From contig PHBC01000008.1 of the NCBI GenBank assembly GCA_002840505.1, positions 7,193-71,192 of the forward strand: a DNA stretch of 64,000 nucleotides, written 5' to 3'. The notes under the pieces were generated by a model. That model was not told the DNA's origin, made no database searches, and worked only from the letters and a program-made list of their open reading frames with translations. Shown in pieces: positions 1-64,000 of this stretch (its first letter is position 1; each line of letters begins with the position of its first letter). The position numbers were made by a program, and so were the translations under genes. This stretch comes from Deltaproteobacteria bacterium HGW-Deltaproteobacteria-2. Its GTDB lineage: Bacteria; Desulfobacterota; Syntrophia; Syntrophales; Smithellaceae.

Positions 1-656
1 CGGACACGGGTTATAGCGACACTGTTCTTGATTCCGCGTTAGGCGAAGTCCTGGCAACAACGGAATGGGACGCTCCGCCTGTGGGAATTCAGGGAATAAT
101 AGCGCTTCCGAATGGTTCACTGGTCGGATTTGTCGGAAATCTGCTTTGCTATTCCGTGCCCGGATATCCTCACGCATGGCCGGCAAGTTATCAAAAATCA
201 ACGGATCACGCGATTGTCGCGCTCGGTGCCTTTGGAACTACCGTAGGCGTTCTTACTTCCGGAGTTCCCTATCTGGCAGTCGGCAACGATCCTTCCAATG
301 TAGTTATGGAAACAATGGACTTAGGCCATTCCTGTATGTCGAAAAAGGGCACTGTTCAGGCTGGCGACGTTATTGTTTATCCTTCTCCTGAAGGATTGGT
401 GGCAATCGGTTCAGGGATAAGAGAAGTCATTACAGAGGGCGTAATGACGAGGAAGGACTGGCAGGATTTATACAATCCCGAGACTATCAACGGCTATTAT
501 TGGGAAGGTAAATACATTGGATTTTATGAGAACAACGGCGTCAAATCGGGGTTTATGTTCGATATTAAAAGCAAAGACCTTACGGATTTAACTTTTTATG
601 CTGCGGCGGGATATCGTGATCCCGGCACCGGAGTATTATTCTTGGTTTTGGAGTAA
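1..656 (+). CDS. phage virion/tail-associated structural protein, C-terminal part (gene starts upstream of window)
   Basis: The frame of ORF 81..656 stays open back to nt 3 (DTGYSDTVLDS...), so the gene enters the window already running. It is the first gene of a packed, co-oriented structural string. No catalytic motif recognised. Confidence 0.5.
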   Translation, partial: DTGYSDTVLDSALGEVLATTEWDAPPVGIQGIIALPNGSLVGFVGNLLCYSVPGYPHAWPASYQKSTDHAIVALGAFGTTVGVLTSGVPYLAVGNDPSNVVMETMDLGHSCMSKKGTVQAGDVIVYPSPEGLVAIGSGIREVITEGVMTRKDWQDLYNPETINGYYWEGKYIGFYENNGVKSGFMFDIKSKDLTDLTFYAAAGYRDPGTGVLFLVLE

Positions 657-666
657 CGGAGGCATT

Positions 667-1638
667 ATGGCAATTTTATGGTTTGGTGGAGAAGATATAG
701 ATTTCCCGACTTTTACTGGTTGTTTCGTGAATACAACCGCTGGAACTTTTGATGCATCGTATGCAAGGGCGGGAATATCTATTGGAGATGGTGGGGCGGC
801 AACGTCAACTCAATTTCCTAGTGGTGCTGTTACTTCTTGTTGGTTACGTTATTATCAGGGTAATCAAGGATTTAACAATAATAAATTTTTGGGTCTTGGT
901 TCTTTTGGTACAGCATACAAAGGATTATGGGTTGGAAGCGGAACGTCAGACTCAAAATTCGCCATTTGGAAATATGTAACATCATGGACTAAATTAGCAG
1001 AAGAAAGCGGAAACCATTTTGTGAGTGGAATATTTATTGATCTCCAACTTATTGATTACGGTGCAACAGGAACAATTAATGTCTATGCTAACGGGGTTCT
1101 TGTGGTTACCTATACGGGAAACTTATCGGTAACTGGCGTTTCAGGTTTTGATTGCATCATGCTTGGGGCATATGGAACAACAAATATGAATCCTGTTATA
1201 TCTGAAATTATCGTAGCAGACGAAGATACACGTACAATGAGGTTAGCAAAACTTGTTCCTACCAGTGATGGCACGACAACCGACATGGTGGGCGATTATA
1301 GTGCCGTTGATGAAACAACAATAAATGACGCAGATGGAAATTATACCGACACTGCTGGAAAAGATCAGCAATTTAATGTGAGCGATTTACCAGCGGGAAC
1401 ATTCGCTATCAAAGCCGTGAAGATTGCTTGCCGAGCCTGTAAAACAGTGGATGCCTCAATCGGAAAACTTGCCTTGGGTTATAATTCGGGCGGTACTGTA
1501 GCCGTCGGAGCAGACCAAACTCTTACGACCGCATGGGCCACCTATGAATCTCTTAATAATACAAATCCCGTAACTGGCAATGCCTGGTTGCAATCCGAAA
1601 TGAACGCACTTCAACTAAACGTGAGGTCTGCTACCTAA
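667..1638 (+). CDS. phage structural protein, function unknown
   Basis: ATG at 667 follows ACGGAGG (SD) and lies just after the stop of the previous gene (654-656). The ORF-track start at 598 would overlap that gene. The protein is beta-rich and ends TAATG-coupled to the next gene. Confidence 0.5.
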   Translation: MAILWFGGEDIDFPTFTGCFVNTTAGTFDASYARAGISIGDGGAATSTQFPSGAVTSCWLRYYQGNQGFNNNKFLGLGSFGTAYKGLWVGSGTSDSKFAIWKYVTSWTKLAEESGNHFVSGIFIDLQLIDYGATGTINVYANGVLVVTYTGNLSVTGVSGFDCIMLGAYGTTNMNPVISEIIVADEDTRTMRLAKLVPTSDGTTTDMVGDYSAVDETTINDADGNYTDTAGKDQQFNVSDLPAGTFAIKAVKIACRACKTVDASIGKLALGYNSGGTVAVGADQTLTTAWATYESLNNTNPVTGNAWLQSEMNALQLNVRSAT

Positions 1639-2582
1639 TGGGATCAGGTATAAATATATCTAAAATCATTGGTTATGGGGTATTATCCCCGCCGAAAGGC
1701 GTAAATATATCCAAGGTGGTCGGTTACGTTGTTTTAGATACGGTCCAACTCGTTTCCATTGCCGTGACGCCAAACACCAAAACATTAAAGGCCGGCGAAA
1801 CTCAACAATATACTGCTACCGGAACTTATAATAACAGCACAACACAGGATCTCACTTCCGTTTGCACGTTCACTTCTTCCGATACGGATGTTGCCACGAT
1901 AGCCAGCGGCGGATTGGCCACGGCTGTAGATGATGGGGAAGTAACGATCACAGCAACCTATGGAGGTGTATCCGGTACCGCGACTCTTGATGTAATTACT
2001 CTTGAATCCGTCTATCTGACACCAAGCAATACAACTATTACCGAGGGTGATACTCAACAATATTCAGCCACGGGAGTTTACAGTGACGCTTCCGAGGTTG
2101 CACTTGCGGCGGCTTCCTGCACGTGGGCTTCTTCAAATACAACGGTTGCCACAATAGACAGTTCGGGATTCGCGGTGTCTTTAGCCGACGGTCAAACAAC
2201 CATTACAGCAACATACGGAGGCATTTCAGGGAATACCACATTAACCGTGGGAGCGGTCGTTGTCGCGGAAGTAGCCACAAGATTATTTGGAATAGTCTCT
2301 TTTGCTACCGCAAATACGTACAGGGACGCGACCTATCTATCTAAAAGATATGAATTCAATCCGAACAGCATAGGCGTAATGCAGGTATTGGCGACAAAAT
2401 ATCCGGTAACGGTCGATCTGGTCTTTCCCGATATACCTTATACTATAACCACTGAGGTAACGAGTAAGAAACCTGTTCGCGTAAAGGGATTCTTAATGGA
2501 AGCGGTTGAAGTGAGAGTTAATCCGCTTGAAGGGGTGACGGCGGTATATCTGGCGTCCACAATGGAGGAATTACCGATATGA
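1638..2582 (+). CDS. phage protein with two tandem bacterial Ig-like (Big_2-type) domains
   Basis: Two repeats of the pattern VxxIxVTPxxxTLxxGxTQQYxATGxYxxxxxxDLTxxxxWxSSxxxVATIxxxGxxxxxxxGxxTITATYGGxSG. The start overlaps the upstream stop (TAATG). Confidence 0.7.
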   Translation: MGSGINISKIIGYGVLSPPKGVNISKVVGYVVLDTVQLVSIAVTPNTKTLKAGETQQYTATGTYNNSTTQDLTSVCTFTSSDTDVATIASGGLATAVDDGEVTITATYGGVSGTATLDVITLESVYLTPSNTTITEGDTQQYSATGVYSDASEVALAAASCTWASSNTTVATIDSSGFAVSLADGQTTITATYGGISGNTTLTVGAVVVAEVATRLFGIVSFATANTYRDATYLSKRYEFNPNSIGVMQVLATKYPVTVDLVFPDIPYTITTEVTSKKPVRVKGFLMEAVEVRVNPLEGVTAVYLASTMEELPI

Positions 2583-2905
2583 GTAATGATGTCCCTGTAA
2601 TCGGACAAATAAGATCGTTTAAAGACGTTCAGCGGACACTTGAAAATATCAGGGGATATTTTAAGACCTTGGTTGCGGCTTCTTCTCCGGCCACAACAAC
2701 CGTTGGCTCCCAGGTCACTACGCCGACTGTAACGGCGGTCAGTGGTGTTTCCGTATATGCCGGCGCAGGCCAACCGACGGCGCTGAGGAATAATTATGAT
2801 CTGTATTACGACATAACAAATGATGTGCTTTATCGACAGGTAGCGAGTGTCTGGCTCAGAATATCACGACACAGACACAGATATCAAAGGTGGTTTGGAA
2901 TATGA
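2579..2905 (+). CDS. phage hypothetical protein
   Basis: ATGA start/stop overlap with the upstream gene; sits in the co-oriented structural block; no motif recognised. Confidence 0.4.
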   Translation: MSNDVPVIGQIRSFKDVQRTLENIRGYFKTLVAASSPATTTVGSQVTTPTVTAVSGVSVYAGAGQPTALRNNYDLYYDITNDVLYRQVASVWLRISRHRHRYQRWFGI

Positions 2906-3249
2906 TTGTTTTGAATGCTGGAGAAACATTGGCGGCGGTTTTGACTTCATCAATAACTACGAATCAACCGGAGTTCTCCACTCACTTTATCGATGTGCTT
3001 GCCGATGATGATTTGCCCGGAAGCGACAAGGGAACATTGTCCGGATCGACGGAGATAACGATAGTAGGCGTCCCGTCGCTGATTCTTCGGATGGTTAAGA
3101 CCGTCTTTATCTATAATAAAGATACCGTTGCCGCTGAAGTAAGTGTCGTTATAGCCGAGGGAACAACGTCATGCACAATTTGCAGACGGACGTTGGCGCC
3201 AAAGGCCACTTTAACAATAGACGATAACGGAATTAATGTTGATACGTAG
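2902..3249 (+). CDS. phage hypothetical protein
   Basis: ATG at 2902 forms an ATGA overlap with the stop of 2579..2905. The track start at 2890 is a GTG 12 nt upstream in the same frame. Confidence 0.4.
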   Translation: MIVLNAGETLAAVLTSSITTNQPEFSTHFIDVLADDDLPGSDKGTLSGSTEITIVGVPSLILRMVKTVFIYNKDTVAAEVSVVIAEGTTSCTICRRTLAPKATLTIDDNGINVDT

Positions 3250-3257
3250 GAGACGGG

Positions 3258-3947
3258 ATGAAAGTTGATTATATATTTTGTTTGCCCGGCAATCCGTCAA
3301 GCGGAAAACAGGCGGTAAATGTGAATGTGGCCATGATTGATTTAATGAATCAGGGCAAAGCAGTGGGAATAAAGCAGGCGAAGAGCTGTAATATTTACGT
3401 AGTTAGAAACGGTTGCTTAAAAGAAGAGGCGAATAGCCGGATAGACCAGAAACCATTTGAAGGAGTTTACGAGGATTACGACCGTATTATTTGGGTTGAT
3501 TCGGACAATATAATCAATCCGAAGGCGATCAATAAACTTATCGCGCATGACGTTGATATCGTCGCCGCATGGTATCGCCAGTATTCAGATGGTCAGTTGG
3601 ACGATACCAATAAAACAGCTTGCGGTCTTTGGAAATTAGAGAATGGCAGAAGTGATTCACGTCCGTACTTAGTGAACGAAATGGCGAATATGCCACGTAA
3701 CGAAAAGGGATTGCTTGAAGTTGATTATGCCGGAATGGGTTTGATGGTTATTAAGAAGGGGGTTTTTGAAGCCCTTACTTATCCGTGGTTTACCGGTTGG
3801 ACGTATGAATGGGAAGAGAACGGCACGAAGATGGCGGATGTAATGACCGACGATGCCGGCTTCTGTTTCCGGATAAAAGAAAAAGGATTCAAAATATACG
3901 TCGATCCTGAAGTACGGATAAAACATGAAAAGGTCGTCAGTGTATGA
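3258..3947 (+). CDS. GT-A-fold glycosyltransferase-like protein
   Basis: Has a DxD-like IIWVDSDN motif, a Rossmann-like N-terminal half, and the C-terminal pattern DDAGFCFRIKEKGFKIYVDPxVRIxH typical of family-2-like glycosyltransferases. Assigned from memory, not searched. Confidence 0.45.
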   Translation: MKVDYIFCLPGNPSSGKQAVNVNVAMIDLMNQGKAVGIKQAKSCNIYVVRNGCLKEEANSRIDQKPFEGVYEDYDRIIWVDSDNIINPKAINKLIAHDVDIVAAWYRQYSDGQLDDTNKTACGLWKLENGRSDSRPYLVNEMANMPRNEKGLLEVDYAGMGLMVIKKGVFEALTYPWFTGWTYEWEENGTKMADVMTDDAGFCFRIKEKGFKIYVDPEVRIKHEKVVSV

Positions 3948-4387
3948 ACGTAGAGAATTTAACAAAAGAAGATGTTGACAGTATTTTTGATAACCTCTGG
4001 TCTCGCGGCCACGAAGAATTGATTATTATGGGATCGTCAGTTGAGGAAGCGAAACGTAAATTCAAGAGTATGGCCGGTAAGCCCTGGGCGACTGCCTTTC
4101 ATAAAGCCGGAGTATGTTGCGCTGTCTTTATTATGGAGCCCGTGGGTGAAATGAAATGGCGGACACAGTTCGCGGCTACCGAGGAAGGGTTTAAATCGAT
4201 ATGGATCTCGTTAACGAAGTTTTTCAAAAAGGCGAGTGACTTTATAGTTAATGATTATACCGAGGGGAAAGGAATAATCGAACTGTTTACGATTGGCGAG
4301 AATGAATCCGACTGGTTCAATACAATGGGTTTTAACCTTATTGAGACTGATGGATTTATTGATAAGTACGAGAAGAAAGGAGCGTGA
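3944..4387 (+). CDS. small phage protein at the internal-virion-protein-A position (DUF2833-like pattern)
   Basis: ATGA overlap with the upstream gene. Its size and sequence pattern (N-terminal helical part, then ...GKGIIELFT...W...MGF...E....Y.KKG) resemble the acetyltransferase-fold internal virion protein A of T7/phiKMV-like phages. Weak assignment. Confidence 0.35.
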   Translation: MNVENLTKEDVDSIFDNLWSRGHEELIIMGSSVEEAKRKFKSMAGKPWATAFHKAGVCCAVFIMEPVGEMKWRTQFAATEEGFKSIWISLTKFFKKASDFIVNDYTEGKGIIELFTIGENESDWFNTMGFNLIETDGFIDKYEKKGA

Positions 4388-4950
4388 TTATTATGTGTAT
4401 GGGCGGATCACAACAGCAAGGACCGACTTACGATCAACAGGTGCAGGCCGATATCAACGACAAGATGTGGGATTATTACCAGACAAACTACAAACCTGTA
4501 ATCAGTAAGTATATCGCTTCGAGAACAGATAAGGGCACTACGGCAATTGAGAAGAATAAAATGGCCGGGCAGATAAACGCGGACGTTATGAAGGCCGCCA
4601 AACCACAATCTGCTACTAATGCCGTGGTAAATACAAAGAATATGCTTGCCCTCGCTGATGTCGGCGCTGACGCGCAAGTGGGAGGGAAAACCGCGGTTGA
4701 TTCAAAGAAAATAGCAGAAAAGCAGAATATAATTAATATCGGCAGAGGACAGACCACTAAGACCATGGCCGGACTGGATGAATTGGCCAGTATGTCCGTT
4801 GAGGACGCGATCAGAGATAAAGCGCGGGAGGAAGAAGTTATAGCAACAGAAGAAAATGCAATCGGCTCAACGATTGGGACATTGGCCGCTGCCGGGATGT
4901 ACGGATCAATGAAGATACCGAAGAAAAAACCAGAGATTACTTTACCGTAA
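4384..4950 (+). CDS. phage internal virion/ejection-type protein (hypothetical)
   Basis: GTGA overlap with the upstream stop (alternative ATGs at 4393 and 4399). Composition is Q/K/A-rich and helical. Position is between the tail and fibre genes. Confidence 0.4.
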   Translation: MIIMCMGGSQQQGPTYDQQVQADINDKMWDYYQTNYKPVISKYIASRTDKGTTAIEKNKMAGQINADVMKAAKPQSATNAVVNTKNMLALADVGADAQVGGKTAVDSKKIAEKQNIINIGRGQTTKTMAGLDELASMSVEDAIRDKAREEEVIATEENAIGSTIGTLAAAGMYGSMKIPKKKPEITLP

Positions 4951-4961
4951 GGAGTAATATT

Positions 4962-5495
4962 ATGGCACAAAGCACAAATGATCTTTTGTTAGAAAATTTT
5001 GCCGGTGGAATAGGGACAGGGAGCACTAATCAGACTATCGCCTCTACCTTGACAGGCGGTGCTTCCGGGGCCATCCAAGGGATAGGGCAAATGCTTTTTC
5101 CCGAAGCAAAACCAATAGTAAACGAAGTCGCCCTTAAAACAGGGAAGCTTTTACAGGCACAATTTGAGGACTGGCAGAATACCTATATGCCTATCGAACT
5201 GGAGGCATTAAACCAGTTGTCTTTTAATAATTCTTCCGTATTGCCGACTGCTTTAGACGAGGCAAGGAAGACTGTTTCCGATTCTTATGGCGTCATGGGC
5301 GGAGTATTGGAACGTCAGAATAGAGGGCTCGGGATTGTTCCAACGCGCCAGCAGGAAGCCACGAACAAGAGACTTATAAATATAAACGAGGCCGCAGCTA
5401 CGGCAAGTGCGAAGAACAGAACCCGGGCAGGTGTCCGGGCCATGGATGAGCAGATACTTTTGGGCACAACGCCCAATCCCAATATAGTGAGGTAA
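4962..5495 (+). CDS. phage internal virion-type protein (hypothetical)
   Basis: SD AAGGAG lies 7 nt upstream; the N-terminus is Gly/Ala/Thr-rich; sits in the co-oriented block. Confidence 0.4.
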   Translation: MAQSTNDLLLENFAGGIGTGSTNQTIASTLTGGASGAIQGIGQMLFPEAKPIVNEVALKTGKLLQAQFEDWQNTYMPIELEALNQLSFNNSSVLPTALDEARKTVSDSYGVMGGVLERQNRGLGIVPTRQQEATNKRLININEAAATASAKNRTRAGVRAMDEQILLGTTPNPNIVR

Positions 5496-5500
5496 TAATC

Positions 5501-5698
5501 ATGGAAGGTTTATTAAGTACGGGAGAGGCTTATAAGAATAAGGCTTTGTCCGGTTTTATCAGGGAATCTGCGGACGAACAAAGAATAAACCAGCAAAATA
5601 AAGATTTAGCGGCTCAAGAACAAAACCAAACAGTATCATTGGCGGCTTCAGGCATAGGTGCTGCAGCGAGTATTGCGCTGATGATCGCCGCTTTATAG
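5501..5698 (+). CDS. small phage membrane-anchored protein
   Basis: 65 aa with a C-terminal hydrophobic segment (LAASGIGAAASIALMIAAL); tightly packed between neighbouring genes. Confidence 0.4.
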   Translation: MEGLLSTGEAYKNKALSGFIRESADEQRINQQNKDLAAQEQNQTVSLAASGIGAAASIALMIAAL

Positions 5699-5707
5699 GG
5701 GGAACTT

Positions 5708-7642
5708 ATGAGATCAACATTATCCAATCCGATTGATGCGGGAGTTAACACCTTCTCAAAGTTGATGGGTACGTTTAATCAATTGGAAGAATCCAAACAA
5801 AGGCGTGAGCTTTTGACACAGGAAGCCGCTGATCGCAAAATAAAAACCGAACGCGAGGGCGAAATATTTGAGCGCCAGAAAAAGAAATGGGGCGAAGAGG
5901 ACGAACAGAAACACGGACAGGAGAATTTGAACCTTCTGGAAATCGTCATGTCGAAAGCTCAGGCGGCAAAAACAAAAGGCGAGCCCTTTGACGTTACCAG
6001 TCTTTCAAAATCCGAACAGGACGCCATGATATATTTCCACGATCACATGGGGAGCGTCAATGGCGCAGATTACGGGAATGTATTGAAGTTTATGCAGAAT
6101 GTGGCGCCACAGGTTCAGGGGAAAAAAGGCCAGGTGCCTCTTGATGATCGGATAAGCAATACCATAACCACGGCTTTAGGGTTTACTCCCGACCGTTTAA
6201 ACATGGACGATCACGGTAATATACTGACAGGTAAGATCAAGAGCGCCGTAGTTGACGGCACGTCTCCGAATATGGAAATGGGACTGATTGTTGAGCGGGA
6301 AATCCCGCCGACACTACCCGGCAAACCCTATAAACATATTGGCGACAAGCAGGAAGTCTATGTCGCTCCAGACAGCAACCCGAAGAACATGATTGAAAAG
6401 GGCAACATTAATCTTAATGCCCGTCCAGTGGTTAAAAATCAAGATGGTTCAATCTCAACAGTTTTATCGTCGTCATTTGAACAAAACGGAAAGGAAGTTT
6501 TAATTCCGCTTGTAAGCGACGACGGCAGAATCCTGACAAGGGAAGAAGCCCTTAAACAGTGGAATGAATCAAAGACCGCTGAAAAACCCTACGGAAATAA
6601 TTTGGGCGTCTTTAATGATATTCCTTCTGCCAACGAGTACGCCCAGGAGTTACATAATAGCGAAATATGGAAAAAGGACAAAGAATATTACGGGCAATCG
6701 GTTAGTAAAGATATGTTGAAGCATACCGGCGGCGATCCTGATGCGCCCTTGACGATATTTCCCGCGCAATTAGCAGCCAGTAAATTCAGTATGCAAAAAG
6801 ACCTTGCTGATATGGTTGAACAGTTGGAAGCAAAACTCGGGGGAACAGCATTCTCGGAGAGAAAGCAAAAGATACGGGAGACCGTGGCCAATAATAAAGT
6901 TGTCAAAGATGCCCTGAAAGCGGTCGAGGCCGCACCCGCAGGAACAAATATAAATGATTTGCGTTCTCTCTTCATGCAGAAACTTCCCGAAACTATGCCG
7001 ATAAAAGAGCAAGTCGAATTAGCGAAAACCTTTATTCCGGAAAAAGAGAAGAAGAGCGAAGAGATGTATAAAACGGTTAAGGGCGTTGATATGATTTCTA
7101 AAGATGGCGGCGTAACGTGGGGTCCAAGGTGGTCGCCAAAGGAAAGGGATTTGACCGAGAATGGCGAGAAGATTAAGGCAAAAATGAAAACCTTCGATGA
7201 TCTCTTTGTCCAAACATACGGCGGACAGTTACCAACAGAAAAAGACCTTGAAGGGAATGTAAAAGCTCCTGATAAGAATACCATCTTATCAAAACTAGGG
7301 ACTTCTGAGGTTAAGGATAAGTTTGATAAAAACGGCAAGCCCATCACGCTACAGCAATTACACAACACCATGCAGCAGTATTATGAAGGGCTGGTAAGAG
7401 ACGGCGTACCTCCGGCTGAGGCACTTCAGAAAACAACGCAATTCGCTAATGACTTTGGGAACACCAGTAAAAAAGGTGCTTTCGATGTTAAAGGTATTCC
7501 TGAAGATAAGGTGAAGGATATATCTAATAAATCAAACAACGCTATAAAACTTGGCGCGAGAATACTCCAAAATCCAGATACCGGAGAAATTCGCGCTAAA
7601 TATCCTAATGGCAAGACTGAGGTTATTTGGAAAAAATCTTAA
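5708..7642 (+). CDS. large phage internal virion/ejection-type protein
   Basis: 644 aa, K/E-rich. Contains the block GNINLNARPVVKNQDGSISTVLSSSF..GKEVLIPLVSDDGRILTREEA, which I recall from phage tail and internal proteins. Lies immediately upstream of the giant ORF. Confidence 0.5.
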   Translation: MRSTLSNPIDAGVNTFSKLMGTFNQLEESKQRRELLTQEAADRKIKTEREGEIFERQKKKWGEEDEQKHGQENLNLLEIVMSKAQAAKTKGEPFDVTSLSKSEQDAMIYFHDHMGSVNGADYGNVLKFMQNVAPQVQGKKGQVPLDDRISNTITTALGFTPDRLNMDDHGNILTGKIKSAVVDGTSPNMEMGLIVEREIPPTLPGKPYKHIGDKQEVYVAPDSNPKNMIEKGNINLNARPVVKNQDGSISTVLSSSFEQNGKEVLIPLVSDDGRILTREEALKQWNESKTAEKPYGNNLGVFNDIPSANEYAQELHNSEIWKKDKEYYGQSVSKDMLKHTGGDPDAPLTIFPAQLAASKFSMQKDLADMVEQLEAKLGGTAFSERKQKIRETVANNKVVKDALKAVEAAPAGTNINDLRSLFMQKLPETMPIKEQVELAKTFIPEKEKKSEEMYKTVKGVDMISKDGGVTWGPRWSPKERDLTENGEKIKAKMKTFDDLFVQTYGGQLPTEKDLEGNVKAPDKNTILSKLGTSEVKDKFDKNGKPITLQQLHNTMQQYYEGLVRDGVPPAEALQKTTQFANDFGNTSKKGAFDVKGIPEDKVKDISNKSNNAIKLGARILQNPDTGEIRAKYPNGKTEVIWKKS

Positions 7643-7658
7643 TTAAAGGAGGCCTGAT

Positions 7659-10600
7659 ATGGCCGAGCCCAAACTCGATAACGGGTTTATTGATGTAACC
7701 GATCAAATTCAATCACAAGAGAGTTCTCTTCCTGACGGTTTCGTAGACGTTACCGACCAGATACCCAAAAAGAAAGAGCGATCCTCAGCCGGAGCATTTG
7801 TAAGAACACTTACGCGCGTACCGGAAAACCTTCTTGCTTCCGCTATTACGGCAGCGCAAGGGAAATCGGGTCCATCCGTGGCTAACCCTGATGTCGGCGA
7901 TAAGTTTGTCCAATTTGTGAATAAACGCAATAGAGAACTTTCTGAAGAGTATAAAGACACTGGAGACCTTATCCCCGGAATTATATCCAACGAAGATGTG
8001 GCCGGACTAGGGCAGAATCTTTCCTTCTCGGGCGTTTCCATGGGAGCCAGTGCCGCTGGCGCTCTTGTTCCCGTACCGGGAGTTAATATTGCAACTAGCA
8101 TGGCAGCAGGTGGCGCAACGGCTTATCGTATGCAGAGTTATCAGGCCATGAATGACTGGTTGACCAAAGTAAACGAAGAAAGCATTAAAAACTTTGGACG
8201 ACCGATCACACCGGAAGAAGAAGCAGTATTTAAGCGTAAATTTGACACTCTCGCCACTGAATCAGGTTTATGGGAAGCAGGGCCGGAAGCCGTCGGTAAT
8301 GTTCTGGAGCTGGCATTGATGGCAGGGAAAGGAACTTTGCCCGGTCGTATAGCAAGCATGATTCCCAAGGGTGTTCTCGGAAAGATTGTAAAAGGTGGCG
8401 CTCGTGCGGCCGGTATTGTTGGAACGGAAGAGGCAACGGAAACAGTTACTCAGATGGGACAGCAGAATGCCGAGGTTAAAGCCGGTCAGTCTAATGAACC
8501 TCTTCGCCAGTGGACAAGTCCCGACGATTGGTTGAAATCCGCGGGAGAAGTATTGCCAAGCGTACTGCTGTTATCTGGATTTATGACCGGTGGCGGTATG
8601 GCTTACAGGGGAATGAAAAAAGGAAAAGACGAAACAAAGAAAACCGACAAGCAAACGGAAACCCCTCAGTCCCCACAAAAGACAATGATCGAGCAACCGG
8701 AAGTAGAGATTGAGACATTCAAGCAAAAACTACTTTCCGGAAACCTTACTAAAGATGAAGCCCTGGCGCATAGAAAGAATATATTAAAAACCATGCCAGA
8801 GGCAGAGGACGCTATAAATAGTATTATCGTTGAAGCAGATACCAATAAATTATTTAAGGAGGCACAAAATGCCACGGAAAAAGAGCCAGAGGGTGATATC
8901 AGCGAACATAAGGGAACTGGTGGAGTCGGGGAAACCACAGAAACAAACAGTATCTCCGGAGAAGTGCAAGAAAAAGTAGATGTGCCGATTAATGAACCAG
9001 AAGATAACGCCCGTAAAGTGGACAATCTCAATAAGCAGTTGAGCAAAGTAAAGGGCGAAGGAAAGGCGGCAGTCGCAAGACGCAAAAAAATACAGGAGAG
9101 AATCGACGCTTTAACCCCTGCTGAGACTTCTACTATTGAGACACCGGAAGTAAAGGGCGCGGAGATCGTTGAACCTGCGGCAAATGCGGAAGTTTTGCCA
9201 CCTGAGATAACCGATGATCAAATGCTTGAAGCTATGCGTCCGGGAACGGATAAGTTTGAATTGGGTGGTCTTTACAGGCAGAAAGGTAAACCAAAGGCTA
9301 ATTCGATAATTATAAAAGGCATTGATGAAGCCGGCAAGATTGACGGCGCATATATCCATAAAGGAGGGTTGTTATCTCCTGCCAAATTTACAAAGGATGA
9401 ACTGATTCCTTTCGCTCCTGATGAAAAACAGGTTTCTAATGTGAAAGCCATGTTCGGGATTAAGACGCAAACAAAAGAACCCCTTACCACAGGCGAAATC
9501 ACGCCTATTCAGGATAAGTTTACAGGCAATCAGTTGGAAGCACCTAAAGAGCCATGGGAAATGACGAGGGAAGAATTTTCTGATTATTTATTCTCAATAG
9601 GAAAATCAGACAAGAAAGATTTTAAGTCACGCCAAGAAGCGGTAGCCCATGATAAAAAGCAGGCAAAAGAGCGGCAATCTTTATTAAAGGAAATAAAACC
9701 GACACCGGAACAGGTTGATAAATTAGAAAGTGATACTGGAATATCTATAAACAACACACATAAATATTTTATCGTGAAAGCCCTTTCCGAAGGTAAACTA
9801 GTTCCCCCGGAAGTCTTAAAGGATTATCCTGATCTGCAGAAGAAGGAATCCGCAACCCAAAAACCGGATCTTAAAAGAGTGATCGATGTTTACGGCAGAT
9901 ACCATTATATTGACACAAACGAATTAACGACCGATAGAAAAATCCTAAAAAGATATAATTCTAATGGAGAACGCCCTCTTGACGATACAGGACTTCACCG
10001 CGGGAATATTGTTGACGAAAACGATGCCGCGGCTGTTGAAAAAGCGAAAAAAACAGCAAGACTAAGAAGCCTCGAAAATAAAGCACAGAAAAAAATATTA
10101 TCACCAGAGGAATTGGAAGAGGCAAAAAAACTTAATCAAGAAATTACAAAGGAGGCCACCCCTAAGAAGAAAACCGAGACCGTGCTGAAGAAGAAACCAA
10201 AGAAGAACATCATGGAGAAAGCCCCTCCCGGCGGATGGACGGAAGCCGATAAGGTGCCGGAGAAATACAGGAAGAAAGCGGAACCAAAACCCGAAGTTAA
10301 ATATACTGCCAACGCTGATAAAGGCGGCAGGTTGATTGGCAAGAATCCAGACGGACATAATCTTTATGAACGTGGTGATGGTGTCCGATATTTCACTGAT
10401 GGACGTATAAGAGTAACCGAACCCGTTACAATGGCTATGACACGCGGCGGGGTGCAACCCGAGATTAATCCTGATAACCGCCGGGATCAGTGGAAGACGG
10501 AAGAGGAAATAGGAAGAACGGAAGAACCGGCAACGGTGGTTAAAAAAGAAGAAGACCTTTCCACGAAGTCAACTGGCGATCTGGTTAAAGATATGTTCGA

Positions 10601-13600
10601 TATTATCAATGAGCATATTGGAGAACGCGGCTCTATTTCCACCAAAGAACTTGACGAAACTCTTTATCAGAAATTAAAGCCTTACCTTGCTGAGATTGTA
10701 AACCGTGCGAAAGCGAAAGCCCTTGACGTAAGAGCTTATCTATTCGGTGCGGTTGATTCCATGCCGGAAGGAAAGGCGAAAAAGGTATATGAGGCAGCGG
10801 CGCGAAAATATGCCGATGAACTCGATGATGAACATTATGAGAGGTTAGCCGCAAAAGTTCCTGAATGGGTAAAACCCAATACAGATTTTGTTTTAACAAG
10901 CGGCTTGACCGCATACGTCGAAAGCATAAATGGCGATCAAATAACATGGAGAACTGGCCGCGATAGGCATACGGATTCGATAGAAAAGTTTTTAAGGTTT
11001 GCAGAAACGCCAAAGGCAAAGACCGAAACTATTGACAAAAACACAAAAAAGGATTATAATATAACCAAGGAAGGTGAGAAAAATGAACATCCCGCAAATG
11101 GCAGCACAGGCACGGGAACACTGGAAAGTGACGAATCCGGAAGTCTATCAGCAGATGGTAGAGGACAAGGCACTCGAAGGGGAGAGCGAAGCGGCGGCGA
11201 AACTGACAATGAGGGAAATGCAGACCTTGATGCAGGGGGGCTCGACGGAAGCGGAAGCGTGGCAGGACAGTCGTCACCTGTTCATCTTCAAGACAGCGGA
11301 ACAGATAGCGAAGTCTTACCGTCCGGACCATCGGCAGTAGAAGAGCCGGCCAGTGAGCCGCGCACCATTCAATTATCCGGTGTCAATCCCGGAAATTACC
11401 GAATAACAGAAGAAGATGATATTGGCAGTGGAACCCGCGGCCAGAAGATTGACCGCAATATTGCGGCGATTCGTCTTATCAAGAAACTGGATCAGGAACA
11501 CCGTTATCCCACCAAAGAAGAACAAGCCGTACTCGCCAAATATGTCGGATGGGGCGGGATAAAGAACGTCTTTGACGAGACCAGTAACAAACCTCAGGAC
11601 CAGAGAGCTTATTCCGACCTTAAAGAATTACTGACAAAAGAAGAATTCTTTGAGGCGCGTCAATCCGTTTTAAACGCACATTACACAAGCCCCCAGGTTA
11701 TACGTTCCATATACAAAATAATGCGTCATTTCGGGTTTACGGGCGGTAATATCATTGAACCTACCTATGGATCAGGCAATTTTATCGGCCTCATGCCGGA
11801 AGATATGGCCGCTTCTTCCAAGTGGTACGGCTCAGAACTCGATCCGATCACGGCCAAAATAGGGCAATACCTCTATCCCGAGTCTCAGCTTATTCATTCC
11901 GGATTTCAGACGGCAGAATTCCCTTACGGTAAATTCGATGCGGCCGTCGGCAATCCTCCTTTTGGCGACGTAAGGATATCCGACACGCGGAAAGACAGGG
12001 CGGAAATCAGCCGGATGAAGATACACAATTACGTCATATCCAAAACCGGTATGCACTTAAAGCCGGGCGGAGTAATGGGTATGGTTATCACTACCCGTTT
12101 TCTTGACACGGCAGATCCCGAAGCGAGAGAATTCCTGGCAAAACAATTCAAATTACTCGCGGCAATCCGTTTGCCTAATGACGCCTTTGCCAAAAACGCA
12201 GGAACGGAAGTCACGACCGACCTTGTATTTTTCCAGAGATTAATGCCTGGCGAAGAACCGAATCTATCCGCTAAGTGGCTGACGACCGGCGCGACCATGA
12301 CCAACAAGGGCGGCGAAGAAATCACGCTGAATAAGTATTTTGCAAAGAATCAGGACTTAATGTTAGGCGAGCCCTCCATGAAAGGCACGATGTACGGCGG
12401 CGCCTGGAAAGAAGGCGGCAAGGGTGAGTTTACCCTCAACAAACGAGAGGGCGAAGATATTGAAAGCCTGATTGATAATTTACTTGAAAACTCAATATTG
12501 GCAGAATTTAAAGATGTCGCTAAAAGCAATAATGACAAACTGGATGCCGCCGCTCTTTCTCTTGTACCCAATAAAGAAGATGTTGCCGTCGGCGGCTTCT
12601 TCATGGACAAAGACCGGATTTATATGCGGGAGGATAACGACGAATACGGCAATCCGACCTACGCGCGCCTGAGTCCTAAAACAAAATGGACAGAGAAGCA
12701 ATTACTCGGCGAAACCCGCTATATGCGTATTAAGGGAATGTTGGAAATCAGGGCAAAGGCTTATGAACTTGTCAATGCAGAGCGTTTTGATCTTAGCAAT
12801 ATTGAACAGTTAAGGAAACAACTCAATTTCCTATATGATAATTTTGTAAAACAGCACGGATTTATAAATGAAAGTTCCAACTTCTCTTTAATGTCTGACG
12901 ATGTAAAAATAGAATTCGGCCTGGAAATAGACTTTAAAAAGGAAATAACCAAAGCCAAAGCCAAAACATTAGGGATTAAGCCGTCTCCGGCCAGCGCGGT
13001 AAAATCAACTATCCTTAATGAAAGAATGTTTTACCCTGAGAAAGAAATCCTTTACGCTAAAGATTCCGCAGACGGTTATAATATTTCATTATCTCAAAAG
13101 GGTAAACTGGACATTGATTATATTGCTAAACTGACGGGAACACCGAAAGAAAGTGTTATCGCCGATCTCGCTAAGGATGGTTTGATCTATCAAGATCCTG
13201 ATACAAAAGAATGGATTCAGGAGGATGAATATCTCTCCGGGAATGTTAAGGGGAAATATAAAAAGGTTGAGGGGAAAGAGGGATTTGAGAAAAACGCAAA
13301 GGCCTTAAAAGCAGTCTTCCCCGCCGATGTTCCAACGGAAAGCATATTCGCCAATCCCGGAGCGACATGGATTCCGGAAAAGGTCTATGAGCAATTCGGC
13401 CATTTTATCGGGGTAACAAACCCGAGCGTCTCCATTTACAGAAACAACGGCCACTTTGTCATGCGCTCGTCCGGTGAAAAGCAGAATGATATTAACGTCG
13501 CCTGGCAGAACAAATATTACGCTCTTTCCGATATTTTCAGCGCCGTCGCCAACAATAAGGTACTGATCGCCTGGGACGGTACGGGAGACGAGCGCATCCA

Positions 13601-16600
13601 GAACAAAGAACAGACCGCGGAACTGGCGACCATCGTCAAGAACGTGAGAAGCACATTCTTTGATTGGATATTCGCTGACGACACAAGAGCAAAAGAATTA
13701 AACAAGATTTACAATGATACGCAGAATACTCACGCGAAAAGGAAAAACGACGGTAAGCTCCTTCATACCGTAGGCGCTTCTCCGGCTGTTATTTTACGTA
13801 ATACCCAAAGAGACGCCGCTTGGAGGATCATTCAATCGAAAAGGGTATTGCTTGATCACTGCGTAGGCGCCGGTAAAACCTATACGATTATAACCGGCGT
13901 TCAGGAACGGGTACGCATGGGATTGACACGCAAGGCTATGATCGCCGTGCCGAATCATCTTGTCGGCCAGTGGGCGGCTGATTATGTGCGCCTTTATCCT
14001 GGCGCGAGAATACTCGCGGCAACCAAGAAAGACTTCTCAAAGCCAAACCGCCGCCGGCTCTTCGCGCGAATCGCCACAGGCAAATATGACGCGGTTATCG
14101 TCGGGCATTCTTCTTTCGGCTTTATTCCGCTCGAGCCGGAAGCCATTACCAATTTGATGATGGAAGAAATCGCGCAGTTAGAACAGGCCGAGGCGCAGGC
14201 GAAAGCCGACGGCAACAAGAGGCTGGTTAAGACATTGGCAAATAGAATCGCCAAAAAACGTGAGAAGATAACTGAATTGCTCGGACGGCCCAAGGATAAT
14301 GTCACGACCTTTGAAGGCATGGGGATTGATCACTTAGTCGTTGATGAATCGCACGAGTTCAAGAACCTTGAATACTCGAGCGCCATGCAGAACATTACCG
14401 GCATGGGTAATCCCATGGGCTCCAAGAGAGCCTTTGATATGTACGCAAAAATCCGCTGGCTTACAGCCCAAAAGGACTATGCGCTTAATTTTGCCACTGG
14501 AACGCCGATCAGCAATTCCCTCGTCGAAATGTATGCGCTTCTCCGCTACATGAACAGAGATGCCCTTTACGCCAGAGGCATTGATGCCTTTGACTCATGG
14601 GCGAATACCTATGCCAGCATAGAACCGAGAATTGAATATACAGCCTCGCAGAAATTAAAGCAGCGGACAGTTATGGCGACATTCAATAACCTGCCTGAGC
14701 TCCTGCAATTATATGAGGAATTCGCCGATATCGTGACCATGCCGGATTTGAAACGCATTTACGCCGAGCAGATCAGAGAGAGAAACGCCCGGACCGGCGG
14801 AAACGAAAGCGAAGAATTTCCGATACCGAAAGTCAAAGACGGTGGCCGCGTCCTCGATGTGGCAGAACCTTCTCAGGAACAGATTGAATATGTTGATTAC
14901 CTTGTCGCCAGAGCGGAACGCCTGGAAGAACTCGGCCGGAAGAACGATCCAAAAATCGATAATCACTTATGGATTATGAGCGACGCCCGGAAGATGGCGC
15001 TTGATGTTCGGCTGGTTGATCCCACGGCAAAAGAAAACCCGAACAATAAAATTAACCGGGCAACAAAAAAGATAAAAGACATTTACGACAGAACGGCAAA
15101 GGACAGGGGCGCTCAGTTAGTTTTTTGCGATTTGTCCACTCCTGCAGGTACGGCACAGAAAAACGCCGCTGTATTTATCAGAGAAGCATTAAATAAAGCG
15201 CATTTGGAAAATGATGCACGAACCAAGGCAATATTGGATTCCTTATCTACTTATCAGGAAAAATGGGGATATCTCAGGAACAGACTTGAAGCGGAGATAG
15301 AAGCGATTACCGATCATTCACAGGCCGAAACTGATCAATATATGAAACGCCGTGAAGAAATCGAAGAATATCTTGAAAAGGTTACGGATGATGTCACCGC
15401 AGACTTAACTACCGCCGACACGGGATTTTCAGTTTATGATGAAATGAAATCTAAACTGATCATGATGGGAATTCCAGAGGGCGAAATCAAATTCATCCAT
15501 AGTGCCAATACCGAACAGCAAAAGGAAGATTTGTTTGCAATGGTCAATTCTGGCCAGGTTCGCGTATTGCTCGGATCGTCTCAGAAGATGGGCGCAGGGA
15601 TGAATGTTCAGGAGAGACTTGTCGCCCTTCATCACATGGACGCTCCATGGAGGCCGTCGGATGTTGAGCAGAGAGAAGGCCGTCTCGTCCGCCAGGGAAA
15701 TAAACTTTATTATATCGATCCTACAGGATTTAAAGTTGAGATAATTGCTTATTCCACGGCCAACACATTCGACGCGGTTATGTGGCAGATACTCGCCAGA
15801 AAAGGCGGTATGCTCGATGATTTCAGAAGCGGCCGGCGCAGTGTCGAAGAAGTCAATACCGATTCGGCCAGTTATTCCGAGTTTATGGCGGAGACTACCG
15901 GCAACCCGGCATTTAAAGAAAAATTCCAGTTAGAGAACGATATTCAAACACTGGAGGCGATTAAGAACAGGACGGCCACGCGGTTGCGTTCGTCACAGCA
16001 GAGCCTTGATTATAATAAAGACGCCCGGATAGAGGCGCAGAAGGAAATAGAAAAGCGCGATAAAGTAATCGATGATCTTAGGGGCCAGTCAACATTTACC
16101 TTTGAAGGGAAGAAATATAAAGATAATGCCAAAGCCCTTGTTGAGAAAGAGGCCGACGAGATTGCCGCGTATAATGCACTGGTTAATAAAAAATATAATA
16201 CGGAAATCGATGCGGCAACGGCAGAAGCATTTAAAAAAGAAGGCTTGACTCCCCCTGAAAGGCCTAGCCAATCTGATTATCATTCTGGTAAAATGAGCGT
16301 TAATGAATATAATGCCGCGCAAGTTGAGTATAGTAAATTTTGGGGAGACGAGAAAAATACTAAGATAGTTGCTGATGCCATCAAAGGTATTAAGAAACCA
16401 ACGAATAAACACTTCCATTCTAGCAAGTTGGCCAAGAGCGATAAATCCGGTGTTATAGCGGCAGGTCTGAAAATAGTGGAGGAAATTAACGCACTCGATG
16501 AAGGAGAATCCTTTACATATCAACTAGGAAATACAGAGATTGAGATTAAAAAACTTGAAAGCGGATGGACGGATAAAAAAGCAGAAAACCCCGTGCAGTT

Positions 16601-19600
16601 ATGGGATTATGTGATTACTGCTGACGGAATGTTTTTAAGACGCCTTGACCATGATAAATCTTTTGATGAAAGAGATATATGGAATCTTTTGAATGTTGAA
16701 TATGTAAGTAATAAAATGGCAGAACATCGCGATTTTGCCGCAAACTATATTGCTCGCATGGACCAATCCGACGAGATATCAAGACACACTCTTAAGTCTC
16801 TTCAATTCAAAGATGAAGAAAAATTACAGAAGATGAAAACCCGCTATCGGGAAGTATTAACTGAGGTTCAAAAAGCGGAGGAAGAAATAGGAGCGCGCCG
16901 GGCGTCAACCGGAAATAAATATATTAGTAAGGATCGTCCGAGATTCCCGGATGGTGTTTGGGTATCAAAAAAACATCGCAATGAAACCGTCGAATCGCCG
17001 GAAGTGGATATCGACGAAGACATTGAAACGATAAAGGCCAAACGAGACGCGATCAAGCATGATTTGTTTGATGAAGAGGGCAATGATCCAAATGAAGTAG
17101 CACAACAATTATTCAATAAAGGATATGAGCGATTAACCGATAGTGAAACCGTTCAGGTCCAAGATACAATCGCCTTCAAATATGCAGAATTCGCACGATA
17201 CGAGGCCATTCTTTCACAGGAAGACGAAGCACATATTGAGAATGCCCAGGATAAACTTGATATGGCGCAAGACATTTGGAACGAATGGCACGAAGGCGAG
17301 GCCTATCCGCAGGAAATAAAACTCGCACAAAAAGTTATTAACAGTATCCGGTCCGGGCAGGGGCGCTTATTCAATGGCCAGCAGTATGCTGTTCGAGAAA
17401 CTGGCACGTTCCAACTTCCCACACTTTCCGAAGTTCAGGACGTTTTTAAAGGCCAGGAAGTAACTCAAACTTCTGATGGTAAGATATGGATTAAAACAGC
17501 AGGCGGCAAATATCTTACCATTCTGAATGTTGATCATATTGAACCTGATAAAATTACAATGAATATAGGTTATAGTCGTTCTTCTCTTAAACCTACAGAG
17601 AAAATAGCAGGCGCATACCTGAAAGTAGGAAACGAAGGGCAGATAAGACTTGTCCGAGGACAGGCCGATAAACAAACACTTTACCACGAATCAGTTCATT
17701 TCATGGAAGATTTGGGTATTCTCCGCCCTCTGGACGTTGCCGCTTTAAGAGGCCATATTAAGAGACTCGTAAGAGAAGGGAAGTTTCAGACTCAGAACAA
17801 AGACGATATAGGCGGCTCGGAAGATAGAGCTAACTTTATTGCGGACGCTTTAACTTCTCCACCAGTGGGACCAATCCGACGCATAATAAACAGAATTCAG
17901 GACTTCATTGATAAACTGGTGAATCTCTTTAGTAGAACCACAAGAGGGGTTATCCGGGATATTAAGAGCGGAGAAATCTATAACGAGAAGCCGACAATCA
18001 GTGGAGCTTTAAGGGATATATACGACGAGCCGGGAGTAGAGACGGGGCGGTATAACGTCAATCCACCAATAGCAGATACCTTCTTTTCTCAACTATCAAA
18101 GGTCGTAGAGGTAAAACTGCCGAACGCCGGAACTCCTGAGCAATTCCGCAACATGATCACCGCTTGGGCGAATAAAGGTGAATTCAAAACCGATGAACTG
18201 AAATGGTCAGGGCTCAATGAATGGTTAGACGGGCAGACCGGAAAAATCAGTAAGAAGGACGTTGTTGATTATCTGGCACAGAATCAGGTACAGATTCAAG
18301 AGATAACGAAAAATGGTCAAGATATTCTTGCCGAAAAGATAAGAATAGAAGCAGCGTTCCAATCGGTAGGATGGGAAATCGGCAGGGAAATGGGCGGCGA
18401 TATTGAGGTAACAGACCGAAACGGAGAACTCGTTGAACCTGAAACCGTTAGAGAAGAAGCTCCTGAATTGTACGATATGGGGATCAGATATTCCGAAATT
18501 AATGATGGGGAAGCAATAGAAGATGTAAAATTTTCTTCATACCAACTCCCCGGCGGAGAGAATTACAGAGAGTTGTTGCTGACGCTGCCGGGCAAAGTTG
18601 AAATACCAGAAGGATGGGAAGCGGAAAAGAACGAAGATGGTACATGGGATGTTTTTGACGAAGAAGGTAATCCCATGCAGGTTGACCAAGAAGCAAAAAC
18701 TGAACGTGATGCTATCCTTGCCGTTGCCGGGAACAGAGACAAATTAGGCGACGCTTACAAATCCCCCCATTGGGAAGAACCCAACGTTCTCGCTCACATC
18801 CGAATGAATGACCGTGTTGATGCCGAGGGAAATAAGGTACTGTTTCTGGAAGAAGTGCAGAGCGATTGGCACCAAGAAGGTAGGAAGAAAGGATATGGAA
18901 TTGATACATCAAAATGGAAAGCAACTATCAATCCATCTTTCCAAGGAGAATGGGCAGTTGTAAATGAACATCTCGATAGGATAGGATACGCACCATTGTC
19001 TGCCGCTAAAACGTCACAAGAAGCAATACAATATGTAGCAAAAAATCAAGTGACTGGTATTCCCACCGCCCCCTTCTCAAAGACCTGGCCGGAACTGGTA
19101 ATGAAACGTATGCTCAGGTACGCTGCGGAAAACGGTTACGATAAACTAGCCTGGACAACGGGAGAACAGCAGGCTGAGAGATATGATTTAAGTAGAGAAG
19201 TTTTTTTAATTAATTACAGTAAGGAAAAAAATGCGCCCGATGATATTAGACACGTAGAAGTAGTTACTAAAAATCATGGCGAACCGTCATTCGATGTAGA
19301 TATTACTACCGGCAACATTAAAAGCGAAGGAATGTTTCAAGGCAAGCAACTCGACGAAGTTGTAGGCAAAGAGATTGCACAAAAAATAATGGAAAGTGAT
19401 GGTAAATTTACAAAGCTTTCCGGCCTCGACCTCAAAGTCGGCGGCGAAGGGATGAAAGGCTTCTATGATTCCATCATTCCCTCATTCCTGAATAAGTACG
19501 CGAAGAAATGGGGCGCGAAGGTTGGGGAAATTAAAATAGAAACAGTCCCTAGAAATGATCAAGAAGCGGCATGGATCATTGATGCTGAAAACGTAGCGGC

Positions 19601-22514
19601 TGACGAAAATGAAGAACAAGAAGTTGTTGTACGAGATTCAAGAACAATGGAAGGTGTTCACGAACCATTTAATAGTTTACGGGAGGCAGAAGAATGGTAC
19701 GATAAAAATAATCCAAGCAAGGATGAAACGATTGTCCATTCCCTTGATATCACTCCCACTATGAAACGTGATGTCCTTTATCAAGGGCAACCGATGTATG
19801 CGCTCCGTAACCAAACCGATCCGCCCGTCTCCAATGATCCGAAGGTTCTCAATCTTTACCTGAAAGACGAGACGGATGCTATTGTTCAAACCATAGTTAA
19901 CAAACTCAAGCCTAAAAATATGACATGGCTAGAGACCATGCTGAAATCTCCCGAATGGTTTGACCATCCGCAAATAGGTAATATCGTCAAACTCTTCATG
20001 CGCGACCGGAACGAAATCTATCACGAAACATTCAACGACCTGAATATGACCGACGACGTTGACTCTCCGGAAAGCACAGTCACGGAAGCGGCCAAAGCCC
20101 TTAAGAATAAAGGTTTGTCTCTAACCGAGAGAATGACCGGCAAAGTTTCAAAGGAATATCAGCGCCTACAGGATATCATTGACGAGGGAGATACCTCATG
20201 GAAACGAAACCTGAAAGAACCTCTGGAAAAACAGATAGCGGACTTCGAGGCTCATATCCGGAAAGAGGGCGCCACTGACGACACTATCAGGGTATGGAAA
20301 CTTTATAGAGAATCTTACGATAAAGCCCTTGACCTGCAGACCAGACAACTAAGAAACATGATTGCGGAGATAATCGAAGAAGCTCATTTCAAAGGCGAGA
20401 CGCCGGACCTTTCCGAAATGAAGCAATCCCTCAAAGGCGCTCTTGCTATGATGGAAGAATGGAGAGGCTTCTACGCTCCACGTCTCAGGGAAATGGGAAA
20501 CTGGAAGGTTCAGGCCTATAAAGAGCATGGGCCCATGAAGGAAAACAGGGAATGGTACAGGGAGCACCGCAATTCAGAACTGGCCGCGCAAAGACTTTCC
20601 AAGAAGTTAGAACGTGAGGGATGGAAGATATTTAACGTCGGAGAAATTGAGCGAATCCCTGAGACGATTTATCAGGACGTAAACGCCATGGCCACGGCAA
20701 AATTGATTGATACGGCCCTTGAAAAACTGAGTAAGAAGAGCGAACTGAAAAATAATATGACCGCTCAGTTCAATGAAGAAATACTAAGGGAAGTTTCCAA
20801 CGCGATCAAAGCGCGTGGTTATCGGTCCACAATGATTCACAGAGGGCGCGGAGTTATCCGGGGATTTGTTGAAGATCCGATTCAAAGGCATTTACAGTAT
20901 ATTAATAACCTTTCCGGTGGGATTTCCAAAGCCCGTACCGCGCGTATGGCCATGCAAGAACTCCTGGGCGATAAGGTAATGGGCCAGCAGATCGGCGGCA
21001 TCGATCCGGTTAAGGACCCGAAAGCCTTTGCCGTCGCACAAGACTATATTCAGGAGCAACTTAGAAACGCCGACTCTTCCGACCGGATAATAGGCCTTGC
21101 AAAGAGTATTGCAACCTTTAAATTCCTGGGTTTCAATCTCCGGTCTCTGGCTGTCAATATGACCGCTATAATGACCACAGCGCCGTCGGCAATCCACCAA
21201 TACGCTATGGGCGGAAATGGTTCAATGGCCAGAGTAATGAACGAACTGGCCCGGGCAGGTAAAGACTACGGTATGGTAATGGCCGGTAGAAAATTACACA
21301 ATGCCGACGAGCAGGCCTTTATTGACGATGTTCATAAGAAGGGTTGGGACGACGCGCAATATACAAGAGAAGCTTTGGGCGAATTGTCAAAGACTCATTC
21401 ACGGATTTGGTCTTCGATGATGGACGGCTCGATGTGGATGTTCGGTAAATCGGAAAAGTGGAATCGCGGCACTACAATTTTGGCGGCCTATAGACTTGCA
21501 CGGAAGAAGGGCATGGGCCACGTTGAGGCAGCAGAAGCAGCAAAGACTTCTTCCGATAAAGCGCACGGCGTTTACGGCAAGAGCACTATGCCGATGTGGG
21601 CGCAAGGGACAAACCCCGCAGCGAAAATAGGCCAGATGGCTTATGTATATTCTAAATTCGGGCATAATTATTTACAGATGCTCTATGATTTGGGCATCAA
21701 AAAACATAACATCAAAGCGCTTATGTTTGCTTTCCTCTCTCCGTTAATACTAGCAGGAGCGGCAGCGCTTCCCTTTAAAGACGTTCTTTTCGCTTTCGCC
21801 GGAGTAATATTAAGATCATTGTTTGGTGAAGATAAAGATCCGGAGAAGTGGGTTTGGGATATAATAAGAGAACACCTGGGCGCGGATGCTGAAAAAATAG
21901 GGCGCCATGGACTGACCGGAGCGGCCGGGATTGATATATCCGGATCATTAAGCATTGGAATAGGCATACCGAAGAACTTTATTGATCTTACGGGAGCTAT
22001 CGGCGGGGTATTTACAGAGGGGAAAGAAGCCATTGAGAATATGGGCCGTGGAGATTTTGGGAAAGCGGCAGAACATTTATTACCTTCCGGTGCTTCTAAT
22101 ATTGTGAGGGCGTTCAGAGAGAATAAAGAAGGTGTTACGACACGCAATAATCGCCGCGTATGGAACGAAGAGGGTAAACCTTTTGTGCCAGATATCGGCG
22201 CGAGTGTGACCAGAGGTTTAGGTTTCCGATCTACTGATCAGGCTATTTTATCTGAAAGGACGTGGGAAGGGCACAGGGAACAGGCAACTATGGCCGAGAA
22301 ACGTAGTGCTATCTACGAGAGATATCGCGCGTGGATGATTGGGGGACGTAAAAACAATGACGAGTATAAGAGTATAATTAGAGATGCGAGGGAATTTAAC
22401 GCCGCCGCTAAAGATATGAGGGGTGTGCCGCGCATAACCTCTGATTCCTTAAGAAGCCAGCGACGACAATTATCGCATCCGTCAAAAAACGAAAGGGCCA
22501 TACTGAGAGATTAA
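7659..22514 (+). CDS. giant (4951 aa) polyvalent phage protein: N-terminal hydrophobic/virion module, N6-adenine DNA methyltransferase, SNF2/DEAD-like helicase, HExxH module, conserved SDWHQ/AWTTGEQQ module, hydrophobic C-terminal module
   Basis: Uninterrupted ORF with SD AAGGAGG. Methyltransferase motifs: IIEPTYGSGNFIG (about 11750-11790) and GNPPFG (11949-11966). Helicase motifs: Walker A GAGKT (13866-13880), DESH box (14343-14354) and motif VI QREGRLVRQGN (15669-15701). HESVH lies at 17685-17699. Several hydrophobic helices lie at about 21100-22000. Confidence 0.8.
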   Translation: MAEPKLDNGFIDVTDQIQSQESSLPDGFVDVTDQIPKKKERSSAGAFVRTLTRVPENLLASAITAAQGKSGPSVANPDVGDKFVQFVNKRNRELSEEYKDTGDLIPGIISNEDVAGLGQNLSFSGVSMGASAAGALVPVPGVNIATSMAAGGATAYRMQSYQAMNDWLTKVNEESIKNFGRPITPEEEAVFKRKFDTLATESGLWEAGPEAVGNVLELALMAGKGTLPGRIASMIPKGVLGKIVKGGARAAGIVGTEEATETVTQMGQQNAEVKAGQSNEPLRQWTSPDDWLKSAGEVLPSVLLLSGFMTGGGMAYRGMKKGKDETKKTDKQTETPQSPQKTMIEQPEVEIETFKQKLLSGNLTKDEALAHRKNILKTMPEAEDAINSIIVEADTNKLFKEAQNATEKEPEGDISEHKGTGGVGETTETNSISGEVQEKVDVPINEPEDNARKVDNLNKQLSKVKGEGKAAVARRKKIQERIDALTPAETSTIETPEVKGAEIVEPAANAEVLPPEITDDQMLEAMRPGTDKFELGGLYRQKGKPKANSIIIKGIDEAGKIDGAYIHKGGLLSPAKFTKDELIPFAPDEKQVSNVKAMFGIKTQTKEPLTTGEITPIQDKFTGNQLEAPKEPWEMTREEFSDYLFSIGKSDKKDFKSRQEAVAHDKKQAKERQSLLKEIKPTPEQVDKLESDTGISINNTHKYFIVKALSEGKLVPPEVLKDYPDLQKKESATQKPDLKRVIDVYGRYHYIDTNELTTDRKILKRYNSNGERPLDDTGLHRGNIVDENDAAAVEKAKKTARLRSLENKAQKKILSPEELEEAKKLNQEITKEATPKKKTETVLKKKPKKNIMEKAPPGGWTEADKVPEKYRKKAEPKPEVKYTANADKGGRLIGKNPDGHNLYERGDGVRYFTDGRIRVTEPVTMAMTRGGVQPEINPDNRRDQWKTEEEIGRTEEPATVVKKEEDLSTKSTGDLVKDMFDIINEHIGERGSISTKELDETLYQKLKPYLAEIVNRAKAKALDVRAYLFGAVDSMPEGKAKKVYEAAARKYADELDDEHYERLAAKVPEWVKPNTDFVLTSGLTAYVESINGDQITWRTGRDRHTDSIEKFLRFAETPKAKTETIDKNTKKDYNITKEGEKNEHPANGSTGTGTLESDESGSLSADGRGQGTRRGERSGGETDNEGNADLDAGGLDGSGSVAGQSSPVHLQDSGTDSEVLPSGPSAVEEPASEPRTIQLSGVNPGNYRITEEDDIGSGTRGQKIDRNIAAIRLIKKLDQEHRYPTKEEQAVLAKYVGWGGIKNVFDETSNKPQDQRAYSDLKELLTKEEFFEARQSVLNAHYTSPQVIRSIYKIMRHFGFTGGNIIEPTYGSGNFIGLMPEDMAASSKWYGSELDPITAKIGQYLYPESQLIHSGFQTAEFPYGKFDAAVGNPPFGDVRISDTRKDRAEISRMKIHNYVISKTGMHLKPGGVMGMVITTRFLDTADPEAREFLAKQFKLLAAIRLPNDAFAKNAGTEVTTDLVFFQRLMPGEEPNLSAKWLTTGATMTNKGGEEITLNKYFAKNQDLMLGEPSMKGTMYGGAWKEGGKGEFTLNKREGEDIESLIDNLLENSILAEFKDVAKSNNDKLDAAALSLVPNKEDVAVGGFFMDKDRIYMREDNDEYGNPTYARLSPKTKWTEKQLLGETRYMRIKGMLEIRAKAYELVNAERFDLSNIEQLRKQLNFLYDNFVKQHGFINESSNFSLMSDDVKIEFGLEIDFKKEITKAKAKTLGIKPSPASAVKSTILNERMFYPEKEILYAKDSADGYNISLSQKGKLDIDYIAKLTGTPKESVIADLAKDGLIYQDPDTKEWIQEDEYLSGNVKGKYKKVEGKEGFEKNAKALKAVFPADVPTESIFANPGATWIPEKVYEQFGHFIGVTNPSVSIYRNNGHFVMRSSGEKQNDINVAWQNKYYALSDIFSAVANNKVLIAWDGTGDERIQNKEQTAELATIVKNVRSTFFDWIFADDTRAKELNKIYNDTQNTHAKRKNDGKLLHTVGASPAVILRNTQRDAAWRIIQSKRVLLDHCVGAGKTYTIITGVQERVRMGLTRKAMIAVPNHLVGQWAADYVRLYPGARILAATKKDFSKPNRRRLFARIATGKYDAVIVGHSSFGFIPLEPEAITNLMMEEIAQLEQAEAQAKADGNKRLVKTLANRIAKKREKITELLGRPKDNVTTFEGMGIDHLVVDESHEFKNLEYSSAMQNITGMGNPMGSKRAFDMYAKIRWLTAQKDYALNFATGTPISNSLVEMYALLRYMNRDALYARGIDAFDSWANTYASIEPRIEYTASQKLKQRTVMATFNNLPELLQLYEEFADIVTMPDLKRIYAEQIRERNARTGGNESEEFPIPKVKDGGRVLDVAEPSQEQIEYVDYLVARAERLEELGRKNDPKIDNHLWIMSDARKMALDVRLVDPTAKENPNNKINRATKKIKDIYDRTAKDRGAQLVFCDLSTPAGTAQKNAAVFIREALNKAHLENDARTKAILDSLSTYQEKWGYLRNRLEAEIEAITDHSQAETDQYMKRREEIEEYLEKVTDDVTADLTTADTGFSVYDEMKSKLIMMGIPEGEIKFIHSANTEQQKEDLFAMVNSGQVRVLLGSSQKMGAGMNVQERLVALHHMDAPWRPSDVEQREGRLVRQGNKLYYIDPTGFKVEIIAYSTANTFDAVMWQILARKGGMLDDFRSGRRSVEEVNTDSASYSEFMAETTGNPAFKEKFQLENDIQTLEAIKNRTATRLRSSQQSLDYNKDARIEAQKEIEKRDKVIDDLRGQSTFTFEGKKYKDNAKALVEKEADEIAAYNALVNKKYNTEIDAATAEAFKKEGLTPPERPSQSDYHSGKMSVNEYNAAQVEYSKFWGDEKNTKIVADAIKGIKKPTNKHFHSSKLAKSDKSGVIAAGLKIVEEINALDEGESFTYQLGNTEIEIKKLESGWTDKKAENPVQLWDYVITADGMFLRRLDHDKSFDERDIWNLLNVEYVSNKMAEHRDFAANYIARMDQSDEISRHTLKSLQFKDEEKLQKMKTRYREVLTEVQKAEEEIGARRASTGNKYISKDRPRFPDGVWVSKKHRNETVESPEVDIDEDIETIKAKRDAIKHDLFDEEGNDPNEVAQQLFNKGYERLTDSETVQVQDTIAFKYAEFARYEAILSQEDEAHIENAQDKLDMAQDIWNEWHEGEAYPQEIKLAQKVINSIRSGQGRLFNGQQYAVRETGTFQLPTLSEVQDVFKGQEVTQTSDGKIWIKTAGGKYLTILNVDHIEPDKITMNIGYSRSSLKPTEKIAGAYLKVGNEGQIRLVRGQADKQTLYHESVHFMEDLGILRPLDVAALRGHIKRLVREGKFQTQNKDDIGGSEDRANFIADALTSPPVGPIRRIINRIQDFIDKLVNLFSRTTRGVIRDIKSGEIYNEKPTISGALRDIYDEPGVETGRYNVNPPIADTFFSQLSKVVEVKLPNAGTPEQFRNMITAWANKGEFKTDELKWSGLNEWLDGQTGKISKKDVVDYLAQNQVQIQEITKNGQDILAEKIRIEAAFQSVGWEIGREMGGDIEVTDRNGELVEPETVREEAPELYDMGIRYSEINDGEAIEDVKFSSYQLPGGENYRELLLTLPGKVEIPEGWEAEKNEDGTWDVFDEEGNPMQVDQEAKTERDAILAVAGNRDKLGDAYKSPHWEEPNVLAHIRMNDRVDAEGNKVLFLEEVQSDWHQEGRKKGYGIDTSKWKATINPSFQGEWAVVNEHLDRIGYAPLSAAKTSQEAIQYVAKNQVTGIPTAPFSKTWPELVMKRMLRYAAENGYDKLAWTTGEQQAERYDLSREVFLINYSKEKNAPDDIRHVEVVTKNHGEPSFDVDITTGNIKSEGMFQGKQLDEVVGKEIAQKIMESDGKFTKLSGLDLKVGGEGMKGFYDSIIPSFLNKYAKKWGAKVGEIKIETVPRNDQEAAWIIDAENVAADENEEQEVVVRDSRTMEGVHEPFNSLREAEEWYDKNNPSKDETIVHSLDITPTMKRDVLYQGQPMYALRNQTDPPVSNDPKVLNLYLKDETDAIVQTIVNKLKPKNMTWLETMLKSPEWFDHPQIGNIVKLFMRDRNEIYHETFNDLNMTDDVDSPESTVTEAAKALKNKGLSLTERMTGKVSKEYQRLQDIIDEGDTSWKRNLKEPLEKQIADFEAHIRKEGATDDTIRVWKLYRESYDKALDLQTRQLRNMIAEIIEEAHFKGETPDLSEMKQSLKGALAMMEEWRGFYAPRLREMGNWKVQAYKEHGPMKENREWYREHRNSELAAQRLSKKLEREGWKIFNVGEIERIPETIYQDVNAMATAKLIDTALEKLSKKSELKNNMTAQFNEEILREVSNAIKARGYRSTMIHRGRGVIRGFVEDPIQRHLQYINNLSGGISKARTARMAMQELLGDKVMGQQIGGIDPVKDPKAFAVAQDYIQEQLRNADSSDRIIGLAKSIATFKFLGFNLRSLAVNMTAIMTTAPSAIHQYAMGGNGSMARVMNELARAGKDYGMVMAGRKLHNADEQAFIDDVHKKGWDDAQYTREALGELSKTHSRIWSSMMDGSMWMFGKSEKWNRGTTILAAYRLARKKGMGHVEAAEAAKTSSDKAHGVYGKSTMPMWAQGTNPAAKIGQMAYVYSKFGHNYLQMLYDLGIKKHNIKALMFAFLSPLILAGAAALPFKDVLFAFAGVILRSLFGEDKDPEKWVWDIIREHLGADAEKIGRHGLTGAAGIDISGSLSIGIGIPKNFIDLTGAIGGVFTEGKEAIENMGRGDFGKAAEHLLPSGASNIVRAFRENKEGVTTRNNRRVWNEEGKPFVPDIGASVTRGLGFRSTDQAILSERTWEGHREQATMAEKRSAIYERYRAWMIGGRKNNDEYKSIIRDAREFNAAAKDMRGVPRITSDSLRSQRRQLSHPSKNERAILRD
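11083..11340 (+). CDS. candidate nested gene in the +1 frame of the giant ORF (85 aa helical protein)
   Basis: SD-like AAGGAAGGTGAG (11067-11078) lies 4 nt before the ATG at 11083. The product is MNIPQMAAQAREHWKVTNPEVYQQMVEDKALEGESEAAAKLTMREMQTLMQGGSTEAEAWQDSRHLFIF.... It is non-repetitive, while the main frame here reads a G/S/D/E low-complexity linker. Confidence 0.4.
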   Translation: MNIPQMAAQAREHWKVTNPEVYQQMVEDKALEGESEAAAKLTMREMQTLMQGGSTEAEAWQDSRHLFIFKTAEQIAKSYRPDHRQ

Positions 22515-22522
22515 AAAAAGGC

Positions 22523-22552
22523 TTGCAATGTATAAAAACTTTATATTATAAT
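22523..22552 (+). promoter_or_regulatory. sigma70-type promoter candidate (TTGCAA-18 bp-TATAAT)
   Basis: -35 TTGCAA at 22523-22528 and a perfect -10 TATAAT at 22547-22552, with an A-tract just upstream. Located 9 nt after the stop of the giant ORF. Confidence 0.45.
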
Positions 22553-22657
22553 ACAGCCACTAAATAATTGAAAGTTATAAAAATTAGACTTGAAAAAAAG
22601 AGGCAAGACCATGAAATAAAATTTAACAACTAACCAAAGTTTAGGATGGCCAAGGAA

Positions 22658-22695
22658 GGTCGGCAGGTAGAAATACCTTGCCGGCCTTTTTGTTT
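22658..22695 (+). terminator. intrinsic terminator
   Basis: GGTCGGCAGGTA-GAAA-TACCTTGCCGGCC hairpin (one wobble pair, one bulge, GAAA loop) followed by TTTTTGTTT. It ends 14 nt before the fibre gene ATG. Confidence 0.7.
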
Positions 22696-22709
22696 AAAAA
22701 GGAGGAACC

Positions 22710-23774
22710 ATGAAAAGGGTATTCAGTATTATCTTAATGATCTTGCTACTTGCAAGCACATCATTTTCTGCAACAGTTTATAACACCATTCAATTGAGGC
22801 GCGGGACAGCAGCAACATGGACATCGGCTAATCCGGTTTTATCTCAGGGTGAACCGGCCTACGAAACAGATACGGGACGCCTTAAAATCGGCAACGGTAC
22901 GTCTCATTGGGTTAGCCTGGATTATTACCCTACGACATATTCAGAAGAATGGATAACTCAAAATGCAACATTTACCTATATATCAGCCACTCAATTCAGC
23001 ACAACGGGAAACGTAACTTCTTCTTACCCCGTTGGAATAAGAGTAAAGGCCGTTGTTACAGCCGGTACTATTTACGGGACGGTAACGACGGTAGCGGCAA
23101 GCGGAACTCCGACAGTTACGACCGTCACGGTGGCATGGGATTCCGGATCTTTGGACTCAGGACTATCAGCGGTCAGCATAGGCATATTCTCCCCTGTAAA
23201 TTCAGCAGTCCCACCTAAATTCTTTATTGCAACCGGCGTTATTGTCCCTTATGGCGGATCTACCGCTCCTTCCGGTTGGCTTATGTGTTACGGACAAGCA
23301 GTTTCCAGAACGACTTACTCAGATTTATTTGCCATTATTGGAACTACTTTCGGAGCGGGCAACGGCACGACTACTTTTAATGTGCCTGATTTACGCGGAC
23401 GCTCAGTAATAGGTCCCGACAATATGGGCGGAGGCGCGGCAGGAAGAGTAGCCGCGGCAACCGCGGCAGGCTATACGGCAGGAACGGAAACCGTTGATCT
23501 ATCCCACACCCATACTACGGCAGACCATGTTTTAACCAGTGACGAGATACCCGCGCATTCCCATACAACCACTTTGAAGGTTGGTGAGACACAAGCCGAA
23601 GTCGTCGGCGGACAATTAGGAACAACCACTGCAACGGCCACTACTTATACGGTAACATCAAGTATTGTCGGCGGCGGAGAGGGACATGATCACGGCGCAA
23701 CTACGAGCTCATTGTCTGCGACGCAAAGCGTAATGAACCCATATTTATCGGTGAATTACATTATCAGATATTAG
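22710..23774 (+). CDS. tail fibre protein with phage tail-collar domain
   Basis: The N-terminal block IQLRRGTAATWTSANPVLSQGEPAYETDTGRLKIGNG is a tail-fibre / Mtd-N-like motif. The collar motif is GWLMCYGQAVSRTTYSDLFAIIGTTFGAGNGTTTFNVPDLRGR. SD is AAGGAGG. Confidence 0.75.
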   Translation: MKRVFSIILMILLLASTSFSATVYNTIQLRRGTAATWTSANPVLSQGEPAYETDTGRLKIGNGTSHWVSLDYYPTTYSEEWITQNATFTYISATQFSTTGNVTSSYPVGIRVKAVVTAGTIYGTVTTVAASGTPTVTTVTVAWDSGSLDSGLSAVSIGIFSPVNSAVPPKFFIATGVIVPYGGSTAPSGWLMCYGQAVSRTTYSDLFAIIGTTFGAGNGTTTFNVPDLRGRSVIGPDNMGGGAAGRVAAATAAGYTAGTETVDLSHTHTTADHVLTSDEIPAHSHTTTLKVGETQAEVVGGQLGTTTATATTYTVTSSIVGGGEGHDHGATTSSLSATQSVMNPYLSVNYIIRY

Positions 23775-23877
23775 AAAGGGCAGGGCTTAGTTTACCCTGT
23801 GCTAGCAGGGATACGGACAAAAGGGAATCCGTCTAAGCCCCGAAAGCCACTAACATATAAAAGGGGAAACGTCAATT

Positions 23878-24198
23878 ATGGATACTTTCTTTAAGATTAT
23901 CAATGTGGTTATGGCGATTGTTGTCTTGTATATCGGGTATAAGCAAACCCAAAAGTATCGCAATGAGGACAAGAAAGAGAAACTGCAATCTGCTCTTGAT
24001 GAATCCCACCGTAACGAACTTAAGAAATCTATTAAAGGCATTTCGGACACTCTTAAAAAGACCACAGAAGATATATTCTTTATGTTTGATAATCACGGAC
24101 ATGAGATACTTTGCAATAACGAGTCGTGTACGAAACCGAGAACGGGGAAAATTTTCATAGCTCCGCCTCAGCAGAGAAGGGAGAGCGACAGGCTATGA
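23878..24198 (+). CDS. lysis-cassette membrane protein (single N-terminal TM plus charged coiled region; holin, antiholin or spanin-like)
   Basis: N-terminal TM segment FFKIINVVMAIVVLYIGY. The stop overlaps the endolysin start (ATGA). Confidence 0.4.
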   Translation: MDTFFKIINVVMAIVVLYIGYKQTQKYRNEDKKEKLQSALDESHRNELKKSIKGISDTLKKTTEDIFFMFDNHGHEILCNNESCTKPRTGKIFIAPPQQRRESDRL

Positions 24199-24677
24199 AA
24201 ACAATCGACATCAAGGAACTGCTTTTAAATACCTTCGGCCACTTGGACGATAAACAATTAATGGCCTTAACTATTTATGGCGAGGCCAGAGGGGAAAGTG
24301 AAGAAGGTAAAATTGCCGTTGGCTCAGTTATCCTGGAGCGTGTTGATCATCGGGATTGGGACGGCGACACTATTCAGGAAGTATGCTTAATGCCTTATCA
24401 ATTTTCCTGTTATCTTCCGGCCGATCCTAATTATCCCGCACTTAAATTAATCGCCCAGGATTGGGAAACTAAATATCTTCATTCAACGGACCTTCGAGAA
24501 TGCTACCGTATTGCCTGTGATATGTTGGCCGGTCTAATTCCCCGGACAAAGGGAATAGCTGAGAGTCACGCCACACAATATTTAACAACTGCATTGCGAA
24601 AAACAAAGGCTTGCCCGAAGTGGGTAAATACAATGAATCTGGTCGCCTTGGTAGGTTCGCATGAGTTTTACGCTTAA
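24195..24677 (+). CDS. endolysin, SleB-type cell-wall hydrolase (Hydrolase_2 family)
   Basis: The motif LTIYGEARGESEEGKIAVGSVILERV...YQFSC is characteristic of SleB/CwlJ-like cell-wall hydrolases. The ATG at 24195 is preceded by GGGAGAG. Confidence 0.8.
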   Translation: MKTIDIKELLLNTFGHLDDKQLMALTIYGEARGESEEGKIAVGSVILERVDHRDWDGDTIQEVCLMPYQFSCYLPADPNYPALKLIAQDWETKYLHSTDLRECYRIACDMLAGLIPRTKGIAESHATQYLTTALRKTKACPKWVNTMNLVALVGSHEFYA

Positions 24678-24686
24678 GGTGATTTT

Positions 24687-25265
24687 ATGACCTGGAAAAC
24701 GCTTAATACAACAATGAAGTTAATCGTAGCCGGCATTTTTATTGTGGCGCTGTTAGCTGTGGCGTCAGCGTTTCATAGTTGGTTTGCTGATAAGCCGACG
24801 ATATCCCAAAGCGAGTATGCCCCGGCCAAAGAGATTAAGAAGGCGATAAAAATAGAACATAAAAAAATAACCGTCCATGCCCCGATCGATGTTCTGGATA
24901 AAGACGAAGCGGTTAAAAAGCTAAAAATTAACGATCCGGTTAAATCGGATAAAAATAAACAGATCACAACAACTGCCGAGATTCAGCCATACGACGGCAA
25001 GACGAGCGTTATTTCGGTATTGGATACATCGACCGGCATGAGTGAGATTATCGCCAAGCAGGAGCCATTATCCTTCTTTGGCTTTGAAAATAAGAAAGAG
25101 TTGGGTGTCCGCGTCGGTTATTCCACAGACGAGTTTGAAATGCGATCAACCGTTTTTGGACGTTGGCAATTTTTGCGAGTTGGTAATTTTCATCTAGGAG
25201 TTTACGGCGAAGCAAATAGTCGCGGCGAAGGCATAGGACAACTGGAAATAAGTTATAAATTTTAA
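24687..25265 (+). CDS. lysis-cassette protein with an N-terminal TM anchor and a beta-rich C-terminal domain ending ...SYKF
   Basis: TM segment LIVAGIFIVALLAVASAF. The C-terminus shows alternating beta-strand-like patterning and a terminal aromatic residue. Lies between the endolysin and the holin-like gene. Confidence 0.4.
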   Translation: MTWKTLNTTMKLIVAGIFIVALLAVASAFHSWFADKPTISQSEYAPAKEIKKAIKIEHKKITVHAPIDVLDKDEAVKKLKINDPVKSDKNKQITTTAEIQPYDGKTSVISVLDTSTGMSEIIAKQEPLSFFGFENKKELGVRVGYSTDEFEMRSTVFGRWQFLRVGNFHLGVYGEANSRGEGIGQLEISYKF

Positions 25266-25278
25266 GGAGGAATTAACC

Positions 25279-25548
25279 GTGAAAGAATTTTTTAATAATC
25301 TGATCAGCAGGGACACACCGATATCTGTAATGCGTTATGTCTTTTTGATCTGTGTGGTGTTCATCGTCTTTACGATCTTAGGCGTTTGGGCTTATCTGTC
25401 CGTAAAATTAAAACTGATGCAGGAAGTGCCATGGGGCCTAGCCACATTTGCAATCGGTTTAATATCTATACTTGTCCTGGGTAAAGTATCTCAGGAGATT
25501 TGGGGAGAAAAACCCAAAGACGCAAGTGTAATTAAAGATAGCCAGTAG
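25279..25548 (+). CDS. holin-like protein (two TM helices, charged C-terminus)
   Basis: GTG start after GGAGG. TM1 is VFLICVVFIVFTILGVWAYL and TM2 is WGLATFAIGLISILVLG; the tail is K/D/E-rich. Confidence 0.5.
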   Translation: MKEFFNNLISRDTPISVMRYVFLICVVFIVFTILGVWAYLSVKLKLMQEVPWGLATFAIGLISILVLGKVSQEIWGEKPKDASVIKDSQ

Positions 25549-25674
25549 CTACTCTTTATCCAACTGCTGATCGACTCTCTTTCTGATATTCTCCATTCTG
25601 CTACTTTTCCATAGTTGGAAATCTGCCTTGATTCCTACGAAGAATTTCCTAATTGCGATTGCTATTTTTTTCAT
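25549..25674 (-). CDS. small convergent ORF (41 aa) at the prophage end
   Basis: Minus-strand ATG at 25674 is preceded by GGAGGTAGTGAA. The product is MKKIAIAIRKFFVGIKADFQLWKSSRMENIRKRVDQQLDKE. Below the ORF-track size cutoff; no homology recognised. Confidence 0.25.
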   Translation of the reverse strand: MKKIAIAIRKFFVGIKADFQLWKSSRMENIRKRVDQQLDKE

Positions 25675-25702
25675 TTCACTACCTCCACAAAAGTTTTTTA
25701 TC

Positions 25703-25738
25703 GCAAAAACGGACGGGAGTTCGACTCCCTGTTTTTGC
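25703..25738 (+). other. degenerate T-arm-like hairpin (possible relic att site or tRNA-like fragment)
   Basis: GCAAAAAC..GGGAGTTCGACTCCC..GTTTTTGC. It shares GTTCGACTCCC (25719-25729) with the genuine T-arm 103 bp downstream (25822-25832). Confidence 0.35.
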
Positions 25739-25807
25739 GGTAGAAATGCGGTAGTAGTGAAATTAGATAGTTATAAAAAGGCGTGATAAAAAACGTAATA
25801 AAATCAA

Positions 25808-25845
25808 GGGTTGCGCTGCGGGTTCGACTCCCGCCGCCTCCACCA
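25808..25845 (+). ncRNA. 3'-terminal fragment of a tmRNA (ssrA) or tRNA-Ala gene (T-arm, acceptor 3' strand, ACCA); probable attR
   Basis: GCGGG-TTCGACT-CCCGC T-arm (25818-25834), then CGCCTCC-A-CCA. The T at position 70 implies a G3:U70 pair, and A73 is present; together these mark alanine identity. No matching 5' half lies upstream, where the sequence is AT-rich. Confidence 0.55.
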
Positions 25846-25879
25846 TTAGGGAATCCAACAAAATCCAAAGAAGTATAAG

Positions 25880-25906
25880 AACCCGTTAGAAATAGTGGGT
25901 TTTTTC
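25880..25906 (+). terminator. weak intrinsic terminator downstream of the tRNA-like 3' end
   Basis: AACCC-12 nt loop-GGGTT followed by TTTTT. Confidence 0.35.
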
Positions 25907-26119
25907 TATGGCAAAAAAATGGATATTTTGATATGTACAAATCAAAAGCAATAGATGAAATGACATCATTCGCCCTCACTTGCCCTCTCTGAAGATGATT
26001 TGATGCCTGTTAGCACGCGGTCTTCATAGTTTTTTGTTCTGATAGGAATTACTTAACTTCAAATTATTTTAACAAGATTAGAAAGAGTTCAACTTTTTAA
26101 TCAGGTAAGGTTTTGGGAG

Positions 26120-27874
26120 ATGACAATGGTTAAGAAAAAACATAATGATGTTATTCTCAAAAAATGCCCGACGGGCATCAAGGGGCTCGATGAAATCACG
26201 AAGGGAGGGCTACCGAAGGGCAGGCCAACACTGATCTGCGGCTCTGCGGGTTGCGGCAAAACACTTTTCTCCATGGAATTTCTCATGCGGGGCGCCATGG
26301 ATTACGGTGAGCCCGGGGTCTTTATGACCTTCGAGGAAACGCCGGAAGATCTTGCGAAGAACTTCATGTCTCTCGGATTCGATCTTCATGACATGGTGAA
26401 ACGCGGTCTCATCGCCACTGATCATGTTTATATCGAGCGCAGTGAGATTGAAGAGACAGGTGAGTACGATCTGGAAGGATTGTTCGTCCGCCTGGGCAGT
26501 GCCATTGATTCCATCGGAGCAAAACGGGTTGTCCTGGATACCATCGAAGCGCTTTTCTCCGGGCTGTCTAATACCGGTATCATCCGCGCAGAACTCAGAA
26601 GGCTTTTTCACTGGTTGAAAGAGCGCGGTGTAACCGCCATCGTTACGGGAGAAAGCGGCGACAAAACGCTGACACGCTACGGGCTTGAAGAATACGTGGC
26701 CGATTGCGTGATCTTACTCGATTTTCGCATTGACGAACAAATTTCCACGCGCCGTCTGCGTATTGTCAAGTACCGCGGATCATCTCATGGCGCCGACGAA
26801 TACCCTTTCCTGATTGACGAAAGCGGCATCTCTATCCTGCCCATCACTTCTCTGGGACTCGATTATCCTGTTTCCCGCCAGCGCATCGCCACGGGCATCC
26901 CCAAGTTGGATGCCATGTTCGAAGGGAAGGGGTTCTATCGGGGCAGCACCATTCTTGTCTCGGGTACAGCGGGCACCGGCAAAACAAGTATGTCTGCCAC
27001 CTTTGCCGACGCCGCCTGCCGGCGTGGTGAGCGCTGCCTGTATTTTGCTTTTGAGGAATCGCCCAGCCAGATTATCCGGAACATGGGCTCCATCGGCATC
27101 GATCTCACACGATGGGTGAAGAAGGGGCTGCTCAAGTTTCATTCCGCTAGGCCTTCGCTTTACGGTCTGGAGATGCATCTTGTCACCTTCCACAAAGTGA
27201 TCGATGAGTTCCAGCCCCAGGTTTTTGTCGTTGACCCGATCAGCAACTTAAGCGCCGCGGGAACACCATCAGAGGTCAAATCAATCTTAACGCGCCTGAT
27301 CGACCATTTGAAGATGAAAAATATCACAACTTACCTTACGGACCTCAACCATTTTGGAAGCAGTCTTGAGCACACCAGCGAAGAGATATCTTCTCTGATC
27401 GATACATGGCTGCTACTGAGAGATATCGAACTCAATGGAGAGCGTAACCGGGGCCTCTATATTTTGAAGTCCCGCGGCATGGCCCACTCCAACCAGATTC
27501 AGGAATTCCTGCTCACGAATCAGGGCATTGACCTGATCGACATCTATACCGGTTCGGGCGAGGTATTAACCGGCAGTGCCCGGGCAGCTCAGGAAGCCGG
27601 GGAAAAGGCCTCTGAACTGGCAGCACGGCGAGAGGCGGAACGCAGGCTCCGCGAGCAGGAGCGCAAGAGAAATGCCCTGGAAACAAAGATTGCCGCGCTG
27701 CGTGCCGAGTTTGATGTGGAAACACAAGAGGTGCAGTTGATGGCGGAAGAAGAGCAAAAAAGACAGGCTATGCTGGCCCAGGATCGCTTGGTTATGGCGC
27801 ATCTGCGCAAGGGGAAAACTTCGGCTCCGCAGACGAAGCATTCGAAAAAGAAGAGAGAAAGGAGCATGCGCTGA
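26120..27874 (+). CDS. kaiC: KaiC-family double-RecA ATPase/autokinase with a C-terminal coiled-coil extension
   Basis: Two Walker A motifs ([16 protein letters not shown]), paired catalytic EE ([16 protein letters not shown]), and [17 protein letters not shown] at the N-terminus. Length is 584 aa. An alternative ATG lies at 26126. Confidence 0.9.
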
Positions 27875-27876
27875 AA

Positions 27877-28200
27877 ATGGCTGCAACAGTAAAAGGAAAT
27901 AAAAAGACCGATGCAACAGAAGAAATCTGGAATCTCAGGTTGTATGTCGCCGGTCAGACCCCGAAATCAATTACGGCCTTTGCTAATTTAAAGAATATCT
28001 GTGATGAGCACCTTGCCGGAAAATACCGAATTGAAGTCATTGATCTTTTAAAGAATCCCCAGCTGGCCAAAGGTGATCAGATTATTGCCATACCGACACT
28101 GGTTAGGAAACTACCCGAGCCGATTAAAAAGATTATCGGCGATCTGGCCAACACGGAACGTGTCCTGGTGGGACTGGACATTCGTTCTGTCTCAGGATGA
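27877..28200 (+). CDS. kaiB: KaiB
   Basis: [63 protein letters not shown] is the thioredoxin-like KaiB signature. The start lies 2 nt after the kaiC stop. Confidence 0.9.
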
Positions 28201-28270
28201 TAAGTCAGCAATCAGAGGTCAGGAATCAGGATTCAGTCTGCCTGAGCCGTAACTTATTGTAGTAACAGCG

Positions 28271-28615
28271 ATGGAGATGAAAAAAGTGAAAACTAACACT
28301 GAGAAATTCGAAAAAGTGGCAGCTAAGCAGGACCGGGCAAAGTATGTTCTTCGGCTGTACGTCACAGGAATGACCCCAAAATCAACCAGGGCCATTACCA
28401 ATGTCCAGACACTCTGTGAACAGTACCTGAAGGGTTGCTATGAACTCGAGGTGATTGACATCTACCAGCAGCCCAAACTGGCCGCGGGAGAACAGATTAT
28501 TGCCACGCCGACGCTTATCAAGAAACTCCCCCTGCCGCTGAGGAAAGTCATCGGCGACATGTCGGATACGGAAAGGTTTCTTGTGGGCATCGATCTGAAA
28601 TCCAAGAAATTATAA
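28271..28615 (+). CDS. kaiB: second KaiB paralogue
   Basis: LRLYVTGMTPKSTRAITNVQTLCEQYLKGCYELEVIDIYQQPKLAAGEQIIATPTLIKKLPLP; carries a longer N-terminus than the first copy. Confidence 0.85.
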   Translation: MEMKKVKTNTEKFEKVAAKQDRAKYVLRLYVTGMTPKSTRAITNVQTLCEQYLKGCYELEVIDIYQQPKLAAGEQIIATPTLIKKLPLPLRKVIGDMSDTERFLVGIDLKSKKL

Positions 28616-28625
28616 GAGCGAATAA

Positions 28626-30248
28626 ATGAACAAAACGGATAAAACACGCCAGCAACTTTTGGACGAATTGCAGGAGCTCAAAGATCGGATGAAGGAATCC
28701 GATGAAACTCTGCGCGCCATCCTGAACGGTGAAGTGGATGGTCTCGTTGTGAAAACGGAGGAAGGCGATCGGGTCTTTACACTATCGGGTGCGGATCATC
28801 CTTACCGGATCATGGTCGAAACCATGAACGAAGGGGCCGTCACAATGGGCGCTGACGGCACGATCCTTTTCTGTAATCAACGTTTTGCAAATATCGTCAA
28901 AGCGTCTCTGAAAAAAATAATGGGATCTCCAATCTATCAATACCTTTCATCAACAGATATTCCATTATTTAAGACATTGATTGAACGGGGCATGAAAGGG
29001 AAAAGTAAGGCGGAAATCAAACTACAAACCGGATGTGAAAAATTCGTGCCTGTCTTACTTTCTATTAACGCTATTCAACACACGGATATTCCCGGTGTAT
29101 TGTGCATGGTAGTTACCGACCTGACGGAACAAAAGCATAATGAAGAAATGCGGGTAGAGGAGCGGGCGCTGCAAAAATCCCATGACAAGCTTGAGCAGCA
29201 GGTAGAAGAGCGAACAGTTAAACTTCGGACGGCTCTTCATGAAATCAAAGAAATGAAAGATAAGCTCGAGGCCGAGAATATCTACTTCCGTCAAGAGCAC
29301 AAAACAAAACATCAATTTGAGAATATTATCGGGCAGAGTGATGGTCTTAAGTATGTTCTCTATCGGGCACAGCAAGTTGCTCCAGGGAACACAACGATCC
29401 TCATCCTCGGGGAGACCGGTACGGGGAAAGAGCTGATCGCTGCCTCCATCCATAACATGAGTCCCCGAAAAGAAAGGCCATTGATCACGGTCAACTGTGC
29501 CGCCCTGCCGGGTAATTTAATTGAGAGCGAATTGTTCGGTCGGGAGAAGGGAGCATTTACCGGAGCAGATGCCCGGAGGATGGGGCGATTCGAAGTTGCT
29601 AATGGTTCTACAATATGTCTTGATGAGATCGGGGAGCTGCCGCTGGAGTTGCAGGGAAAGTTGCTGAGGGTGATTCAGCATGGCGAGTTTGAGCGTCTGG
29701 GTTCTTCCCAAACCATCAAAGTCGATGCGCGGATCATAGCAACGACCAATCGAAACCTTGAAGAAGAAGTTCGCCAGGGCCGGTTTCGGCAGGATCTTTT
29801 CTATCGGCTCAACGTCTTCCCCATCACGGTCCCGCCACTACGGCTACGCAAAGATGACATTCCGCTGATGGTCCAGGCCTTTATGGAACGGTATTCCAGA
29901 AAATTGGGCAAACAGATAACGAATATTCCGAAGGAAACGATTAAAGCACTGAAGGATTATCCTTGGCCCGGTAACGTCCGGGAGCTGGAAAGTATCATTG
30001 AACGAGCTGTGATCTTGTGCCCCGGGCCGGTTTTGCAGCTGGCGGATAAACTGGAGATTTCATCTCCCACACTTTCATCTGCCATGCGAACACTGGAAGA
30101 TACGGAGCGAAGCCAAATTATAAAAATCCTCACGGAAACCAACTGGCGCATCGAGGGAAAAGACGGGGCCGCAGCTATCCTGGGCATCCATCCGAGTACT
30201 TTAAGAGCGAGACTGCATAAGCTGGAAATAGTGCGGCCGGAGACATAA
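28626..30248 (+). CDS. sigma54-dependent transcriptional activator: coiled coil-PAS-AAA+(GAFTGA)-Fis-type HTH, no receiver domain (EBP1)
   Basis: Walker A GETGTGKE, the GAFTGA loop ([10 protein letters not shown]), [24 protein letters not shown], and a C-terminal [26 protein letters not shown]. Starts 10 nt after the kaiB2 stop. Confidence 0.9.
   Translation: MNKTDKTRQQLLDELQELKDRMKESDETLRAILNGEVDGLVVKTEEGDRVFTLSGADHPYRIMVETMNEGAVTMGADGTILFCNQRFANIVKASLKKIMGSPIYQYLSSTDIPLFKTLIERGMKGKSKAEIKLQTGCEKFVPVLLSINAIQHTDIPGVLCMVVTDLTEQKHNEEMRVEERALQKSHDKLEQQVEERTVKLRTALHEIKEMKDKLEAENIYFRQEHKTKHQFENIIGQSDGLKYVLYRAQQVAPGNTTILILGETGTGKELIAASIHNMSPRKERPLITVNCAALPGNLIESELFGREKGAFTGADARRMGRFEVANGSTICLDEIGELPLELQGKLLRVIQHGEFERLGSSQTIKVDARIIATTNRNLEEEVRQGRFRQDLFYRLNVFPITVPPLRLRKDDIPLMVQAFMERYSRKLGKQITNIPKETIKALKDYPWPGNVRELESIIERAVILCPGPVLQLADKLEISSPTLSSAMRTLEDTERSQIIKILTETNWRIEGKDGAAAILGIHPSTLRARLHKLEIVRPET
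29265..30239 (+). repeat. about 975-bp segment (AAA+ and HTH coding part of EBP1) repeated colinearly at +4950 bp in EBP2
   Basis: Colinear with 34215-35189 without indels. For example, a 47-nt identical run occurs at 29508-29554 and 34458-34504. Confidence 0.85.
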
Positions 30249-30281
30249 GAATCAGATTGGCATATTTAAGAAAATTCTGGT

Positions 30282-33035
30282 ATGTCTATCACCATGAAAA
30301 AACAAGCAAAAACAGTAAAAAAAGATCATAAAAGGGATAAATCTCCCCTTACCCGGATAAACCGTACAGATAACTTAACGAAGGGAACCTCCGTTACTCT
30401 TTTCAGTATTCCCTTGAGAGGTAACAAAGCGCAGAAAAAAATTTCCGGCTTACCAAAAGATACACTGGCGCGGCCCCAAAAAGATTTTCTTTTTCCCATA
30501 GCCGGTATCGGTGCGTCCGCAGGCGGACTGGAAGCCATCGAACAGTTCCTGCGGCATGTTCCCGCAAACAGCGGCGTCGCTTTTATCATCGTCCAGCATC
30601 TGGATCCGACCCACAAGGGTATGATGCACGAATTGCTTAAGCGCGCCACCTCGATGGAGATTTTTCAGGTCAAAGATGGAATGCGGGTCAAGCCAAACTG
30701 CGTTTATGTTATTCCCCCCAACAAGGACATGTCCATTCTGCACGGAGTACTGCATCTGTTCCAGCCGACGGCGCCACGCGGTCTGCGCCTCCCGATTGAT
30801 TTCTTTTTGCGCTCCCTGGCCGATGACTGTCAGGAACACAGCATAGGCGTCATCCTCTCCGGCATGGGTTCGGACGGTACGATGGGATTACGCGCTATCA
30901 AAGAAAAGATGGGCGTGACGCTGGTGCAGGAACCTGCCTCGGCCAAGTTCGACAGCATGCCCCGCAGCGCCATTACGGCAGGTCTTGCCGACATCATCGC
31001 TCCAGCGGCGGATTTGCCCGGAAAGATTATCGACTATCTGAACCACACTATCTTCATTGCCAAAAATGGAATGCCCATGGAGGAGAAGGACCAAAGCGCT
31101 CTGGAGAAAGTCTTCATTCTCCTTCGCTCCAAGACCGGCCATGATTTTTCCATGTACAAAAAGAACACCGTTTACCGCCGGATCGAACGGCGCATGAGCA
31201 TTCACAAGATCAACCGGATCGCGTCTTATGTCCGCTACCTGCAGGAGAATTCGCAGGAAGTTGAGCTTCTCTTTAAGGAGCTTCTGATCGGCGTGACCAG
31301 CTTTTTTCGTGACGATGCGGCATGGGAACATCTGCGTCTGAAGGTTATCCCGGCGCTGCTGAAAACCCGCGAAGCCCGACAAACTCTGCGGGCCTGGTCG
31401 GCGGGCTGTTCGACCGGAGAAGAAGCGTATTCGCTGGCGATGGCCTTCAAAGAAGCCGTCGAACAGATTAAACCGGCCCAAAATTTTAAACTGCATATCT
31501 TTGCTACCGACCTCGATCGCGAAACGATAGACAAAGCAAGGCAGGGATTCTATCCGGCTAATATCGTCGCGGACATAACCCCCGGGCGACTGAAGCGTTT
31601 TTTTAACAAGGTAGAAGGCGGCTACCAGATCGTGAAGGAGATTCGGGAAATGGTGACTTTCGCCACTCAGAATATCGTCATGGACCCGCCCTTTACCAAG
31701 CTGGATATCCTTGTTTGCCGCAACCTTTTAATTTATTTGACGCCGGAGCTGCAAAAAAAGCTCCTGCAGCTTTTTCATTATAGCCTGAACCCTGGCGGCA
31801 TCCTGTTTCTGGGAAGTTCGGAGACCATCAGCACTTTCACCCATCTATTTGCGCCTCTTAACATCAAGACACGGATTTTCCGGAGACTCGAATCAGTCCT
31901 GCCGGCAGAAACACAGATATTCCCTGTTTCATTTTCTCCCGCCAAGTCGGGAGTTTCCAAGGAGTTAACGATGTTGAAACCTGCAACGAATCTGCAATCA
32001 TTAGCCGACCAATTACTTCTGCAGCGCTTTTCCCCGCCCGCCGTTCTGGTGAACGAGAAAGGGGACATCCTTTATATCAGCGGAAGGACAGGCAAATATC
32101 TGGAGCCGGCTGCCGGCAAGGCCAACTGGAATATTTTTGCCATGGCCCGGGAAGGGCTCCGTTTTGATCTCGGCAGCGCTTTCCAGAAGGCCCTCAGACA
32201 AAAAGGAACGGTCACCGCCAAGGATCTTACGGTGGATGAAAACGGCGGCACGCATACAGTCGATATCACCGTCAAGTTTATTCAGGAGCCGGAGGCGCTG
32301 CGGGGAATGGTCATGATCGTTTTTACCGACGTGGAAACATCTCCGGCAAAGAAATCGAAGGTTGGCGCAAAGACCGCGCCTGCCGGTCATGCCCGGGTTC
32401 TGGAACTGGAGCAGGAACTGAGACATCTGCGCGAAGAGCTTCAGACAACCCGCGAAGAAATGCAATCTTCGCAGGAAGAACTCAAATCAGCCAATGAAGA
32501 ACTTCAATCCACCAACGAAGAGTTGCAGTCCACCAATGAAGAGCTGACCACCTCCCGGGAAGAAATGCAATCCATGAACGAAGAATTGCAGACGGTCAAC
32601 GCTGAGCAGCAATCCAAGATGGAAGAGCTCTTTAAAATAAACGACGATATGAGGAATCTCCTCAACAGCACGGAAATCGTCACTGTGTTTTTAGACAACG
32701 ACCTCCATGTCCGGCGCTTTACGCCCGGGGCGGACAAAATCTTCAAACTGATTCCGGGAGACGTGGGACGGCCGCTCTCCGATATCGTCAGCGACCTGCT
32801 CTATCCCAAAATGACCGAGGAAGCACGGGAAGTGCTGCGCACGCTGGTCTTTTCGGAAAAGCAGGTTGCCACGGCCGACGGGCGCTGGTTTTCAGTGCGC
32901 ATTATGCCCTACCGTACCATGGATGACGTCATCGGCGGCGTGGTGATCACCTTTTCGAATATTACCGCGACCAAGTCGCTGGAAGCCGAACTGAGGGAAG
33001 AGATTGGCAAGTTAAAAAATGAAGATAGCAGATAG
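30282..33035 (+). CDS. CheB-type methylesterase / CheR-type methyltransferase / PAS fusion protein with a heptad coiled coil; no kinase or receiver output
   Basis: CheB-like block VAFIIVQHLDPTHKG...GVILSGMGSDG. CheR-like block TSFFRD...LRAWSAGCSTGEEAYSLAM...IFATDLD...FCRNLLIYL. Coiled coil EELKSANEELQSTNEELQSTNEEL, followed by a PAS domain. Confidence 0.85.
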   Translation: MSITMKKQAKTVKKDHKRDKSPLTRINRTDNLTKGTSVTLFSIPLRGNKAQKKISGLPKDTLARPQKDFLFPIAGIGASAGGLEAIEQFLRHVPANSGVAFIIVQHLDPTHKGMMHELLKRATSMEIFQVKDGMRVKPNCVYVIPPNKDMSILHGVLHLFQPTAPRGLRLPIDFFLRSLADDCQEHSIGVILSGMGSDGTMGLRAIKEKMGVTLVQEPASAKFDSMPRSAITAGLADIIAPAADLPGKIIDYLNHTIFIAKNGMPMEEKDQSALEKVFILLRSKTGHDFSMYKKNTVYRRIERRMSIHKINRIASYVRYLQENSQEVELLFKELLIGVTSFFRDDAAWEHLRLKVIPALLKTREARQTLRAWSAGCSTGEEAYSLAMAFKEAVEQIKPAQNFKLHIFATDLDRETIDKARQGFYPANIVADITPGRLKRFFNKVEGGYQIVKEIREMVTFATQNIVMDPPFTKLDILVCRNLLIYLTPELQKKLLQLFHYSLNPGGILFLGSSETISTFTHLFAPLNIKTRIFRRLESVLPAETQIFPVSFSPAKSGVSKELTMLKPATNLQSLADQLLLQRFSPPAVLVNEKGDILYISGRTGKYLEPAAGKANWNIFAMAREGLRFDLGSAFQKALRQKGTVTAKDLTVDENGGTHTVDITVKFIQEPEALRGMVMIVFTDVETSPAKKSKVGAKTAPAGHARVLELEQELRHLREELQTTREEMQSSQEELKSANEELQSTNEELQSTNEELTTSREEMQSMNEELQTVNAEQQSKMEELFKINDDMRNLLNSTEIVTVFLDNDLHVRRFTPGADKIFKLIPGDVGRPLSDIVSDLLYPKMTEEAREVLRTLVFSEKQVATADGRWFSVRIMPYRTMDDVIGGVVITFSNITATKSLEAELREEIGKLKNEDSR

Positions 33036-33215
33036 AATGCATAATACAGGAAATAGAATAAAGAAAGCTGTCCCCCGCTGGCGGGGGATTAAGGGGGTGG
33101 ACTTTTTAACGTGGCTGTAATGTTTATCGGTTACAGCTTGAAAGTCCTTTATCCACCTCCGTCCCGATGACACATCGGGACACCTCCGCCGGCGGAGGAT
33201 AAAAAAGGAGCAGTC

Positions 33216-35210
33216 ATGGGCGCCACCAAAGATAAAAGCAAGTCAACAGTAGACGGACTTCGCCGTCAGGCCGAAGAGCGGTTGCGCGCGAAGAAGGCGC
33301 AACTGCCGCTGCCTCAGAGCAAAGAAAATGTCCAGAGACTGGTCCACGAGCTTGAGGTTCACCAGATCGAGTTGGAAATGCAGAATGCGGAGCTCAGGCA
33401 GGCCCGCGAGGAACTCGAATTATCGCGCAATAAATATGTTGAACTCTATGACTTTGCGCCTATCGGTTATTTCACCTTTGATGCCCAGGGACGGATAAAG
33501 GAGGTCAATCTTACCGGCGCCAAACTCATGGGTGTCGAGAGGCAGGGACTGGTAAATAAATCCTTTGCCGGTTTTATTGCCGATGCAGACTCCAAAGAAA
33601 ACTTTTTGAAACATTGCCAAACGGTATTTCAAAAAGAGGGGGAACAGACCTGTGAAATCCGGCTGAAGAAAAAAGACGGCACAAATTTCTGGGCGCAGCT
33701 TCAAAGTATAGCGCAGGAAAATACCGAAAAGAAAGCCGGTGATATCCGGACGATGATCATGGATATTACCGGCCACAAGAAGGCGGCCGAGAAGATAGAG
33801 CATCTTTCTTCCTTTCCCGAACTCAATCCCAATCCGGTCATTGAGACAGATATGAAAGGAGAAATAATTTACTGCAACGCGGCAGCCGCTAAAGTATCGA
33901 AGCAGTTAAACATCCCGGAAGATGGCCGCCTGCTTCTCCCGCGGAATCTGCCCGACATCATAAAAAAGCTGGGACAGGAAAAAGAGGGGCGATATGAACT
34001 TGTGGAGGTGGAAATAAACGGCAGAGTGTTTATCGAAAGCATCATTGCGCCTGCTCGGCTGAAAGTCGTGCGTATCTATGCGTGGGATATCACCAAGCGC
34101 AAAAAAGCGGAACAGGCTCTTAAAGAAGCCCATGACGGGCTTGAAGAGAAGGTGGAAGCACGGACCGTCGATCTTCAATCAGCGCTGTCTAAAATTAAAA
34201 CAATGAAGGAACAGCTCGAGGCCGAGAATATCTACTTCCGTCAAGAAAATAAAATGAGACATAAATTCGAGGATATTATCGGGCAAAGTGATGGTCTTAA
34301 GTATGTTCTCTATCGGGCCGAGCAAGTTGCTCCGACGAACACAACCATCCTCATTCTCGGGGAAACCGGCACGGGAAAAGAACTGATCGCTGCCGCCGTC
34401 CATAATATGAGCCCCCGCAAGGAAAGGCCTTTATTCACGGTTAATTGCGCCGCTCTGCCGGGTAATTTAATTGAGAGCGAATTGTTCGGTCGGGAGAAGG
34501 GAGCCTTTACAGGGGCGGATTCCCGGCGGGTTGGTAGATTTGAGATTGCCAATGGTTCCACTATTTGCCTGGACGAGATCGGAGAACTGCCTCTGGACTT
34601 GCAGTCAAAGCTTCTCCGGGTGATTCAGCATAGCGAGTTTGAGCGCCTCGGCTCGTCCCAGACCGTTAAAGTAGATGTGCGGATCATCGCGACGACCAAT
34701 CGAAATCTTGAGGAAGAGGTACGCAATGGCCGGTTTCGGCAGGACCTTTACTATCGGCTCAATGTCTTCCCCATCACTGTTCCGCCACTCAGGCTGCGCA
34801 AAGATGACATTCCACTGATGGTTCAGGCCTTTGTAGAACGGTATTCCAGAAAAATGGGCAAAGAGATTAAGACGATCAAGCGGGAGACAATAGAGGAATT
34901 GCAGAATTACCCGTGGCCCGGTAACGTTCGGGAACTGGAAAGCGTCATTGAACGGGCCGTAATATTGTGTCCCGGGCCGGTTCTGCAGCTGGCGGATAAA
35001 CTGGAGATTTCATCTCCAACACTTTCATCCGCTATAAGAACTCTGGAAGATATGGAGCGAGGACAAATTCTAAAAATTCTTACGGAAACAAAATGGCGCA
35101 TCGAGGGAAAGGATGGGGCCGCAGCTATACTGGGCATCCATCCGAGTACGTTAAGAGCGAGACTGCATAAGCTGGATATCGTGCGGCCGAAAACAAAAAA
35201 TTCAAAATAA
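33216..35210 (+). CDS. sigma54-dependent transcriptional activator: coiled coil-PAS-PAS-AAA+(GAFTGA)-HTH (EBP2), paralogue of EBP1
   Basis: Carries the same AAA+ and HTH motifs as EBP1. The N-terminal [24 protein letters not shown] zipper plus PAS ([12 protein letters not shown]) differs from EBP1. Confidence 0.9.
34215..35189 (+). repeat. second copy of the EBP AAA+/HTH repeat
   Basis: See 29265-30239; constant offset of 4950 bp. Confidence 0.85.
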
Positions 35211-35270
35211 TCGAAAATACAGGAGACAGAATTCTGAATTCTATCTTTTACATTCTTTCTTAAATTCACC

Positions 35271-35418
35271 CCTCAAAATATTGAGGCGCCACCGCATATT
35301 GAGGCCGAACAAATCATTTCATACGTCCCTATAATTCCCTGTTATTAATCTAACCACGTATTATTAATAGATGAATAAAATTTCTAATTCACTTTAAGCC
35401 ATTGGCCTACTATTTGCT
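35271..35418 (+). promoter_or_regulatory. sigma54 promoter cassette 1 (two upstream sites, AT-rich element, -24/-12)
   Basis: Upstream sites CCTCAAAATATTGAGG (35271-35286) and CCACCGCATATTGAGG (35289-35304). AT-rich element TTAATCTAACCACGTATTATTAA (35345-35367). Core promoter TTGGCCTACTATTTGCT with GG at 35404-5 and GC at 35416-7. Confidence 0.8.
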
Positions 35419-35485
35419 GTTAATATTCATTTAGTCCTTTTAATGAAATGTCTGAACCAATTAGAATAAAACACAGGAGCAAATC

Positions 35486-35767
35486 ATGGATGAAATATTT
35501 ATAAAAAAAGTGCGGACGGCCGCGTTGGCTGGATGGTGGACTGTTTTAATCGCCTACTGTCTCCTGCTGATTCAATGGGGTGCTTATTTGTTAATTATAC
35601 CCAGGCAGCCGGCAGGAATGCTTTGCTTTTGGGGTGAAGGTGTTACCTGGCAGGAAATCCGCAGTATCTGGTTGTGGGCGATGGTAGCCTATAAGCTTGG
35701 CGTCGTCATGATGATATTTGTCGTCATCTGGCTGACATTTTGGGCAAGACAACTGGCAAAAAAATAG
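35486..35767 (+). CDS. small integral membrane protein (3 TM), unknown function
   Basis: SD AGGAG; hydrophobic helices (WWTVLIAYCLLLIQWGAYLLII, IWLWAMVAYKLGVVMMIFVVIWLTFW). First gene after cassette 1. Confidence 0.55.
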   Translation: MDEIFIKKVRTAALAGWWTVLIAYCLLLIQWGAYLLIIPRQPAGMLCFWGEGVTWQEIRSIWLWAMVAYKLGVVMMIFVVIWLTFWARQLAKK

Positions 35768-35848
35768 AACGGGAAGGTTGAAGAGAAAGGGTGGCCGGAG
35801 CAATTAATTTAAAAAGCATTTCAATACCAACACAAAGAGGGCAATCCA

Positions 35849-37165
35849 ATGAAGGGTAAAGAACTCCGGGTATTAATCGTTGAAGACTCGGAAGATGATG
35901 CGCTGCTTTTAATCCGTGAACTTAAAAAGGGCGGATACAATCCGGTGTATGACCGGGTGGCCAACGCTGTCGCAATGAAAAAAGCCATTCAAGAGAAGAA
36001 ATGGGACATTATTCTTTGCGATTATATAATGCCCGGATTTAATGCTCCTTCAGCCATTCATGTATTGAAGGAAGCAAATGTTGACATTCCTCTCATCGTT
36101 GTATCCGGAACGATCGGTGAAGAAACGGCCATAGAGTGTATGCGTTTCGGCGCCAAAGATTATATCATGAAATCCAATCTGGTCCGTCTTTGCCCGGCCA
36201 TATCCAGAGCACTGGAAGAGGCAGAAATTAAAAATAAGCATAAGCAGGCCCAAGAGTTACTGAACGCTTCGGAAGTCCGGTACAGGCGGCTTTTTGAGTC
36301 AGCAAAAGATGGGATTCTTATCCTTGATTGCGAAACGGGAAAAATTGTTGACGTTAATCCATTTCTGATTGAGCTGCTGGGTTATTCGCGTGAGCAATTC
36401 ATAGAGAAGGCTGTGTGGGAACTGGGGCCATTTAAGGATATTATTCCCAATCGCAACAAATTTCTGGAATTGCAGAGCCAGGAGTATATCCGTTATGATA
36501 ATTTGCCTTTGGAAACCATTGATGGACGGCTTGCCAATGTTGAATTCGTCAGTAATGTCTATGCAGAGGGCAATACCAGGGTAATTCAGTGCAATATTCG
36601 CGATATCACCGAACGTAAAGAAGCGTTGAAAGCGCTGCGGGAAAGCGAAAAACGATACAGGGAACTGAGCATAATCGATGACCTCACGCAGCTTTATAAT
36701 TCCAGGCATTTTTATGCTCAGCTCAAAATAGAAACAGAGCGGTCGAACCGCTATAAACATCCTCTGACCATTCTACTTATGGATATCGACAAATTCAAGG
36801 AGTTCAACGACTCATACGGCCATATTGAAGGGGACAGTGTGTTGTCTCAAATAGGCAAACTGTTGAAAAAATGCCTGCGCGAGAGCGATTCTGCCTATCG
36901 TTATGGCGGCGAGGAATTTACAATCATATTGCCGATGACCACAATCGAAGATGGAACGATAATGGCGGAAAGAATACAAACGGAATTAATGGAAAAGGCC
37001 TTTTCCCCGATATCGGGTCAAAATGTTTATATAACAGCGAGTATCGGTTTTGCTCAGTACATGCCGAATGAAGAGATGAAAGCGTTCGTTCAGCGCGTAG
37101 ACCAACTCATGTACCAGGCTAAGAAGAAAAGGAACCACAGTATTTATTCTGAATTACAGAGTTAA
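35849..37165 (+). CDS. response regulator receiver-PAS-GGDEF diguanylate cyclase
   Basis: REC domain (VLIVEDSEDD...ILCDYIMPG), a PAS domain, and a GGDEF domain with the intact RYGGEEF active-site motif. Confidence 0.85.
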   Translation: MKGKELRVLIVEDSEDDALLLIRELKKGGYNPVYDRVANAVAMKKAIQEKKWDIILCDYIMPGFNAPSAIHVLKEANVDIPLIVVSGTIGEETAIECMRFGAKDYIMKSNLVRLCPAISRALEEAEIKNKHKQAQELLNASEVRYRRLFESAKDGILILDCETGKIVDVNPFLIELLGYSREQFIEKAVWELGPFKDIIPNRNKFLELQSQEYIRYDNLPLETIDGRLANVEFVSNVYAEGNTRVIQCNIRDITERKEALKALRESEKRYRELSIIDDLTQLYNSRHFYAQLKIETERSNRYKHPLTILLMDIDKFKEFNDSYGHIEGDSVLSQIGKLLKKCLRESDSAYRYGGEEFTIILPMTTIEDGTIMAERIQTELMEKAFSPISGQNVYITASIGFAQYMPNEEMKAFVQRVDQLMYQAKKKRNHSIYSELQS

Positions 37166-37182
37166 GAACAATTCAATGCATC

Positions 37183-37331
37183 CCTCAACATGCTGAGGCT
37201 CCACCAAATAATGAGGCCAAACGTATAAATCCATCCTTTTAAACCGGTCTCTTTTGTTAATCTAACCATCCGTTATTAAATAAATAATTAAATATTTTTA
37301 TTTTTCTTCTGCTATTGGCAAGCCATTTGCA
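37183..37331 (+). promoter_or_regulatory. sigma54 promoter cassette 2
   Basis: CCTCAACATGCTGAGG (37183-37198), CCACCAAATAATGAGG (37201-37216), TTAATCTAACCATCCGTTATTAA (37257-37279), and TTGGCAAGCCATTTGCA with GG at 37317-8 and GC at 37329-30. Confidence 0.85.
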
Positions 37332-37362
37332 ATTATAAAGAGCAAGCGAAGGGAGGTGGAAA

Positions 37363-37953
37363 ATGATGAAAACATACTGCAATGCACTATTCATGATCGT
37401 TTTATTGTTGATGTTTACCGGATGCGCCGCTCTTTTGCCGCACAGCACGATAACGACTGAATCACCCTGGCAGGATTTCAATGGTGCCAAATTGACCTAT
37501 GATAAAATTAATCCCGGAGTAACCACGGTGAGTGATCTGAAAAGATTAGGGTTCGATCCTTATTTAACACCAAATATCAAGATAATGAATGTCACGGAGG
37601 TTATCAATCTATTCTTGCCCAATCCCTCTATTAAAAAGGAAGATTTGGATATTGGCATTCAAAAATGCATCGAGAGTAAGGACCGGTGTACGGCCTACCA
37701 GATTTCGCCCAGCAAATTATATGTAAATCGAATAGGTAATTTCTGGTTGGACCTGTTTTCATTCAAGCGCCATACCGTAAATAGCGGATGGGAATTCAAG
37801 GGATTAATCACAATTGTTGATAATGTTGTCACTTACAGAGACCCGCCGGGAGGACGACCCTTAATTAACATGGATCAAATTGACGTTAAGCCTTTAGGGC
37901 CTGCTCAAGAAGCCGGAAGTGCGATCATTGCTACGGTTCCGCTTATCTGGTAG
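37363..37953 (+). CDS. lipoprotein, unknown function
   Basis: Signal peptide with lipobox LMFTGC; SD GGGAGGTGG. Confidence 0.6.
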   Translation: MMKTYCNALFMIVLLLMFTGCAALLPHSTITTESPWQDFNGAKLTYDKINPGVTTVSDLKRLGFDPYLTPNIKIMNVTEVINLFLPNPSIKKEDLDIGIQKCIESKDRCTAYQISPSKLYVNRIGNFWLDLFSFKRHTVNSGWEFKGLITIVDNVVTYRDPPGGRPLINMDQIDVKPLGPAQEAGSAIIATVPLIW

Positions 37954-38041
37954 CGGGATCTAGAAGTCAGAATGCAGAATATTTTTTATTCTGACTCCTG
38001 TATTCTGTATTCTATCTTTTATATTCTTTCTTAAATTTTCC

Positions 38042-38190
38042 CCTCAGCATACTGAGGTTCTACCAAATACTGAGGCCAGACGAATCATCTCATGCTTTCA
38101 CGCTCTTTTCCTTTGTTAATCTATCCACCTGTTATTAAGTGATTAATTCAAAATTATGATTCTTCTTGAGCCATTGGCAGGCTATTTGCT
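38042..38190 (+). promoter_or_regulatory. sigma54 promoter cassette 3
   Basis: CCTCAGCATACTGAGG (38042-38057), CTACCAAATACTGAGG (38060-38075), TTAATCTATCCACCTGTTATTAA (38116-38138), and TTGGCAGGCTATTTGCT with GG at 38176-7 and GC at 38188-9. Confidence 0.85.
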
Positions 38191-38373
38191 CATACATCTA
38201 TAAAGATACTTTTTAATCTTAACCTTCAAGCGAGTTCCTGTTTGTTTTTTAGGAGAGGATTATAAATTACCGAAGGCTACTAAAAGTTTTTTAGGAGCAA
38301 AATAATGAAGGAGATAAGTAACAGAAGATTAATAATCAGCAATTGCAATTTAATAACTTTGAAAGGAGATAAT

Positions 38374-38877
38374 ATGAAAAGATTTAAGACCCAGCAGGCT
38401 TTTTTTACGTTAATTATGTTAGCAGTGAGTATTTTTTTATTTACAGGATGTGGAAGTAGTGATGAGGCCGCGCTGATAACAGCCCCATTCGATTCGGTCC
38501 TCCCCGGAACATGTGGTGAAACGGGACCCAAGGTGGATTCGGCAGATCCCGCTACTGGTGCCGTGGATGTGGCGATCGATACATGGATTACGGCTACCTT
38601 CAGTGAGGCGATGGATCCGACGACGATCGAAGTGACCACTCCCGGAAGCCCAGAGGTGGAGACGTTTACCCTCTATGATAATGACTACCCCGGAATCCCC
38701 ATAGAAGGTACCGTCGAAATGGATGTCACAAACACAATAGCGACCTTTAAGCCAACAGCAGTCCTCGCGAAAGGTACCACGTTTACGGTGACTATTACCA
38801 AGTATGCCAAGAGATTATCAGATAACACCCCACTTGGCTGTAACTATCGATGGGAATTTCAGACGACGGATATTTAA
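38374..38877 (+). CDS. lipoprotein with SbsA/Big_5-type Ig-like domain
   Basis: The ATG at 38374 after GAAAGGAGA gives MKRFKTQQAFFTLIMLAVSIFLFTGC (lipobox). The Ig-like block is PKVDSADPATGAVDVAIDTWITATFSEAMDPTTI. The track start at 38305 is an in-frame upstream ATG. Confidence 0.7.
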   Translation: MKRFKTQQAFFTLIMLAVSIFLFTGCGSSDEAALITAPFDSVLPGTCGETGPKVDSADPATGAVDVAIDTWITATFSEAMDPTTIEVTTPGSPEVETFTLYDNDYPGIPIEGTVEMDVTNTIATFKPTAVLAKGTTFTVTITKYAKRLSDNTPLGCNYRWEFQTTDI

Positions 38878-39069
38878 GGGATGAGGGCGTGAAAAAAGGA
38901 AAAGTTGTGGAGTATCGGGCGAAATTAAGAATATCGTTTAAATATAAACCTGAATAGATTTGTCCCGCCTTTGGCGGGATTGTTCGACTTACAAATTTTA
39001 ATGCGTTTCACTTTTAAAATTTGAGTCTCATAAATAAAAGAATATTAACCAGACAAACAGGAGGAATTT

Positions 39070-39753
39070 ATGAAAAAAATATTTATGTTAGTTGTCGTCA
39101 TGATGTTGATCACTTTCACCTCAGCCGTGCAGGCAGAAGTCAGGGCCGGTGGGTTGCCCGCTCTAGTTGTGGATGATAGGATTAGCGATGGTAACGCCCC
39201 AGCTACGGCACCAGCCAGAGCCGGTGCTTTACCCGCTATTACTGTGGATGAAAGGATCCCTAATTGTACCTGTAAAACAGATCCCTCCTACTGTGCTAAA
39301 CCAGTAGTCGCATCTGCACCAGTTCCGGAACCAGTTCCAGAACCAGCTCCGGTTGTGGTTCCTCCTCCGGCACCAGCTCCCAAGCCAGTTATTATTGAAA
39401 AAGGCAGGCAGACACTTAATGTCGAATTCGATTTTGATAAATCAACCATTAAGAAAGGTTACTATCAAGACATCGATAATCTGGCTGGAGTGATGAAACA
39501 ATATCCCGATCTTAACGTTGCAATCGAAGGACACACCGACAGCATTGGTTCTGATGCTTACAATGAAAAACTTTCCCAGGAAAGAGCTGACGCTGTAAAG
39601 AATTACATGGTTGAGAAAAACGGTATTGATGCAAATCGTATCAAGGCGATTGGTTTTGGTGAGAAACAACCTGTTGCTTCAAACGATACCAGTGAAGGTC
39701 GTGCTCAGAATCGTCGCGTAGAAGCGGCTGTCGATTATAGAATCGAGAAGTAA
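39070..39753 (+). CDS. OmpA-family (OmpA_C peptidoglycan-binding) protein with repeats and a Pro-rich linker
   Basis: Signal peptide; duplicated segment EVRAGGLPALVVDDRI / ARAGALPAITVDERI; a PxP-rich linker; OmpA_C motifs FDFDKSTI...IEGHTDSIGSDAYNEKLSQERADAV...NRRVE. Confidence 0.8.
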   Translation: MKKIFMLVVVMMLITFTSAVQAEVRAGGLPALVVDDRISDGNAPATAPARAGALPAITVDERIPNCTCKTDPSYCAKPVVASAPVPEPVPEPAPVVVPPPAPAPKPVIIEKGRQTLNVEFDFDKSTIKKGYYQDIDNLAGVMKQYPDLNVAIEGHTDSIGSDAYNEKLSQERADAVKNYMVEKNGIDANRIKAIGFGEKQPVASNDTSEGRAQNRRVEAAVDYRIEK

Positions 39754-39784
39754 ATTTTCCGCTTCTGAAGAATTAACAACAATA

Positions 39785-39820
39785 AAGAACCCCGTGGCTT
39801 ACTGCGGGGTTCTTCTTTTT
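39785..39820 (+). terminator. intrinsic terminator
   Basis: AAGAACCCCG-10 nt loop-CGGGGTTCTT followed by CTTTTT. Confidence 0.7.
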
Positions 39821-39973
39821 ACTCATATTTCCATCAGTAATCGCTAATTTATTGTGCTGTCTTCTTTAAAGCGTAGCAGCAAACCCAACAAGCACTTATT
39901 TCTGTTATATTGTTTTTCTTATTTTCTCAATTCAAACAAGATTAGCAGGCTGTCTACCTCCTTTCAAAGAACC

Positions 39974-40122
39974 CCTCAATATACTGAGGTCCCACCAAAT
40001 ACTGAGGGCAAACAAATCATATCATGCTTTTCCACTGTTCTGTCCCACTGATCTAAGCAACTGGTATTATATGATTAATCAATAATTATTATTCATTCGC
40101 ATGTATTGGCAGACTATTTGCT
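39974..40122 (+). promoter_or_regulatory. sigma54 promoter cassette 4
   Basis: CCTCAATATACTGAGG (39974-39989), CCACCAAATACTGAGG (39992-40007), a more diverged AT-rich element (about 40048-40090), and TTGGCAGACTATTTGCT with GG at 40108-9 and GC at 40120-1. Confidence 0.8.
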
Positions 40123-40304
40123 TTTCACCACATTATACTTTTAATTTTACCCCAAGCGCGAGTTCTTCTTATTTTTTGGGGAAGCAGATTATAACTTAAC
40201 GAAAGATACAAAATTATTTTCAGAGGGAGGAATAATGAAGGAGATAGGTATTCGAAAGCTAACAGAAAGCAATTGTAAAATTAATGACTTTGAAAGGGGG
40301 TTAT

Positions 40305-41945
40305 ATGAAAAGATTTAAAGCTCTGCAAGTTTGTCTTGCCTTTATGATGTTAATCCTGGGTGTTTTAATTACAGGATGCGGAAGTAACGGTCAAACCGGT
40401 CATTGGTTACCAACACCAGGTATTCCGGTAGACACCACCAGACCCAGAGTGTTTTCCACCGTTCCTGCCACGACAGTTCCCGGTCCAACTACTGGCGTGC
40501 CGACCAACACATTAATTACGGCACTTTTTACTGAGGAAATGGACCAGGCATCGATTCAGGCAGCCGGTACTGTCACGGTGACATGTACGCCGTCTTGCGT
40601 GAATGGTGCCACTCTCGCCGGCACTGTAAGCTACGCAGTAGGCAGTAAAACCATGGTCTTCACGCCAACGCCGGTACCAACACTGCTTGAGGCCAGCAAG
40701 ACCTATACTGTCACTATTACCACCGCGGCCACCGACGTGATAGGCAATCAACTTGCGGGCAATCAAGCCGCCTTGCCCGCGGCAAGTGCCTACATATGGA
40801 GCTTTACCACCGCAGACGCTCCCATACCGGCGGCAAATATAACAGTGGCTTCGGTCTTCCCTGTTGATACTGCCCCGTCTGTATGTCCCAGCTCGAGCAT
40901 CAGCGCGACCTTCACCGTGCCTGATCCTTTACTAAAGATTAACCCTCTAACGGTCACTGCGGCAACTTTCATCGTGACGGGACCGGGGGTGAGTGGACCA
41001 GTCGTCGCAGCAGCGGCAATCGATGGCCGGACTGTTGATAGCACAGGTCTCATTGCGACCTTTAAGCCCGCCGCCCCTCTCACTCCGGGTCTTTATACGG
41101 TCACAATTAAAAGCGGGGCCGCCCCTGCCGGGGTTGAAGACACAGCTATTCCTGGCGACCAACTGGCAGCTGACTACACATGGACATTTACCGTAGCTCC
41201 AGCGACAGGGCTTTGTATAGCGACGATACCTCTTGGAGCGACGGTCGAGACGTTCGGAGCTCTTTCCTGCGCCGCGATCAGCGGTAGTACAGTGGGGACC
41301 GGAACCACGGTTAACGGAAATATCGGGACAACACTGACGAGCACTTCTGTAACCAATTGGGTTGGCGGCGGCTCTCCTGCCACACCCGGAATCGTGAACG
41401 GGACGATATTTGCTTCGGACCTTCCGGTTGCCGGCGATACGACATCGGCCACTGCCGTCAACGAAGCGTATACCGCGTTTCTGGCCGCACAAACCGTGGG
41501 AGCATCGGGTACCGTGATACCAACAAGCGATCTTGGCGCAGAAACCGCGTTCGGAGACGGTAACCCCGGGGTCTTCTACGCCGGCGCCTATACGTCCGGG
41601 TCTTCGATTGCGATCAGTACCCCTGTTACACTCGATGCCCAGGGCGACGCTAATGCGGTCTGGATCTTCTATTCACCTAGCAGCACCTTGACCACCACGG
41701 GGCCGCTTGGAAATATTATCCTCCTGAACAATGCCCAGGCGAAAAACGTCTTTTGGGTGGTCGGCAGTTCAGCCACACTTGGAGCACCGCTCTTCAGCGG
41801 AAACGTACTGGCTGCCACAGCAATCTCGGTGACTTCCGCAGGCCCAGGAATCATAGATGGGAGACTGTTGACTTCAGGGCCGACCTGTGCCGCGGTTTCA
41901 TTCTCGGGCGCCGGAGCCGGTACAGTTAACGTACCTGGTCTGTAA
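40305..41945 (+). CDS. lipoprotein: tandem SbsA/Big_5-type Ig-like domains plus a C-terminal DUF3494 (ice-binding-like) beta-solenoid domain
   Basis: The ATG at 40305 gives MKRFKALQVCLAFMMLILGVLITGC (lipobox). Ig-like block DTTRPRVFSTVPA...LITALFTEEMDQASI. The C-terminal pattern LGATVETFGALS....VNGNIG...AYTAF...PGVFYAGAYT....LDAQGDANAVWIF...NAQAKNVFWVVGSSATLG...GNVLA...GRLL matches the DUF3494 pattern as I recall it. Confidence 0.7.
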   Translation: MKRFKALQVCLAFMMLILGVLITGCGSNGQTGHWLPTPGIPVDTTRPRVFSTVPATTVPGPTTGVPTNTLITALFTEEMDQASIQAAGTVTVTCTPSCVNGATLAGTVSYAVGSKTMVFTPTPVPTLLEASKTYTVTITTAATDVIGNQLAGNQAALPAASAYIWSFTTADAPIPAANITVASVFPVDTAPSVCPSSSISATFTVPDPLLKINPLTVTAATFIVTGPGVSGPVVAAAAIDGRTVDSTGLIATFKPAAPLTPGLYTVTIKSGAAPAGVEDTAIPGDQLAADYTWTFTVAPATGLCIATIPLGATVETFGALSCAAISGSTVGTGTTVNGNIGTTLTSTSVTNWVGGGSPATPGIVNGTIFASDLPVAGDTTSATAVNEAYTAFLAAQTVGASGTVIPTSDLGAETAFGDGNPGVFYAGAYTSGSSIAISTPVTLDAQGDANAVWIFYSPSSTLTTTGPLGNIILLNNAQAKNVFWVVGSSATLGAPLFSGNVLAATAISVTSAGPGIIDGRLLTSGPTCAAVSFSGAGAGTVNVPGL

Positions 41946-42126
41946 GGCATGAGGTATTCGATATGAAAGCAGGCAAAAGGGAAGACAGGTTGTTTATCAT
42001 AATTCATCCGCTCTCCTTTTGCCTTGCTGCAACGCTTCGTTCTTTGAGCACTAAGATGTCTCCTGCGGCTTATTTGAAGAGCCGCAGGGGCAGCAGCTAA
42101 ACGCGACAATATAAAGGAGGACTACA

Positions 42127-43212
42127 ATGAAATCAATGTATCGTACAGCAATGATAATAGCTGTCTTTGTTTTTTTATTACCCTTATCTGTTCGCTCCGA
42201 GATAAGGGCCGGAAGTTTTGAAGTGAATCCGTTCATCGGATACAACTTCTTCCAAAACAGTCAGAATCTGAAAGACGCGGTAATATATGGTGGTCGGCTT
42301 GGCTACAATTTCACGAGGTATTTTGGTGTTGAAGTCGGTGGGGAATTTATACGAACTAATCTTGATGATAAGGCAAAATTGGATAACACGGAAGGACAGT
42401 TCGGATATCCCATGGATAAAGTGGATTTTTATAAGTATAATATTAATGCCGTCCTTCACTTAATTCCCGATGGCAGATTCAATCCCTTTATCGTTGTCGG
42501 ATTCGGAGGAGCCCACTATAGTCCATCGATATCAAATGGCGGAGACATGTCTGCCTTTAATGTTGGTTTAGGAGCGAAAATCTGGCTGACGGAAAATATC
42601 GCTCTTAGATTCGATGTTCAGGATTATATGGTTACCGAAATATTTCAGGAGACCTACCATAATATTGGAGTTACCGGTGGAATAGTTTTTGCGTTCGGCG
42701 GCGCGGCAAAGCCTGAGCCTGTGGCGAAGGCTGAACCGGTACCCGAGCCCATACCTGAACCTCCTCCTCCCGTAGTCATACAAAAGGTTGAACCTCCTCC
42801 TCCTCCTCCTCCTCCTCCTCCTCCTCCTCCTCCTCCTCCCAAGCCAGTCATTATTGAAAAAGGCAGACAGACGCTGGATGTAAAATTTAATTTTGATAAA
42901 TCAACCATTAAGGAGGGTTATTACAACGACATCGATAATCTGTCTGGAGTGATGAAAGATTATCCCGATCTTAAAGTCGTGATCGAAGGACATACGGATA
43001 GTGTCGGTACAAAGGCTTATAATAAAAACCTTTCCCAGGAACGAGCTGACGCTGTCAAGAATTACATGGTTGAGAAAAACGGTATTGATTCAAATCGTAT
43101 AGCAACAGAAGGTTTCGGAGAGGAAAAACCTATTGCTGATAATGCCACTGCAGAAGGTCGTGCTCAGAACCGTCGAGTGGAAGCAGCTGTTGATTATACA
43201 ATCAAGAAGTAA
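42127..43212 (+). CDS. OmpA-like outer-membrane protein: N-terminal beta-barrel, poly-proline linker, OmpA_C domain
   Basis: Signal peptide; beta-barrel-type alternating pattern (GYNFF...GGRLGYNFT..FGVEVGGEF); a run of consecutive prolines; an OmpA_C domain near-identical to that of 39070..39753. Confidence 0.85.
   Translation: MKSMYRTAMIIAVFVFLLPLSVRSEIRAGSFEVNPFIGYNFFQNSQNLKDAVIYGGRLGYNFTRYFGVEVGGEFIRTNLDDKAKLDNTEGQFGYPMDKVDFYKYNINAVLHLIPDGRFNPFIVVGFGGAHYSPSISNGGDMSAFNVGLGAKIWLTENIALRFDVQDYMVTEIFQETYHNIGVTGGIVFAFGGAAKPEPVAKAEPVPEPIPEPPPPVVIQKVEPPPPPPPPPPPPPPPPKPVIIEKGRQTLDVKFNFDKSTIKEGYYNDIDNLSGVMKDYPDLKVVIEGHTDSVGTKAYNKNLSQERADAVKNYMVEKNGIDSNRIATEGFGEEKPIADNATAEGRAQNRRVEAAVDYTIKK
42793..42837 (+). 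repeat. perfect (CCT)15 trinucleotide microsatellite encoding the poly-Pro linker
   Basis: Counted directly: 15 uninterrupted CCT units from 42793, followed by CCC. Confidence 0.9.
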
Positions 43213-43240
43213 ATATTCTTTTTCTAATAACTTAACAATA

Positions 43241-43275
43241 CTGAAGAACCCCAGGCTTACTGCGGGGTTCTTCAG
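43241..43275 (+). terminator. terminator-like hairpin, paralogous to the one at 39785
   Basis: CTGAAGAACCCC-11 nt loop-GGGGTTCTTCAG, with the loop core GGCTTACTGC shared with the 39785 hairpin. No clear U-tract. Confidence 0.45.
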
Positions 43276-43305
43276 TGAGAAATAAAAAGAGAGTATTACG
43301 CGTGA

Positions 43306-43383
43306 TGCGAAGCAGCTCCTGAAAAGCTTTATTCAAGGGCCGCGAAGTTAAACATGAGAGTTCTTTTTGAAATATTCGTGTAA
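43306..43383 (+). pseudogene. orphan 3' fragment (last 25 codons plus stop) of an OmpA/Pal-like gene paralogous to 44113..44682
   Basis: Reads CEAAPEKLYSRAAKLNMRVLFEIFV*, compared with YEAAPKELYSKAAKSNMRVLFEIVVR* at the end of 44113..44682. No upstream coding part exists. Confidence 0.6.
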
Positions 43384-43524
43384 TAGGAGTAGCGGGTTAA
43401 TGTTCCAAAAAGATGTTTTATAAGAAAGGAGTCGCGCTGGTGGACGGCATTGTGCTGCTGGTTGCGAGAAGCAGAAAAGACTTAAAGATAGACAAAACTT
43501 CTAATGTGTAAAGGAGACAAAAAA

Positions 43525-44046
43525 ATGAAAAAGTTATTTTTTGGAACATTATTTTTGGCGCTGGTCATTGTATTGCCTGCGCCGGCGATGGCAGAGGTGC
43601 GTGTAAATGTCGGTATTTCTCTGCCGCCCATCGCATTTCCGGGGCCGCCCCATCTGGTTGTAATACCTCAGACGAATGTTTATGCCGTGCCTGACGTGGA
43701 CGCGGACATCTTCTTCTATGGTGGTTGGTGGTGGCGTCCTTGGGAAGGCCGCTGGTATCGTTCGCGGAGCTATGACGCCGGCTGGCGCCATTATCGTGGG
43801 CGTCCATCTTTTCATCGCAGCGTACCCTCCGGTTGGAGGAATGACTACAGAGAGAGTCGCTGGAGAGGGCGTGAATGGAATCAACAAAGAGTCCCCCACG
43901 ATCAAGTTCAGCGGAACTGGAGAACATGGGAACGAAATAGGCATTGGCAGAAACAAAATAATTGGGGTGTCCAGAGTTCGAGGGGTGCCCGAAAGCGATC
44001 ACAACAGCAACAACAACAGGGAAACCATGAAAGAGGAAGAAGGTAG
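43525..44046 (+). CDS. secreted Trp/Arg-rich protein, unknown function
   Basis: The ATG at 43525 after AAGGAG gives a signal peptide ...PAPAMA. The mature part is rich in W/R/Y (FFYGGWWWRPWEGRWYRSRSYDAGWRHYRGR) and has a Q-run near the C-terminus. Confidence 0.55.
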   Translation: MKKLFFGTLFLALVIVLPAPAMAEVRVNVGISLPPIAFPGPPHLVVIPQTNVYAVPDVDADIFFYGGWWWRPWEGRWYRSRSYDAGWRHYRGRPSFHRSVPSGWRNDYRESRWRGREWNQQRVPHDQVQRNWRTWERNRHWQKQNNWGVQSSRGARKRSQQQQQQGNHERGRR

Positions 44047-44112
44047 AGAAACATGATTTCTTAAGGAAATATTCTGGATGTGCAAACAAAAAATTAAACA
44101 GGAGGTTTAAAA

Positions 44113-44682
44113 ATGAAAGTGATAACAGCAAAGAGAGTGCTCATGTTCATAATTGCCGTGTTCTCCATGAGTTTGATGTTTGGGTGTGCCCATATGTGTC
44201 GGGATGAATATGGATGTCCGGTAAAATGTTCTACCGCGGCTGCGCCAGAAAAGGTTGTCATCCTTGCTTCTGAACCAAGGGTCGAGCAAAAGGTTGTGGC
44301 TGCCGCAGCCGAGCCGAAGGTTATTGTCCTTGCGTTTGAGGACATACATTTCGATTTCGATAAGTCGACGCTTAAACCGGAAGCGCGGACGATCCTGAAA
44401 AGGAATATCCAGGTTCTGAAAGATAATCCTAATGCTCATGTCCGCATTGCAGGATATACCTCTGCTTCCGGCACTGAAGCCTACAACCAGAAGTTAAGCG
44501 AAAGAAGAGCAAAAGCGGTTGAGGATTATCTTGTCAGCGAAGGCCTCATCTCAGAAGGCAGACTTACCATGATCGGCTATGGCGAGTCAGATCCGGCAAG
44601 TTACGAAGCAGCGCCTAAAGAGCTTTACTCGAAAGCAGCAAAGTCAAACATGAGAGTTCTTTTTGAAATTGTCGTGCGATAG
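44113..44682 (+). CDS. Pal-like peptidoglycan-associated lipoprotein (OmpA_C domain)
   Basis: Lipobox LMFGC. OmpA_C motifs FDFDKSTLKPEA...IAGYTSASGTEAYNQKLSERRAKAV. Confidence 0.8.
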   Translation: MKVITAKRVLMFIIAVFSMSLMFGCAHMCRDEYGCPVKCSTAAAPEKVVILASEPRVEQKVVAAAAEPKVIVLAFEDIHFDFDKSTLKPEARTILKRNIQVLKDNPNAHVRIAGYTSASGTEAYNQKLSERRAKAVEDYLVSEGLISEGRLTMIGYGESDPASYEAAPKELYSKAAKSNMRVLFEIVVR

Positions 44683-44702
44683 CAGCATCTGGTTATCGGG
44701 TT

Positions 44703-44747
44703 AAGAGTCCGGAAAGATGTTTTACATCAATCCGGACTCTTGCGTTT
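44703..44747 (+). terminator. terminator-like hairpin
   Basis: AAGAGTCCGGA-17 nt loop-TCCGGACTCTT followed by GCGTTT. Confidence 0.5.
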
Positions 44748-44835
44748 AATAAATAGTATGGAAAAGGCTAAGGTATGTCGGCAATAGAACACGGGAAGTG
44801 GACAGGCTTATTAGCTTACTTAGGAAGAATAATCC

Positions 44836-47190
44836 ATGAAATATAGAATAGCGTTCAGTTTAGTGATGATAGGCATCTTTATCGCATGTGCGACGAAAAC
44901 ACTGCCGCCGGTGGTTTTCCAGATTCCGACAAGACATATAGATTATATGACAGAGGTAAAACCGCTGTTAGACAAGCGCTGTGCTGTATGCCATTCCTGT
45001 TACAATTCCCCGTGCCAGCTCAAGCTCGATTCTTTTGAAGGCACCGACCGCGGCGCATCGAAAAGAGCTGTTTACAATGGCTCACGACTGAGATCCATGG
45101 ATCCAACGCGTCTTTTTACGGACGCTCAATCGACTGAGGAGTGGCGTCAGAAAGAATTCTTCAGCGTGACCGATAGCAAAGTATCAGGCGAGTTGAATGA
45201 TTCCATCATGATCGAGATCCTTTCCCACAAGATAAAAAACCCGAAAAGCGTAGGAGAGTACCGCTCTGAAGCCAACGATCTGACCTGTTCCGAAAACACC
45301 GACGAACTTGCAGGGTACCTGGAAAAACATCCGAACAACGGTATGCCCTTCGGATTTCCCGCGCTCAAGCCCGAAGAATTCGCTATCATTGCGGGCTGGC
45401 TGGTGCAGGGCGCTAAGGGTCCTGATGCCGTCCAGCAGAAGGCGTTAATCACACCGAAAGCAAGCGATGCTGTGGCCATAAAACAGTGGGAAACATTTCT
45501 TAACCTCGACGACGCCAAGCATGCCATGACCGCTCGCTATCTTTATGAGCATCTGTTTCTGGCCCACATTAAATTCGGAACACAGACTAATGAATACTAC
45601 GAGCTTTTCCGCTCGAAGACTCCGCCCGGCGAGCCTGCTGATCTGGTCGCCACCGTGCGCCCTTATGATGACCCGGGTGTCCCGCGGATATACTATCGTT
45701 TCCGGAAGATTCACTCCACGATCGTCGAAAAAACCCATATGGTATTTGAGCTTGATGACGCCAAAATGCGTCGCATCGAGGAGCTTTTTATCCAGCCTGA
45801 ATGGTTGCAAACCCCGCATACTATAGGATATGACGTGAAAATGAGCGCCAATCCTTTTGTCGCGTTTGAACAGATTCCTCCGCGTTCGCGCTACCAGTTC
45901 CTGTTGGATAATGTACATTATATCATCATGACTTTCATCCATGGTCCGGTCTGTAAAGGTCAGATTGCCCTCAATGTGATCAATGATCATTTCTGGATCA
46001 TGTTCGTTGATCCCGATCACGATCTGAGCGCGGCGAATCCGGCCTTTCTGAAGATGCACAGCGACAAATTACGCATGCCGATTGAAGTCGGCAGTGACAT
46101 GCGCGTTTTTAACGCGTTGACCGACAAATATAAAAAGGACGCCGTTGAGTTTTATAAAGCGAGGCAGGATTATTACACGACGCATAACTACGCCGGTCTT
46201 GGCTATGAATTTATATGGAAGGGAAACATGGCCGCAGATGCGCCCCTGCTTACGGTCTATCGCCATTTTGACAGCGCATCCGTGCATAAAGGGGTACTGG
46301 GAAATCTGCCGCAAACTATGTGGGTGGTGGACTACCCTCTGCTGGAACGTATCTATTATGCACTGGTTGCCGGGTTTGATGTGTACGGCACGGCCGGCCA
46401 TCAACTGGCACTGCGGCTCTACATGGATCAGTTGCGCGTTGAAGGCGAGAGTTACTTTCTGGATTTTCTGCCCGCGTCCAGGCGGCAGGAATTCATGCAA
46501 TCGTGGTATAAGGACATTGATCTCAAAAAGATTGATTACTATTCTTCCACCCTGCCGGCAAAAATTTCCTTTGTGACGAACGAACCAAACCGTGAGTTCA
46601 TCGAATACATTGTGAACCGGCACATTTTGCCTGCAACAAATATCGCCTTTGATGCCGTGAACTATGAGCGGGGCGATGTTGCCTATCCCGGATTGCCTGA
46701 TCAATACGAAACGACCAATGAATACCTCAAGGCTTTTCGTGCCATATCCAAACCCGGCACGCCGTTTTTCTTATTGATGAATGATTACAATATCAAAATC
46801 GCCTATATGAGAATCCGCCTGAAAAATGGAAAAGACCTGGCCATCTCCATCGTGATCAATCAATGGCACAGCAATGTTACCCATCTGTTCGGTGAAAAGG
46901 CCCAGCTCGATGTATCAAAGGACAGCGCCGATTTTATTTCCGGGCTCATCGGATCCTATCCCAACTATTTTTTTGACGTCCGGGAAGAAGACCTGCCCGA
47001 CTTTTTTGATATCCTGGCCCATTTTGATAAAAGCCCGAAAGCTTTTGATCGACTGGCCAAATACGGCGTCAATCGCGCAGAAGACCGGCTATGGGATACG
47101 TATGACTGGTTTCAAAAACGATTTTATGAGGATGAGCCCGTAAATTCGGGACTTTTCGATTTGAATCGTTACTACTACCTCGCTAAATGA
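44836..47190 (+). CDS. cti: fatty acid cis/trans isomerase (haem c CxxCH protein)
   Basis: The N-terminal block KRCAVCHSCYNSPCQLKLDSFEGTDRGASK and a length of about 780 aa match the periplasmic Cti family as I recall it. Confidence 0.7.
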   Translation: MKYRIAFSLVMIGIFIACATKTLPPVVFQIPTRHIDYMTEVKPLLDKRCAVCHSCYNSPCQLKLDSFEGTDRGASKRAVYNGSRLRSMDPTRLFTDAQSTEEWRQKEFFSVTDSKVSGELNDSIMIEILSHKIKNPKSVGEYRSEANDLTCSENTDELAGYLEKHPNNGMPFGFPALKPEEFAIIAGWLVQGAKGPDAVQQKALITPKASDAVAIKQWETFLNLDDAKHAMTARYLYEHLFLAHIKFGTQTNEYYELFRSKTPPGEPADLVATVRPYDDPGVPRIYYRFRKIHSTIVEKTHMVFELDDAKMRRIEELFIQPEWLQTPHTIGYDVKMSANPFVAFEQIPPRSRYQFLLDNVHYIIMTFIHGPVCKGQIALNVINDHFWIMFVDPDHDLSAANPAFLKMHSDKLRMPIEVGSDMRVFNALTDKYKKDAVEFYKARQDYYTTHNYAGLGYEFIWKGNMAADAPLLTVYRHFDSASVHKGVLGNLPQTMWVVDYPLLERIYYALVAGFDVYGTAGHQLALRLYMDQLRVEGESYFLDFLPASRRQEFMQSWYKDIDLKKIDYYSSTLPAKISFVTNEPNREFIEYIVNRHILPATNIAFDAVNYERGDVAYPGLPDQYETTNEYLKAFRAISKPGTPFFLLMNDYNIKIAYMRIRLKNGKDLAISIVINQWHSNVTHLFGEKAQLDVSKDSADFISGLIGSYPNYFFDVREEDLPDFFDILAHFDKSPKAFDRLAKYGVNRAEDRLWDTYDWFQKRFYEDEPVNSGLFDLNRYYYLAK

Positions 47191-47225
47191 ACATAGAATT
47201 ATTAAGATAATCGTGGAGAGAAAAG

Positions 47226-48875
47226 ATGTCGAATCATGAGCCAAGTATTACAGAATTGCCAAAAGGCATTGAGCTACTTCACGATCCGAGTCTAAATAAA
47301 GGAACATCCTTTACCGCGGCAGAACGCGATGCGCTTGGGTTGCACGGATTGCTTCCACCGCGCATCTTCTCGCAAGCCCAGCGCGCTCAACACGTAATGA
47401 ACAATATCCGCCGCAAGACAAGCAACCTCGAAAAATATCTTTATCTGATCGGTCTGCAGGATCGCAACGAGAAGCTTTTCTATCGCGTTCTTGTCGACAA
47501 TATGGCGGAACTCAGCCCTATCGTTTATACGCCGACCGTGGGGCTCGCCTGCCAGGAGTACAGTAGGATTTTTCGCAGGCCGCATGGCCTGTTCATCTCG
47601 AAGTACGATCGGAACCATATTAAAGAGGTTTTACTAAACTGGCCACATCGGGATGTTCGTGTAATCATTGTCACTGACGGTGAAAGAATTCTTGGCCTGG
47701 GTGATCTCGGGGCGAATGGCATGGGAATTCCCGTGGGTAAATTATCGCTTTATACGGCCTGCGCGGGCATTGCTCCGCAGACATGTCTGCCGATCATGAT
47801 CGATGTCGGAACCAATAACAACGAAGTCATGAACGATCCGAGTTACATTGGCTTGCAGGAAGCGCGCTTGCGGGGCGATCAATACGATGCTCTGCTCGAT
47901 GAGTTCATGGAGGCAACCAGTAAACTATTTCCGCGCGCTATGATCCAGTTCGAAGATTTTGGAAACATAAATGCTTTCCGCCTGCTGGAAAGATACCGGA
48001 ACCGCTTTTGCATGTTCAACGATGACATTCAGGGAACCGCCAGCATGACGCTGGCCGGATTGCATTCAGCACTGCGTATGATCAGCGGCAAACTTACCGG
48101 ACAACGGATTGTGGTTTTAGGTGCAGGCGGTGCCGCTCTCGGTATCGGCAGCCTCATGATTTCCGCGATGGCCGGGGAAGGTCTCTCCATTGAAGACGCC
48201 CGTCGCCGCTGCTGGTTCGTGGATTCCAAGGGACTTGTTGTCACCAGCCGAGCCGATCTGTCTGAGCACAAGCGCCGCTTTGCCCAGGACTATCCTTTCC
48301 ATCGGGATCTCCTTGCGGTCATCGAAGCCGTTAAACCAACGGCGATTATCGGGGCATCTGGCCGGCCGGGCACCTTCACCCCTCAAGTGTTGGAGGCGAT
48401 GGCCCGGATCAACGAAAGACCAATAGTATTTGCGCTTTCCAACCCGACTTCCCAATCGGAATGCACCGCCGAAGAAGCCTACCGCTTCACGGATAAACGC
48501 GCCATCTTCGCCTCCGGCAGCCCGTTTGCGCCAGTGGTGATGGACGGTCACACCTTTGTGCCGGGTCAGGCGAATAACAGCTACATCTTCCCCGGCGTCG
48601 GATTGGGCATTCTTTCCTCGGAGGCATCCCGCGTTACGGATGAAATGTTCGCCGCAGCCGCCAAAGCTCTGGATGAACAGGTTTCTCAGGAGGACTTTAG
48701 GCTGGGGGGGATTTATCCTTCCTTGTCGAACATTCGCGAGGTGTCGGTCAATATAGCGTTGGCAGTCGCCAAGGTCGCATTCGCGAGAGGACTCACTGCG
48801 ATGCAGGAGCCTCCCGATCTGCCAGGTCTTATCAAATCGAAGATGTATGATCCGACCTATCATGATTATATCTGA
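47226..48875 (+). CDS. maeA: NAD(P)-dependent malic enzyme
   Basis: LNKGTSFTAAERDALGLHGLLPP, VYTPTVG, VTDGERILGLGDLG, FEDF, FNDDIQGTA, and GAGGAALGI (dinucleotide fold). Confidence 0.85.
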   Translation: MSNHEPSITELPKGIELLHDPSLNKGTSFTAAERDALGLHGLLPPRIFSQAQRAQHVMNNIRRKTSNLEKYLYLIGLQDRNEKLFYRVLVDNMAELSPIVYTPTVGLACQEYSRIFRRPHGLFISKYDRNHIKEVLLNWPHRDVRVIIVTDGERILGLGDLGANGMGIPVGKLSLYTACAGIAPQTCLPIMIDVGTNNNEVMNDPSYIGLQEARLRGDQYDALLDEFMEATSKLFPRAMIQFEDFGNINAFRLLERYRNRFCMFNDDIQGTASMTLAGLHSALRMISGKLTGQRIVVLGAGGAALGIGSLMISAMAGEGLSIEDARRRCWFVDSKGLVVTSRADLSEHKRRFAQDYPFHRDLLAVIEAVKPTAIIGASGRPGTFTPQVLEAMARINERPIVFALSNPTSQSECTAEEAYRFTDKRAIFASGSPFAPVVMDGHTFVPGQANNSYIFPGVGLGILSSEASRVTDEMFAAAAKALDEQVSQEDFRLGGIYPSLSNIREVSVNIALAVAKVAFARGLTAMQEPPDLPGLIKSKMYDPTYHDYI

Positions 48876-48912
48876 GGAGATCAGCATCTAATCCACCATT
48901 CTTCAAAGTATC

Positions 48913-49058
48913 CCTCAATATGCTGAGGCTCCGCCAAATACTGAGGCCAAAAGAATCATTTCATAATTCCCATAATTTTCTGTGATTGATCTAACCACAT
49001 ACTATTAAAGATGAATTAAAATTTCTGACTATTTCCAGTTGTTGGCAAGCTGGTTGCA
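48913..49058 (+). promoter_or_regulatory. sigma54 promoter cassette 5
   Basis: CCTCAATATGCTGAGG (48913-48928), CCGCCAAATACTGAGG (48931-48946), TTGATCTAACCACATACTATTAA (48986-49008), and TTGGCAAGCTGGTTGCA with GG at 49044-5 and GC at 49056-7. Confidence 0.85.
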
Positions 49059-49130
49059 ATACTGTCTATATGATGTCGGTCATAATATGAGTGTCCTTAC
49101 TTAAGAAGCGCATGGAATTGTCACAAATCA

Positions 49131-49313
49131 TTGCTTCACTGTGCGTTCCATGCCGATGCAGAAGGCAAGTTTCACGAAGTGAAGGGTAAGGTCAAGGAAG
49201 TCGCCGGGAAAATAAGCGACAATCAAAAGTTGGAAGATGAAGGGACCGTTGAAAAGATAACCGGCCAGGTTCAGGAAAAGGTCGATCATGTCAAGAAGGT
49301 TTGGGGGCAGTAG
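49131..49313 (+). CDS. CsbD-like stress protein (start codon uncertain)
   Basis: EGKFHEVKGKVKEVAGKISDNQKLEDEGTVEKITGQVQEKV fits the CsbD repeat pattern. The only in-frame start candidate is a TTG at 49131 without an SD. Confidence 0.55.
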   Translation: MLHCAFHADAEGKFHEVKGKVKEVAGKISDNQKLEDEGTVEKITGQVQEKVDHVKKVWGQ

Positions 49314-49521
49314 TAAGAAAAACGTATCCTATACCGATGAAGGAAAACAATGCGCGAGATTAGTGACAAGACCAAATGCAAGGTCAAACAAGCAGTAGGC
49401 AACATGGACGGAAACAAAAGGTTCAAGCGAGAGGAATGAACGCAAGAAAGTCTAAGGAGCGGTCAAAGGAAGAATTCGAAAATGAAACAGATGTTCAACA
49501 AAGTTAATGGAGGAATTTACC

Positions 49522-50005
49522 ATGAGTACTACTGTTAGATTTTACATTAACGACGGAACAGCTTTCATTGCAGAAAAAGGCACGCGAATTCGCCTTGAAA
49601 GAAATACTGCCGCTGGCATGGTTTTATGATGAAGCAAATGAAATGCCGATGCAAATTATCAATAAAGCCTCCGCTCTGGGATTAATGAACGGCGGCATGC
49701 CGAAAAAATACGGCGGCCTGGGTTATGGTTCTATCGAAGGCGCTATCGTTACTGAAGAGATCGCTGCCGTCCGTTCCGGAGTGAAACTGGCGGGAAGGAT
49801 TTTGAAAAGGAGCTGTCCGGCAAAACTGCCTGGCGCTGCAAGATATGCGGACATATTCATATGGCAATGAAACGCCGGAAGAGTGTCCGTATTGCTTCTT
49901 CCCCGGCAGCGCATTCAAAAAATTCTGGCCTCGGGAAGAAGACGCTCATAAAACTTTGCACATGAGTCGGGCACGGCCGGCCAAAAATTAAAATCACGGA
50001 TATAA
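49522..50005 (+). pseudogene. decayed gene: acyl-CoA dehydrogenase N-terminal fragment joined to a rubredoxin-like zinc-ribbon remnant, with at least 2 frame disruptions
   Basis: The ATG at 49522 (MSTTV) is one nucleotide out of frame with DFTLTTEQLSLQKKAREFALKEILP...GGLGYGSIEGAIVTEEIAA, which is an ACAD N-terminus. The later segment AWRCKICGHIHM / GNETPEECPYCFFPGSAFKKF is split by a missing base near 49864. Confidence 0.55.
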
Positions 50006-50017
50006 AGGAGATCAAAA

Positions 50018-50218
50018 ATGAAATATAGAGATTCTTCGGTAAGAAAAGGCAAGGTAAGTGAAAAAAATGAAAAGAATTTTAAAGAAGAGATATTCGACAC
50101 GGGTGCATGGCGCTGTGAGGCATGCGGACATATAGATTATGGTTATGAAACATCGGAAGGGTGTCCATATTGCTTTTACCCTGATAACGCGTTTAAAAAA
50201 TTACAGAGGCAGGGATAA
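50018..50218 (+). CDS. small rubredoxin-like zinc-ribbon protein
   Basis: SD AAAGGAG. Two CxxC pairs in WRCEACGHIDYGYETSEGCPYCF. Paralogous to the remnant at about 49826-49920. Confidence 0.6.
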   Translation: MKYRDSSVRKGKVSEKNEKNFKEEIFDTGAWRCEACGHIDYGYETSEGCPYCFYPDNAFKKLQRQG

Positions 50219-50403
50219 GACGATAAGAGCCAATGATGGCATCATGACAAATTTGTTCCATGTTGTCACGGCATTGACGGAACAATTTAAAAAGAAGATG
50301 CACAAGTAGTATGTAGTGCAGAGCTGTTTTTACAAACAGAGATTCTTCGGGAACTTTTTGTTAATCGACCCGGTAATTGTCGTCTGATTCAAAATGAAAG
50401 ATC

Positions 50404-50552
50404 AAATCACGGGTAGGAAACCCCAAAGCAAGCTGCGGAGGTTCCTACAATAGTCCCGCGTCGCTTCGCTCCTGGGATAGTTCGTCCAATAAATTTCAGT
50501 GCGCTGGGCTTCTGAAACTTGGGACTTACTAAATTGGAGTTTCACGAATAAA
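50404..50552 (+). repeat. about 150-nt intergenic element, copy A (inverted copy at 60100-60227)
   Basis: Both ends, AAATCACGG..AAACCCCAAAGCAAGCTGCGG and CTAAATTGGAGTTTCACGAATAAA, match the reverse complement of the ends of 60100-60227. Confidence 0.6.
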
Positions 50553-50569
50553 GAAAGGAGTGCAGAAAT

Positions 50570-51187
50570 ATGAAGGTTCTAATCGTTTATTACTCAATGT
50601 ATGGTCACATATACAAAATGGCCCAAGCAGTTGCTGAGGGTGTAAAACAGGTCAAAGGCGCCGAAGTAAAAATGTATCGTGTGCCGGAAACTTTGCCCGA
50701 TGACGTTTTGAAGAAAATGGGCGCATCAGACTTTCAAAAGAAAACTTCTCAGATCAATGTTTGCACCGCGGATGATTTGGTTTCTGCCGATGCAATTATA
50801 TTTGGCACACCTACACGTTTTGGAAATATGTGCGGTCAGATGCGCCAATTTCTCGATTCTACCGGAGGGATTTGGGCCAAGGGACTTCTTGTCGGTAAAG
50901 TAGGAAGTGTCTTTGCCTGTTCAGCAACACAGCACGGCGGCCAGGAATCAACCATCCTTAGTTTCCATATTACATTACTTCATCAGGGAATGATCATCGT
51001 AGGGTTACCTTATGCTTTTGAAGGGCAAATGCGCATTGATGAAATCACCGGTTCATCTCCTTATGGCGCTTCAACCATTGCCGGAGGCAAAGGCGAAAGA
51101 ATGCCCAGCGACAATGAACTACAGGCGGCAAGATACCAGGGCAAACATGTTGCTCAAATTGCCGCAAAAGTGGCATGCAAAGATTAA
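50570..51187 (+). CDS. wrbA: NAD(P)H:quinone oxidoreductase, WrbA-type flavodoxin-like protein
   Basis: [24 protein letters not shown]...GTPTRFGNM...; about 200 aa. Confidence 0.8.
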
Positions 51188-51239
51188 TTGCAATTCCCTA
51201 TAGAAGAGATCAACAACAAACAAAAAAGGAGAAAAAGTT

Positions 51240-51572
51240 ATGTCACATACACAATACGAAGGTTGTATCGAAGTCTGTAACGAATGTGTAACATCGTGTG
51301 AACATTGCGCTTCATCTTGTCTGCATGAACAGGACATAAAAATGATGGTGCGATGCATCGAACTTGATCGGGATTGCGCCGATATTTGCAGTTTGGCCGC
51401 TCAACTCATGTCACGCGGCTCATCGTATTCAGCGAAAATCTGCGCGTTATGCGCTGAAATTTGTCAGGCGTGCGGTGATGAGTGCGCCAAACACAAAATG
51501 GAGCATTGTCAGCAATGCGCCAAAGCCTGCCATAAATGTGTCGAAGAATGCTGGAAAATGGCAAAGAAATAA
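51240..51572 (+). CDS. Cys-rich four-helix-bundle protein (DUF326 family, copper-binding type)
   Basis: Repeated CxxC(x)3C patterns: CNECVTSCEHCASSC, CADICSLAA, CAEICQACGDECAKH, CQQCAKACHKCVEEC. Confidence 0.7.
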   Translation: MSHTQYEGCIEVCNECVTSCEHCASSCLHEQDIKMMVRCIELDRDCADICSLAAQLMSRGSSYSAKICALCAEICQACGDECAKHKMEHCQQCAKACHKCVEECWKMAKK

Positions 51573-51626
51573 TAACGACCATCCAATCCTTGCTGTGGTT
51601 GGCATTACAAACAAAGGGGATTAATT

Positions 51627-53741
51627 ATGAGCAAACAAAAAAAGATGAGTTATTTTGGAAAACGCAAACAAGAGAAGGGTGCGGTTCTAAGCGAAGACGC
51701 CCAAGCAGCTAACGGCGACGAGCTGCACCAGATCGCGGGCGGAGAGCACCCGGCGCTGACCACAAACCAAGGTGTTTCGCTTTCCGACAATCAAAACTCA
51801 CTTCGGGCCAATCCGCACGGTCCTACGCTTCTTGAGGATTTTGTCCTTCGTGAAAAAATCACACATTTCGATCACGAGCGAATCCCTGAGCGTATTGTTC
51901 ACGCACGAGCCACGGGTGTGCATGGATTCTTCGAGCTGACCACCTCGTTGAAGCAATACACCACGGCAAGGATACTCACCGACGTAGGTGAGAAGACACC
52001 CTTGTTTACCCGCATATCGACTGTAGCGGGCGGTGCAGGTTCGGTAGACACCCCGCGTGACGTACGCGGGTTTGCCATTAAGTTTTATACCAAGGAAGGC
52101 AACTGGGACATCGTCGGCAACAACGTCCCGGTTTTCTTCATCCAGGATGCCATTAAATTCCCCGATCTCATCCATGCCGTAAAGATGGAACCCGACCGCG
52201 GCTTTCCGCAATCGGCGACCGCACACGATACCTTCTGGGATTTTATTTCGCTCACGCCTGAGTCCATGCATATGGTGATGTGGATCATGTCTGATCGCAC
52301 CATACCGCGTTCACTACGAATGATTGAAGGATTTGGCGTGCATAGTTTCCTGCTGATTAACGAGACAGGCGTTTCAACATTCGTTAAATTCCACTGGCGT
52401 CCCAAGCTCGGCTTGCAGTCCACTATTTGGGATGAGACTGTCAAGATTTGCGGCGCTGATCAGGACTTCCATCGCCGCGATATGTTCGACGCCATTGCCG
52501 CCGGTCATTTCCCCGAGTGGGAATTCGCGGTTCAGCTTTTCACGCAAGAGGAAGCAGATAAATTTCCCTTCGATCATCTGGATGCGACAAAGTTAATACC
52601 CGAAGAACTGGTGCCCTTAAAAGTGATCGGCCGCATGGTGTTGGATCGCTGGCCGGACAATTTCTTTGCTGAAACGGAGCAGGTCGCATTCTGCCCAGCC
52701 AACATCATTCCGGGCATCGATTTCTCGAATGATCCCCTTTTGCAAGGCCGTTTATTTTCTTATGTCGACACGCAGCTTTCGCGTCTGGGTTCGGTCAATT
52801 TTCACCAGATCCCGATCAATGCTCCCAAGTGTCCGTTTGGAAACCAACAACGCGACGGACACATGCAGATGGCGCAACCGTCGGGCCGTGTTGCGTATGA
52901 GCCCAACACTTTGTCGGAAAACTCACCTCGCGAAACGTCGACGAAGGGATTTCATAGCGCTGCGGTAACTGAAACCGGTGAGAAAGGCCGCATCCGCGCC
53001 GAGAGTTTTGCCGACCACTACAGCCAGGCGCGGCAGTTCTATCTCAGCCAGACATCCTATGAGCAGGCGCACATCGCCTCGGCATTGGTGTTTGAGCTTT
53101 CCAAGGTCGAACATTTGCACATTCGTAAGGCGATAGTCGGTCACCTGCGGCATATCGATGAAGACTTCGCCCGCCGTGTCGCCGCAGGCCTTGCCTTCGA
53201 CAAAATGCCCGACGCCCCGCATGCCGCGGCACCCGTTAAGAAAATGAAGCCTTCACCTGCATTACAGATTATCGGTAAAATGAAAGATACACTCATGGGA
53301 CGCGCAGTGGGCATCCTCATTGCGGATGGGTCAGAAGGCGCAACTATCAAGAAGATTAAAAAGGCCGCAACCGATGCGGGGGCTGCCGTAAAGATTGTCG
53401 CGCCCAAAGTGGGCGGCGCCAAGCTTGCCGACGGCTCATTGCTTCCGGCTGACGGTCAACTGGCCGGCACACCTTCCGTGCTATTCGACGCAGTTGCCGT
53501 CATCCTCTCCGACGAGGGCGCAAAGGCACTGTCGAGGGAAAGCGCCGCAATCGATTTCGTGCGCGATGCTTTCGGTCATCTCAAGGCTATCGCTGCCGAC
53601 AAAGGTGGTTTTGCGCTTTTGAAAACAGCAAATATCGGAAAAGACGCAGGCGTCGTGGAGGCAAGCGACAAAGACGCCTTTATTACCGCGGCAAAGACGC
53701 GCCAATGGGACCGGGAAAAGTCCGTGCGAACTTTGGCATAA
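51627..53741 (+). CDS. katE: large-subunit monofunctional catalase (HPII type)
   Basis: [27 protein letters not shown]-like [48 protein letters not shown]. The 704 aa length includes a C-terminal flavodoxin/DJ-1-like extension. Confidence 0.9.
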
Positions 53742-53856
53742 CCGCAAGTTCAATGCTAAGCTGGAGCGTTGGACAGAAAAAGAAGTGAATGAAACAAGTC
53801 ATGTTATGATTTTACACAGGACTTTAATGGCAGGGTCTTAGAAAAAGGCGTTAGCT

Positions 53857-54540
53857 ATGAATATTCTTATTGTTCTTACTTCTCATGATCAACTCGGTAA
53901 TACCGGAAAGAAAACCGGTTTCTGGCTGGAAGAGTTCGCCGCGCCTTATTACGTGCTAAAGGATGCCGGAGCTTCAATCACACTGGCCTCTCCAAAGGGT
54001 GGCCAGCCGCCGCTAGATCCGAAAAGCGATCTCCACGAAAATCTGACCGAGTTAACCAAGCGCTTCCGTGCTGACAAGGCTGCACAGGCAGAACTTGCCA
54101 ATACGAAAAAGCTCTCCGACGTCTCCGCGGACGATTTCGACGGAGTCTTCTACCCCGGTGGACATGGCCCGATGTGGGATATGCCTGATAACAAGACATC
54201 CATTGTGCTGATCGAAGCCTTCGTGAAGGCCGGAAAGCCAGTCGGTGCGGTGTGTCATGCGCCGGCCGCATTGGTTAATGTGCGCGGAAAAAATGGCGAG
54301 TATCTGGTTAAAGGTAAGCGCGTGACCGGGTTCACGAATGCAGAAGAAGAAGCCGCGGGCTTGAGCAAAGTCGTACCTTTCCTGTTGGAAGACCGTCTAA
54401 AGGAACGGGGTGGCTTATACAGCAAGGGTGTCGATTGGACTCCCTACGTTCAAGTGGATGGCAACCTTGTGACCGGTCAGAATCCGGCTTCCTCGGGGCT
54501 CGCAGCGGAAGAGTTACTAAAGCTGCTTCGTTTAGTTTGA
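53857..54540 (+). CDS. DJ-1/PfpI-family (class I glutamine amidotransferase-like) protein
   Basis: ILIVLTSHDQLG...GFWLEEFAAPYYVLKDAG....ASPKGG; nucleophile elbow AVCHAPAAL. Confidence 0.7.
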   Translation: MNILIVLTSHDQLGNTGKKTGFWLEEFAAPYYVLKDAGASITLASPKGGQPPLDPKSDLHENLTELTKRFRADKAAQAELANTKKLSDVSADDFDGVFYPGGHGPMWDMPDNKTSIVLIEAFVKAGKPVGAVCHAPAALVNVRGKNGEYLVKGKRVTGFTNAEEEAAGLSKVVPFLLEDRLKERGGLYSKGVDWTPYVQVDGNLVTGQNPASSGLAAEELLKLLRLV

Positions 54541-54546
54541 ACTGAA

Positions 54547-55779
54547 GTGAATGAGATGAAAAATCATAGAATGATTATGTTCTGGACACTGCTGGCGATG
54601 GCACTAATGGGCTTTGCATGTGCCGCAGTTCTCACTACTAAAGACACTGCAGAACCTTTCGGCCCCGGTATGCAAGCAAATGTACATGGCACATTGAAGA
54701 CCGGTAATGAGCTTGCACAAAACAATATATCCGATGTGAGGTACGACGTGCAATCTTCTGATAACAAATTAGAGGGCATAACCAAATATGAAAATGTCTC
54801 TGTTGATGAAGAACGCCTGATCAAAGATATGGGAGTTATCTTACAAGAAAAGATGTCCAGGGATTATCCCACAGGCCTTACCAAACGTGACGCCCACCCT
54901 AAAACGCTTGCCTGCCTGCAAGCTGAATTCATTGTGGAACCGAATATACCGTCAGAGCTGAAGAAGGGAATATTTAAGTTTCCCCAAACCTATCCCGCCT
55001 GGATTCGAATTTCGAGCGCAAGCGGTAAGATCCAGTCGGACAAAGCCAAAGACCTGCGTGGTTTTGCCATAAAAATCATTGGTGTCAAAGGGGAACGGTT
55101 TCAGACTCAAAACAATGAGAAAGAAACGCAGGATTTTGTATTACTTAGCTATCCGAGCATGCCCTTAGGAACGGTCAAACTGTTCCATGACGCGGTGTAC
55201 TACAGTATCAAATATTCGCCCCTTGTCTTTCTTGCTCGCCTGGTTGTTACCGGAGATTTCCATATAATCAATGAACTACGTAAGGCGAGGCAAAACCAAA
55301 CCTCTCCGTTGGATATCCGCTATTGGAGTACAACTCCTTATTTATACGGTGCGGATCGTATCGTAAAATACTCACTCGTTCCCACTTCGCGCATAAAAAG
55401 CTCCCTGCCGCAAAAACTGAGCGATCATTATCTCACTGAAAATATGGAAAAACACCTGATTGCGCATGAGGCAAGCTTTGATTTTATGATTCAAATTCAA
55501 AAAGGCACCGGCCGGATGCCGGTTGAGGATGCCGGTGTGGAATGGAGCGAAAAGGAATCCCCCTTTATTAAAGTGGCCACCCTTCGTATTCCTCCCCAAG
55601 CGTTCCGCACTAAGGAACGCGAGGATCTGGCTGAAGATTTGTCGTTCTCTCCGGCGCATTCCTTGATTGATCATCGACCGATCGGTGGCATCAACCGGGC
55701 AAGGGTAGAAATTTACCGGTACTTATCCGAATTCCGCCATAAGCAAAACAACAAGCAGTGGACAGAACCTCGCAAGTAG
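54547..55779 (+). CDS. membrane-anchored catalase-related haem protein
   Basis: N-terminal TM helix. RDAHPKTLACLQAEF...WIRISSASG...DLRGFAIKI mirrors the catalase core motifs HAKG.../RFS.../D.RGFA.K. The start is ambiguous (GTG 54547 or ATG 54556). Confidence 0.55.
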   Translation: MNEMKNHRMIMFWTLLAMALMGFACAAVLTTKDTAEPFGPGMQANVHGTLKTGNELAQNNISDVRYDVQSSDNKLEGITKYENVSVDEERLIKDMGVILQEKMSRDYPTGLTKRDAHPKTLACLQAEFIVEPNIPSELKKGIFKFPQTYPAWIRISSASGKIQSDKAKDLRGFAIKIIGVKGERFQTQNNEKETQDFVLLSYPSMPLGTVKLFHDAVYYSIKYSPLVFLARLVVTGDFHIINELRKARQNQTSPLDIRYWSTTPYLYGADRIVKYSLVPTSRIKSSLPQKLSDHYLTENMEKHLIAHEASFDFMIQIQKGTGRMPVEDAGVEWSEKESPFIKVATLRIPPQAFRTKEREDLAEDLSFSPAHSLIDHRPIGGINRARVEIYRYLSEFRHKQNNKQWTEPRK

Positions 55780-55831
55780 GTGGATAGATGTGACATGAAA
55801 GATTGACGGGTACAAGGAGCATGTTAAGTTA

Positions 55832-57211
55832 TTGCTGAATAATAATTCCCTGTGGTCATTTTTTTCTTCTGTGAAACTGACAATTACGCTTCTCGTGTTA
55901 ATTGTCCTTGTCTTCATTGCCGCCACCTTCTTGCCGACGTATGACGTTGTTCAAACATTTGCCAGACGGCTTTCGCCGGGAGCAGTTCAAATTATTCTCT
56001 TCTTTCGTTTCTTCAATCTTTATCATTCTTTGCTATTCTATTTCCTGATGACACTTCTATCGCTTAACTTGATAATCTGTTCGATAAATCGTTTCCCCGG
56101 ATTATGGAAGCAATACAAAGTTCCGCCTTTACCGGAACCGGCCGGTATCTTCGAGAATCTTCCACGGGTCCAGATTATTACGGAAGATAAAGCAATCAGC
56201 AAAATAAAACTGATCGTAAAATCAAGCCTGAAAAAACAATATCGATCCGGCAAAGAAGCTGAGACGGAAAAAGGATCCATTTTTTATGCTGAAAGGGGGC
56301 GTTTCTCTCTCTTTGGTGTTTACATTATTCACTTGAGCATTTTAGTGATGATGGCGGGAGCGATTATCGGCTCCATCTTTGGCATGGAAGCCGATATCAA
56401 TATTAAAGAAGGTGAAACGATCAATCTTGCCAGTCTGACGAAAGGCAATGGAATACACGATCTGGGTTTTTCAGTCCGCTGCGATAAATTTATCGTCGAA
56501 TTTTACGAAGACGGCACTCCGAAAACATATCGCTCGGATTTAAGCTTCATCAAAAACGGAAACGTTGAAAAACAGGGATCACTGCTGGTCAATCATCCCT
56601 TAACCTTCGACAAGTTCCGTTTTTACCAGTCCAGCTACGGTGTCGCGCCGGAAAGCAAGGCAATACTCACATACACGGTTGCCGGTAAGAAGAGCGGCTC
56701 CATGGCGCTCGTCGCTGGAGATACTTTTGATTTGCCGGAGGGCAAAGCCAGGGGCTTTGTCATGCGTGTTGAAGAAAACATGATGCAGTGGGGGCAAGCC
56801 GTAAAGTTGAGAATTATTTCCCCGAAAAAGGATATCCAGTTCTGGGTTTTTTACCAACTTGACAAACTTTTAGCCTTGAAACCAAATCTCTTGACGGAAG
56901 CGCCGATGTTCAATCCCGGTCTTTTTGCACCCTTTGTTTTTTCCATTGACCGGGTCGAACAGACTTATTACACCGGTTTGCACATCGTCCGTGATCCCGG
57001 TGTTCCCCTTGTTGTGCTGGGAGGAGTGCTCATGATCACAGGTTTAATAATCGTCTTTTTTATGTCGTACCAACAGTTTTGGGTGCTGATAGAGCAAGAA
57101 GGAGCGCAAATCAGCATCAGCATTTCCGGCAGGAGCAACCGGAATAACCAGCAGATACAAAACAAAATAGATTGTTTGCGCGGGCAAATCAGCGAGGAGT
57201 TGGAAGCATGA
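55832..57211 (+). CDS. resB: cytochrome c biogenesis protein ResB/Ccs1 (system II)
   Basis: N-terminal pattern FFSSVKLTITLLVLIVLVFIAATF, a large soluble loop, a C-terminal TM, and translational coupling to ccsA. Confidence 0.75.
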   Translation: MLNNNSLWSFFSSVKLTITLLVLIVLVFIAATFLPTYDVVQTFARRLSPGAVQIILFFRFFNLYHSLLFYFLMTLLSLNLIICSINRFPGLWKQYKVPPLPEPAGIFENLPRVQIITEDKAISKIKLIVKSSLKKQYRSGKEAETEKGSIFYAERGRFSLFGVYIIHLSILVMMAGAIIGSIFGMEADINIKEGETINLASLTKGNGIHDLGFSVRCDKFIVEFYEDGTPKTYRSDLSFIKNGNVEKQGSLLVNHPLTFDKFRFYQSSYGVAPESKAILTYTVAGKKSGSMALVAGDTFDLPEGKARGFVMRVEENMMQWGQAVKLRIISPKKDIQFWVFYQLDKLLALKPNLLTEAPMFNPGLFAPFVFSIDRVEQTYYTGLHIVRDPGVPLVVLGGVLMITGLIIVFFMSYQQFWVLIEQEGAQISISISGRSNRNNQQIQNKIDCLRGQISEELEA

Positions 57212-58056
57212 ACCACACGATGATTTTAAGCTGGGTGACTTTTATCTATTTTGCTTCCTTCGTCTTCTATCTGCTTCGGTTGATTTCCGGAAAAGAATTC
57301 TGGGGACGCGCCGCCTCTTTTTTAGTCTGTGCGGGATTTGCCGCGCAAACGATTGGTCTGCTTCTCAGATGGAGAACCTCTTACAGCCTGGGCATTGGAC
57401 ATGTGCCTCTGGCCAACCTTTACGAATCCATGGTCTTTTTTTCCTGGGCCATCATTCTGATTTATCTGATTATGGAATGGCAAATTAAAAGCAGGATTAT
57501 CGGCGTCTTTGTCGTACCGATGGCATTTCTGGCTCTGGCCTATGCCTCCATCGCGCCGGGCATCAATAGTCGTATCGAGCCCCTCATTCCGGCTTTGCAA
57601 AGCAATTGGCTGACCACCCATGTCGTAACCTGTTTTATGGGATATGCCGCATTTGCCATTGCCTTTGGCTGCGGTTTAATCTATCTGCTGAAAAGCATGG
57701 GGAAAGGTAATGAAGAAAAACCAGCAGGATTTTTAGAAAAACTACCCGCCTTGGCAACGCTGGATGGATTAATTTATCAGAGCATCGTTCTCGGTTTTGT
57801 TTTTCTCACCATCGGAATCATGACGGGGTCCATCTGGGCGCATTACGCCTGGGGTTCTTACTGGAGCTGGGACCCCAAAGAGACATGGTCGCTGATCACC
57901 TGGATTATCTACGCGATTATGCTGCATTCGCGGCATGTCCGGGGCTGGCGGGGAAAGCGCATGGCAATCCTTGCCCTCATAGGGTTTGCCTGTGTTCTGT
58001 TCACCTATCTTGGCGTGAATTATCTTCCCGGTTTGCACAGTTATCTCCGGGCATAA
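57208..58056 (+). CDS. ccsA: cytochrome c assembly protein CcsA/ResC
   Basis: Trp-rich haem-handling motif WGSYWSWDPKETWSLITW; polytopic membrane protein. The ATG at 57208 overlaps the resB stop (ATGA). Confidence 0.85.
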   Translation: MNHTMILSWVTFIYFASFVFYLLRLISGKEFWGRAASFLVCAGFAAQTIGLLLRWRTSYSLGIGHVPLANLYESMVFFSWAIILIYLIMEWQIKSRIIGVFVVPMAFLALAYASIAPGINSRIEPLIPALQSNWLTTHVVTCFMGYAAFAIAFGCGLIYLLKSMGKGNEEKPAGFLEKLPALATLDGLIYQSIVLGFVFLTIGIMTGSIWAHYAWGSYWSWDPKETWSLITWIIYAIMLHSRHVRGWRGKRMAILALIGFACVLFTYLGVNYLPGLHSYLRA

Positions 58057-58083
58057 AACCAATGTTGCCCTTTCACTAGTATC

Positions 58084-58232
58084 CCTCAACATGCTGAGGC
58101 TCCGCCAAATACTGAGGCCAAATGAATCATTCATGCTTGGTGGGCTGTTCCCTTCTGTTAATCTAACCAACTGTTATTAAAGCATGAAACAGAACTTATA
58201 ATTCTCTTCGGGGTGTTGGCAGGCTACTTGCT
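58084..58232 (+). promoter_or_regulatory. sigma54 promoter cassette 6
   Basis: CCTCAACATGCTGAGG (58084-58099), CCGCCAAATACTGAGG (58102-58117), TTAATCTAACCAACTGTTATTAA (58158-58180), and TTGGCAGGCTACTTGCT with GG at 58218-9 and GC at 58230-1. Confidence 0.85.
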
Positions 58233-58288
58233 ATTAGATGTGTACGAACATTTTTGTCATGCGAATTAATGTCCTCTATGGGAAGCGC

Positions 58289-58525
58289 ATGGAGTTGTCA
58301 CAGATGTTCAAGAAGGGGTTTGTCATGAAATGGACAGGTATTTATCTTATTGGTTATATCATTTTGATTGGTGGTCTTCTTGCCGCGTTATGGAAAATGG
58401 GTATTCTGGCCAGCATCGGTACGACATGGACATTGATCGGCGTTGTGATCACAATCGGTGTTGGCATCATGCTCGCAGTCACCAGTAGCGGCAGCAAAGA
58501 GAAAATTGAAATCGGCCGGAAGTGA
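58289..58525 (+). CDS. small two-TM membrane protein
   Basis: In-frame starts at 58289 (MELSQ...) or 58325 (MKWTG...). Hydrophobic core IYLIGYIILIGGLLAALW / LIGVVITIGVGIMLAV. Confidence 0.55.
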   Translation: MELSQMFKKGFVMKWTGIYLIGYIILIGGLLAALWKMGILASIGTTWTLIGVVITIGVGIMLAVTSSGSKEKIEIGRK

Positions 58526-58635
58526 AATGCCAGGTTTTTGAAGCATGATGGCCGAAGAGTTAAGCCGTAACTCCGGTGTCGCAATGCATCAGGAAAATAT
58601 CGGCTCAGGTAAAGCCGAGAAAGGAGACAAGTGCC

Positions 58636-58770
58636 ATGCAAATCGCTATATCGCCACAGCCGGTGGTTTCTCTAATTGCGGGAATATTGATTTTTATTTT
58701 CCCGAAACTATTAAATTATATCGTTGCCATCTATCTCATTGTCATTGGCATTCTCGGATTGATCCGATGA
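58636..58770 (+). CDS. small membrane protein (DUF3096-like)
   Basis: SD AAAGGAGA. The 44-aa product is MQIAISPQPVVSLIAGILIFIFPKLLNYIVAIYLIVIGILGLIR. Confidence 0.55.
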   Translation: MQIAISPQPVVSLIAGILIFIFPKLLNYIVAIYLIVIGILGLIR

Positions 58771-58848
58771 GTGGCTTACGGATCTTATACGAAGGTAACC
58801 TTATAACTACGAAACAAGAGGGTTAAATAACAGTAAAGGAGGAAAAAT

Positions 58849-59001
58849 ATGGGCACAATACTGATTGTAATTTTGGTACTCATTCTTGTCGGCGCACTAC
58901 CCACCTGGCCTCATAGTAAGAACTGGGGATACTATCCCAGTGGTGGAGTTGGATTGATTCTTCTGATTCTGCTCATTCTGTTACTGATGGGGCGGATCTG
59001 A
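58849..59001 (+). CDS. small membrane protein (DUF3309-like)
   Basis: SD AAGGAGG. The 50-aa product is MGTILIVILVLILVGALPTWPHSKNWGYYPSGGVGLILLILLILLLMGRI. Below the ORF-track size cutoff. Confidence 0.6.
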   Translation: MGTILIVILVLILVGALPTWPHSKNWGYYPSGGVGLILLILLILLLMGRI

Positions 59002-59245
59002 GATAAGTTTAGCGCGCAGCGCTTCAAGGTATTCCGGGAGGGTGAGGAACCCTCTTAAGGAGTCCTATGAAAGTTGGCATTCTCGGAGTTGTCCGATGAT
59101 TGGCTTGCAAATCTTCTCTTATTCCATACTGGGAAATTAGCATCTCAGTGGCAAGGAGAGTTAGGAGAGATTGCTCTCCGCAGGTTATTGGACTCATCTC
59201 CGCTGGAAGAAAATAAGAAAATCAACGTAAAAAGGAGAATTTAAT

Positions 59246-59563
59246 ATGGAAGAGCAAGAGGGAACAAAAGTTAATTTTTTCAAGGGATTATTAATTGGAG
59301 GCGCATTGGGCGCATTGGCAGGCATTCTCTTTGCACCAAAATCAGGAAAAGAGCTGAGATCGGATATCAAGAAGAAAGGGAACAAGATTATAAAGGATGG
59401 ACAGGAAATTTATGCCGATGCCAGCACGAAAGCAAAAGAGATTTTTGTGGAAGTCAGGGATAAAGCAAAGGAGTTGAAGAAGGAAGCCGAAGACGCCGGT
59501 GAAAAGATGTCCGACGAAGTTCATGAAAAGATGGGGCAGGTCAAAAAGGTTTTTGGGAGGTAG
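59246..59563 (+). CDS. YtxH-domain general stress protein
   Basis: FFKGLLIGGALGALAGILFAPKSGKELRSDIKKKG followed by a K/E-rich helix, which is the typical YtxH architecture. Confidence 0.75.
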   Translation: MEEQEGTKVNFFKGLLIGGALGALAGILFAPKSGKELRSDIKKKGNKIIKDGQEIYADASTKAKEIFVEVRDKAKELKKEAEDAGEKMSDEVHEKMGQVKKVFGR

Positions 59564-59789
59564 TGAGAGAGCGGCGTATCATATAACCACGTGTTCGGTT
59601 TTTTACAGGTAAAGGATATGTCCATAAAAAGAGGGGTCGTTATGAAAAGTTTTATGCCGGATATAGAGAGTTGCACTAATAAGAATGACTATTTTCAGCG
59701 GGTACTTTTCACGACAAAACAGACGAAATATAGAGTCAACTGCGCGCAATAACGCGCTCAGTATTTGTTCAACATAGAGGAGGATCATC

Positions 59790-60074
59790 ATGAGATATTT
59801 ATTTGTAATTGTATTGGCACTGTCGGTGCTGGCATTTAGCGCTTGTGAACGACCGACGACAGTGGAAGCCCCTGATACCGTTGTGGTCACACCTCCCGGA
59901 CCTGCAGGAGCACCAGGAGCACAAGGTGCACAGGGAGTACAAGGAGCACAGGGAGTGACGGAAAAAGGCGAAACCGGTTCGACCGGAGCCACGGGTGCCG
60001 AAGGTGCCAAGGGAGATCAGGGTCGTAAGGGTAATACCGGTGGTGACACGATAGTAGTTGTTCCAGATCGCTGA
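59790..60074 (+). CDS. small lipoprotein with collagen-like Gly-X-Y repeats
   Basis: Lipobox LAFSAC. Gly-X-Y tracts GPAGAPGAQGAQGVQGAQG and GETGSTGATGAEGAKGDQGRKGNTG, separated by a short break (VTEK). Confidence 0.65.
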   Translation: MRYLFVIVLALSVLAFSACERPTTVEAPDTVVVTPPGPAGAPGAQGAQGVQGAQGVTEKGETGSTGATGAEGAKGDQGRKGNTGGDTIVVVPDR

Positions 60075-60099
60075 TGGGGTTGCTTAAGAGACTAAATAA

Positions 60100-60227
60100 T
60101 TTATTTGTGAAACTCCAATTTAGAAAGCGAAGCACAGCGGAATTGGTAAGTTGAATCCCGACACTGTCGGGACGAAGCGGAGGGTATAATGCCCCGCAGT
60201 TTGCTTTGGGGTTTATAACCGTGATTT
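60100..60227 (-). repeat. intergenic element, copy B (inverted relative to 50404-50552)
   Basis: The reverse complement begins AAATCACGGTTATAAACCCCAAAGCAAACTGCGG and ends CTAAATTGGAGTTTCACAAATAAA. Confidence 0.6.
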
Positions 60228-60258
60228 ATTAACGAAATACAACAAAAGGGGAAATAAA

Positions 60259-60813
60259 ATGAAACATGCAAGAATTAAAATTATTTTCATTACGTGCGTC
60301 GTCGCGATTATAGGAATCTTTTCGGTTTCCTCTTACGCGGCTACGGCCAATGAGATCGATGCCAGAGTAAATGCGTCCCTCGACCGGTTTGTCAATGAAG
60401 TCAAGGGTGCGCAGGAGTTTCTTAATGCCGCCAAGGGAGTTCTTATCGTCCCTAAAGTCATACAGGGTGGACTTGTAGTCGGAGCCGAGTATGGTGAAGG
60501 AGCCTTAAGGATAGGAGGTAAAACGGTCAGTTATTACAACATTATTTCCGGGTCTTTCGGCTATCAGATCGGAGCTCAGGAGAAGGACATCATTCTTGTG
60601 TTCATGAGCGATAAGGTATTAAAGAAATTCCGTAACAGTAAAAACTGGAAAGCGGGTGTTGATGCCAAGGTAACCGTGGCCAATGTCGGTGCCGACGGTT
60701 CTATAAACACTTTAAATATTAAGCAGCCCATTGTCGGGTTTGTCTTTAGTCAGAAAGGGCTTATGGCCGGTGCCACGATAGAAGGTTCAAAATTTACGAA
60801 ATTGAAAAAATAA
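60259..60813 (+). CDS. SYLF (Ysc84/DUF500) lipid-binding domain protein, secreted
   Basis: Signal peptide. The pattern AKGVLIVPKVIQGGLVVGAEYGEGAL...SGSFGYQIGAQEKDIILVFMS...GVDAKVTVA...GLMAGATIEGSK fits the SYLF fold family as I recall it. Confidence 0.65.
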   Translation: MKHARIKIIFITCVVAIIGIFSVSSYAATANEIDARVNASLDRFVNEVKGAQEFLNAAKGVLIVPKVIQGGLVVGAEYGEGALRIGGKTVSYYNIISGSFGYQIGAQEKDIILVFMSDKVLKKFRNSKNWKAGVDAKVTVANVGADGSINTLNIKQPIVGFVFSQKGLMAGATIEGSKFTKLKK

Positions 60814-61229
60814 ACAGCACCGAGGCATTCAATTATCGGTTCTCTGACCTTACGCAAGTGGCATGTTTTGATACAGCTATTCATCGTGACATGCCACCGC
60901 GTATGGCCTGATTTGAAGCCGGGTAATTCCAGTTCGCCTCGGTAATGGTGCCAGTAAAACCGAACGTCACCCCCTCCGGCGTTGCGGTTTTACTGGCAAC
61001 CTCGCAAATCCTGTGGCAACGGTGATTGGATTTCGTAGGACCCTTCAGCCTAATTTACAATTTGTTTGGAGATGTTCGGTTTGCGCTATTGTGTGATGAT
61101 GCGGATCTGACGGTCGCTGAGTAGAAAGAGGAAAAGTCATGAGAAATAGAATATCTCCATGCCTTGCTTTTTTTGTTTTAGGAGAGGATGATAATTTAGT
61201 TTAATAATCAAAACCGGAGGAGGGGTTTT

Positions 61230-63017
61230 ATGAAATCATTTTATGAATACGAAAAGTTCTGGTTTGTCTTTTTAACGGGCATGCTGATTTTCTCTTTATC
61301 GGGATGTTCAAAATCTATCGTCAGAAATCAAATTCAGCCCGAAGGATACTCGATTGCCTCCGATGTTCAAACGACGGTGCAGAGAACGATCGCTCCCAGT
61401 TCGACACCTTCGACAGCGATTAATCTTTGGGAAATTTCCAAATACAGTCAATACGGCTATGGAAACTGGACTTATGGCTCGGGTCTTCCCTACGACAAGC
61501 GACTCGATGTCATGCCGGCTGCATATAGCGATTCAGCCGTCACTAAAAAAACAAAACTTTTGAATTTCTTTACCATATCCGATATCCATATCACCGACAA
61601 AGAATCTCCCAACCAGTTGATCTATCTTCAACGCCTGCATCCCAAATTGCCGGTTGGAGGATCTCTGTATTCAGGGATTATGATGTATACAACGCATGTT
61701 CTCGACGCAGCCGTCCAGACTGTCAATGCCCTGCACAACAAAGACAACAAAGCAAATCCGTTTGACTTCGGCCTCTCTCTGGGTGATACCTGCAACACCA
61801 CTCAGTACAATGAACTTCGCTGGTATATCGATGTTCTGGACGGCAAGATCATAACGCCCAGTTCCGGAGCCCATCTCGGAGCCAACACCATCGATTATCA
61901 GAAACCTTATCAGGCGGCAGGACTGGATAAGACGATTCCCTGGTATCAGACGCTTGGCAACCACGATCATTTTTGGATGGGTTCAATCCCTGTCGACTAT
62001 AGTCTTAGAAAAGACCTTCGGCAATCCTTCACCAGCGACGAAGTGTTCGCGACGGGAGATATACTCGCTAACCCGGCAATAATTAATAACCGTGATTACT
62101 ACATGGGCGTATTCGACGGCTCGACTCCTTACGGTGACATTATCAAGGCAGGACCTGTTGGAAATTTCAGCAGCGCTCCGAAGGTTGCAGCCGATCCTGA
62201 TCGCCGTTCACTTTTAAGGACGGAGTGGATGAAAGAATTTTTTAATACGTCTTCCATTCCGGCCGGTCACGGTTTCAACTTGACCGATGCCAACAATGGC
62301 TTTGCCTGTTACAGCTTTATGCCTAAGTCGAACATTCCGATCAAGGTTATCGTTCTCGACGATACCCAAAAAGAAGATGACGGCTCAGCCGACATTCACG
62401 GGCATGGCTTTCTGGATCAGGCACGCTGGGCTTGGCTGAAAAAAGAACTGGCTGACGGTGATGCCGCTGGTCAATTAATGATTATCGCCGCGCATATTCC
62501 GATAAACGTCGAAGTGACGGCGCCTAATTCCGAAATGGGTTGGTGGGTCAATCCGCAAAATGCCGTGACTCTGCCGGATCTGATTGCGGAACTTCAAAAC
62601 CATCCGAATATTATCGCGTGGCTCTCGGGGCATCGTCATTTGAGTACCGTTAAAGCATTTATCTCCGCTGATCCGGTCAACGCTCCGGAAAAAGGTTTCT
62701 GGCAGATTGAAACTCCATCGCTGAGGGATTTCCCTCAGCAGTTCCGGACTTTTGAAATTTACCTCAACAGCGACTATTCAATTTCAATCGTTACCACCGA
62801 CGTTGATCCGGCAGTCCAGGACGGAACGCCGGCGGCAGCATCGCGTAAATATGCCATCGCAACAGCTCAGATAGTCGAGACGGGGGCTCTTACTACTAAA
62901 TGGAATCCAACTAATGATCCAACTATAAAAACAATGCCAACCGGTTCATACAATGCAGAGCTTTTAAAGAAGTTGAGCCCGGCAATGATACTTAAGATGC
63001 AGAGACTGTACCCGTAA
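61230..63017 (+). CDS. lipoprotein metallophosphoesterase (calcineurin-like; resembles the TIGR03768-type family)
   Basis: Lipobox LSGC. Phosphoesterase motifs ISDIHITD, LGDTCN, LGNHDH, AAHIP, GHRH. Confidence 0.7.
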   Translation: MKSFYEYEKFWFVFLTGMLIFSLSGCSKSIVRNQIQPEGYSIASDVQTTVQRTIAPSSTPSTAINLWEISKYSQYGYGNWTYGSGLPYDKRLDVMPAAYSDSAVTKKTKLLNFFTISDIHITDKESPNQLIYLQRLHPKLPVGGSLYSGIMMYTTHVLDAAVQTVNALHNKDNKANPFDFGLSLGDTCNTTQYNELRWYIDVLDGKIITPSSGAHLGANTIDYQKPYQAAGLDKTIPWYQTLGNHDHFWMGSIPVDYSLRKDLRQSFTSDEVFATGDILANPAIINNRDYYMGVFDGSTPYGDIIKAGPVGNFSSAPKVAADPDRRSLLRTEWMKEFFNTSSIPAGHGFNLTDANNGFACYSFMPKSNIPIKVIVLDDTQKEDDGSADIHGHGFLDQARWAWLKKELADGDAAGQLMIIAAHIPINVEVTAPNSEMGWWVNPQNAVTLPDLIAELQNHPNIIAWLSGHRHLSTVKAFISADPVNAPEKGFWQIETPSLRDFPQQFRTFEIYLNSDYSISIVTTDVDPAVQDGTPAAASRKYAIATAQIVETGALTTKWNPTNDPTIKTMPTGSYNAELLKKLSPAMILKMQRLYP

Positions 63018-63082
63018 ACCATAAGATAATTGTTTTCACTAAGACGATATTTGCAATAAAAACAAGTTGGAAAGGAGATTGT

Positions 63083-63532
63083 ATGATTTCAAAAATTCTT
63101 GTGCCATCAGATGGATCAAAAACAGCTAAAAAAGCAGTTGTGTACGCGGTTGATCTTGCCAAACAATTGAAAGCTTCAATTATTATCCTGAGCGTTATTG
63201 ATCAGAGGTCACTAATAGCTAACACAGTCTCCGCATCGGAAACTCCACGGCACACAATAGAGCCTATTGATGATTATCTGAAAGAGGCTGCCGAAGGATT
63301 TGCCGGAGAAATAAAAAAACTGTGCGATAAAAACGGTGTCGCATCTTCAATTTCTATTAAGAAGGGGCATCCGGTGGAGGAGATTGTGAAGGAGGCCAAG
63401 AGATCCAAGGCCGATCTTATTGTTATGGGTTCCCATGGAAGAAGCGCCTTATCAGCCACAGTCCTTGGTAGTGTATCCTATGGTGTTATCCATAATGATA
63501 AAAGTATTCACGTGCTCATTGTGAGGGGTTGA
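63083..63532 (+). CDS. universal stress protein (UspA family)
   Basis: ILVPSDGSKTAKKAVVYAVDLA...ADLIVMGSHGRSALSATVLGSVSYGVIHN. Confidence 0.85.
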   Translation: MISKILVPSDGSKTAKKAVVYAVDLAKQLKASIIILSVIDQRSLIANTVSASETPRHTIEPIDDYLKEAAEGFAGEIKKLCDKNGVASSISIKKGHPVEEIVKEAKRSKADLIVMGSHGRSALSATVLGSVSYGVIHNDKSIHVLIVRG

Positions 63533-63579
63533 TTGCAATAGGACACGAACCCAAAAGGATGTAATAAAGGAGAATAAAC

Positions 63580-63882
63580 ATGCCAGAGTTCGGATCGCCC
63601 TTTTCAGGGTTAGCAAACGACAGGATGCTCACAAATGAGGAACTCATCAGAGCAATTCGTTTCATGGTGGCAGCAGAGTACGAAGCGATTCAGTTGTATA
63701 TGCAGCTTGCCGAGTCAACCGACAATACGCTTGCCGTGGAAGTACTCAAAGACATAGCTGATGAAGAACGCGTTCACGCAGGAGAGTTTCTGCGATTGCT
63801 CCACGCACTTGCTCCCGATGAAAAAAAGTTCTATTTTAAGGGGGCGAAAGAAGTAGAAATAGAAATCAAGAAAAAGAAGTAG
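63580..63882 (+). CDS. small ferritin-like/rubrerythrin-family protein (encapsulated-ferritin-like fold)
   Basis: LTNEELIRAIRFMVAAEYEAIQLYMQLAE...VLKDIADEERVHAGEFLRLL gives an E...ExxH di-iron-type pattern in a 100-aa protein. Confidence 0.55.
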   Translation: MPEFGSPFSGLANDRMLTNEELIRAIRFMVAAEYEAIQLYMQLAESTDNTLAVEVLKDIADEERVHAGEFLRLLHALAPDEKKFYFKGAKEVEIEIKKKK

Positions 63883-63890
63883 AGGAAAAC

Positions 63891-64000
63891 ATGAAAAAAA
63901 TATTGGTCGCAGCATTTGTAATCCTGGCGCTATTTTCCGGGGCGGTAATAGCCCAGGATGATATAGAAAAAAAGAAAATCGAATTTTTATTGTCCTCCAT
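63891..64000 (+). CDS. secreted protein, N-terminal part (runs off the window)
   Basis: The ATG follows AGAGGA. The signal peptide is MKKILVAAFVILALFSGAVIAQD. The ORF is still open at nt 64000. Confidence 0.4.
   Translation, partial: MKKILVAAFVILALFSGAVIAQDDIEKKKIEFLLSS

Follow-up and report, generated by a model that had tools for sequence, protein, structure and literature searches.

Phage proteins in which passenger enzymes are joined to an ejection protein are already described, including Bcep22 gp75, JC1 gp69 and the Lastavirus 'PLxRFG protein' as well as those treated in Hardies 2016 and Iyer 2017, and since such fusions have been published for homologous proteins the idea itself is not new (PMC4819975, PMC5512222, PMC9144972). 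In the F116/Bcep22 group, giant proteins are encoded by SopranoGao and LASTA (4369 aa), both of Klebsiella, Erwinia phage PEp14 (4914 aa), Pseudomonas phage 8P (5145 aa), Sinorhizobium phage PBC5 (p23), Serratia phage Parlo, Burkholderia phage Bcep22 (gp75) and JC1 (gp69). Gill 2011 is reportedly the founding paper on Bcep22. Mass spectrometry of CsCl-purified virions recovered 51 unique peptides of JC1 gp69 (PMC9144972) and, as far as its annotation records, Bcep22 gp75 was likewise found in virions by mass spectrometry.

T7 gp16 and N4 gp50 are helical virion-core proteins able to bring passenger domains into the cell, encoded after tubular tail B and the smaller internal virion proteins (IVPs) and before the fibre, the passenger being a transglycosylase in T7 and an RNA polymerase in N4. 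Homologues of IVP-D with cytoplasmic passenger domains were described by Hardies 2016, in which PBC5 p23 is a homologue of T7 IVP-D bearing passenger domains in the manner of N4 gp50 (PMC4819975).

Polyvalent proteins, in which many unrelated enzymatic domains share one polypeptide encoded near late genes, are injected along with DNA, and a dyad composed of LPD36, a methyltransferase (MTase) and a SWI2/SNF2 ATPase has been described among them together with a zincin-like metallopeptidase (MPTase) (Iyer 2017, PMC5512222). DarB of phage P1 (2255 aa) is virion-borne and protects incoming DNA in cis (PMC9144972, PMC5512222), with the mechanism of protection given as a proposal (PMC5512222). The packaging of DarB relies on DarA, Hdf, DdrA, DdrB and Ulx. 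To our knowledge the biochemical mechanism by which DarB protects DNA is unproven.

Here we describe a protein of 4951 aa encoded by a podovirus prophage of the F116/Bcep22/933W type in a Smithella-like host, where it is probably an internal virion protein of the 'ejection' kind. It is a polyvalent protein with a fixed N- and C-terminal chassis and exchangeable passenger modules between.

The giant open reading frame

The window analysed is a stretch of 64,000 nt from Deltaproteobacteria bacterium HGW-Deltaproteobacteria-2 (GCA_002840505.1 PHBC01000008.1:7193-71192). In the ORF listing the giant gene occupies 7659-22514 on the + strand, with an ATG start and the stop codon inside these coordinates, and encodes a product of 556 kDa. 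No internal stops were found in its translation, confirming the single uninterrupted 14.9-kb frame proposed in the initial annotation, and AAAGGAGG, a strong ribosome binding site, is located 8 nt 5' of the ATG. A chance origin is excluded, since 4951 stop-free codons at ~45% GC (roughly 0.95^4951) cannot be a product of chance. The continuity of the frame is backed by the calling of an identical 4951-aa product in independent assemblies, on 12 public contigs (NCBI, JGI, ENA, Logan) of which the longest is 807 kb. Megablast of the giant gene against phage and E. coli genomes gave no match.

All of the motifs quoted in the initial annotation are present in the translation, namely GNPPFG (aa 1431), GAGKT (2070), DESH (2229), QREGRLVRQGN (2671), HESVH (3343), HWEEPNVLAHIR (3704), EEVQSDWHQ (3731) and AWTTGEQQAERYDL (3831). 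The hydrophobic N- and C-terminal modules that it had proposed are real but modest, with hydrophobic stretches outside the enzyme cores limited to two at the N end (aa 120-155 and 291-316) and three at the C end (aa 4476-4512, 4680-4724 and 4750-4786), aa 4680-4724 being TM-like with a Kyte-Doolittle value of 2.0.

Relatives were collected with segments of the giant protein against a database of 5.8 billion proteins, and counts given below out of 150 refer to the closest representatives of the family sharing the chassis. Sequence searches of the PDB with four segments of the giant protein gave no match, and piecewise searches of Pfam at E<=5 returned nothing for aa 1-1150, 2800-3300, 3250-3500, 3440-4060 and 4040-4951.

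Prophage context and neighbouring genes

The window opens within a homologue of tubular tail B (nozzle; 1..656, + strand), the start of which lies upstream of the window and of which a complete 512-aa version is found in L006. It matches phrog_511 (E=9e-58 for the window fragment, E=3e-118 for the full protein), and its best phage relatives are BcepIL02, Bcep22 gp67 and BcepMigl YP_007236809, with others in SopranoGao, Itty13 and Stx phages. BcepMigl YP_007236809 is given as tubular tail B in Hardies 2016 (PMC4819975). Four small ORFs (147, 188, 177 and 65 aa; 3944..5698, + strand) are assigned, by position only, as candidate small internal virion proteins, the 65-aa product having a hydrophobic C-end. 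The small ORFs match phrog_611, phrog_596 and phrog_594, all families of unknown function, but gave no Pfam match, and nothing resembling a known IVP-A, -B or -C was detected. BLAST against the genes that flank the giant gene in five reference phages, Bcep22, PEp14 and SopranoGao among them, likewise gave no similarity. The 147-aa protein was considered as an IVP-A-type acetyltransferase, as in T7, Bcep22 (gp69) and SopranoGao (SopranoGao_10), but no similarity in support of this was detected.

Directly 5' of the giant gene lies the gene for a 644-aa protein (5708..7642, + strand) which by position and size is a candidate counterpart of T7 gp15 (IVP-C) or Bcep22 gp74. Synteny links it to Bcep22 gp74, PEp14 gp26 and, in phage 8P, a gene for 652 aa; searches with its product against PHROG, Pfam and PADLOC gave no match. 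Downstream of the giant gene there follow a 354-aa tail fibre (22710..23774, + strand), matching many PHROG tail-fibre and collar families and Pfam Mtd_N and Collar, and a lysis cassette (23878..25265, + strand) consisting of a holin-sized ORF of 106 aa, a Hydrolase_2 endolysin (endolysin PHROGs; PF07486) and a 192-aa ORF. The prophage/chromosome junction falls between ~25.3 and 26.1 kb with chromosomal genes from 26120 onwards, including those for KaiC, sigma-54 activators, a CheB-CheR fusion, fatty-acid cis/trans isomerase, malic enzyme, catalase and ResB. No tRNA genes were found in the 64-kb window. The host of the prophage is a Smithella-like anaerobe.

The prophage assignment of the initial annotation is thus borne out by the passage from phage to chromosomal genes at 26.1 kb, as is its gene order, which runs from the tubular-tail-B fragment through the small proteins, the 644-aa protein and the giant ORF to the fibre, the holin-sized ORF and the endolysin. 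This order is that of T7 genes 12-17 and of Bcep22, BcepMigl, PEp14, SopranoGao and 8P. With the tubular-tail-B homologue upstream and the fibre and lysis genes downstream, the giant gene sits in the ejection-protein slot, like T7 gene 16. Within the block that follows tubular tail B it is both the largest gene and the final one, in keeping with the extended IVP-D family of Hardies 2016. The T7/phiKMV-like layout first suggested stands for the order of the slots, but structurally the phage is a member of the F116/Bcep22/933W-type group and not of the T7/phiKMV one. The giant gene shares with those of the F116/Bcep22 group its place at the end of the virion module, as the last large gene before lysis, together with its size range, the dyad and the upstream tubular-tail-B homologue; unlike in those phages, it is separated from the lysis genes by a fibre gene and the host is a Smithella-like anaerobe.

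The methyltransferase-helicase dyad

A putative LPD36-like helical region is followed by a gamma-class N6-adenine DNA methyltransferase (together 11379..12758, + strand), the latter recognised from Pfam, BLAST with P1 DarB and motifs. EPTYGSGNF (aa 1367-1375) precedes NPPF (aa 1432-1435), the order of the gamma class, and the region matches Pfam Eco57I (E=6.5e-8, 33 bits against a cut-off of 25.3) and N6_Mtase (E=4e-4, 20.3 bits against a cut-off of 20.4). A GWGG at aa 1297-1300, 5' of the MTase, fits the place of the GxG[GAS] of LPD36, for which no profile match was obtained. A middle region and an SNF2-type SF2 helicase follow (12759..15968, + strand). In newer Pfam the middle region contains DUF8437 as well as a winged-helix domain, and precomputed matches to PF28553, PF28554 and PF28555 fall in the middle and helicase region. 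The helicase itself matches SNF2-rel_dom, ResIII and Helicase_C, all above their cut-offs, such that both enzymes named in the initial annotation were recovered by profile. The SWI2/SNF2 ATPase is C-terminal to the MTase with motifs I, II and VI intact, the arrangement of the dyad described by Iyer 2017 (PMC5512222), and SNF2 enzymes move along dsDNA (PMC5512222).

Over ~1600 aa the dyad is 32-40% identical to the giants of SopranoGao, LASTA, PEp14, VvAW1, POI1126, Atu_ph08, PBC5 and 8P and to Bcep22 gp75. The proposed likeness to P1 DarB and polyvalent proteins also holds, with a match to PHROG 10089 ('DarB-like antirestriction') of 1468 bits and three colinear BLASTP segments with P1 DarB (E=1e-17 for the MTase at 26% identity, 8e-8 and 8e-9; 19-26% identity overall). 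P1 DarB resembles the giant protein in carrying an MTase then an SNF2 helicase, with significant but weak colinear homology; unlike the giant protein it belongs to a myovirus and is without the PLxRFG/IVP-D domain, the HExxH module and module E. The dyad is carried by 13/150 representatives of the chassis family.

The N- and C-terminal chassis domains

The N-terminal domain (aa 20-335; 7716..8663, + strand) is a conserved Gly/Ala-rich domain with two moderately hydrophobic stretches, 47-59% identical to the N-ends of P0024-P0026. It is present in 14/150 representatives, including the colinear giants P0034, P0066, P0143, P0152 and P0154, and the PLxRFG protein of LASTA shows a weak match close to its N-end.

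The C-terminal domain of ~900 aa (aa 4051-4951; 19809..22511, + strand) is an all-helical domain of the 'PLxRFG' and probably of the IVP-D type, recognised from NF032893, AF2, Foldseek and tblastn. Its NCBIfam core, aa 4271-4939, matches profile positions 2-667 of 681 of NF032893 with 145.4 bits against a cut-off of 100, and includes the TM-like hairpin at aa 4680-4724 (nt 21696-21830). The literal motif PL.RFG is absent from the whole giant protein and the corresponding site reads YAPRLREMG (aa 4271-4280), where SopranoGao and PEp14 have YFPLARFG and 8P has YAPLSRFG; at the level of sequence, the PLxRFG domain is conserved and its eponymous motif degenerate. At E<=1e-3 the domain was found in 2238 representatives, in every case at the very C-terminus, the proteins being roughly 1000-5868 aa long and the family size of ~2200 being counted in clusters at 50% identity.

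The AF2 model of the C-terminal domain is almost all-helical (pLDDT 77, pTM 0.73). Foldseek against BFVD with this model gave 68 matches including the CRP-4 'internal virion protein D' (E=4e-7), ICP2 (3e-9), CW02 and members of the phiRIO-1 gp37 group, while against the PDB no solved structure was matched (best E=1.5). By tblastn the domain matches the C-ends of PBC5 orf23 (p23; E=4e-10) and of the giants encoded by SopranoGao, Parlo and POI1126, and it is common to the giant protein, SopranoGao, LASTA, PEp14, 8P, PBC5, Parlo and POI1126. Comparison of the C-terminal alignment by hhalign was not significant against T7 gp16 (profile to sequence, E=0.29) or the C-end of Bcep22 gp75 (E=0.15), and because of the latter the Lessievirus proteins verified by mass spectrometry demonstrably share only the MTase-helicase part. 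The proposed fusion of the enzymes to an ejection-type module is supported by the NF032893 match, the homology to the PBC5 p23 C-end and a fold like that of annotated IVP-D proteins. Like T7 gp16 and N4 gp50, the giant protein is predicted to be a helical core protein able to bring passengers into the cell, in this case a methylase-helicase and a peptidase.

The modules carried between

Between the N-terminal domain and the dyad lies a highly charged, poorly conserved region with short conserved islands (aa 336-1240; 8664..11378, + strand), delimited by composition (K+E+D+R 34%, GRAVY -0.94). Pieces of it are common to only 6-8 of the 150 representatives, with an island at aa 947-1077 that is ~60% identical to P0029, P0034 and P0066, and no Pfam or PDB match was found for aa 336-1240. 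C-terminal to the helicase, module C (aa 2884-3116; 16308..17006, + strand) is conserved without annotated function, being 76% identical to P0002 and adjoining the helicase in P0084 and P0152 also; it too gave no Pfam or PDB match.

The zincin-like metallopeptidase module (aa 3242-3465; 17382..18053, + strand) is marked by HESVH (aa 3343-3347) and, further downstream, by the glutamate E3388 as candidate third ligand. Across 40 aligned sequences of the family, conservation is 97% for H3343, E3344 and H3347 and 100% for E3388, and the HExxH...E pattern agrees with the description of the MPTase (PMC5512222). The module was found in 38/150 representatives, with no Pfam match at E<=5 (aa 3250-3500) and no PDB sequence match.

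Module E (aa 3466-4050; 18054..19808, + strand) is a conserved domain without annotation, characterised by the motifs LPGGENYRE, SxHWxxPNVLAHxR, EExQSDW, GYDxxAWxxGxxQAxRYxL and GxDLKVGGEGMKxFYD. It is 30-38% identical to ~20 polyvalent proteins and present in 23/150 representatives (~15%); among isolated phages it was seen only in Dfl-JY45, HTVC028P, Mel-JY33 and Nsp-JY18, unannotated save for two 'lysin' labels. Module E has no Pfam or PDB sequence match and its AF2 model has a pLDDT of 64. A GNAT fold found no significant support, the GNAT-like matches in Foldseek against the PDB being repeated but non-significant (best E=0.13).

Like the polyvalent proteins of Iyer 2017, the giant protein combines many unrelated enzymatic domains near late genes, the MTase-SWI2/SNF2 dyad with its putative LPD36-like region and a zincin-like MPTase among them, and its relatives carry ART-PolyVal, LPD, InPase, SLT and other modules. 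No LPD or polyvalent model in the Pfam copy searched matched module E or the N- and C-terminal chassis domains. Compared with the F116/Bcep22-group giants, aa 1-1045 and 2833-4350 show no BLAST similarity, and neither the lytic transglycosylase nor the acyltransferase domain reported in the Bcep22-like, PEp14 and Parlo proteins was detected by Pfam in the giant protein. Colinear giants exist (P0034, P0066, P0152 and P0154), and the content ahead of the C-terminal domain varies among members of the chassis family. In P0001 and P0002 the shared modules are 70-80% identical and the cargo different; as very close relatives carry differing cargo, modules have been swapped over a short time scale.

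Proposed role and alternatives

Packaging, ejection, methylation and DNA protection by the giant protein are inferred by homology. The protein would be made late and packed in the capsid core along with the small and medium proteins encoded upstream, to be ejected at infection via the tail, either before the DNA or along with it. The chassis may then help to form a trans-envelope conduit, with the passengers being delivered to the cytoplasm where the DNA enters. There the DarB-type LPD36-like/MTase/SNF2 dyad would move along the DNA as it enters, protecting it in cis from type I restriction by methylation or shielding, the zincin module with its HExxH...E may cleave the polyprotein into working pieces or act on host targets, and module E would be an additional enzyme-like passenger. 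It is also conceivable, if rather unlikely, that module E is an undescribed injected enzyme directed against the host or its defences and that the SNF2 module, tethered to the IVP-D-type domain, pulls the genome in while methylating it.

Taken further, the SNF2 module might be mainly a genome-internalisation motor at the inner membrane and not an antirestriction device. It would then take the place of transcription, which drives entry in T7 and N4, and methylation would be secondary. The presence in one polypeptide of a translocase and a channel-type domain with a TM-like hairpin is in keeping with this, as are the translocation of SNF2 enzymes on dsDNA and the RNA polymerase embedded in the equivalent protein of N4, and T7 gp16 is implicated in entry of the first part of the genome. 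However, with the dyad in only 13 of the 150 closest chassis-family representatives, DNA entry cannot depend on it in general. A genetic antirestriction phenotype is known for P1 DarB, a homologue without the chassis in a myovirus, and the constant fusion to an MTase speaks for a role in DNA modification; together these points make a primary motor function improbable. A more modest role, in which the giant protein is essentially structural as a transient tail-tube or core and its enzyme-like segments are inactive, decayed relics, would accommodate the absence of a recognisable fold or family in aa 336-1240 and 2771-3241 and the low Pfam scores of the enzyme domains (24-33 bits). It is nonetheless very improbable, in that the catalytic motifs of the MTase, helicase and zincin are all intact, with EPxxGxGxF, NPPF, GAGKT, DESH, QREGRxxRQGN and HExxH...E all kept, and HExxH...E is 97-100% conserved over 40 homologues. 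The conservation of the dyad at 32-40% over 1600 aa across distant phages likewise argues for selection on the whole module.

Lowest in probability, and barely credible, is a prophage or host protein that stays in the cytoplasm and is absent from virions, a domesticated enzyme of the restriction-modification (R-M) or defence kind (DISARM, BREX or type I/III-like) acting against superinfecting elements. Polyvalent proteins may counter rival elements or be captured by the host (Iyer 2017, PMC5512222), and there are weak PADLOC matches to DrmD and generic MTases, but these reach 18-37 bits against the 1468 bits for the phage DarB-like family. The gene is moreover co-directional within the late structural module between the tail and the fibre and lysis genes, a virion-type C-terminal domain is present and no partner defence genes lie nearby. 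Membership of a defence system (DISARM, BREX, R-M) was rejected, as only partial oMTase, MTase_II and DrmD matches were obtained and the neighbours are virion and lysis genes.

Implications for podovirus ejection proteins

With the giant protein read as an ejection protein of the prophage, the account already given in Gill 2011, Hardies 2016 and Iyer 2017 is unchanged, and the locus provides a clean, large example of podoviruses loading exchangeable enzymes on a fixed ejection-protein chassis. Beyond the literature reviewed, the chassis family is large, with ~2200 clusters and members of up to 5868 aa, and different cargo is found in relatives that are 70-80% identical in their shared parts. 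As far as is known, no such protein had been pointed out before in a Smithella-type syntrophic anaerobe, a new host lineage for this kind of protein; we know of no cultured phages of Smithella-type syntrophic anaerobes. Module E, which is well conserved, may be a new effector domain delivered by injection. If true, an SNF2 motor would represent a third solution to genome entry in podoviruses beside the RNA-polymerase-driven entry of T7 and N4.

Continuity and Anatomy of the Giant Protein

Window positions 7659–22514 on the + strand form a single ORF of 4951 codons with an ATG start and no internal stop in either the ORF list or the translation, confirming the gene reported in the initial annotation, and AAAGGAGG lies 8 nt 5′ of the ATG. 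At about 45% GC, a stop-free length of this order cannot be of chance origin. The predicted mass of the product is 556 kDa. Gene calls on 12 public contigs of several origins, up to 807 kb long, give the identical 4951-aa product, making misassembly or a broken gene less likely. All of the motifs originally quoted were found in the translation, with GNPPFG at aa 1431, GAGKT at aa 2070, DESH at aa 2229, QREGRLVRQGN at aa 2671, HESVH at aa 3343, HWEEPNVLAHIR at aa 3704, EEVQSDWHQ at aa 3731 and AWTTGEQQAERYDL at aa 3831.

The domain map of the protein combines profile searches with BLASTP comparisons to relatives and an HMMER search across the whole library. The conserved, Gly/Ala-rich N-terminal domain (aa 20–335) contains two moderately hydrophobic stretches, is 47–59% identical to the N-ends of the public homologues P0024–26 and also occurs in colinear giants. 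It is followed by a very charged region with little conservation (aa 336–1240) and a DarB-type unit (aa 1241–2770) made up of an LPD36-like helical region (GWGG), an N6-adenine methyltransferase of the gamma class bearing EPTYGSGNF and then NPPF, a middle region and an SNF2 helicase with motifs I, II and VI intact. Beyond module C (aa 2884–3116), the function of which is unknown, lies an HExxH module (aa 3242–3465), in which H3343, E3344 and H3347 are 97% conserved and E3388 is invariant among 40 homologues, the gluzincin pattern given for the polyvalent-protein MPTase (Iyer 2017). Module E (aa 3466–4050) has strongly conserved motifs and no Pfam, PDB or named counterpart in Pfam, PDB and phage searches. 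The C-terminal domain (aa 4051–4951) includes a TM-like hairpin at aa 4680–4724 and is matched over aa 4271–4939 by NCBIfam NF032893, “PLxRFG domain-containing protein” (145 bits, cut-off 100), with the PLxRFG motif degenerate and reading YAPRLREMG. No transglycosylase or acyltransferase domain was detected in the protein.

The Prophage and Its Chromosomal Flank

Every gene in the first 25.3 kb of the window is on the + strand and all are phage late genes. The first (1–656) is the 3′ end of a tubular-tail-B homologue matching phrog_511, which is 512 aa at full length in the public contig L006 and has its best phage relatives in Bcep22 gp67, BcepMigl YP_007236809, SopranoGao, LASTA, Itty13, Ralstonia phages and Stx phages. 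The overlapping gene at 598–1638 is 346 aa in the mechanical ORF list and 323 aa in the public call (L006 7921–8892); the 346-aa version had no exact match on look-up, and translation probably begins at the downstream start. The genes between the tail gene and the giant ORF, all +, encode an Ig-domain protein, a glycosyltransferase-like protein, four small products and one of 644 aa. The glycosyltransferase-like gene (3258–3947; phrog_1574, weak Glyco_tranf_2_3 match) lies within the virion module, with tail genes on one side and putative internal virion proteins on the other; in this region Bcep22-like phages instead have an acyl-CoA N-acyltransferase and a PAPS-reductase-like gene. No family match was found for the 644-aa protein (5708–7642), in which GNINLNARPVVKNQDGSISTVLSSSFEQNGKEVLIPLVSDDGRILTREEALKQW (aa ~230–290) may resemble a conserved small domain of other phage structural proteins. 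Downstream of the giant ORF, also on the + strand, are the tail fibre gene (22710–23774), a holin-sized ORF, a Hydrolase_2 endolysin and two small ORFs. In the fibre a Collar domain follows Mtd_N, which in Bordetella phage BPP-1 is the N-terminal domain of the major tropism determinant.

From 26.1 kb on the genes are ordinary chromosomal ones and the proteins flanking the prophage cluster with those of Smithella, Smithellaceae and Syntrophaceae MAGs, so that the window captures the right end of a prophage carried by a Smithella-like genome. The term prophage was therefore correct.

The right 38 kb (26120–63882) is bacterial chromosome encoding a KaiC-like ATPase, two sigma-54 activators, a CheB-CheR fusion, malic enzyme and ResB. 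The paralogous PAS and sigma-54-activator genes (28626–30248 and 33216–35210) both match phrog_7998 and Sigma54_activat, and between them lies the 917-aa CheB methylesterase-CheR methyltransferase fusion (30282–33035) with a coiled coil and PAS_10. The ORFs at 39070–39753, 42127–43212 and 44113–44682 have a common C-terminal domain (phrog_7897, phrog_15381, unknown function) and surround a 553-aa protein (40284–41945) with Big_5 and ice-binding-like domains, such that 39070–44682 looks like a small paralogous surface-protein cluster. A fatty-acid cis/trans isomerase (44836–47190) and a large-subunit catalase (51627–53741) are unexpected for a strict syntrophic anaerobe.

Relationship to Known Phage Giants

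PHROG 10089, “DarB-like antirestriction”, matches the protein with 1468 bits and its methyltransferase-helicase part matched 145 phage records by tblastn. The best of these, at 36–40% identity over >90% of the query, are all giant phage genes, those of Klebsiella phages SopranoGao and LASTA (“PLxRFG protein”, 4369 aa), Pseudomonas Itty13, Erwinia PEp14 (4914 aa), Vibrio VvAW1 (3640 aa), Ochrobactrum POI1126, Agrobacterium Atu_ph08, Sinorhizobium PBC5 and Pseudomonas 8P (5145 aa, annotated “structural protein”). Bcep22 gp75 (4602 aa) is 32% identical, while P1 DarB is a colinear, weak match. Giants whose C-ends are matched by the C-terminal domain are those of vB_KpnP_ZX1, SopranoGao, LASTA, Skulduggery, POI1126, Parlo, PBC5, Atu_ph08, PEp14, Pavtok and Itty13; the match to Bcep22 gp75 was not significant.

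The proposal in the initial annotation, that a polyvalent methyltransferase-helicase protein occupies the ejection-protein position of a podovirus-like prophage, appears to be supported by homology, synteny and fold similarity. It is correct, yet it is the published view of the giant DarB-like/PLxRFG class. Polyvalent proteins and the LPD36-methyltransferase-SWI2/SNF2 dyad, with DarB as archetype, have been defined (Iyer 2017; PMC5512222), the giant gene has been described in the Bcep22-like, Parlo and Lastavirus papers, and in H66 gp60 IVP-D homology is joined to a methylase-type domain (Hardies et al., 2016). The window protein differs from the published class in having no detected transglycosylase or acyltransferase, a degenerate PLxRFG motif and module E, and its prophage differs in its Smithella-like host. 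In the relatives no large gene of the virion module comes after the giant one, which adjoins the lysis genes, whereas here the fibre gene separates it from them.

The C-Terminal Domain as a Candidate IVP-D

The giant gene lies among late genes in the ejection slot, the order being that of T7, with genes 11 and 12 (tail), 13–16 (internal virion proteins), 17 (fibre) and 17.5 (holin). Upstream, the 512-aa gene is homologous to BcepMigl YP_007236809, listed as tubular tail B in a table in which the giants BcepMigl YP_007236815 and PBC5 p23 are homologues of internal virion protein IVP-D (T7 gp16) in the F116 structural group (Hardies et al., 2016). An AlphaFold model of aa 4054–4951 is almost all-helical (pLDDT 77, pTM 0.73) and is matched by 68 BFVD models at E ≤ 1e-3, some being the final segments of giant viral proteins that carry LPD, MTase, helicase, ART-PolyVal or zeta-toxin annotations, and others stand-alone ~1400-aa proteins of podoviruses ICP2, CW02 and P12053L together with the Roseobacter phage CRP-4 “internal virion protein D” (E = 4e-7, TM 0.43). 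The homologue JC1 gp69 (4515 aa) gave 51 unique peptides in CsCl-purified virions, and Bcep22 gp75 is encoded among genes annotated virion-associated. Against this, a 24-sequence C-terminal alignment gave no significant hhalign score with T7 gp16 on its own (E = 0.29), the C-terminal model had no match among PDB chains and the small upstream ORFs had no sequence tie to IVP-A, -B or -C. Joined profiles were required to reach E = 8e-19 in the published work (Hardies et al., 2016). Given position, fold and homologues in virions, the C-terminal domain likely belongs to IVP-D.

Module Exchange in the Family

When all 1.84 billion cluster representatives were scanned by HMMER with aa 4054–4951, 2238 proteins matched at E ≤ 1e-3, 512 of them at E ≤ 1e-30. 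In these proteins, which range from roughly 1000 to 5868 aa, the domain is almost always placed at the very C-terminus. Among the best 150 of the 2238, 25 are at least 4000 aa and 8 at least 4951 aa. The size of the window protein is high, not exceptional. The same 150 include the methyltransferase-helicase dyad in 13, the HExxH module in 38, module E in 23 and the N domain in 14. P0034, P0152 and P0154 are colinear with the window protein for N domain, dyad, HExxH and C-end, and P0066 for N domain, dyad, module E and C-end. The closest relatives, P0001 (2452 aa, partial, from a “Candidatus Omnitrophica” MAG) and P0002 (1355 aa), are 70–80% identical to it in the HExxH module, module C and the C-terminal domain with other cargo between, P0001 having a second HEFGH peptidase-like site and a short ART-like segment in place of module E. 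These differences point to recent module exchange, and also to the binning of phage contigs into unrelated MAGs. With shared modules so similar and cargo so different, the window protein represents a constant chassis fitted with one particular set of shuffled, exchangeable passengers in the middle.

Proposed Mechanism

The protein might alternatively be a cytoplasmic defence enzyme, but its PADLOC matches were generic, at 18–37 bits only. It might also be structural with its enzyme domains mere relics; the catalytic motifs are intact. A further reading makes it an internalisation motor, and it seems improbable that module E is an undescribed injected enzyme and the tethered translocase also possibly a DNA-entry motor.

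In the preferred reading, that of an ejected polyvalent protein, it would be packed in the capsid core and ejected on infection, the helical C-terminal domain with its hydrophobic hairpin forming part of a trans-envelope conduit, perhaps with the N domain and the 644-aa protein. The passengers would be delivered to the cytoplasm where the DNA arrives. There the zincin module may cut the polyprotein or attack host proteins and module E may contribute a further, unknown activity, while the SNF2 translocase would move the N6-adenine methylase along the incoming DNA, protecting it in cis, on the model put forward for DarB, against type I restriction.

Follow-up and report, generated by a model that had tools for sequence, protein, structure and literature searches.

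Six genes are located on one strand (+) between positions 26120 and 35210 of the window (i.e. the whole 64-kb stretch of DNA analysed) and were assigned with Pfam, in this order, as kaiC, kaiB, a second kaiB, a PAS-led sigma-54 activator (EBP1), a CheB-CheR-PAS fusion (CheBR-PAS) and a second PAS-led sigma-54 activator (EBP2). The intergenic gaps are 2, 70, 10, 33 and 180 nt from 5' to 3' (Table 1). An earlier note on this DNA had listed the same six genes; all were recovered at its coordinates, in its order and on the same strand, and its gap of 10 nt between kaiB2 and EBP1 was exact. The 180-nt gap ahead of EBP2 contains a hairpin, a possible transcript boundary that is ambiguous because it lacks an evident T-run on the + strand.

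Table 1. Genes, hairpin, sigma-54 promoters (P1-P6) and target genes at the Kai-EBP locus (window positions)
Feature	Position	Strand	Basis
kaiC, 584 aa, R. sphaeroides type, C-terminal coiled-coil extension	26120..27874	+	Pfam: PF06745 x2, E 9e-115
kaiB1, 107 aa	27877..28200	+	Pfam: KaiB, E 8e-28
kaiB2, 114 aa, paralogue adjoining the reader gene	28271..28615	+	Pfam: KaiB, E 5e-26
EBP1, 540 aa	28626..30248	+	Pfam: PAS, Sigma54_activat, AAA_lid_14, HTH_8
CheB-CheR-(PAS)-coiled coil-PAS_10 fusion, 917 aa	30282..33035	+	Pfam: CheB_methylest, CheR_N, CheR, PAS_10
GC-rich palindromic hairpin in the 180-nt gap ahead of EBP2	33071..33088	.	No clear T-run on + strand
EBP2, 664 aa	33216..35210	+	Pfam: PAS, Sigma54_activat, HTH_8
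P1: UAS (CCTCAAAATATTGAGG + second TGAGG site), IHF-like AT-rich box, -24/-12 element TGGCCTACTATTTGC	35271..35417	+	
P1 targets: 93-aa protein, REC-PAS-GGDEF diguanylate cyclase	35486..37165	+	Pfam
P2: UAS + sigma-54 promoter TGGCAAGCCATTTGC	37183..37330	+	
P2 target: 196-aa putative lipoprotein	37363..37953	+	Signal peptide with Cys by sequence reading
P3: UAS + sigma-54 promoter TGGCAGGCTATTTGC	38042..38189	+	
P3 targets: Big_5 protein, OmpA-family protein	38305..39753	+	Pfam
P4: UAS + sigma-54 promoter TGGCAGACTATTTGC	39974..40121	+	
P4 targets: Big_5/ice-binding-like, OmpA beta-barrel, 180-aa and OmpA proteins	40284..44682	+	Pfam
P5: UAS + sigma-54 promoter TGGCAAGCTGGTTGC	48913..49057	+	
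P5 putative targets: CsbD, gene debris, FMN_red/flavodoxin, DUF326, large catalase, DJ-1/PfpI	49131..54540	+	Pfam
P6: UAS + sigma-54 promoter TGGCAGGCTACTTGC	58084..58231	+	
P6 putative targets: small membrane proteins (DUF3096, DUF3309), YtxH, collagen-like protein, Ysc84	58238..60813	+	Pfam

Pfam domains were searched in ~50 larger ORFs of the window, with some small ORFs and a few of at least 100 aa falling outside this set. As the earlier note had stated, no KaiA, histidine-kinase (HK) or RpaA-type domain was found among these ORFs, the proteins looked for being KaiA, SasA (a kinase with a KaiB-like N-domain), CikA (a pseudo-receiver kinase) and an OmpR-type RpaA. The sole receiver domain in the scanned ORFs belongs to the REC-PAS-GGDEF protein (35849-37165). 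No che or MCP genes were present among the same ORFs, and rpoN is absent from the 64-kb window.

KaiC passed the NCBIfam family cut-off (NF006799; 746 versus 408 bits) and fell below that of the cyanobacterial-type model (TIGR02655; 347 versus 546). The best PDB match was 8DBA (E 5e-195), with residues 14-560 of 584 aligned, including a heptad-rich coiled-coil tail. Walker A motifs start at residues 41 (GSAGCGKT) and 282 (GTAGTGKT), catalytic Glu-Glu (EE) pairs occupy residues 72-73 and 312-313 (FEE at 71 and 311), and a candidate phosphosite SS pair at residues 424-425 falls opposite that of 8DBA in the alignment. Judged by its sequence, with a coiled coil at the C-terminus and this SS pair, the protein belongs to the Rhodobacter sphaeroides type of KaiC and is predicted not to depend on KaiA. 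In R. sphaeroides, a KaiC of this type reportedly acts as an hourglass-like timer. Both KaiB proteins exceeded the Pfam cut-off (PF07689; 96.4 bits for KaiB1 and 90.6 bits for KaiB2 versus 27) and narrowly missed that of the NCBIfam equivalog NF006798 (105.8 and 104.7, respectively, versus 110). The best PDB match of KaiB1 was R. sphaeroides KaiB (8FWJ_M; E 1.5e-30) and KaiB2 matched 1R5P and 8FWJ, the C-terminal half of both proteins aligning well to KaiB structures. The two paralogues are 54% identical, and a first-position KaiB of the KaiB1 type is kept across phyla.

The sensor module of EBP1 and its linkage to kai genes

EBP1 consists of an N-terminal module (N-module; residues 1 to ~180) comprising a helix, a beta-hairpin and a PAS domain, followed by a coiled-coil linker, a sigma-54 AAA+ domain and HTH_8 (residues 489-532). 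The motifs GETGTGKE, GAFTGA and DEIGE were found at residues 262, 309 and 333, respectively. No kinase domain and no receiver domain were detected with Pfam; the domain and motif assignments match the earlier description of a PAS-AAA+(GAFTGA)-HTH protein without a receiver. No NCBIfam equivalog cut-off was reached, the best being FhlA (385 versus 830 bits). An AlphaFold2 model of EBP1 (pLDDT 82.8) exhibited a normal PAS fold, and Foldseek returned generic PAS folds only.

Matches to residues 1 to ~180 of EBP1 were found in the gene 3' of kaiB (i.e. the reader gene) at 62 of 80 genome loci seeded with KaiC, with E-values of 1e-20 to 1e-57, identities of 26-50% and the pre-PAS helix and hairpin within the match. 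These loci were from Bacteroidota, Planctomycetota, Acidobacteriota, Geobacterales, Methanoperedens and others. Output domains detected with Pfam in 63 KaiC-seeded reader proteins were HATPase_c (38), Sigma54_activat (6), GGDEF-EAL (2) and HD_5 (1). When all 126 module genes were sorted by output, EBPs and HKs accounted for 44 each, 15 encoded a stand-alone module, nine had another output and 14 were cut by contig ends. By homology, the reader gene that follows kaiC-kaiB(-kaiB) in many bacterial and archaeal phyla has a conserved N-module and a variable output, usually a histidine kinase, and EBP1 is assigned as this Kai-associated module fused to a sigma-54 AAA+/HTH cassette in Smithella/Syntrophaceae relatives. 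Since the sensor of EBP1 is the module borne by HKs in the kaiC-kaiB operons of other phyla, EBP1 has the signature expected of a Kai reader with a swapped output domain.

Linkage was also examined in the reverse direction, with EBP1 and not Kai as the seed and with 55 close module genes as the sample. A kaiB2 gene was present within 400 nt upstream of 54/55 close N-module genes, kaiC was upstream of 27/28 and AAA+ was fused to the N-module in 33/34. As a control, eight paralogous module-less EBPs (AAA+ at least 80% identical) were inspected, and in none of them did the 4 kb upstream contain Kai genes. In most relatives kaiB2 and the reader gene are close together, typically ~10-20 nt apart. 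Intermediates are loci L100 and L105, where N-modules 68-71% identical to that of EBP1 are fused to HK, and locus L090, with kaiC-kaiB1-kaiB2-[module-HK]-[module-EBP]-CheBR. Two divergent lineages have the order kaiB-EBP (L165; module 38% identical) or kaiC-kaiB-EBP (L166, the one whose contig includes kaiC; KaiC 59% and module 31-32% identical), followed in each case by a sigma-54 promoter; a sigma-54 AAA+/HTH reader output is assigned to the Smithella/Syntrophaceae lineage and to at least two lineages further away. The genes kaiC and kaiB and a PAS-led reader gene form a tight same-strand cluster, whose order is kept in 62 genome and 54/55 metagenome loci. The earlier note had raised the prospect that the Kai-EBP adjacency is a one-off; it was observed on more than 50 independent contigs and in the two divergent lineages, nearly all relatives compared being MAG or metagenome contigs.

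CheBR-PAS matched CheB_methylest (E 3e-57) and CheR (E 2.5e-56), with CheB (GASAGG, VQH and GMGSDG) and CheR (AGCSTGEE) motifs seen by inspection, and was below the NCBIfam cut-offs for CheB and CheR. Response_reg, HisKA and HATPase_c domains were absent by Pfam, consistent with the earlier view of a fusion without a kinase output. EBP2 contains GAFTGA and has AAA+ and HTH motifs equivalent to those of EBP1. From linker to C-terminus the two proteins are 81% identical, with nearly identical HTH domains, and comparison of their N-terminal regions found no significant similarity. EBP2 had been described as having two PAS domains; one was confirmed with Pfam and the second (~residues 200-300) is a reading of the sequence.

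Promoters and target genes

Six promoters had been invoked for this cassette and all proved real, each being accompanied by a UAS. Five have the exact element TGGCA-N6-TTGC, for which 0.65 occurrences were expected, and one has the variant TGGCC-N6-TTGC (position 35403). The palindrome CCTCA-N6-TGAGG was observed six times versus 0.04 expected, each time 130-133 bp upstream of a sigma-54 promoter. Across 39 loci and the window, 60 distinct UAS-promoter pairs were found with a spacing of 130-134 bp in 58, the first pair in relatives usually lying just 3' of the EBP gene. An exact pair was present in 19/31 relatives with enough downstream sequence, and the others may have variants. The UAS is a predicted site, assigned to EBP1/EBP2 from adjacency and their common HTH; other paralogous EBPs of the same genomes may use it too.

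The six promoters precede stress and envelope genes. In locus L086, the P1 target gene pair is directly 3' of EBP1. The P4 unit may reach the genes for fatty-acid cis/trans isomerase (CTI) and malic enzyme, which end at 48875. Further 3' of the P6 targets are Usp (63083-63532) and a rubrerythrin-like gene.

Readings of the Kai-EBP1 connection

We consider it probable (about 0.65) that kaiC-kaiB1-kaiB2-EBP1 is a conserved cassette in which Kai state controls the sigma-54 activator EBP1 and hence a local stress/envelope regulon. Gating of EBP1 by Kai state is suggested by the synteny and, by analogy, by published binding of PAS domains to KaiB and to KaiC. The N-module of EBP1 would dock on the KaiB-KaiC complex, via fold-switched KaiB or KaiC directly, and docking would control assembly of the AAA+ ring through the coiled-coil linker. 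Active EBP1 would act from a tandem site (CCCTCA-N6-TGAGG / CC(A)CC-N6-TGAGG) placed ~132 bp ahead of the six sigma-54 promoters and switch on genes for CsbD, catalase, DJ-1, YtxH, the diguanylate cyclase and the OmpA-family and Big_5/ice-binding proteins; Usp and the fatty-acid isomerase might be included, provided that the transcription units reach them. EBP2, with its near-identical DNA-binding domain and unrelated PAS sensor, would deliver a second, Kai-independent signal to the same promoters, perhaps by way of mixed rings. We infer the Kai-EBP1 contact, the sign of regulation and which EBP occupies the UAS, with timer or energy sensing as the putative physiological input.

A possible, though rather unlikely, variant is that the module of EBP1 binds KaiC directly (CI ring or C-terminal coiled coil) and that the KaiBs, instead of serving as adaptors, only adjust the KaiC cycle. 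In Pseudomonas, which lacks KaiB, KaiC was co-precipitated with the N-terminal PAS of the neighbouring HK, and this PAS alone suffices for binding (bioRxiv 10.1101/2022.01.26.477890); only one KaiB is encoded at some loci, and at L052 no KaiB match precedes the reader gene. The Pseudomonas comparison is, however, an indirect analogy, the reader gene is almost always right after kaiB, and KidA of Synechococcus elongatus, a multi-PAS GGDEF-EAL protein, sets a precedent in that its PAS domains bind fold-switched KaiB and change the clock period (PMC9478674).

As KidA modifies the clock and is not a reader of it (PMC9478674), signals may pass in either direction between Kai and EBP1. EBP1 might be an input or modulator whose PAS senses a ligand or redox state, binds fold-switched KaiB in the manner of KidA and tunes KaiC, with P1-P6 tracking the PAS ligand and Kai acting downstream or alongside. 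The KidA precedent and the normal PAS fold of the EBP1 model would suit this reading, PAS domains being typical ligand sensors, but the module is joined to classic outputs (HK, EBP, GGDEF-EAL and HD) in the 126-gene set, as expected if Kai signals are relayed to an effector; a pure input role is doubtful. Input and output roles of EBP1 are compatible and not mutually exclusive.

The broader proposal of the earlier note, that CheBR-PAS and EBP2 are Kai outputs alongside EBP1, is improbable. It draws on the shared strand and short gaps, on the position of CheBR 3' of EBP1 in L002, L003, L088 and L090, and on CheBR-type fusions near KaiC in Bacteroidales (L050, L072) and Pelovirga (L036). CheBR-PAS is, however, directly upstream of EBP2-type genes at 6/6 loci, and such pairs occur apart from this arrangement: that of L156, 84-93% identical to the pair in the window, is preceded by 3 kb of sequence devoid of Kai genes, and that of L005 sits upstream of kaiC. 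The EBP2 sensor is unlike the Kai module, and the 180-nt gap and hairpin precede EBP2. Because CheBR-PAS and EBP2 form their own gene pair and the EBP2 sensor differs from the Kai module, the two are regarded as a module that can be separated from the Kai genes, with no demonstrable role as a Kai output, and a second input converging on the same promoters is the better interpretation. A direct sigma-54 output of Kai, as earlier proposed, was retained as probable for EBP1, on the conserved adjacency and the sensor module shared with HKs of kaiC-kaiB operons, and is not supported for CheBR-PAS and EBP2. Mere adjacency, with EBP1 answering its own PAS signal only, is highly improbable because of the synteny, i.e. 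Kai linkage of 54/55 module genes versus 0/8 controls, the usual ~10-20 nt between kaiB2 and reader in most relatives, the position of the module 3' of kaiB across bacterial and archaeal phyla with any output domain, and the order kept in two divergent lineages.

Control of EBP1 by Kai state, the preferred reading, concerns anaerobic sediment bacteria (Smithella relatives) in which a sigma-54 activator takes the place of the usual histidine kinase after KaiC-KaiB. No connection between Kai and sigma-54 was met in the literature searched, and the earlier note had likewise seen no description of a Kai timer with such an output. As EBP1 adjoins stress-gene promoters that share its predicted binding site, this putative non-cyanobacterial Kai output is directly testable.

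Comparison with known systems

The nearest arrangement is the kaiC-kaiB-PAS/HK operon of R. palustris and R. sphaeroides (PMC4794148), in which a PAS reader likewise follows kaiC and kaiB and kaiA is missing. KaiC (by its coiled coil and SS sites) and KaiB1 are both nearest to the R. sphaeroides proteins. The locus differs from these operons in having a sigma-54 AAA+/HTH output and not HisKA/HATPase_c, two KaiB paralogues and identifiable cis-linked target promoters.

Cyanobacterial KaiABC shares the KaiC-KaiB core and the passing of its state to transcription, which is proposed here. In contrast to that system, no KaiA, SasA, CikA or RpaA was found among the scanned ORFs of the window, no phosphorelay step would be needed between reader and RNA polymerase, and sigma-54 is used and not the sigma-70 family. 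KidA resembles EBP1 in the N-terminal PAS region as the Kai contact, which is conjectural for EBP1, and in a link to c-di-GMP, P1 being predicted to drive the REC-PAS-GGDEF protein; unlike EBP1, it is encoded outside the kai operon and tunes the oscillator. In Pseudomonas, the KaiC-like protein also adjoins a PAS-led signalling protein and has a stress-resistance phenotype, comparable to the stress-type target genes here, whereas KaiB is missing and the output is a kinase and response regulator (bioRxiv 10.1101/2022.01.26.477890).

Among receiver-less bEBPs, the NifA, FhlA and NorR type has the same layout of sensory N-domain, linker, GAFTGA AAA+ and HTH_8, with a small-molecule sensor where EBP1 has a putative protein-partner (Kai) module. 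Paralogous bEBP pairs with common promoters are reported for RedR1/RedR2 (PMC10084136) and VnfA/AnfA (PMC9542535); they resemble EBP1 and EBP2 as two paralogues that have the same DNA-binding domain and are encoded near each other.

The Kai-EBP gene cluster and its flanks

ORF coordinates and Pfam domains bore out the six plus-strand genes named in the earlier note, namely kaiC, kaiB1, kaiB2, two PAS-led sigma-54 enhancer-binding proteins (EBP1 and EBP2) and, between the latter, a CheB-CheR-PAS fusion (CheBR-PAS). Intergenic gaps were 2, 70, 10, 33 and 180 nt, in that order, and gap measurement and Pfam likewise agreed with the description of a 10-nt kaiB2-EBP1 gap, a receiver-less EBP1 and a kinase-less fusion. 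Walker A, GAFTGA, Walker B and the arginine-finger region were present in both EBPs. No KaiA, histidine-kinase (HK) or RpaA-like domains were detected by Pfam in the larger ORFs scanned, in keeping with the claim that kaiA, a SasA/CikA-type kinase and an RpaA-type regulator are missing from the window. An exact copy of the EBP1 protein was present in eight public metagenome contigs.

Coordinates of features in the window (for P1-P6, the position of the -24/-12 element)
Feature	Position	Strand	Description
Prophage-like block	1-25550		Upstream of the Kai cluster
4951-aa ORF	7659-22514		Eco57I-type methylase and SNF2/helicase domains
Tail-fibre gene	22710-23774		Mtd_N and Collar domains
Cell-wall hydrolase	24126-24677
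Second T-arm-like hairpin	25715-25729
tmRNA 3' end fragment	about 25780-25853		...GCGGGTTCGACTCCCGCCGCCTCCACCA; Rfam tmRNA E 2.6e-6, below gathering score
kaiC	26120-27874	+	584 aa, two KaiC domains
kaiB1	27877-28200	+
kaiB2	28271-28615	+
EBP1	28626-30248	+	PAS, Sigma54_activat, lid, HTH_8; receiver domain absent
CheBR-PAS	30282-33035	+	CheB-CheR_N-CheR-coiled coil-PAS_10 fusion; kinase domain absent
CheBR-PAS coiled coil	32380-32560		Residues ~700-760
GC-rich hairpin	33071-33088		Within the 180-nt gap before EBP2
EBP2	33216-35210	+
P1	35403	+	Targets: 93-aa protein, REC-PAS-GGDEF (35849-37165)
P2	37316	+	Target: putative lipoprotein
P3	38175	+	Targets: Big_5 protein (38305-38877), OmpA protein
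P4	40107	+	Targets: Big_5/ice-binding-like (40284-41945), OmpA barrel, OmpA; possibly up to fatty-acid cis/trans isomerase and malic enzyme
P5	49043	+	Targets: CsbD, FMN reductase/flavodoxin, DUF326, large catalase, DJ-1/PfpI
24-nt element, two copies	49105-49128; 58282-58305		GAAGCGCATGGARTTGTCACARAT
Gene debris	49500-50220		Between P5/CsbD and flavodoxin-like gene
Acyl-CoA-dehydrogenase-like fragment	49568-49870		Within debris
Rubrerythrin C-terminal fragments	about 49845-49991; 50018-50218		Within debris
P6	58217	+	Targets: DUF3096, DUF3309, YtxH, Ysc84; further downstream Usp and rubrerythrin-like protein

The window KaiC had its best match in the KaiC of Rhodobacter sphaeroides (8DBA, E 5e-195), with cyanobacterial KaiC far behind (E ~1e-97), and its SS phosphosite pair and C-terminal coiled-coil extension fall within the alignment with 8DBA. 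Each of the two Walker A motifs and each catalytic Glu pair was intact, and the protein passed NCBIfam NF006799 and did not pass the cyanobacterial model TIGR02655. As the nearest match of KaiB1 was also an R. sphaeroides protein (KaiB, 8FWJ_M), the system was assigned to the KaiA-independent KaiBC systems of R. sphaeroides type, for which an hourglass-like timer has been described in R. sphaeroides (PMC10076222). KaiB2 is a second full-length KaiB with 54% identity to KaiB1. KaiC relatives with 85-93% identity were found in MAGs of Smithella, Syntrophaceae and Syntrophales. The two-KaiB state looks like a later duplication, given single-KaiB variants (L104, L108 and L166) in which kaiC and one kaiB are followed by an EBP. 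Small extra genes occur between kaiB1 and kaiB2 in two relatives, a 23S_rRNA_IVP-family gene in L082 (9239-9604) and a 126-aa ORF in L002.

The prophage-like block ends just short of the Kai cluster, and includes Big_2 and other structural genes. The Mtd_N domain of the tail-fibre gene hints at a diversity-generating retroelement target; no reverse transcriptase was seen. Rfam at the gathering threshold matched no RNA family anywhere in the window. The sub-threshold tmRNA fragment is probably a prophage attachment-site remnant and so puts the end of the phage immediately upstream of kaiC. Membership of the Kai cluster in this prophage was rejected, since the likely attachment site precedes kaiC and the genes upstream of kaiC in relatives are unrelated.

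Linkage of the EBP1 N-terminal module to Kai genes

Eighty genome loci were chosen by KaiC similarity alone (60-91% identity) and came from Syntrophales, Geobacterales, Bacteroidota, Planctomycetota, Acidobacteriota, Nitrospirota, Gammaproteobacteria, Methanoperedens, Bathyarchaeota and others. Nearly all exhibited the order kaiC, kaiB, (kaiB), X, and the N-terminus of X resembled EBP1 residues 1-~180 in 62 of the 80 (26-50% identity, E 1e-20 to 1e-57). This similarity exceeds generic PAS likeness by far; as an internal control, the PAS domains of EBP2 gave no significant match to the same region of EBP1. An AlphaFold2 model of EBP1 1-195 (mean pLDDT 82.8) predicted a helix (8-33), a beta-hairpin (39-52), a PAS core (59-165) and an exit helix (167-194). 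Foldseek comparison of this model with the PDB returned only generic PAS, LOV and ARNT folds (12-22% identity) and no Kai-specific structural relative.

Pfam outputs among 63 X proteins were HATPase_c (38), Sigma54_activat (6; EBP1 of the window and five Syntrophaceae/Smithella loci), GGDEF-EAL (2) and HD_5 (1), with a receiver domain in 15 of the 63, and about 14 short stand-alone module proteins (232-250 aa) were found in Bacteroidota. Judged by these architectures, the helix-hairpin-PAS unit is a portable Kai-associated module that occurs with kinases, sigma-54 activators or c-di-GMP enzymes, or stands alone. A protein search with the module returned mostly short fragments, two of which were shown on inspection to be frame-shifted pieces of full EBP genes from long-read assemblies; this list was therefore left out of the domain-architecture census. 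The four-gene cassette is present in a cultured organism on Pararhizobium qamdonense plasmid p3, annotated by PGAP as kaiC, kaiB, 'KaiB family protein' and a 563-aa 'response regulator'.

The linkage was also examined in reverse: metagenomes were scanned with EBP1 residues 1-300 as the seed, leaving Kai information aside, and 80 further loci were obtained. Pooling with the KaiC-seeded loci gave 58 genes whose module was at least 55% identical to that of EBP1. Where upstream sequence sufficed, kaiB2 lay within 400 nt upstream in 54 of 55 of these close module genes, the sole exception being L090, in which another module gene intervenes; kaiC was upstream in 27 of 28, and fusion to a sigma-54 AAA+ domain was observed in 33 of 34. 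Paralogous EBPs with other sensors and AAA+ domains at least 80% identical served as a control, and none of eight had Kai genes within 4 kb upstream, indicating that Kai linkage follows the N-terminal module and not the activator cassette.

Full-length EBP1 was further searched against 1.84 billion representative proteins. Among the best 150 matches the module occurred at the N-terminus of five clusters, of which the two most divergent were looked up. In P0108 (module 38% identical; L165) the order was kaiB, EBP and then a variant upstream activating sequence and sigma-54 promoter, and in P0148 (module 31-32% identical; L166) it was kaiC (59% identical), one kaiB, EBP and then a sigma-54 promoter, indicating that the arrangement extends beyond one genus. 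The conserved kaiBC plus PAS-EBP synteny that the earlier note had proposed to look for in other genomes is hence present in the close module genes and, as a kaiB-EBP order with kaiC seen in L166, in these divergent loci.

Outputs over all 126 module genes were 44 EBP, 44 HK, 15 stand-alone and 9 other, the remaining 14 ending at contig ends. One locus (L090) carries both main outputs in the order kaiC-kaiB1-kaiB2-[module-HisKA-HATPase]-[module-EBP]-CheBR, and in L100 and L105 modules 68-71% identical to that of EBP1 are kinase-fused; these three are the intermediates expected of an output-domain swap.

Shared promoters, paralogous sensors and the predicted regulon

Six cassette promoters had been read from the window previously, and all were recovered as sigma-54-type -24/-12 elements, each 130-133 bp downstream of one palindrome CCTCA-N6-TGAGG (UAS). 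The palindrome occurs exactly six times (0.04 expected), and exact TGGCA-N6-TTGC matches five times (0.65 expected). Alignment of the six regions revealed a tandem site, CCCTCA-N6-TGAGG and then CC(A)CC-AAATA-N-TGAGGCC, followed 3' by an AT-rich, IHF-like box (TTAATCTAACCA..TGTTATTAA) and TTGGCAGGCTATTTGC. Across relatives (39 loci, together with the window) the distinct UAS-promoter pairs numbered 60, of which 58 had a spacing of 130-134 bp; the first pair usually begins about 220 bp past the EBP stop codon. Only one of 30 loci (L125, 7116-7264, kaiC at 7537) has, directly upstream of kaiC, a sigma-54 promoter with the UAS, which would give positive feedback on kaiC; general autoregulation of kaiC through the UAS was rejected on the other 29.

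From linker to C-terminus EBP1 and EBP2 share 81% identity, and their HTH recognition regions are nearly identical, so that both are expected to bind the predicted UAS. Paralogous EBPs (L133-L162) form a large family with different PAS-type sensors and AAA+ domains 84-92% identical to that of EBP1, a figure for the AAA+ domain only. The same UAS and sigma-54 promoter lie 3' of most of these paralogues with enough downstream sequence, suggesting that many sensors may converge on one regulon.

The earlier interpretation that Kai state gates the EBPs was partly supported: EBP1 carries the Kai-linked module and may be so gated, and the interpretation was not supported for CheBR-PAS and EBP2, a pair that also occurs away from Kai: in L156 it is 84-93% identical to that of the window with no Kai gene in 3 kb upstream. 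CheBR-PAS was directly upstream of an EBP2-type sensor gene in six of six loci (L002, L005, L149, L150, L154 and L156). In the window, L002 and L005 the pair adjoins Kai-EBP1, lying upstream of kaiC in L005; in L003, L088 and L090 CheBR follows EBP1 and no EBP2 is reached before the contig or locus stops. CheBR-type fusions near KaiC in Bacteroidales (L050 and L072) and Pelovirga (a divergently transcribed GAF-CheB-CheR-PAS-HK) point to a loose, recurrent association with KaiC. CheBR-PAS and EBP2 are accordingly best read as a putative sensory module of their own that feeds into the same predicted UAS. On inspection the catalytic motifs of CheBR-PAS looked intact, and no receiver domain, MCP, CheA or CheW for it was found in the window. 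Its coiled coil contains the heptad repeat EELQSTNEELQSTNEELTTSREEMQSMNEELQ, rich in Glu-Glu and Gln pairs; the repeat resembles methyl-accepting segments and, speculatively, may be a built-in substrate of the fused CheR and CheB domains. A literature search on CheB-CheR fusions gave nothing relevant.

Among 71 proteins encoded by the first or second gene 3' of the relatives' UAS-promoter pairs, the commonest families were BON (8), ABM (8), ice-binding-like (4), CsbD (4), DUF4398 (4) and DUF5670 (3), and Big_5, OmpA, LTXXQ, YtxH, DUF3309 and DUF3096 also occurred. As annotated, targets of the P1-P6 type match in profile a regulon for general stress and protection of the envelope, which fits the stress phenotypes of Pseudomonas KaiC-like proteins (bioRxiv 10.1101/2022.01.26.477890). 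The P1 operon (93-aa protein and REC-PAS-GGDEF, 90% identical) lies directly 3' of EBP1 in L086, with neither CheBR nor EBP2 between. The REC-PAS-GGDEF protein, which has a receiver domain for which no histidine kinase was found in the window, ties the cassette to c-di-GMP and recalls cyanobacterial KidA, a GGDEF-EAL protein. Secreted Big_5 proteins are encoded directly behind P3 and P4, the latter with ice-binding-like domain PF11999; recurrence of ice-binding-like genes behind these promoters points to a connection with cold, freezing or surface stress. The 24-nt element (0 expected by chance) lies some 60 nt downstream of P5 and of P6; absent from every fetched relative, it may act as a leader element or encode a tiny ORF (..KRMELSQ..). 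Gene debris lies behind P5.

Proposed mechanism and comparison with known Kai systems

The PAS domains at KidA's N-terminus bind fold-switched KaiB, and PAS genes outside cyanobacteria are often co-operonic with kaiBC according to the same authors (PMC9478674), and co-precipitation has been reported between Pseudomonas KaiC and the N-terminal PAS domain of its kinase neighbour (bioRxiv 10.1101/2022.01.26.477890). On these precedents, the EBP1 module is proposed to contact the KaiB-KaiC complex, with KaiB1, KaiB2 and KaiC as candidate partners and elapsed time or the ATP/ADP ratio as candidate physiological inputs. This contact would, through the coiled-coil linker, permit or block assembly of the AAA+ ring, and P1-P6 would then be activated by EBP1 on its own or by mixed rings of EBP1 and EBP2.

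The broader reading, to which we assign a probability of roughly one in three, is that in strictly anaerobic non-phototrophic syntrophs of wetland, peat and sediment a KaiC-KaiB1-KaiB2 timer independent of KaiA, working as an hourglass or on energy charge, gates a sigma-54 activator directly, without a phosphorelay, and so switches on an RpoS-like regulon for general stress, the envelope and c-di-GMP (catalase, DJ-1, CsbD, BON, OmpA, ice-binding proteins and fatty-acid isomerase). The presence of clock-type proteins in dark-living anaerobes argues for a role in timing energy or stress and not for a light clock. If true, the broader reading would mean protection given in anticipation or timed by starvation, for example from daily swings of oxygen or temperature, and would make this the first Kai system with the transcription factor itself as reader and a regulon readable from DNA.

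To our knowledge, published cases on the targets and means of KaiBC control outside cyanobacteria end at a PAS histidine kinase beside kaiBC. The window locus makes such control directly testable: the reader is a transcription factor whose predicted target sequence forms a clear palindrome, and inside 30 kb there are six target promoters that precede recognisable stress genes, so that Kai input, reader, site and regulon could be rebuilt from sequence alone, either in vitro or within a heterologous host. The reader module also gives a means of locating Kai outputs in any genome. No paper linking Kai proteins with sigma-54 or enhancer-binding proteins, also for Syntrophus and Smithella, was found within the literature searched, and within that literature the claim that a direct Kai-sigma-54 output had not been described stands.

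Unlike cyanobacterial output, the window locus shows no SasA, CikA or RpaA features among the ORFs scanned. The known kind to which it comes nearest is the kaiC-kaiB-PAS/HK operon (PMC4794148); the HK reader of that family is absent here, and the window instead has a sigma-54 activator in place of the kinase, two KaiBs and a regulon visible in cis.

Follow-up and report, generated by a model that had tools for sequence, protein, structure and literature searches.

Sigma-54-dependent transcription is classically served by enhancer–promoter regions in which tandem activator sites are combined with a bending site, as at glnAp2 with NtrC, nifH with NifA and Pu with XylR and IHF. General stress regulons are headed by sigma-S in Escherichia coli, sigma-B in Bacillus and EcfG in the Alphaproteobacteria. 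In Myxococcus xanthus, the GAF–AAA+–HTH activator (EBP) PexR activates the sigma-54 promoters of katB and ahpC and binds tandem interrupted palindromes, CACCG-n6-CGGTG, upstream of sigma-54 promoters (PMC12754779). KaiC proteins of the kaiC2 type form hourglass timers in Rhodobacter sphaeroides (PMC10076222) and Rhodopseudomonas palustris (PMC4794148), the KaiBC hourglass being driven by ATP/ADP (PMC10076222).

Here we analysed a 64,000-nucleotide stretch of a Smithellaceae genome (the window) in which elements reminiscent of all four systems occur together. We consider it probable that six repeated cassettes are sigma-54 enhancer–promoter modules served by two paralogous activators, EBP1 and EBP2, that they form one regulon whose origin is linked to a small ABM-like gene, and that Kai proteins provide an input. 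A preliminary description of the window had recognized the cassettes; it missed the kaiC–kaiB–kaiB–EBP operon, the family of cassettes in many genomes and the stress-gene targets.

Anatomy of a widespread putative promoter cassette

The pattern CCTCA-N6-TGAGG occurs exactly six times in the window, always on the + strand, which bears out the six starts reported in the preliminary description; shuffled sequence gives 0.04 occurrences on average and never more than 1. Each occurrence opens a cassette composed of a 34-bp tandem site (CCTCA-N6-TGAGG, then CCACC-N6-TGAGG), a conserved spacer, an AT-rich element and a near-consensus sigma-54 -24/-12 promoter:

Cassette 1, 35271..35417, + strand: site 35271–35304, AT-rich element ~35345–35366, GG 35404, GC 35416, profile HMM E 6e-33; predicted start near 35429; 60 bp past the EBP2 stop codon.
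Cassette 2, 37183..37330, + strand: site 37183–37216, GG 37317, GC 37329, E 2.5e-39.
Cassette 3, 38042..38189, + strand: site 38042–38075, GG 38176, GC 38188, E 1.5e-39.
Cassette 4, 39974..40121, + strand: site 39974–40007, GG 40108, GC 40120, E 7.6e-38; a strong terminator-like hairpin stands ahead of it at 39785–39814.
Cassette 5, 48913..49057, + strand: site 48913–48946, GG 49044, GC 49056, E 2e-36.
Cassette 6, 58084..58231, + strand: site 58084–58117, GG 58218, GC 58230, E 1.2e-42.

The finer readings made earlier also hold: the second TGAGG lies 18 bp past the first in all six copies, the left half of the second site reads CCACC, CCACC, CTACC, CCACC, CCGCC and CCGCC in copies 1–6 (CYRCC), its N6 is AAATAM in five of six, GG and GC are 12 nt apart in 6/6, and the distance from cassette start to GG is 133, 134, 134, 134, 131 and 134 bp in copies 1–6. 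Copies 2–6 carry TGGCA-N6-TTGC (at 37316, 38175, 40107, 49043 and 58217), in place of which cassette 1 reads TTGGCCTACTATTTGC; the promoter string proposed earlier, TTGGCARRCTATTTGCW, is thus sound as a consensus and not as an invariant, copies 1, 2, 5 and 6 deviating from it by 1–3 bases each. With its canonical 12-nt spacing the -24/-12 element matches the sigma-54 consensus, in agreement with the original sigma-54 reading, and no rival promoter signal stands out, the 22 sigma-70-like sites being just the number expected. On the other side of the ledger, there is no rpoN gene within the window. The ATCTA core of the AT-rich element lies 55–57 bp upstream of GG; copies 1, 2 and 6 preserve it well, copy 3 departs from it by one mismatch, and copies 4 and 5 have diverged further. 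A profile HMM trained solely on cassettes of other genomes recovered all six sites (E ~1e-33 to 1e-42) and no seventh, even degenerate, above noise in the window.

The cassettes are a widespread family across many genomes. A genome scan demanding exact CCTCA/TGAGG/TGGC/TGC found at least 134 cassettes in MAGs of Syntrophaceae, Smithellaceae and other ‘Deltaproteobacteria’, spread over at least 120 genome stretches, against an estimated ~2 stretches expected by chance. Conservation at the demanded positions is by construction, and these counts, like the regulon sizes, are lower bounds. The related carriers are all MAGs, many of them from uncultured syntrophs of peat and sediment. Cassette length is 145–150 bp in 133 of the 134 exact-pattern copies, and conservation outside the search-forced positions extends to CC.CC, AAATA, CTAA and GTTATTAA. 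One 34-bp site is common to a divergent promoter pair in five loci (L072, L100, L026, L063 and L108), which points to orientation-independent, enhancer-like behaviour.

Each cassette would accordingly resemble a classical sigma-54 region in its -24 GG and -12 GC, its tandem dyad-symmetric sites 100–150 bp upstream and the AT-rich element between them, as well as in an AAA+ activator with GAFTGA and a C-terminal Fis-type HTH. Unlike in classical regions, the full 148 bp are conserved, spacer included, at ~70% identity and with length held within ~2 bp, and this conservation spans many promoters and many genomes. As was proposed, bending proteins act where the AT-rich element lies; the suggestion of an IHF site, however, is not supported by the E. 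coli consensus, which (at most one mismatch) no more than ~20 of the 140 copies match at a given position, a further difference from classical regions.

We envisage each cassette as a complete enhancer–promoter module. Sigma-54 RNA polymerase would occupy TTGGCAGGCTATTTGC, with GG at -24 and GC at -12, while EBP1 and EBP2 dimers would bind the tandem 16-bp sites CCTCA-N6-TGAGG and CCACC-N6-TGAGG, whose centres lie at about -150 and -132. Between these sites and the promoter, the conserved spacer of fixed length, with the AT-rich element (~-85 to -60) in it, may bend the DNA, intrinsically or through an IHF/HU-like protein, so that the AAA+ ring could contact sigma-54 and open the promoter using ATP, transcription beginning ~12 nt past the -12 C.

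Palindromes can also act as RNA, here as a terminator or attenuator hairpin of the upstream gene, and the palindrome does lie 18–220 bp past an upstream stop codon in all six window copies, the reverse strand of one copy being flagged as terminator-like by a pattern scan. We find such a role scarcely credible: the stems are weak (5–6 bp, -8 to -9 kcal/mol, z-scores -0.6 to -1.3, no better than shuffles), the + strand has no T-run after the palindrome, the second, imperfect site cannot self-pair yet equals the first in conservation, and the window has no Rfam match.

Putative target genes and the spread of the cassettes

All six window cassettes lie upstream of same-strand genes, as the preliminary description had it, and so do most cassettes of other genomes. 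The genes and gene remnants that follow them in the window, all on the + strand, were assigned mainly with Pfam and, for the ABM-like remnants, by tblastn with the ABM protein (together with the sequence itself for the first remnant):

Cassette 1 targets, 35486..37165, +: 93-aa membrane protein (35486–35767) and response regulator–PAS–GGDEF diguanylate cyclase (35849–37165).
Cassette 2 target, 37363..37953, +: 196-aa lipoprotein, with no family assigned by Pfam or NCBIfam.
Cassette 3 targets, 38305..39753, +: Big_5 lipoprotein (38305–38877) and OmpA-family protein (39070–39753).
Cassette 4 probable operon, 40284..47190, +: Big_5 plus ice-binding-like lipoprotein, OmpA beta-barrel, 180-aa secreted protein, OmpA-like protein and fatty-acid cis/trans isomerase.
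ABM-like 5′ remnant, 49070..49165, +: frameshifted (MMSVII*..KKRMELSQIIASL..), carried with cassette 5.
Cassette 5 target, 49131..49313, +: CsbD-like small stress protein; TTG start, no in-frame ATG.
ABM-like 5′ remnant, 58250..58303, +: (IFVMRINVLYGKRMELSQ), downstream of cassette 6.
Cassette 6 target and following genes, 58304..63532, +: 73-aa membrane protein, then YtxH, collagen-like protein, Ysc84, metallophosphoesterase and Usp.

The targets belong to classes known from the envelope and from general stress: ABM-like protein, CsbD, BON, OmpA-like, YtxH, Usp, fatty-acid cis/trans isomerase and diguanylate cyclase. Over all genomes the first genes after a cassette include those for ABM (22 cases), CsbD (6), BON (3), OmpA (3), DUF5670 (3) and DUF3309 (2), and later genes include those for BON (8), OmpA (5), Ysc84 (4), GGDEF (3), PLD (3) and CTI (2). 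Orthologs of the window targets recur beside cassettes elsewhere, those of cassette 1 in L027 and L097, that of cassette 2 in L043 and L063, and those of the 73-aa membrane protein, YtxH, Ysc84 and Usp of cassette 6 near cassettes of other genomes. Only the first gene directly adjoins cassette 4, and only the 73-aa membrane protein gene adjoins cassette 6; common strand and proximity suggest that the cassette 4 genes are co-transcribed, and their orthologs adjoin cassettes in L043, L060, L078, L022 and L038. Genes for WrbA-like, DUF326, HPII catalase, DJ-1/PfpI, ResB and CcsA proteins lie past cassette 5 (50570–58056, +), where ~1.2 kb of decayed ORFs intervene and make their membership in its unit uncertain. 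For distal genes such as those of catalase and WrbA, a place in the regulon, suggested by strand and proximity only, is likewise uncertain, and stretches of up to 8 kb around other genomes’ cassettes hold no orthologs of them.

The six window cassettes, and at least 8–10 per related genome, would constitute one envelope and general-stress regulon. In content it resembles those of sigma-S, sigma-B and EcfG, with CsbD/YjbJ, YtxH, BON/OsmY, Usp, HPII catalase, WrbA, DJ-1/HchA, cardiolipin-synthase-like PLD proteins and small DUF3309/DUF5670 membrane proteins; unlike them, it would use sigma-54 and an ATP-dependent activator instead of a sigma-70-family factor under anti-sigma or partner-switching control.

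An intact ABM gene begins 12–14 nt past the TGC in 24 of 140 cassettes, and truncated ABM N-termini follow another 26, mostly at the same offset; L044 and L113, too, have in their orthologous promoters the remnant carried with cassette 5. The founder unit may have been kaiC–kaiB–kaiB–EBP with a cassette behind it and then a small ABM-like gene, whose start codon coincides with the predicted transcription start, so that its mRNA would be leaderless. Other genes would then have been recruited as the cassette was duplicated along with the first 20–37 ABM codons.

Such copying with an ABM-like 5′ end, together with near-identical tandem copies in some genomes (for example L105 and L016), could also describe a repeated, possibly mobile non-coding element whose likeness reflects duplication history and not regulatory function. 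We regard this as very unlikely. The window copies are 68–76% identical to one another, no more alike than random pairs from different genomes and genes (mean 69%), and therefore do not stem from a recent burst; conservation clusters in motif islands with fixed spacing; and orthologous promoters precede orthologous genes across species, cassette 5 (at 48913) being 85–89% identical to the promoters before CsbD genes in L044 and L113. The consistent position upstream of same-strand genes argues in the same direction, and the copies showed neither terminal inverted repeats nor target duplications, nor was a transposase seen. Duplication accounts for the origin of the copies, not for their maintenance.

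Candidate activators of the cassettes

Two EBP genes lie directly upstream of the cassettes, separated by a chemotaxis-type fusion gene (domains from Pfam):

EBP1, 28626..30248, +: N-terminal helix and PAS sensor, coiled-coil linker, sigma-54 AAA+ domain (GAFTGA) and HTH_8.
CheB methylesterase–CheR methyltransferase–PAS_10 fusion, 30282..33035, +: between the EBP1 and EBP2 genes.
EBP2, 33216..35210, +: EBP1 paralog that shares its DNA-binding helix but has other PAS sensors.

EBP1 carries GETGTGKE and GAFTGA, the latter shared by EBP2, and neither reaches a named NCBIfam equivalog cutoff. The two are 81% identical over 383 aa of AAA+/HTH, with unrelated sensors, and their 23-residue helix-turn-helix stretch is identical and nearly invariant among orthologs. 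An orthologous PAS–AAA+–HTH EBP gene ends 20–200 bp before a cassette in 26 independent loci, mostly at ~41 bp. Of 16 metagenome loci picked solely on their EBP1 sensor, 11 have a cassette after the EBP gene. Among the five where none directly follows, L124 resembles the window in that CheBR comes next (the CheB–CheR–PAS_10 arrangement recurs in L047, L059 and L124), L127 ends after 234 bp of further sequence, L166 is a kinase-type locus, and L138 and L141 represent a divergent EBP lineage, the only one with a divergent HTH, which has no canonical cassette downstream. This synteny strongly supports the EBP family as the likely activator of the cassettes, and with it the earlier proposal of a single dedicated EBP, with the adjacent EBP1 and EBP2 and their near-identical HTH domains as candidates.

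It is unlikely that the promoters are sigma-54 dependent while a different EBP or a repressor binds the TGAGG sites and EBP1 and EBP2 act elsewhere. EBPs commonly number in the dozens in Desulfobacterota (37 reported for D. vulgaris; PMC4641369), and a profile search of the window places no cassette upstream of the kaiC operon itself, both of which would suit such an arrangement. Against it stand the EBP-stop-to-cassette layout of the 26 genome loci and 11 sensor-picked loci, an HTH helix nearly invariant wherever the cassette is canonical, with the canonical cassette absent in the divergent L138/L141, and a tandem 5-N6-5 palindrome of the very format bound by the EBP PexR (PMC12754779).

Like PexR, the cassette EBP would be a stress-defence activator in a former deltaproteobacterial lineage acting at tandem 5-N6-5 sites. 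It differs in its half-sites (CCTCA/TGAGG), in a PAS sensor where PexR has a metal-binding GAF, in a broad putative regulon of envelope and general stress genes as opposed to two peroxide genes, and in being encoded in a kaiC–kaiB–kaiB operon. EBP2, paired with the CheB–CheR–PAS protein, may bring a second signal to the same sites.

A possible Kai input

Immediately upstream of EBP1 lie three kai genes:

kaiC, 26120..27874, +: kaiC2 subgroup (KaiA-independent, C-terminal coiled-coil extension).
kaiB1, 27877..28200, +: Pfam KaiB; best PDB match R. sphaeroides KaiB 8FWJ_M, E 1.5e-30.
kaiB2, 28271..28615, +: second conserved KaiB paralog; Pfam KaiB, 54% identical to KaiB1.

KaiC scores 382 bits against Pfam KaiC in two stretches and 746 bits against the NCBIfam equivalog NF006799 (cutoff 408). 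Among solved structures its best match is R. sphaeroides KaiC 8DBA (E 5e-195, the alignment reaching residue 560 of 584), in which LSSLMDGW aligns with ISSLIDTW of the window protein, so the Ser-Ser phosphosites are kept. KaiB1 is 83–94% identical among related loci. Features in common with the kaiC2 hourglass timers are the C-terminal coiled-coil extension and Ser-Ser phosphosites of KaiC, the lack of kaiA, a KaiB most like that of R. sphaeroides and, directly after the kai genes, a gene whose product begins with a PAS sensor. Unlike in those timers, two conserved KaiB paralogs are present, the sensor protein is a sigma-54 activator and not a histidine kinase, the hosts are non-phototrophic anaerobes, and a family of cis-elements marks the putative output regulon.

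The order kaiC–kaiB–kaiB–EBP characterizes the metagenome loci picked by the EBP1 sensor, and is followed by a cassette in eight genome loci. All 46 metagenome loci have a kaiB, usually the kaiB2 paralog, whose end lies no more than 250 bp ahead of the EBP sensor start. EBP1 residues 1–215, which give no alignment with the EBP2 sensor, can be aligned over their full length with histidine kinases encoded after kaiC–kaiB–kaiB in distant loci (31% identity, E 2e-35, with the kinase N-terminus in L164). As PAS domains are common, this resemblance suggests, short of proof, that EBP1 may interact with Kai proteins.

The cassettes and EBPs could work as proposed with KaiC and KaiB merely co-located, the PAS domain sensing a small molecule or redox state directly and Kai acting elsewhere. 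PAS domains commonly bind ligands, and our literature search turned up no link between Kai proteins and a sigma-54 activator; we hold this possible but doubtful, given that kaiB precedes the EBP1-type sensor in every metagenome locus and that the kaiC–kaiB–kaiB–sensor order persists where a histidine kinase output replaces AAA+/HTH, gene order kept despite a swapped output domain pointing to a functional Kai–sensor unit. We therefore retain the reading in which the N-terminal helix and PAS domain of EBP1 would read the state of a KaiA-independent KaiC/KaiB hourglass responsive to ATP/ADP and place the cassettes under KaiBC control. If true, a non-cyanobacterial Kai clock would gain a defined, testable set of target genes.

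Architecture and conservation of the cassette

The preliminary description had placed six copies of a sigma-54 promoter module with upstream sites (the cassette, approximately 148 bp; copies 1–6 by position) in the window, and a search of the 64 kb for CCTCA-N6-TGAGG returned six sites, all on the + strand and accurate to the base (35271, 37183, 38042, 39974, 48913 and 58084), where dinucleotide shuffles gave a mean of 0.04 and a maximum of 1. The geometry described for them was reproduced in 6/6 copies: a second TGAGG lies 18 bp past the first within CYRCC-N6-TGAGG (site 2, which together with the first palindrome, site 1, spans 34 bp), GG and GC are 12 nt apart, every copy points at a downstream gene and the distances from cassette start to the -24 GG are 133, 134, 134, 134, 131 and 134 bp. 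Measured from the -24 GG, the centres of the tandem sites lie approximately 108 and 126 bp upstream, and the AT-rich element has its ATCTA core 55–57 bp upstream. Five copies read TGGCA-N6-TTGC and copy 1 has TGGCC. The only other sigma-54-like -24/-12 string in the window, the one extra match to a relaxed regular expression, is a weaker, minus-strand TGGTA variant within a 4951-aa open reading frame (ORF), and a profile-HMM scan found no degenerate further copies in the window. Sigma-70 promoters, considered as an alternative, showed no enrichment (22 sites versus 22 expected).

Scanning one genome per GTDB species with the pattern CCTCA-N6-TGAGG-N13-TGAGG-N{85,115}-TGGC-N8-TGC yielded at least 134 matches in at least 120 stretches, approximately 2 being estimated by chance from pattern complexity. 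Among the matches listed, the hosts are nearly all metagenome-assembled genomes (MAGs) labelled Syntrophaceae, Smithellaceae, Smithella, Syntrophus or ‘Deltaproteobacteria’, with a minority of Desulfatiglandales, Desulfatibacillum, Syntrophorhabdus and Desulfobulbaceae; the related genomes are MAGs, and the labels of some, such as the ‘Nitrososphaerota’ and ‘Bacillota’ contigs, are probably wrong. The window itself corresponds to JGI metagenome contig 3300029821 Ga0246092_1000340, and its nearest relatives make a Smithella-like organism the probable source. Total length is 145–150 bp in 133 of the 134 matches listed, though the gap was free to vary by 30 bp, and most of these cassettes likewise face a downstream gene. 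Positions conserved among the matches listed without being forced by the pattern comprise a C ahead of the palindrome, TTCCACCAAATAT in site 2, CCAAACGAATCATTTCAT after it, CTAA and GTTATTAA within the AT-rich element, and the bases around -24 and -12. Conservation at forced positions is circular; this is offset by a profile built from other genomes' cassettes alone, which recovers the six window sites (E 1e-33 to 1e-42), and by a sample of loci selected by activator sensor sequence (below). When the pattern-matched loci were rescanned with a profile, 29 further copies with 1–2 deviations at forced positions emerged, as did the five divergent pairs described below.

A mobile repeat of MITE or REP type would explain the origin of such copies but not their maintenance, and the cassettes lack the marks of one: identity between window pairs is 68–76%, the copies are oriented toward genes and terminal inverted repeats are lacking, the sole inverted repeat being the internal 16-bp site. 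Cassettes paired at random, whatever their genome or gene, average 69% identity. This match between within-window and between-genome values rules out recent duplication or concerted evolution and indicates that the copies are old and the whole 148 bp constrained. Cassette 5 has counterparts 85–89% identical ahead of CsbD genes in two other loci (L044 and L113), and we therefore regard it as orthologously conserved. The palindrome was also considered as a terminator or RNA structure and rejected, its fold z-scores (-0.6 to -1.3) being no better than those of shuffles; Rfam and tRNA/tmRNA scans found no RNA family over the cassettes and no intact RNA gene.

With one departure, at a specified position, from the canonical YTGGCACG-N4-TTGCW, the family consensus, TTGGCAGGCTATTTGCT, falls among predicted sigma-54 promoters; no rpoN gene lies in the 64-kb window. 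Site positions, together with five loci in which one 34-bp block lies between two divergent arms, each complete with spacer, AT-rich element and -24/-12, mark the tandem sites as probable upstream, orientation-independent activator sites.

Divergent cassette pairs with a common 34-bp site
L072, 7214-7482
L100, 5561-5830
L026, 1403-1672
L063, 5058-5328
L108, 528-785

One block serving two divergent arms is what would be expected of an orientation-independent enhancer, and the best-supported reading is that the cassette represents a classical sigma-54 enhancer–promoter of unusually rigid architecture. Activator dimers would bind both 16-bp sites (centres near -150 and -132), the conserved spacer would bend, and ATP-driven promoter opening would lead to transcription beginning approximately 12 nt past the GC. 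The AT-rich element had been described as lying where IHF or bending sites sit in sigma-54 promoters; its position fits a bending site, but the Escherichia coli IHF consensus does not. That consensus (WATCAANNNNTTR, at most one mismatch), which may not be that of this clade, reaches at its best single position 20 of 140 listed cassettes, and we do not claim IHF because only a minority of copies agree with it. The bend may instead be intrinsic or due to an IHF/HU protein peculiar to the clade; TT steps recur in the spacer at a period of approximately 9.5 bp, a weak hint of phased T-tracts.

Activators encoded beside a kai operon

A co-directional block encoding Kai proteins and two sigma-54 activator paralogs, EBP1 and EBP2, lies directly upstream of the cassettes, and cassette 1 begins 60 bp past the EBP2 stop codon.

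Kai and activator genes in the window (assigned by Pfam; kaiC also by NCBIfam)
26120-27874, +, kaiC
27877-28200, +, kaiB
28271-28615, +, second kaiB
28626-30248, +, EBP1 (PAS-AAA+-HTH)
30282-33035, +, CheB-CheR-PAS fusion
33216-35210, +, EBP2

Both EBPs contain GETGTGKE and GAFTGA, PF00158 (233–234 bits) and PF02954 (HTH_8), as bacterial enhancer-binding proteins do. They share 81% identity across 383 AAA+/HTH residues, including one identical 23-residue stretch, and their sensors are unrelated to each other. No named NCBIfam EBP equivalog, PspF and NtrC included, was reached (best scores: FhlA 385 versus 830, NifA 365 versus 529, NorR 352 versus 476); with scores below the curated cutoffs, we assign them to an unnamed EBP family. 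Binding of the tandem sites by another protein is disfavoured, given the synteny of EBP gene and cassette: in 26 pattern-selected loci among the matches listed, an EBP ortholog with the 22-residue helix ends 20–200 bp ahead of a cassette, usually with a gap of approximately 41 bp from the alignment end. A divergent Kai-linked EBP lineage (L138:5784-7784 and L141:6001-8300) has an altered HTH, NSAAEILGLDRSTLRARMRKLAI, and no canonical cassette downstream, where there is only a weak TGGCAC-N5-TTGAA (L141, approximately 8263); this is consistent with co-variation of HTH and site, within a single divergent lineage.

The closest solved relative of the window KaiC is that of Rhodobacter sphaeroides (8DBA, E 5e-195), aligned through the C-terminal coiled-coil extension and with the Ser-Ser phosphosite retained. 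With a double KaiC domain, an approximately 50-aa C-terminal extension, Ser-Ser phosphosites, an adjacent kaiB and no kaiA, the gene has the features that define the kaiC2 subgroup of KaiA-independent hourglasses, of which the R. sphaeroides timer, driven by the ATP/ADP ratio, is an example (PMC10076222).

The order kaiC-kaiB-kaiB-EBP-cassette occurs in eight of the 26 pattern-selected loci. For an unbiased sample, metagenome contigs were searched with EBP1 residues 1–252 (sensor and linker, no AAA+). In all 46 sensor-selected loci having enough upstream sequence, no more than 250 bp separate the end of a kaiB from the sensor start, with kaiC-kaiB-kaiB order wherever visible, and a cassette lies within 300 bp past the EBP 3' end in 11 of the 16 with sequence there; the exceptions are L124 (CheBR-type, like the window), L127 (234 bp left), L138 and L141 (divergent) and L166 (kinase-type). 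In the four most distant loci, the protein after the second KaiB has an EBP1-like N-terminal helix and PAS domain (31% identity to EBP1 residues 1–215, E 2e-35), and its output domain is a histidine kinase, not AAA+/HTH.

Helix and PAS kinase proteins
L164, 6001-7347
L166, 5956-7299
L168, 2164-3507
L170, 6001-8430

The EBP1 sensor is closer to these Kai-linked kinase sensors than to that of EBP2. This kinship is our main argument that the module is a Kai-coupled input transferred to sigma-54 by domain swap, and we infer that the swap may have created a direct Kai-to-sigma-54 route. At slightly less than even confidence, we propose that in Syntrophales-type anaerobes a KaiA-independent KaiC/KaiB1/KaiB2 hourglass may signal directly to transcription: its helix and PAS input module, usually borne by a histidine kinase, would be fused to an EBP that activates stereotyped 148-bp cassettes before at least ten operons. 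No paper linking Kai proteins to sigma-54 activators or to Syntrophales was found in the literature searched.

Ahead of the kai locus, a prophage-like region (1-25550) also contains tail genes.

Features upstream of the kai locus
7659-22514, single ORF of 4951 aa with Eco57I-like, SNF2 and helicase domains
22710-23774, tail-fibre gene (Mtd_N and Collar)
24126-24677, endolysin-type gene

No DGR-type repeats were found around the Mtd-like tail-fibre gene. Between this region and kaiC (25700-25900) lie two fragments resembling tRNA/tmRNA 3' ends, GGGAGTTCGACTCCC and GGGTTCGACTCCCGCCGCCTCCACCA; neither ARAGORN nor Rfam detected an intact gene there, and the fragments may therefore be attachment-site remnants.

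Candidate target genes and a putative founder gene

Genes following the window cassettes encode a small membrane protein with a response regulator-PAS-GGDEF protein, a lipoprotein, Big_5 lipoproteins (an ice-binding-like domain is present in one), three members of the OmpA family, a fatty-acid cis/trans isomerase, a CsbD-like protein, and a small membrane protein, YtxH, Ysc84 and Usp; farther downstream on the same strand are a WrbA-like protein, DUF326, HPII catalase and DJ-1/PfpI. Each cassette is directly tied to just the first gene behind it, and the other memberships are inferred from strand and proximity. First genes behind the cassettes listed (n = 125) include, by Pfam, ABM (22), CsbD (6), Big_5 (4), Ice_binding (4), BON (3), OmpA (3), DUF5670 (3) and DUF3309 (2), as well as LTXXQ, DUF4398, YGGT, Pirin and glyoxalase; second to fourth genes include BON (8), OmpA (5), Ysc84 (4), GGDEF (3), PLD-type (3), CTI (2) and YtxH. 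Such genes are typically found in regulons for general, osmotic and envelope stress.

The commonest first target, and the usual gene behind the EBP-proximal cassette, encodes an ABM-fold protein of approximately 101 aa with a conserved CxxCxxC. Its ATG lies 12–14 nt past the -12 C, at the predicted transcription start, and no Shine-Dalgarno sequence precedes it, so the ABM mRNA would be leaderless; a brief literature search yielded no description of leaderless mRNA made from a sigma-54 promoter. Behind 26 other listed cassettes, window copies 5 and 6 among them, only the first 18–55 ABM codons remain, mostly starting at the same 12–14-nt offset, and an unrelated gene follows. From these stubs we conclude that the regulon expanded through copies of the cassette that carried part of its founder gene along as a stub.

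ABM-like genes and remnants
L069, 4417-4719, ABM-like gene
L015, 182-481, ABM-like gene (also in 22 other loci)
Window, 49070-49165, ABM remnant
Window, 58250-58303, ABM remnant

Several further features of the window were recorded. The Big_5 genes after cassettes 3 and 4 have a common conserved 5' leader of approximately 100–170 nt (38200-38304 and 40132-40304; alignment A1 columns 200–318) with no Rfam match. Coding sequence between the CsbD-like and WrbA-like genes (49376-50300) is decayed; within it are an N-terminal piece of an acyl-CoA dehydrogenase and two rubredoxin-like CxxC fragments. A 410-aa secreted protein of no Pfam or NCBIfam family is encoded between the DJ-1/PfpI and ResB/CcsA cytochrome c assembly genes (54547-55779), and an EncB-family ferritin-like encapsulin cargo protein (63580-63882; 90 bits against an NCBIfam cutoff of 90) closes the run of stress genes.

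Relation to known systems

The cassette module would work like promoters of the NtrC, NifA and XylR type. Among described systems, PexR of Myxococcus comes closest: this GAF-EBP binds 5-N6-5 palindromes arranged in tandem ahead of sigma-54 stress genes (PMC12754779), but only the tandem 5-N6-5 format is common to both. PexR has a metal-binding GAF domain and CACCG-n6-CGGTG sites, whereas the window EBPs have PAS sensors and CCTCA/TGAGG half-sites and thus fall outside the PexR type; the systems differ further in regulon breadth and in the Kai linkage found here. KaiBC hourglass systems are themselves already known (PMC10076222, PMC4794148). Outside cyanobacteria, KaiBC has been loosely tied to fitness in light–dark cycles (PMC4794148) or to stress resistance (Legionella, Pseudomonas), and published work has usually assumed a histidine-kinase output, with target genes not defined. 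The cis-logic is thus familiar; what appears new, judged from sequence, is the fusion of Kai and EBP pathways, a stereotyped family of cassettes and the spread of that family by copying with a stub.

Coupling of kaiC-kaiB-kaiB to a transcription activator in a conserved operon makes the question of KaiBC targets outside cyanobacteria testable, and since the activator's probable binding site and its promoter are defined with unusual sharpness and readily recognised, the regulon could be read from any genome and probed with simple reporter tests. The length-fixed 148-bp module may also offer a natural, portable and tightly gated promoter part, and the family provides an example of regulon expansion by copying a whole enhancer–promoter module with a founder-gene stub. 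If the proposed pathway is correct, it would represent the first defined transcriptional output regulon of any non-cyanobacterial Kai system, and a general stress response run through sigma-54 and not through an RpoS-, SigB- or EcfG-type sigma factor. Among energy-limited syntrophs living in peat and sediment, the data point to a possible general stress programme built on sigma-54.
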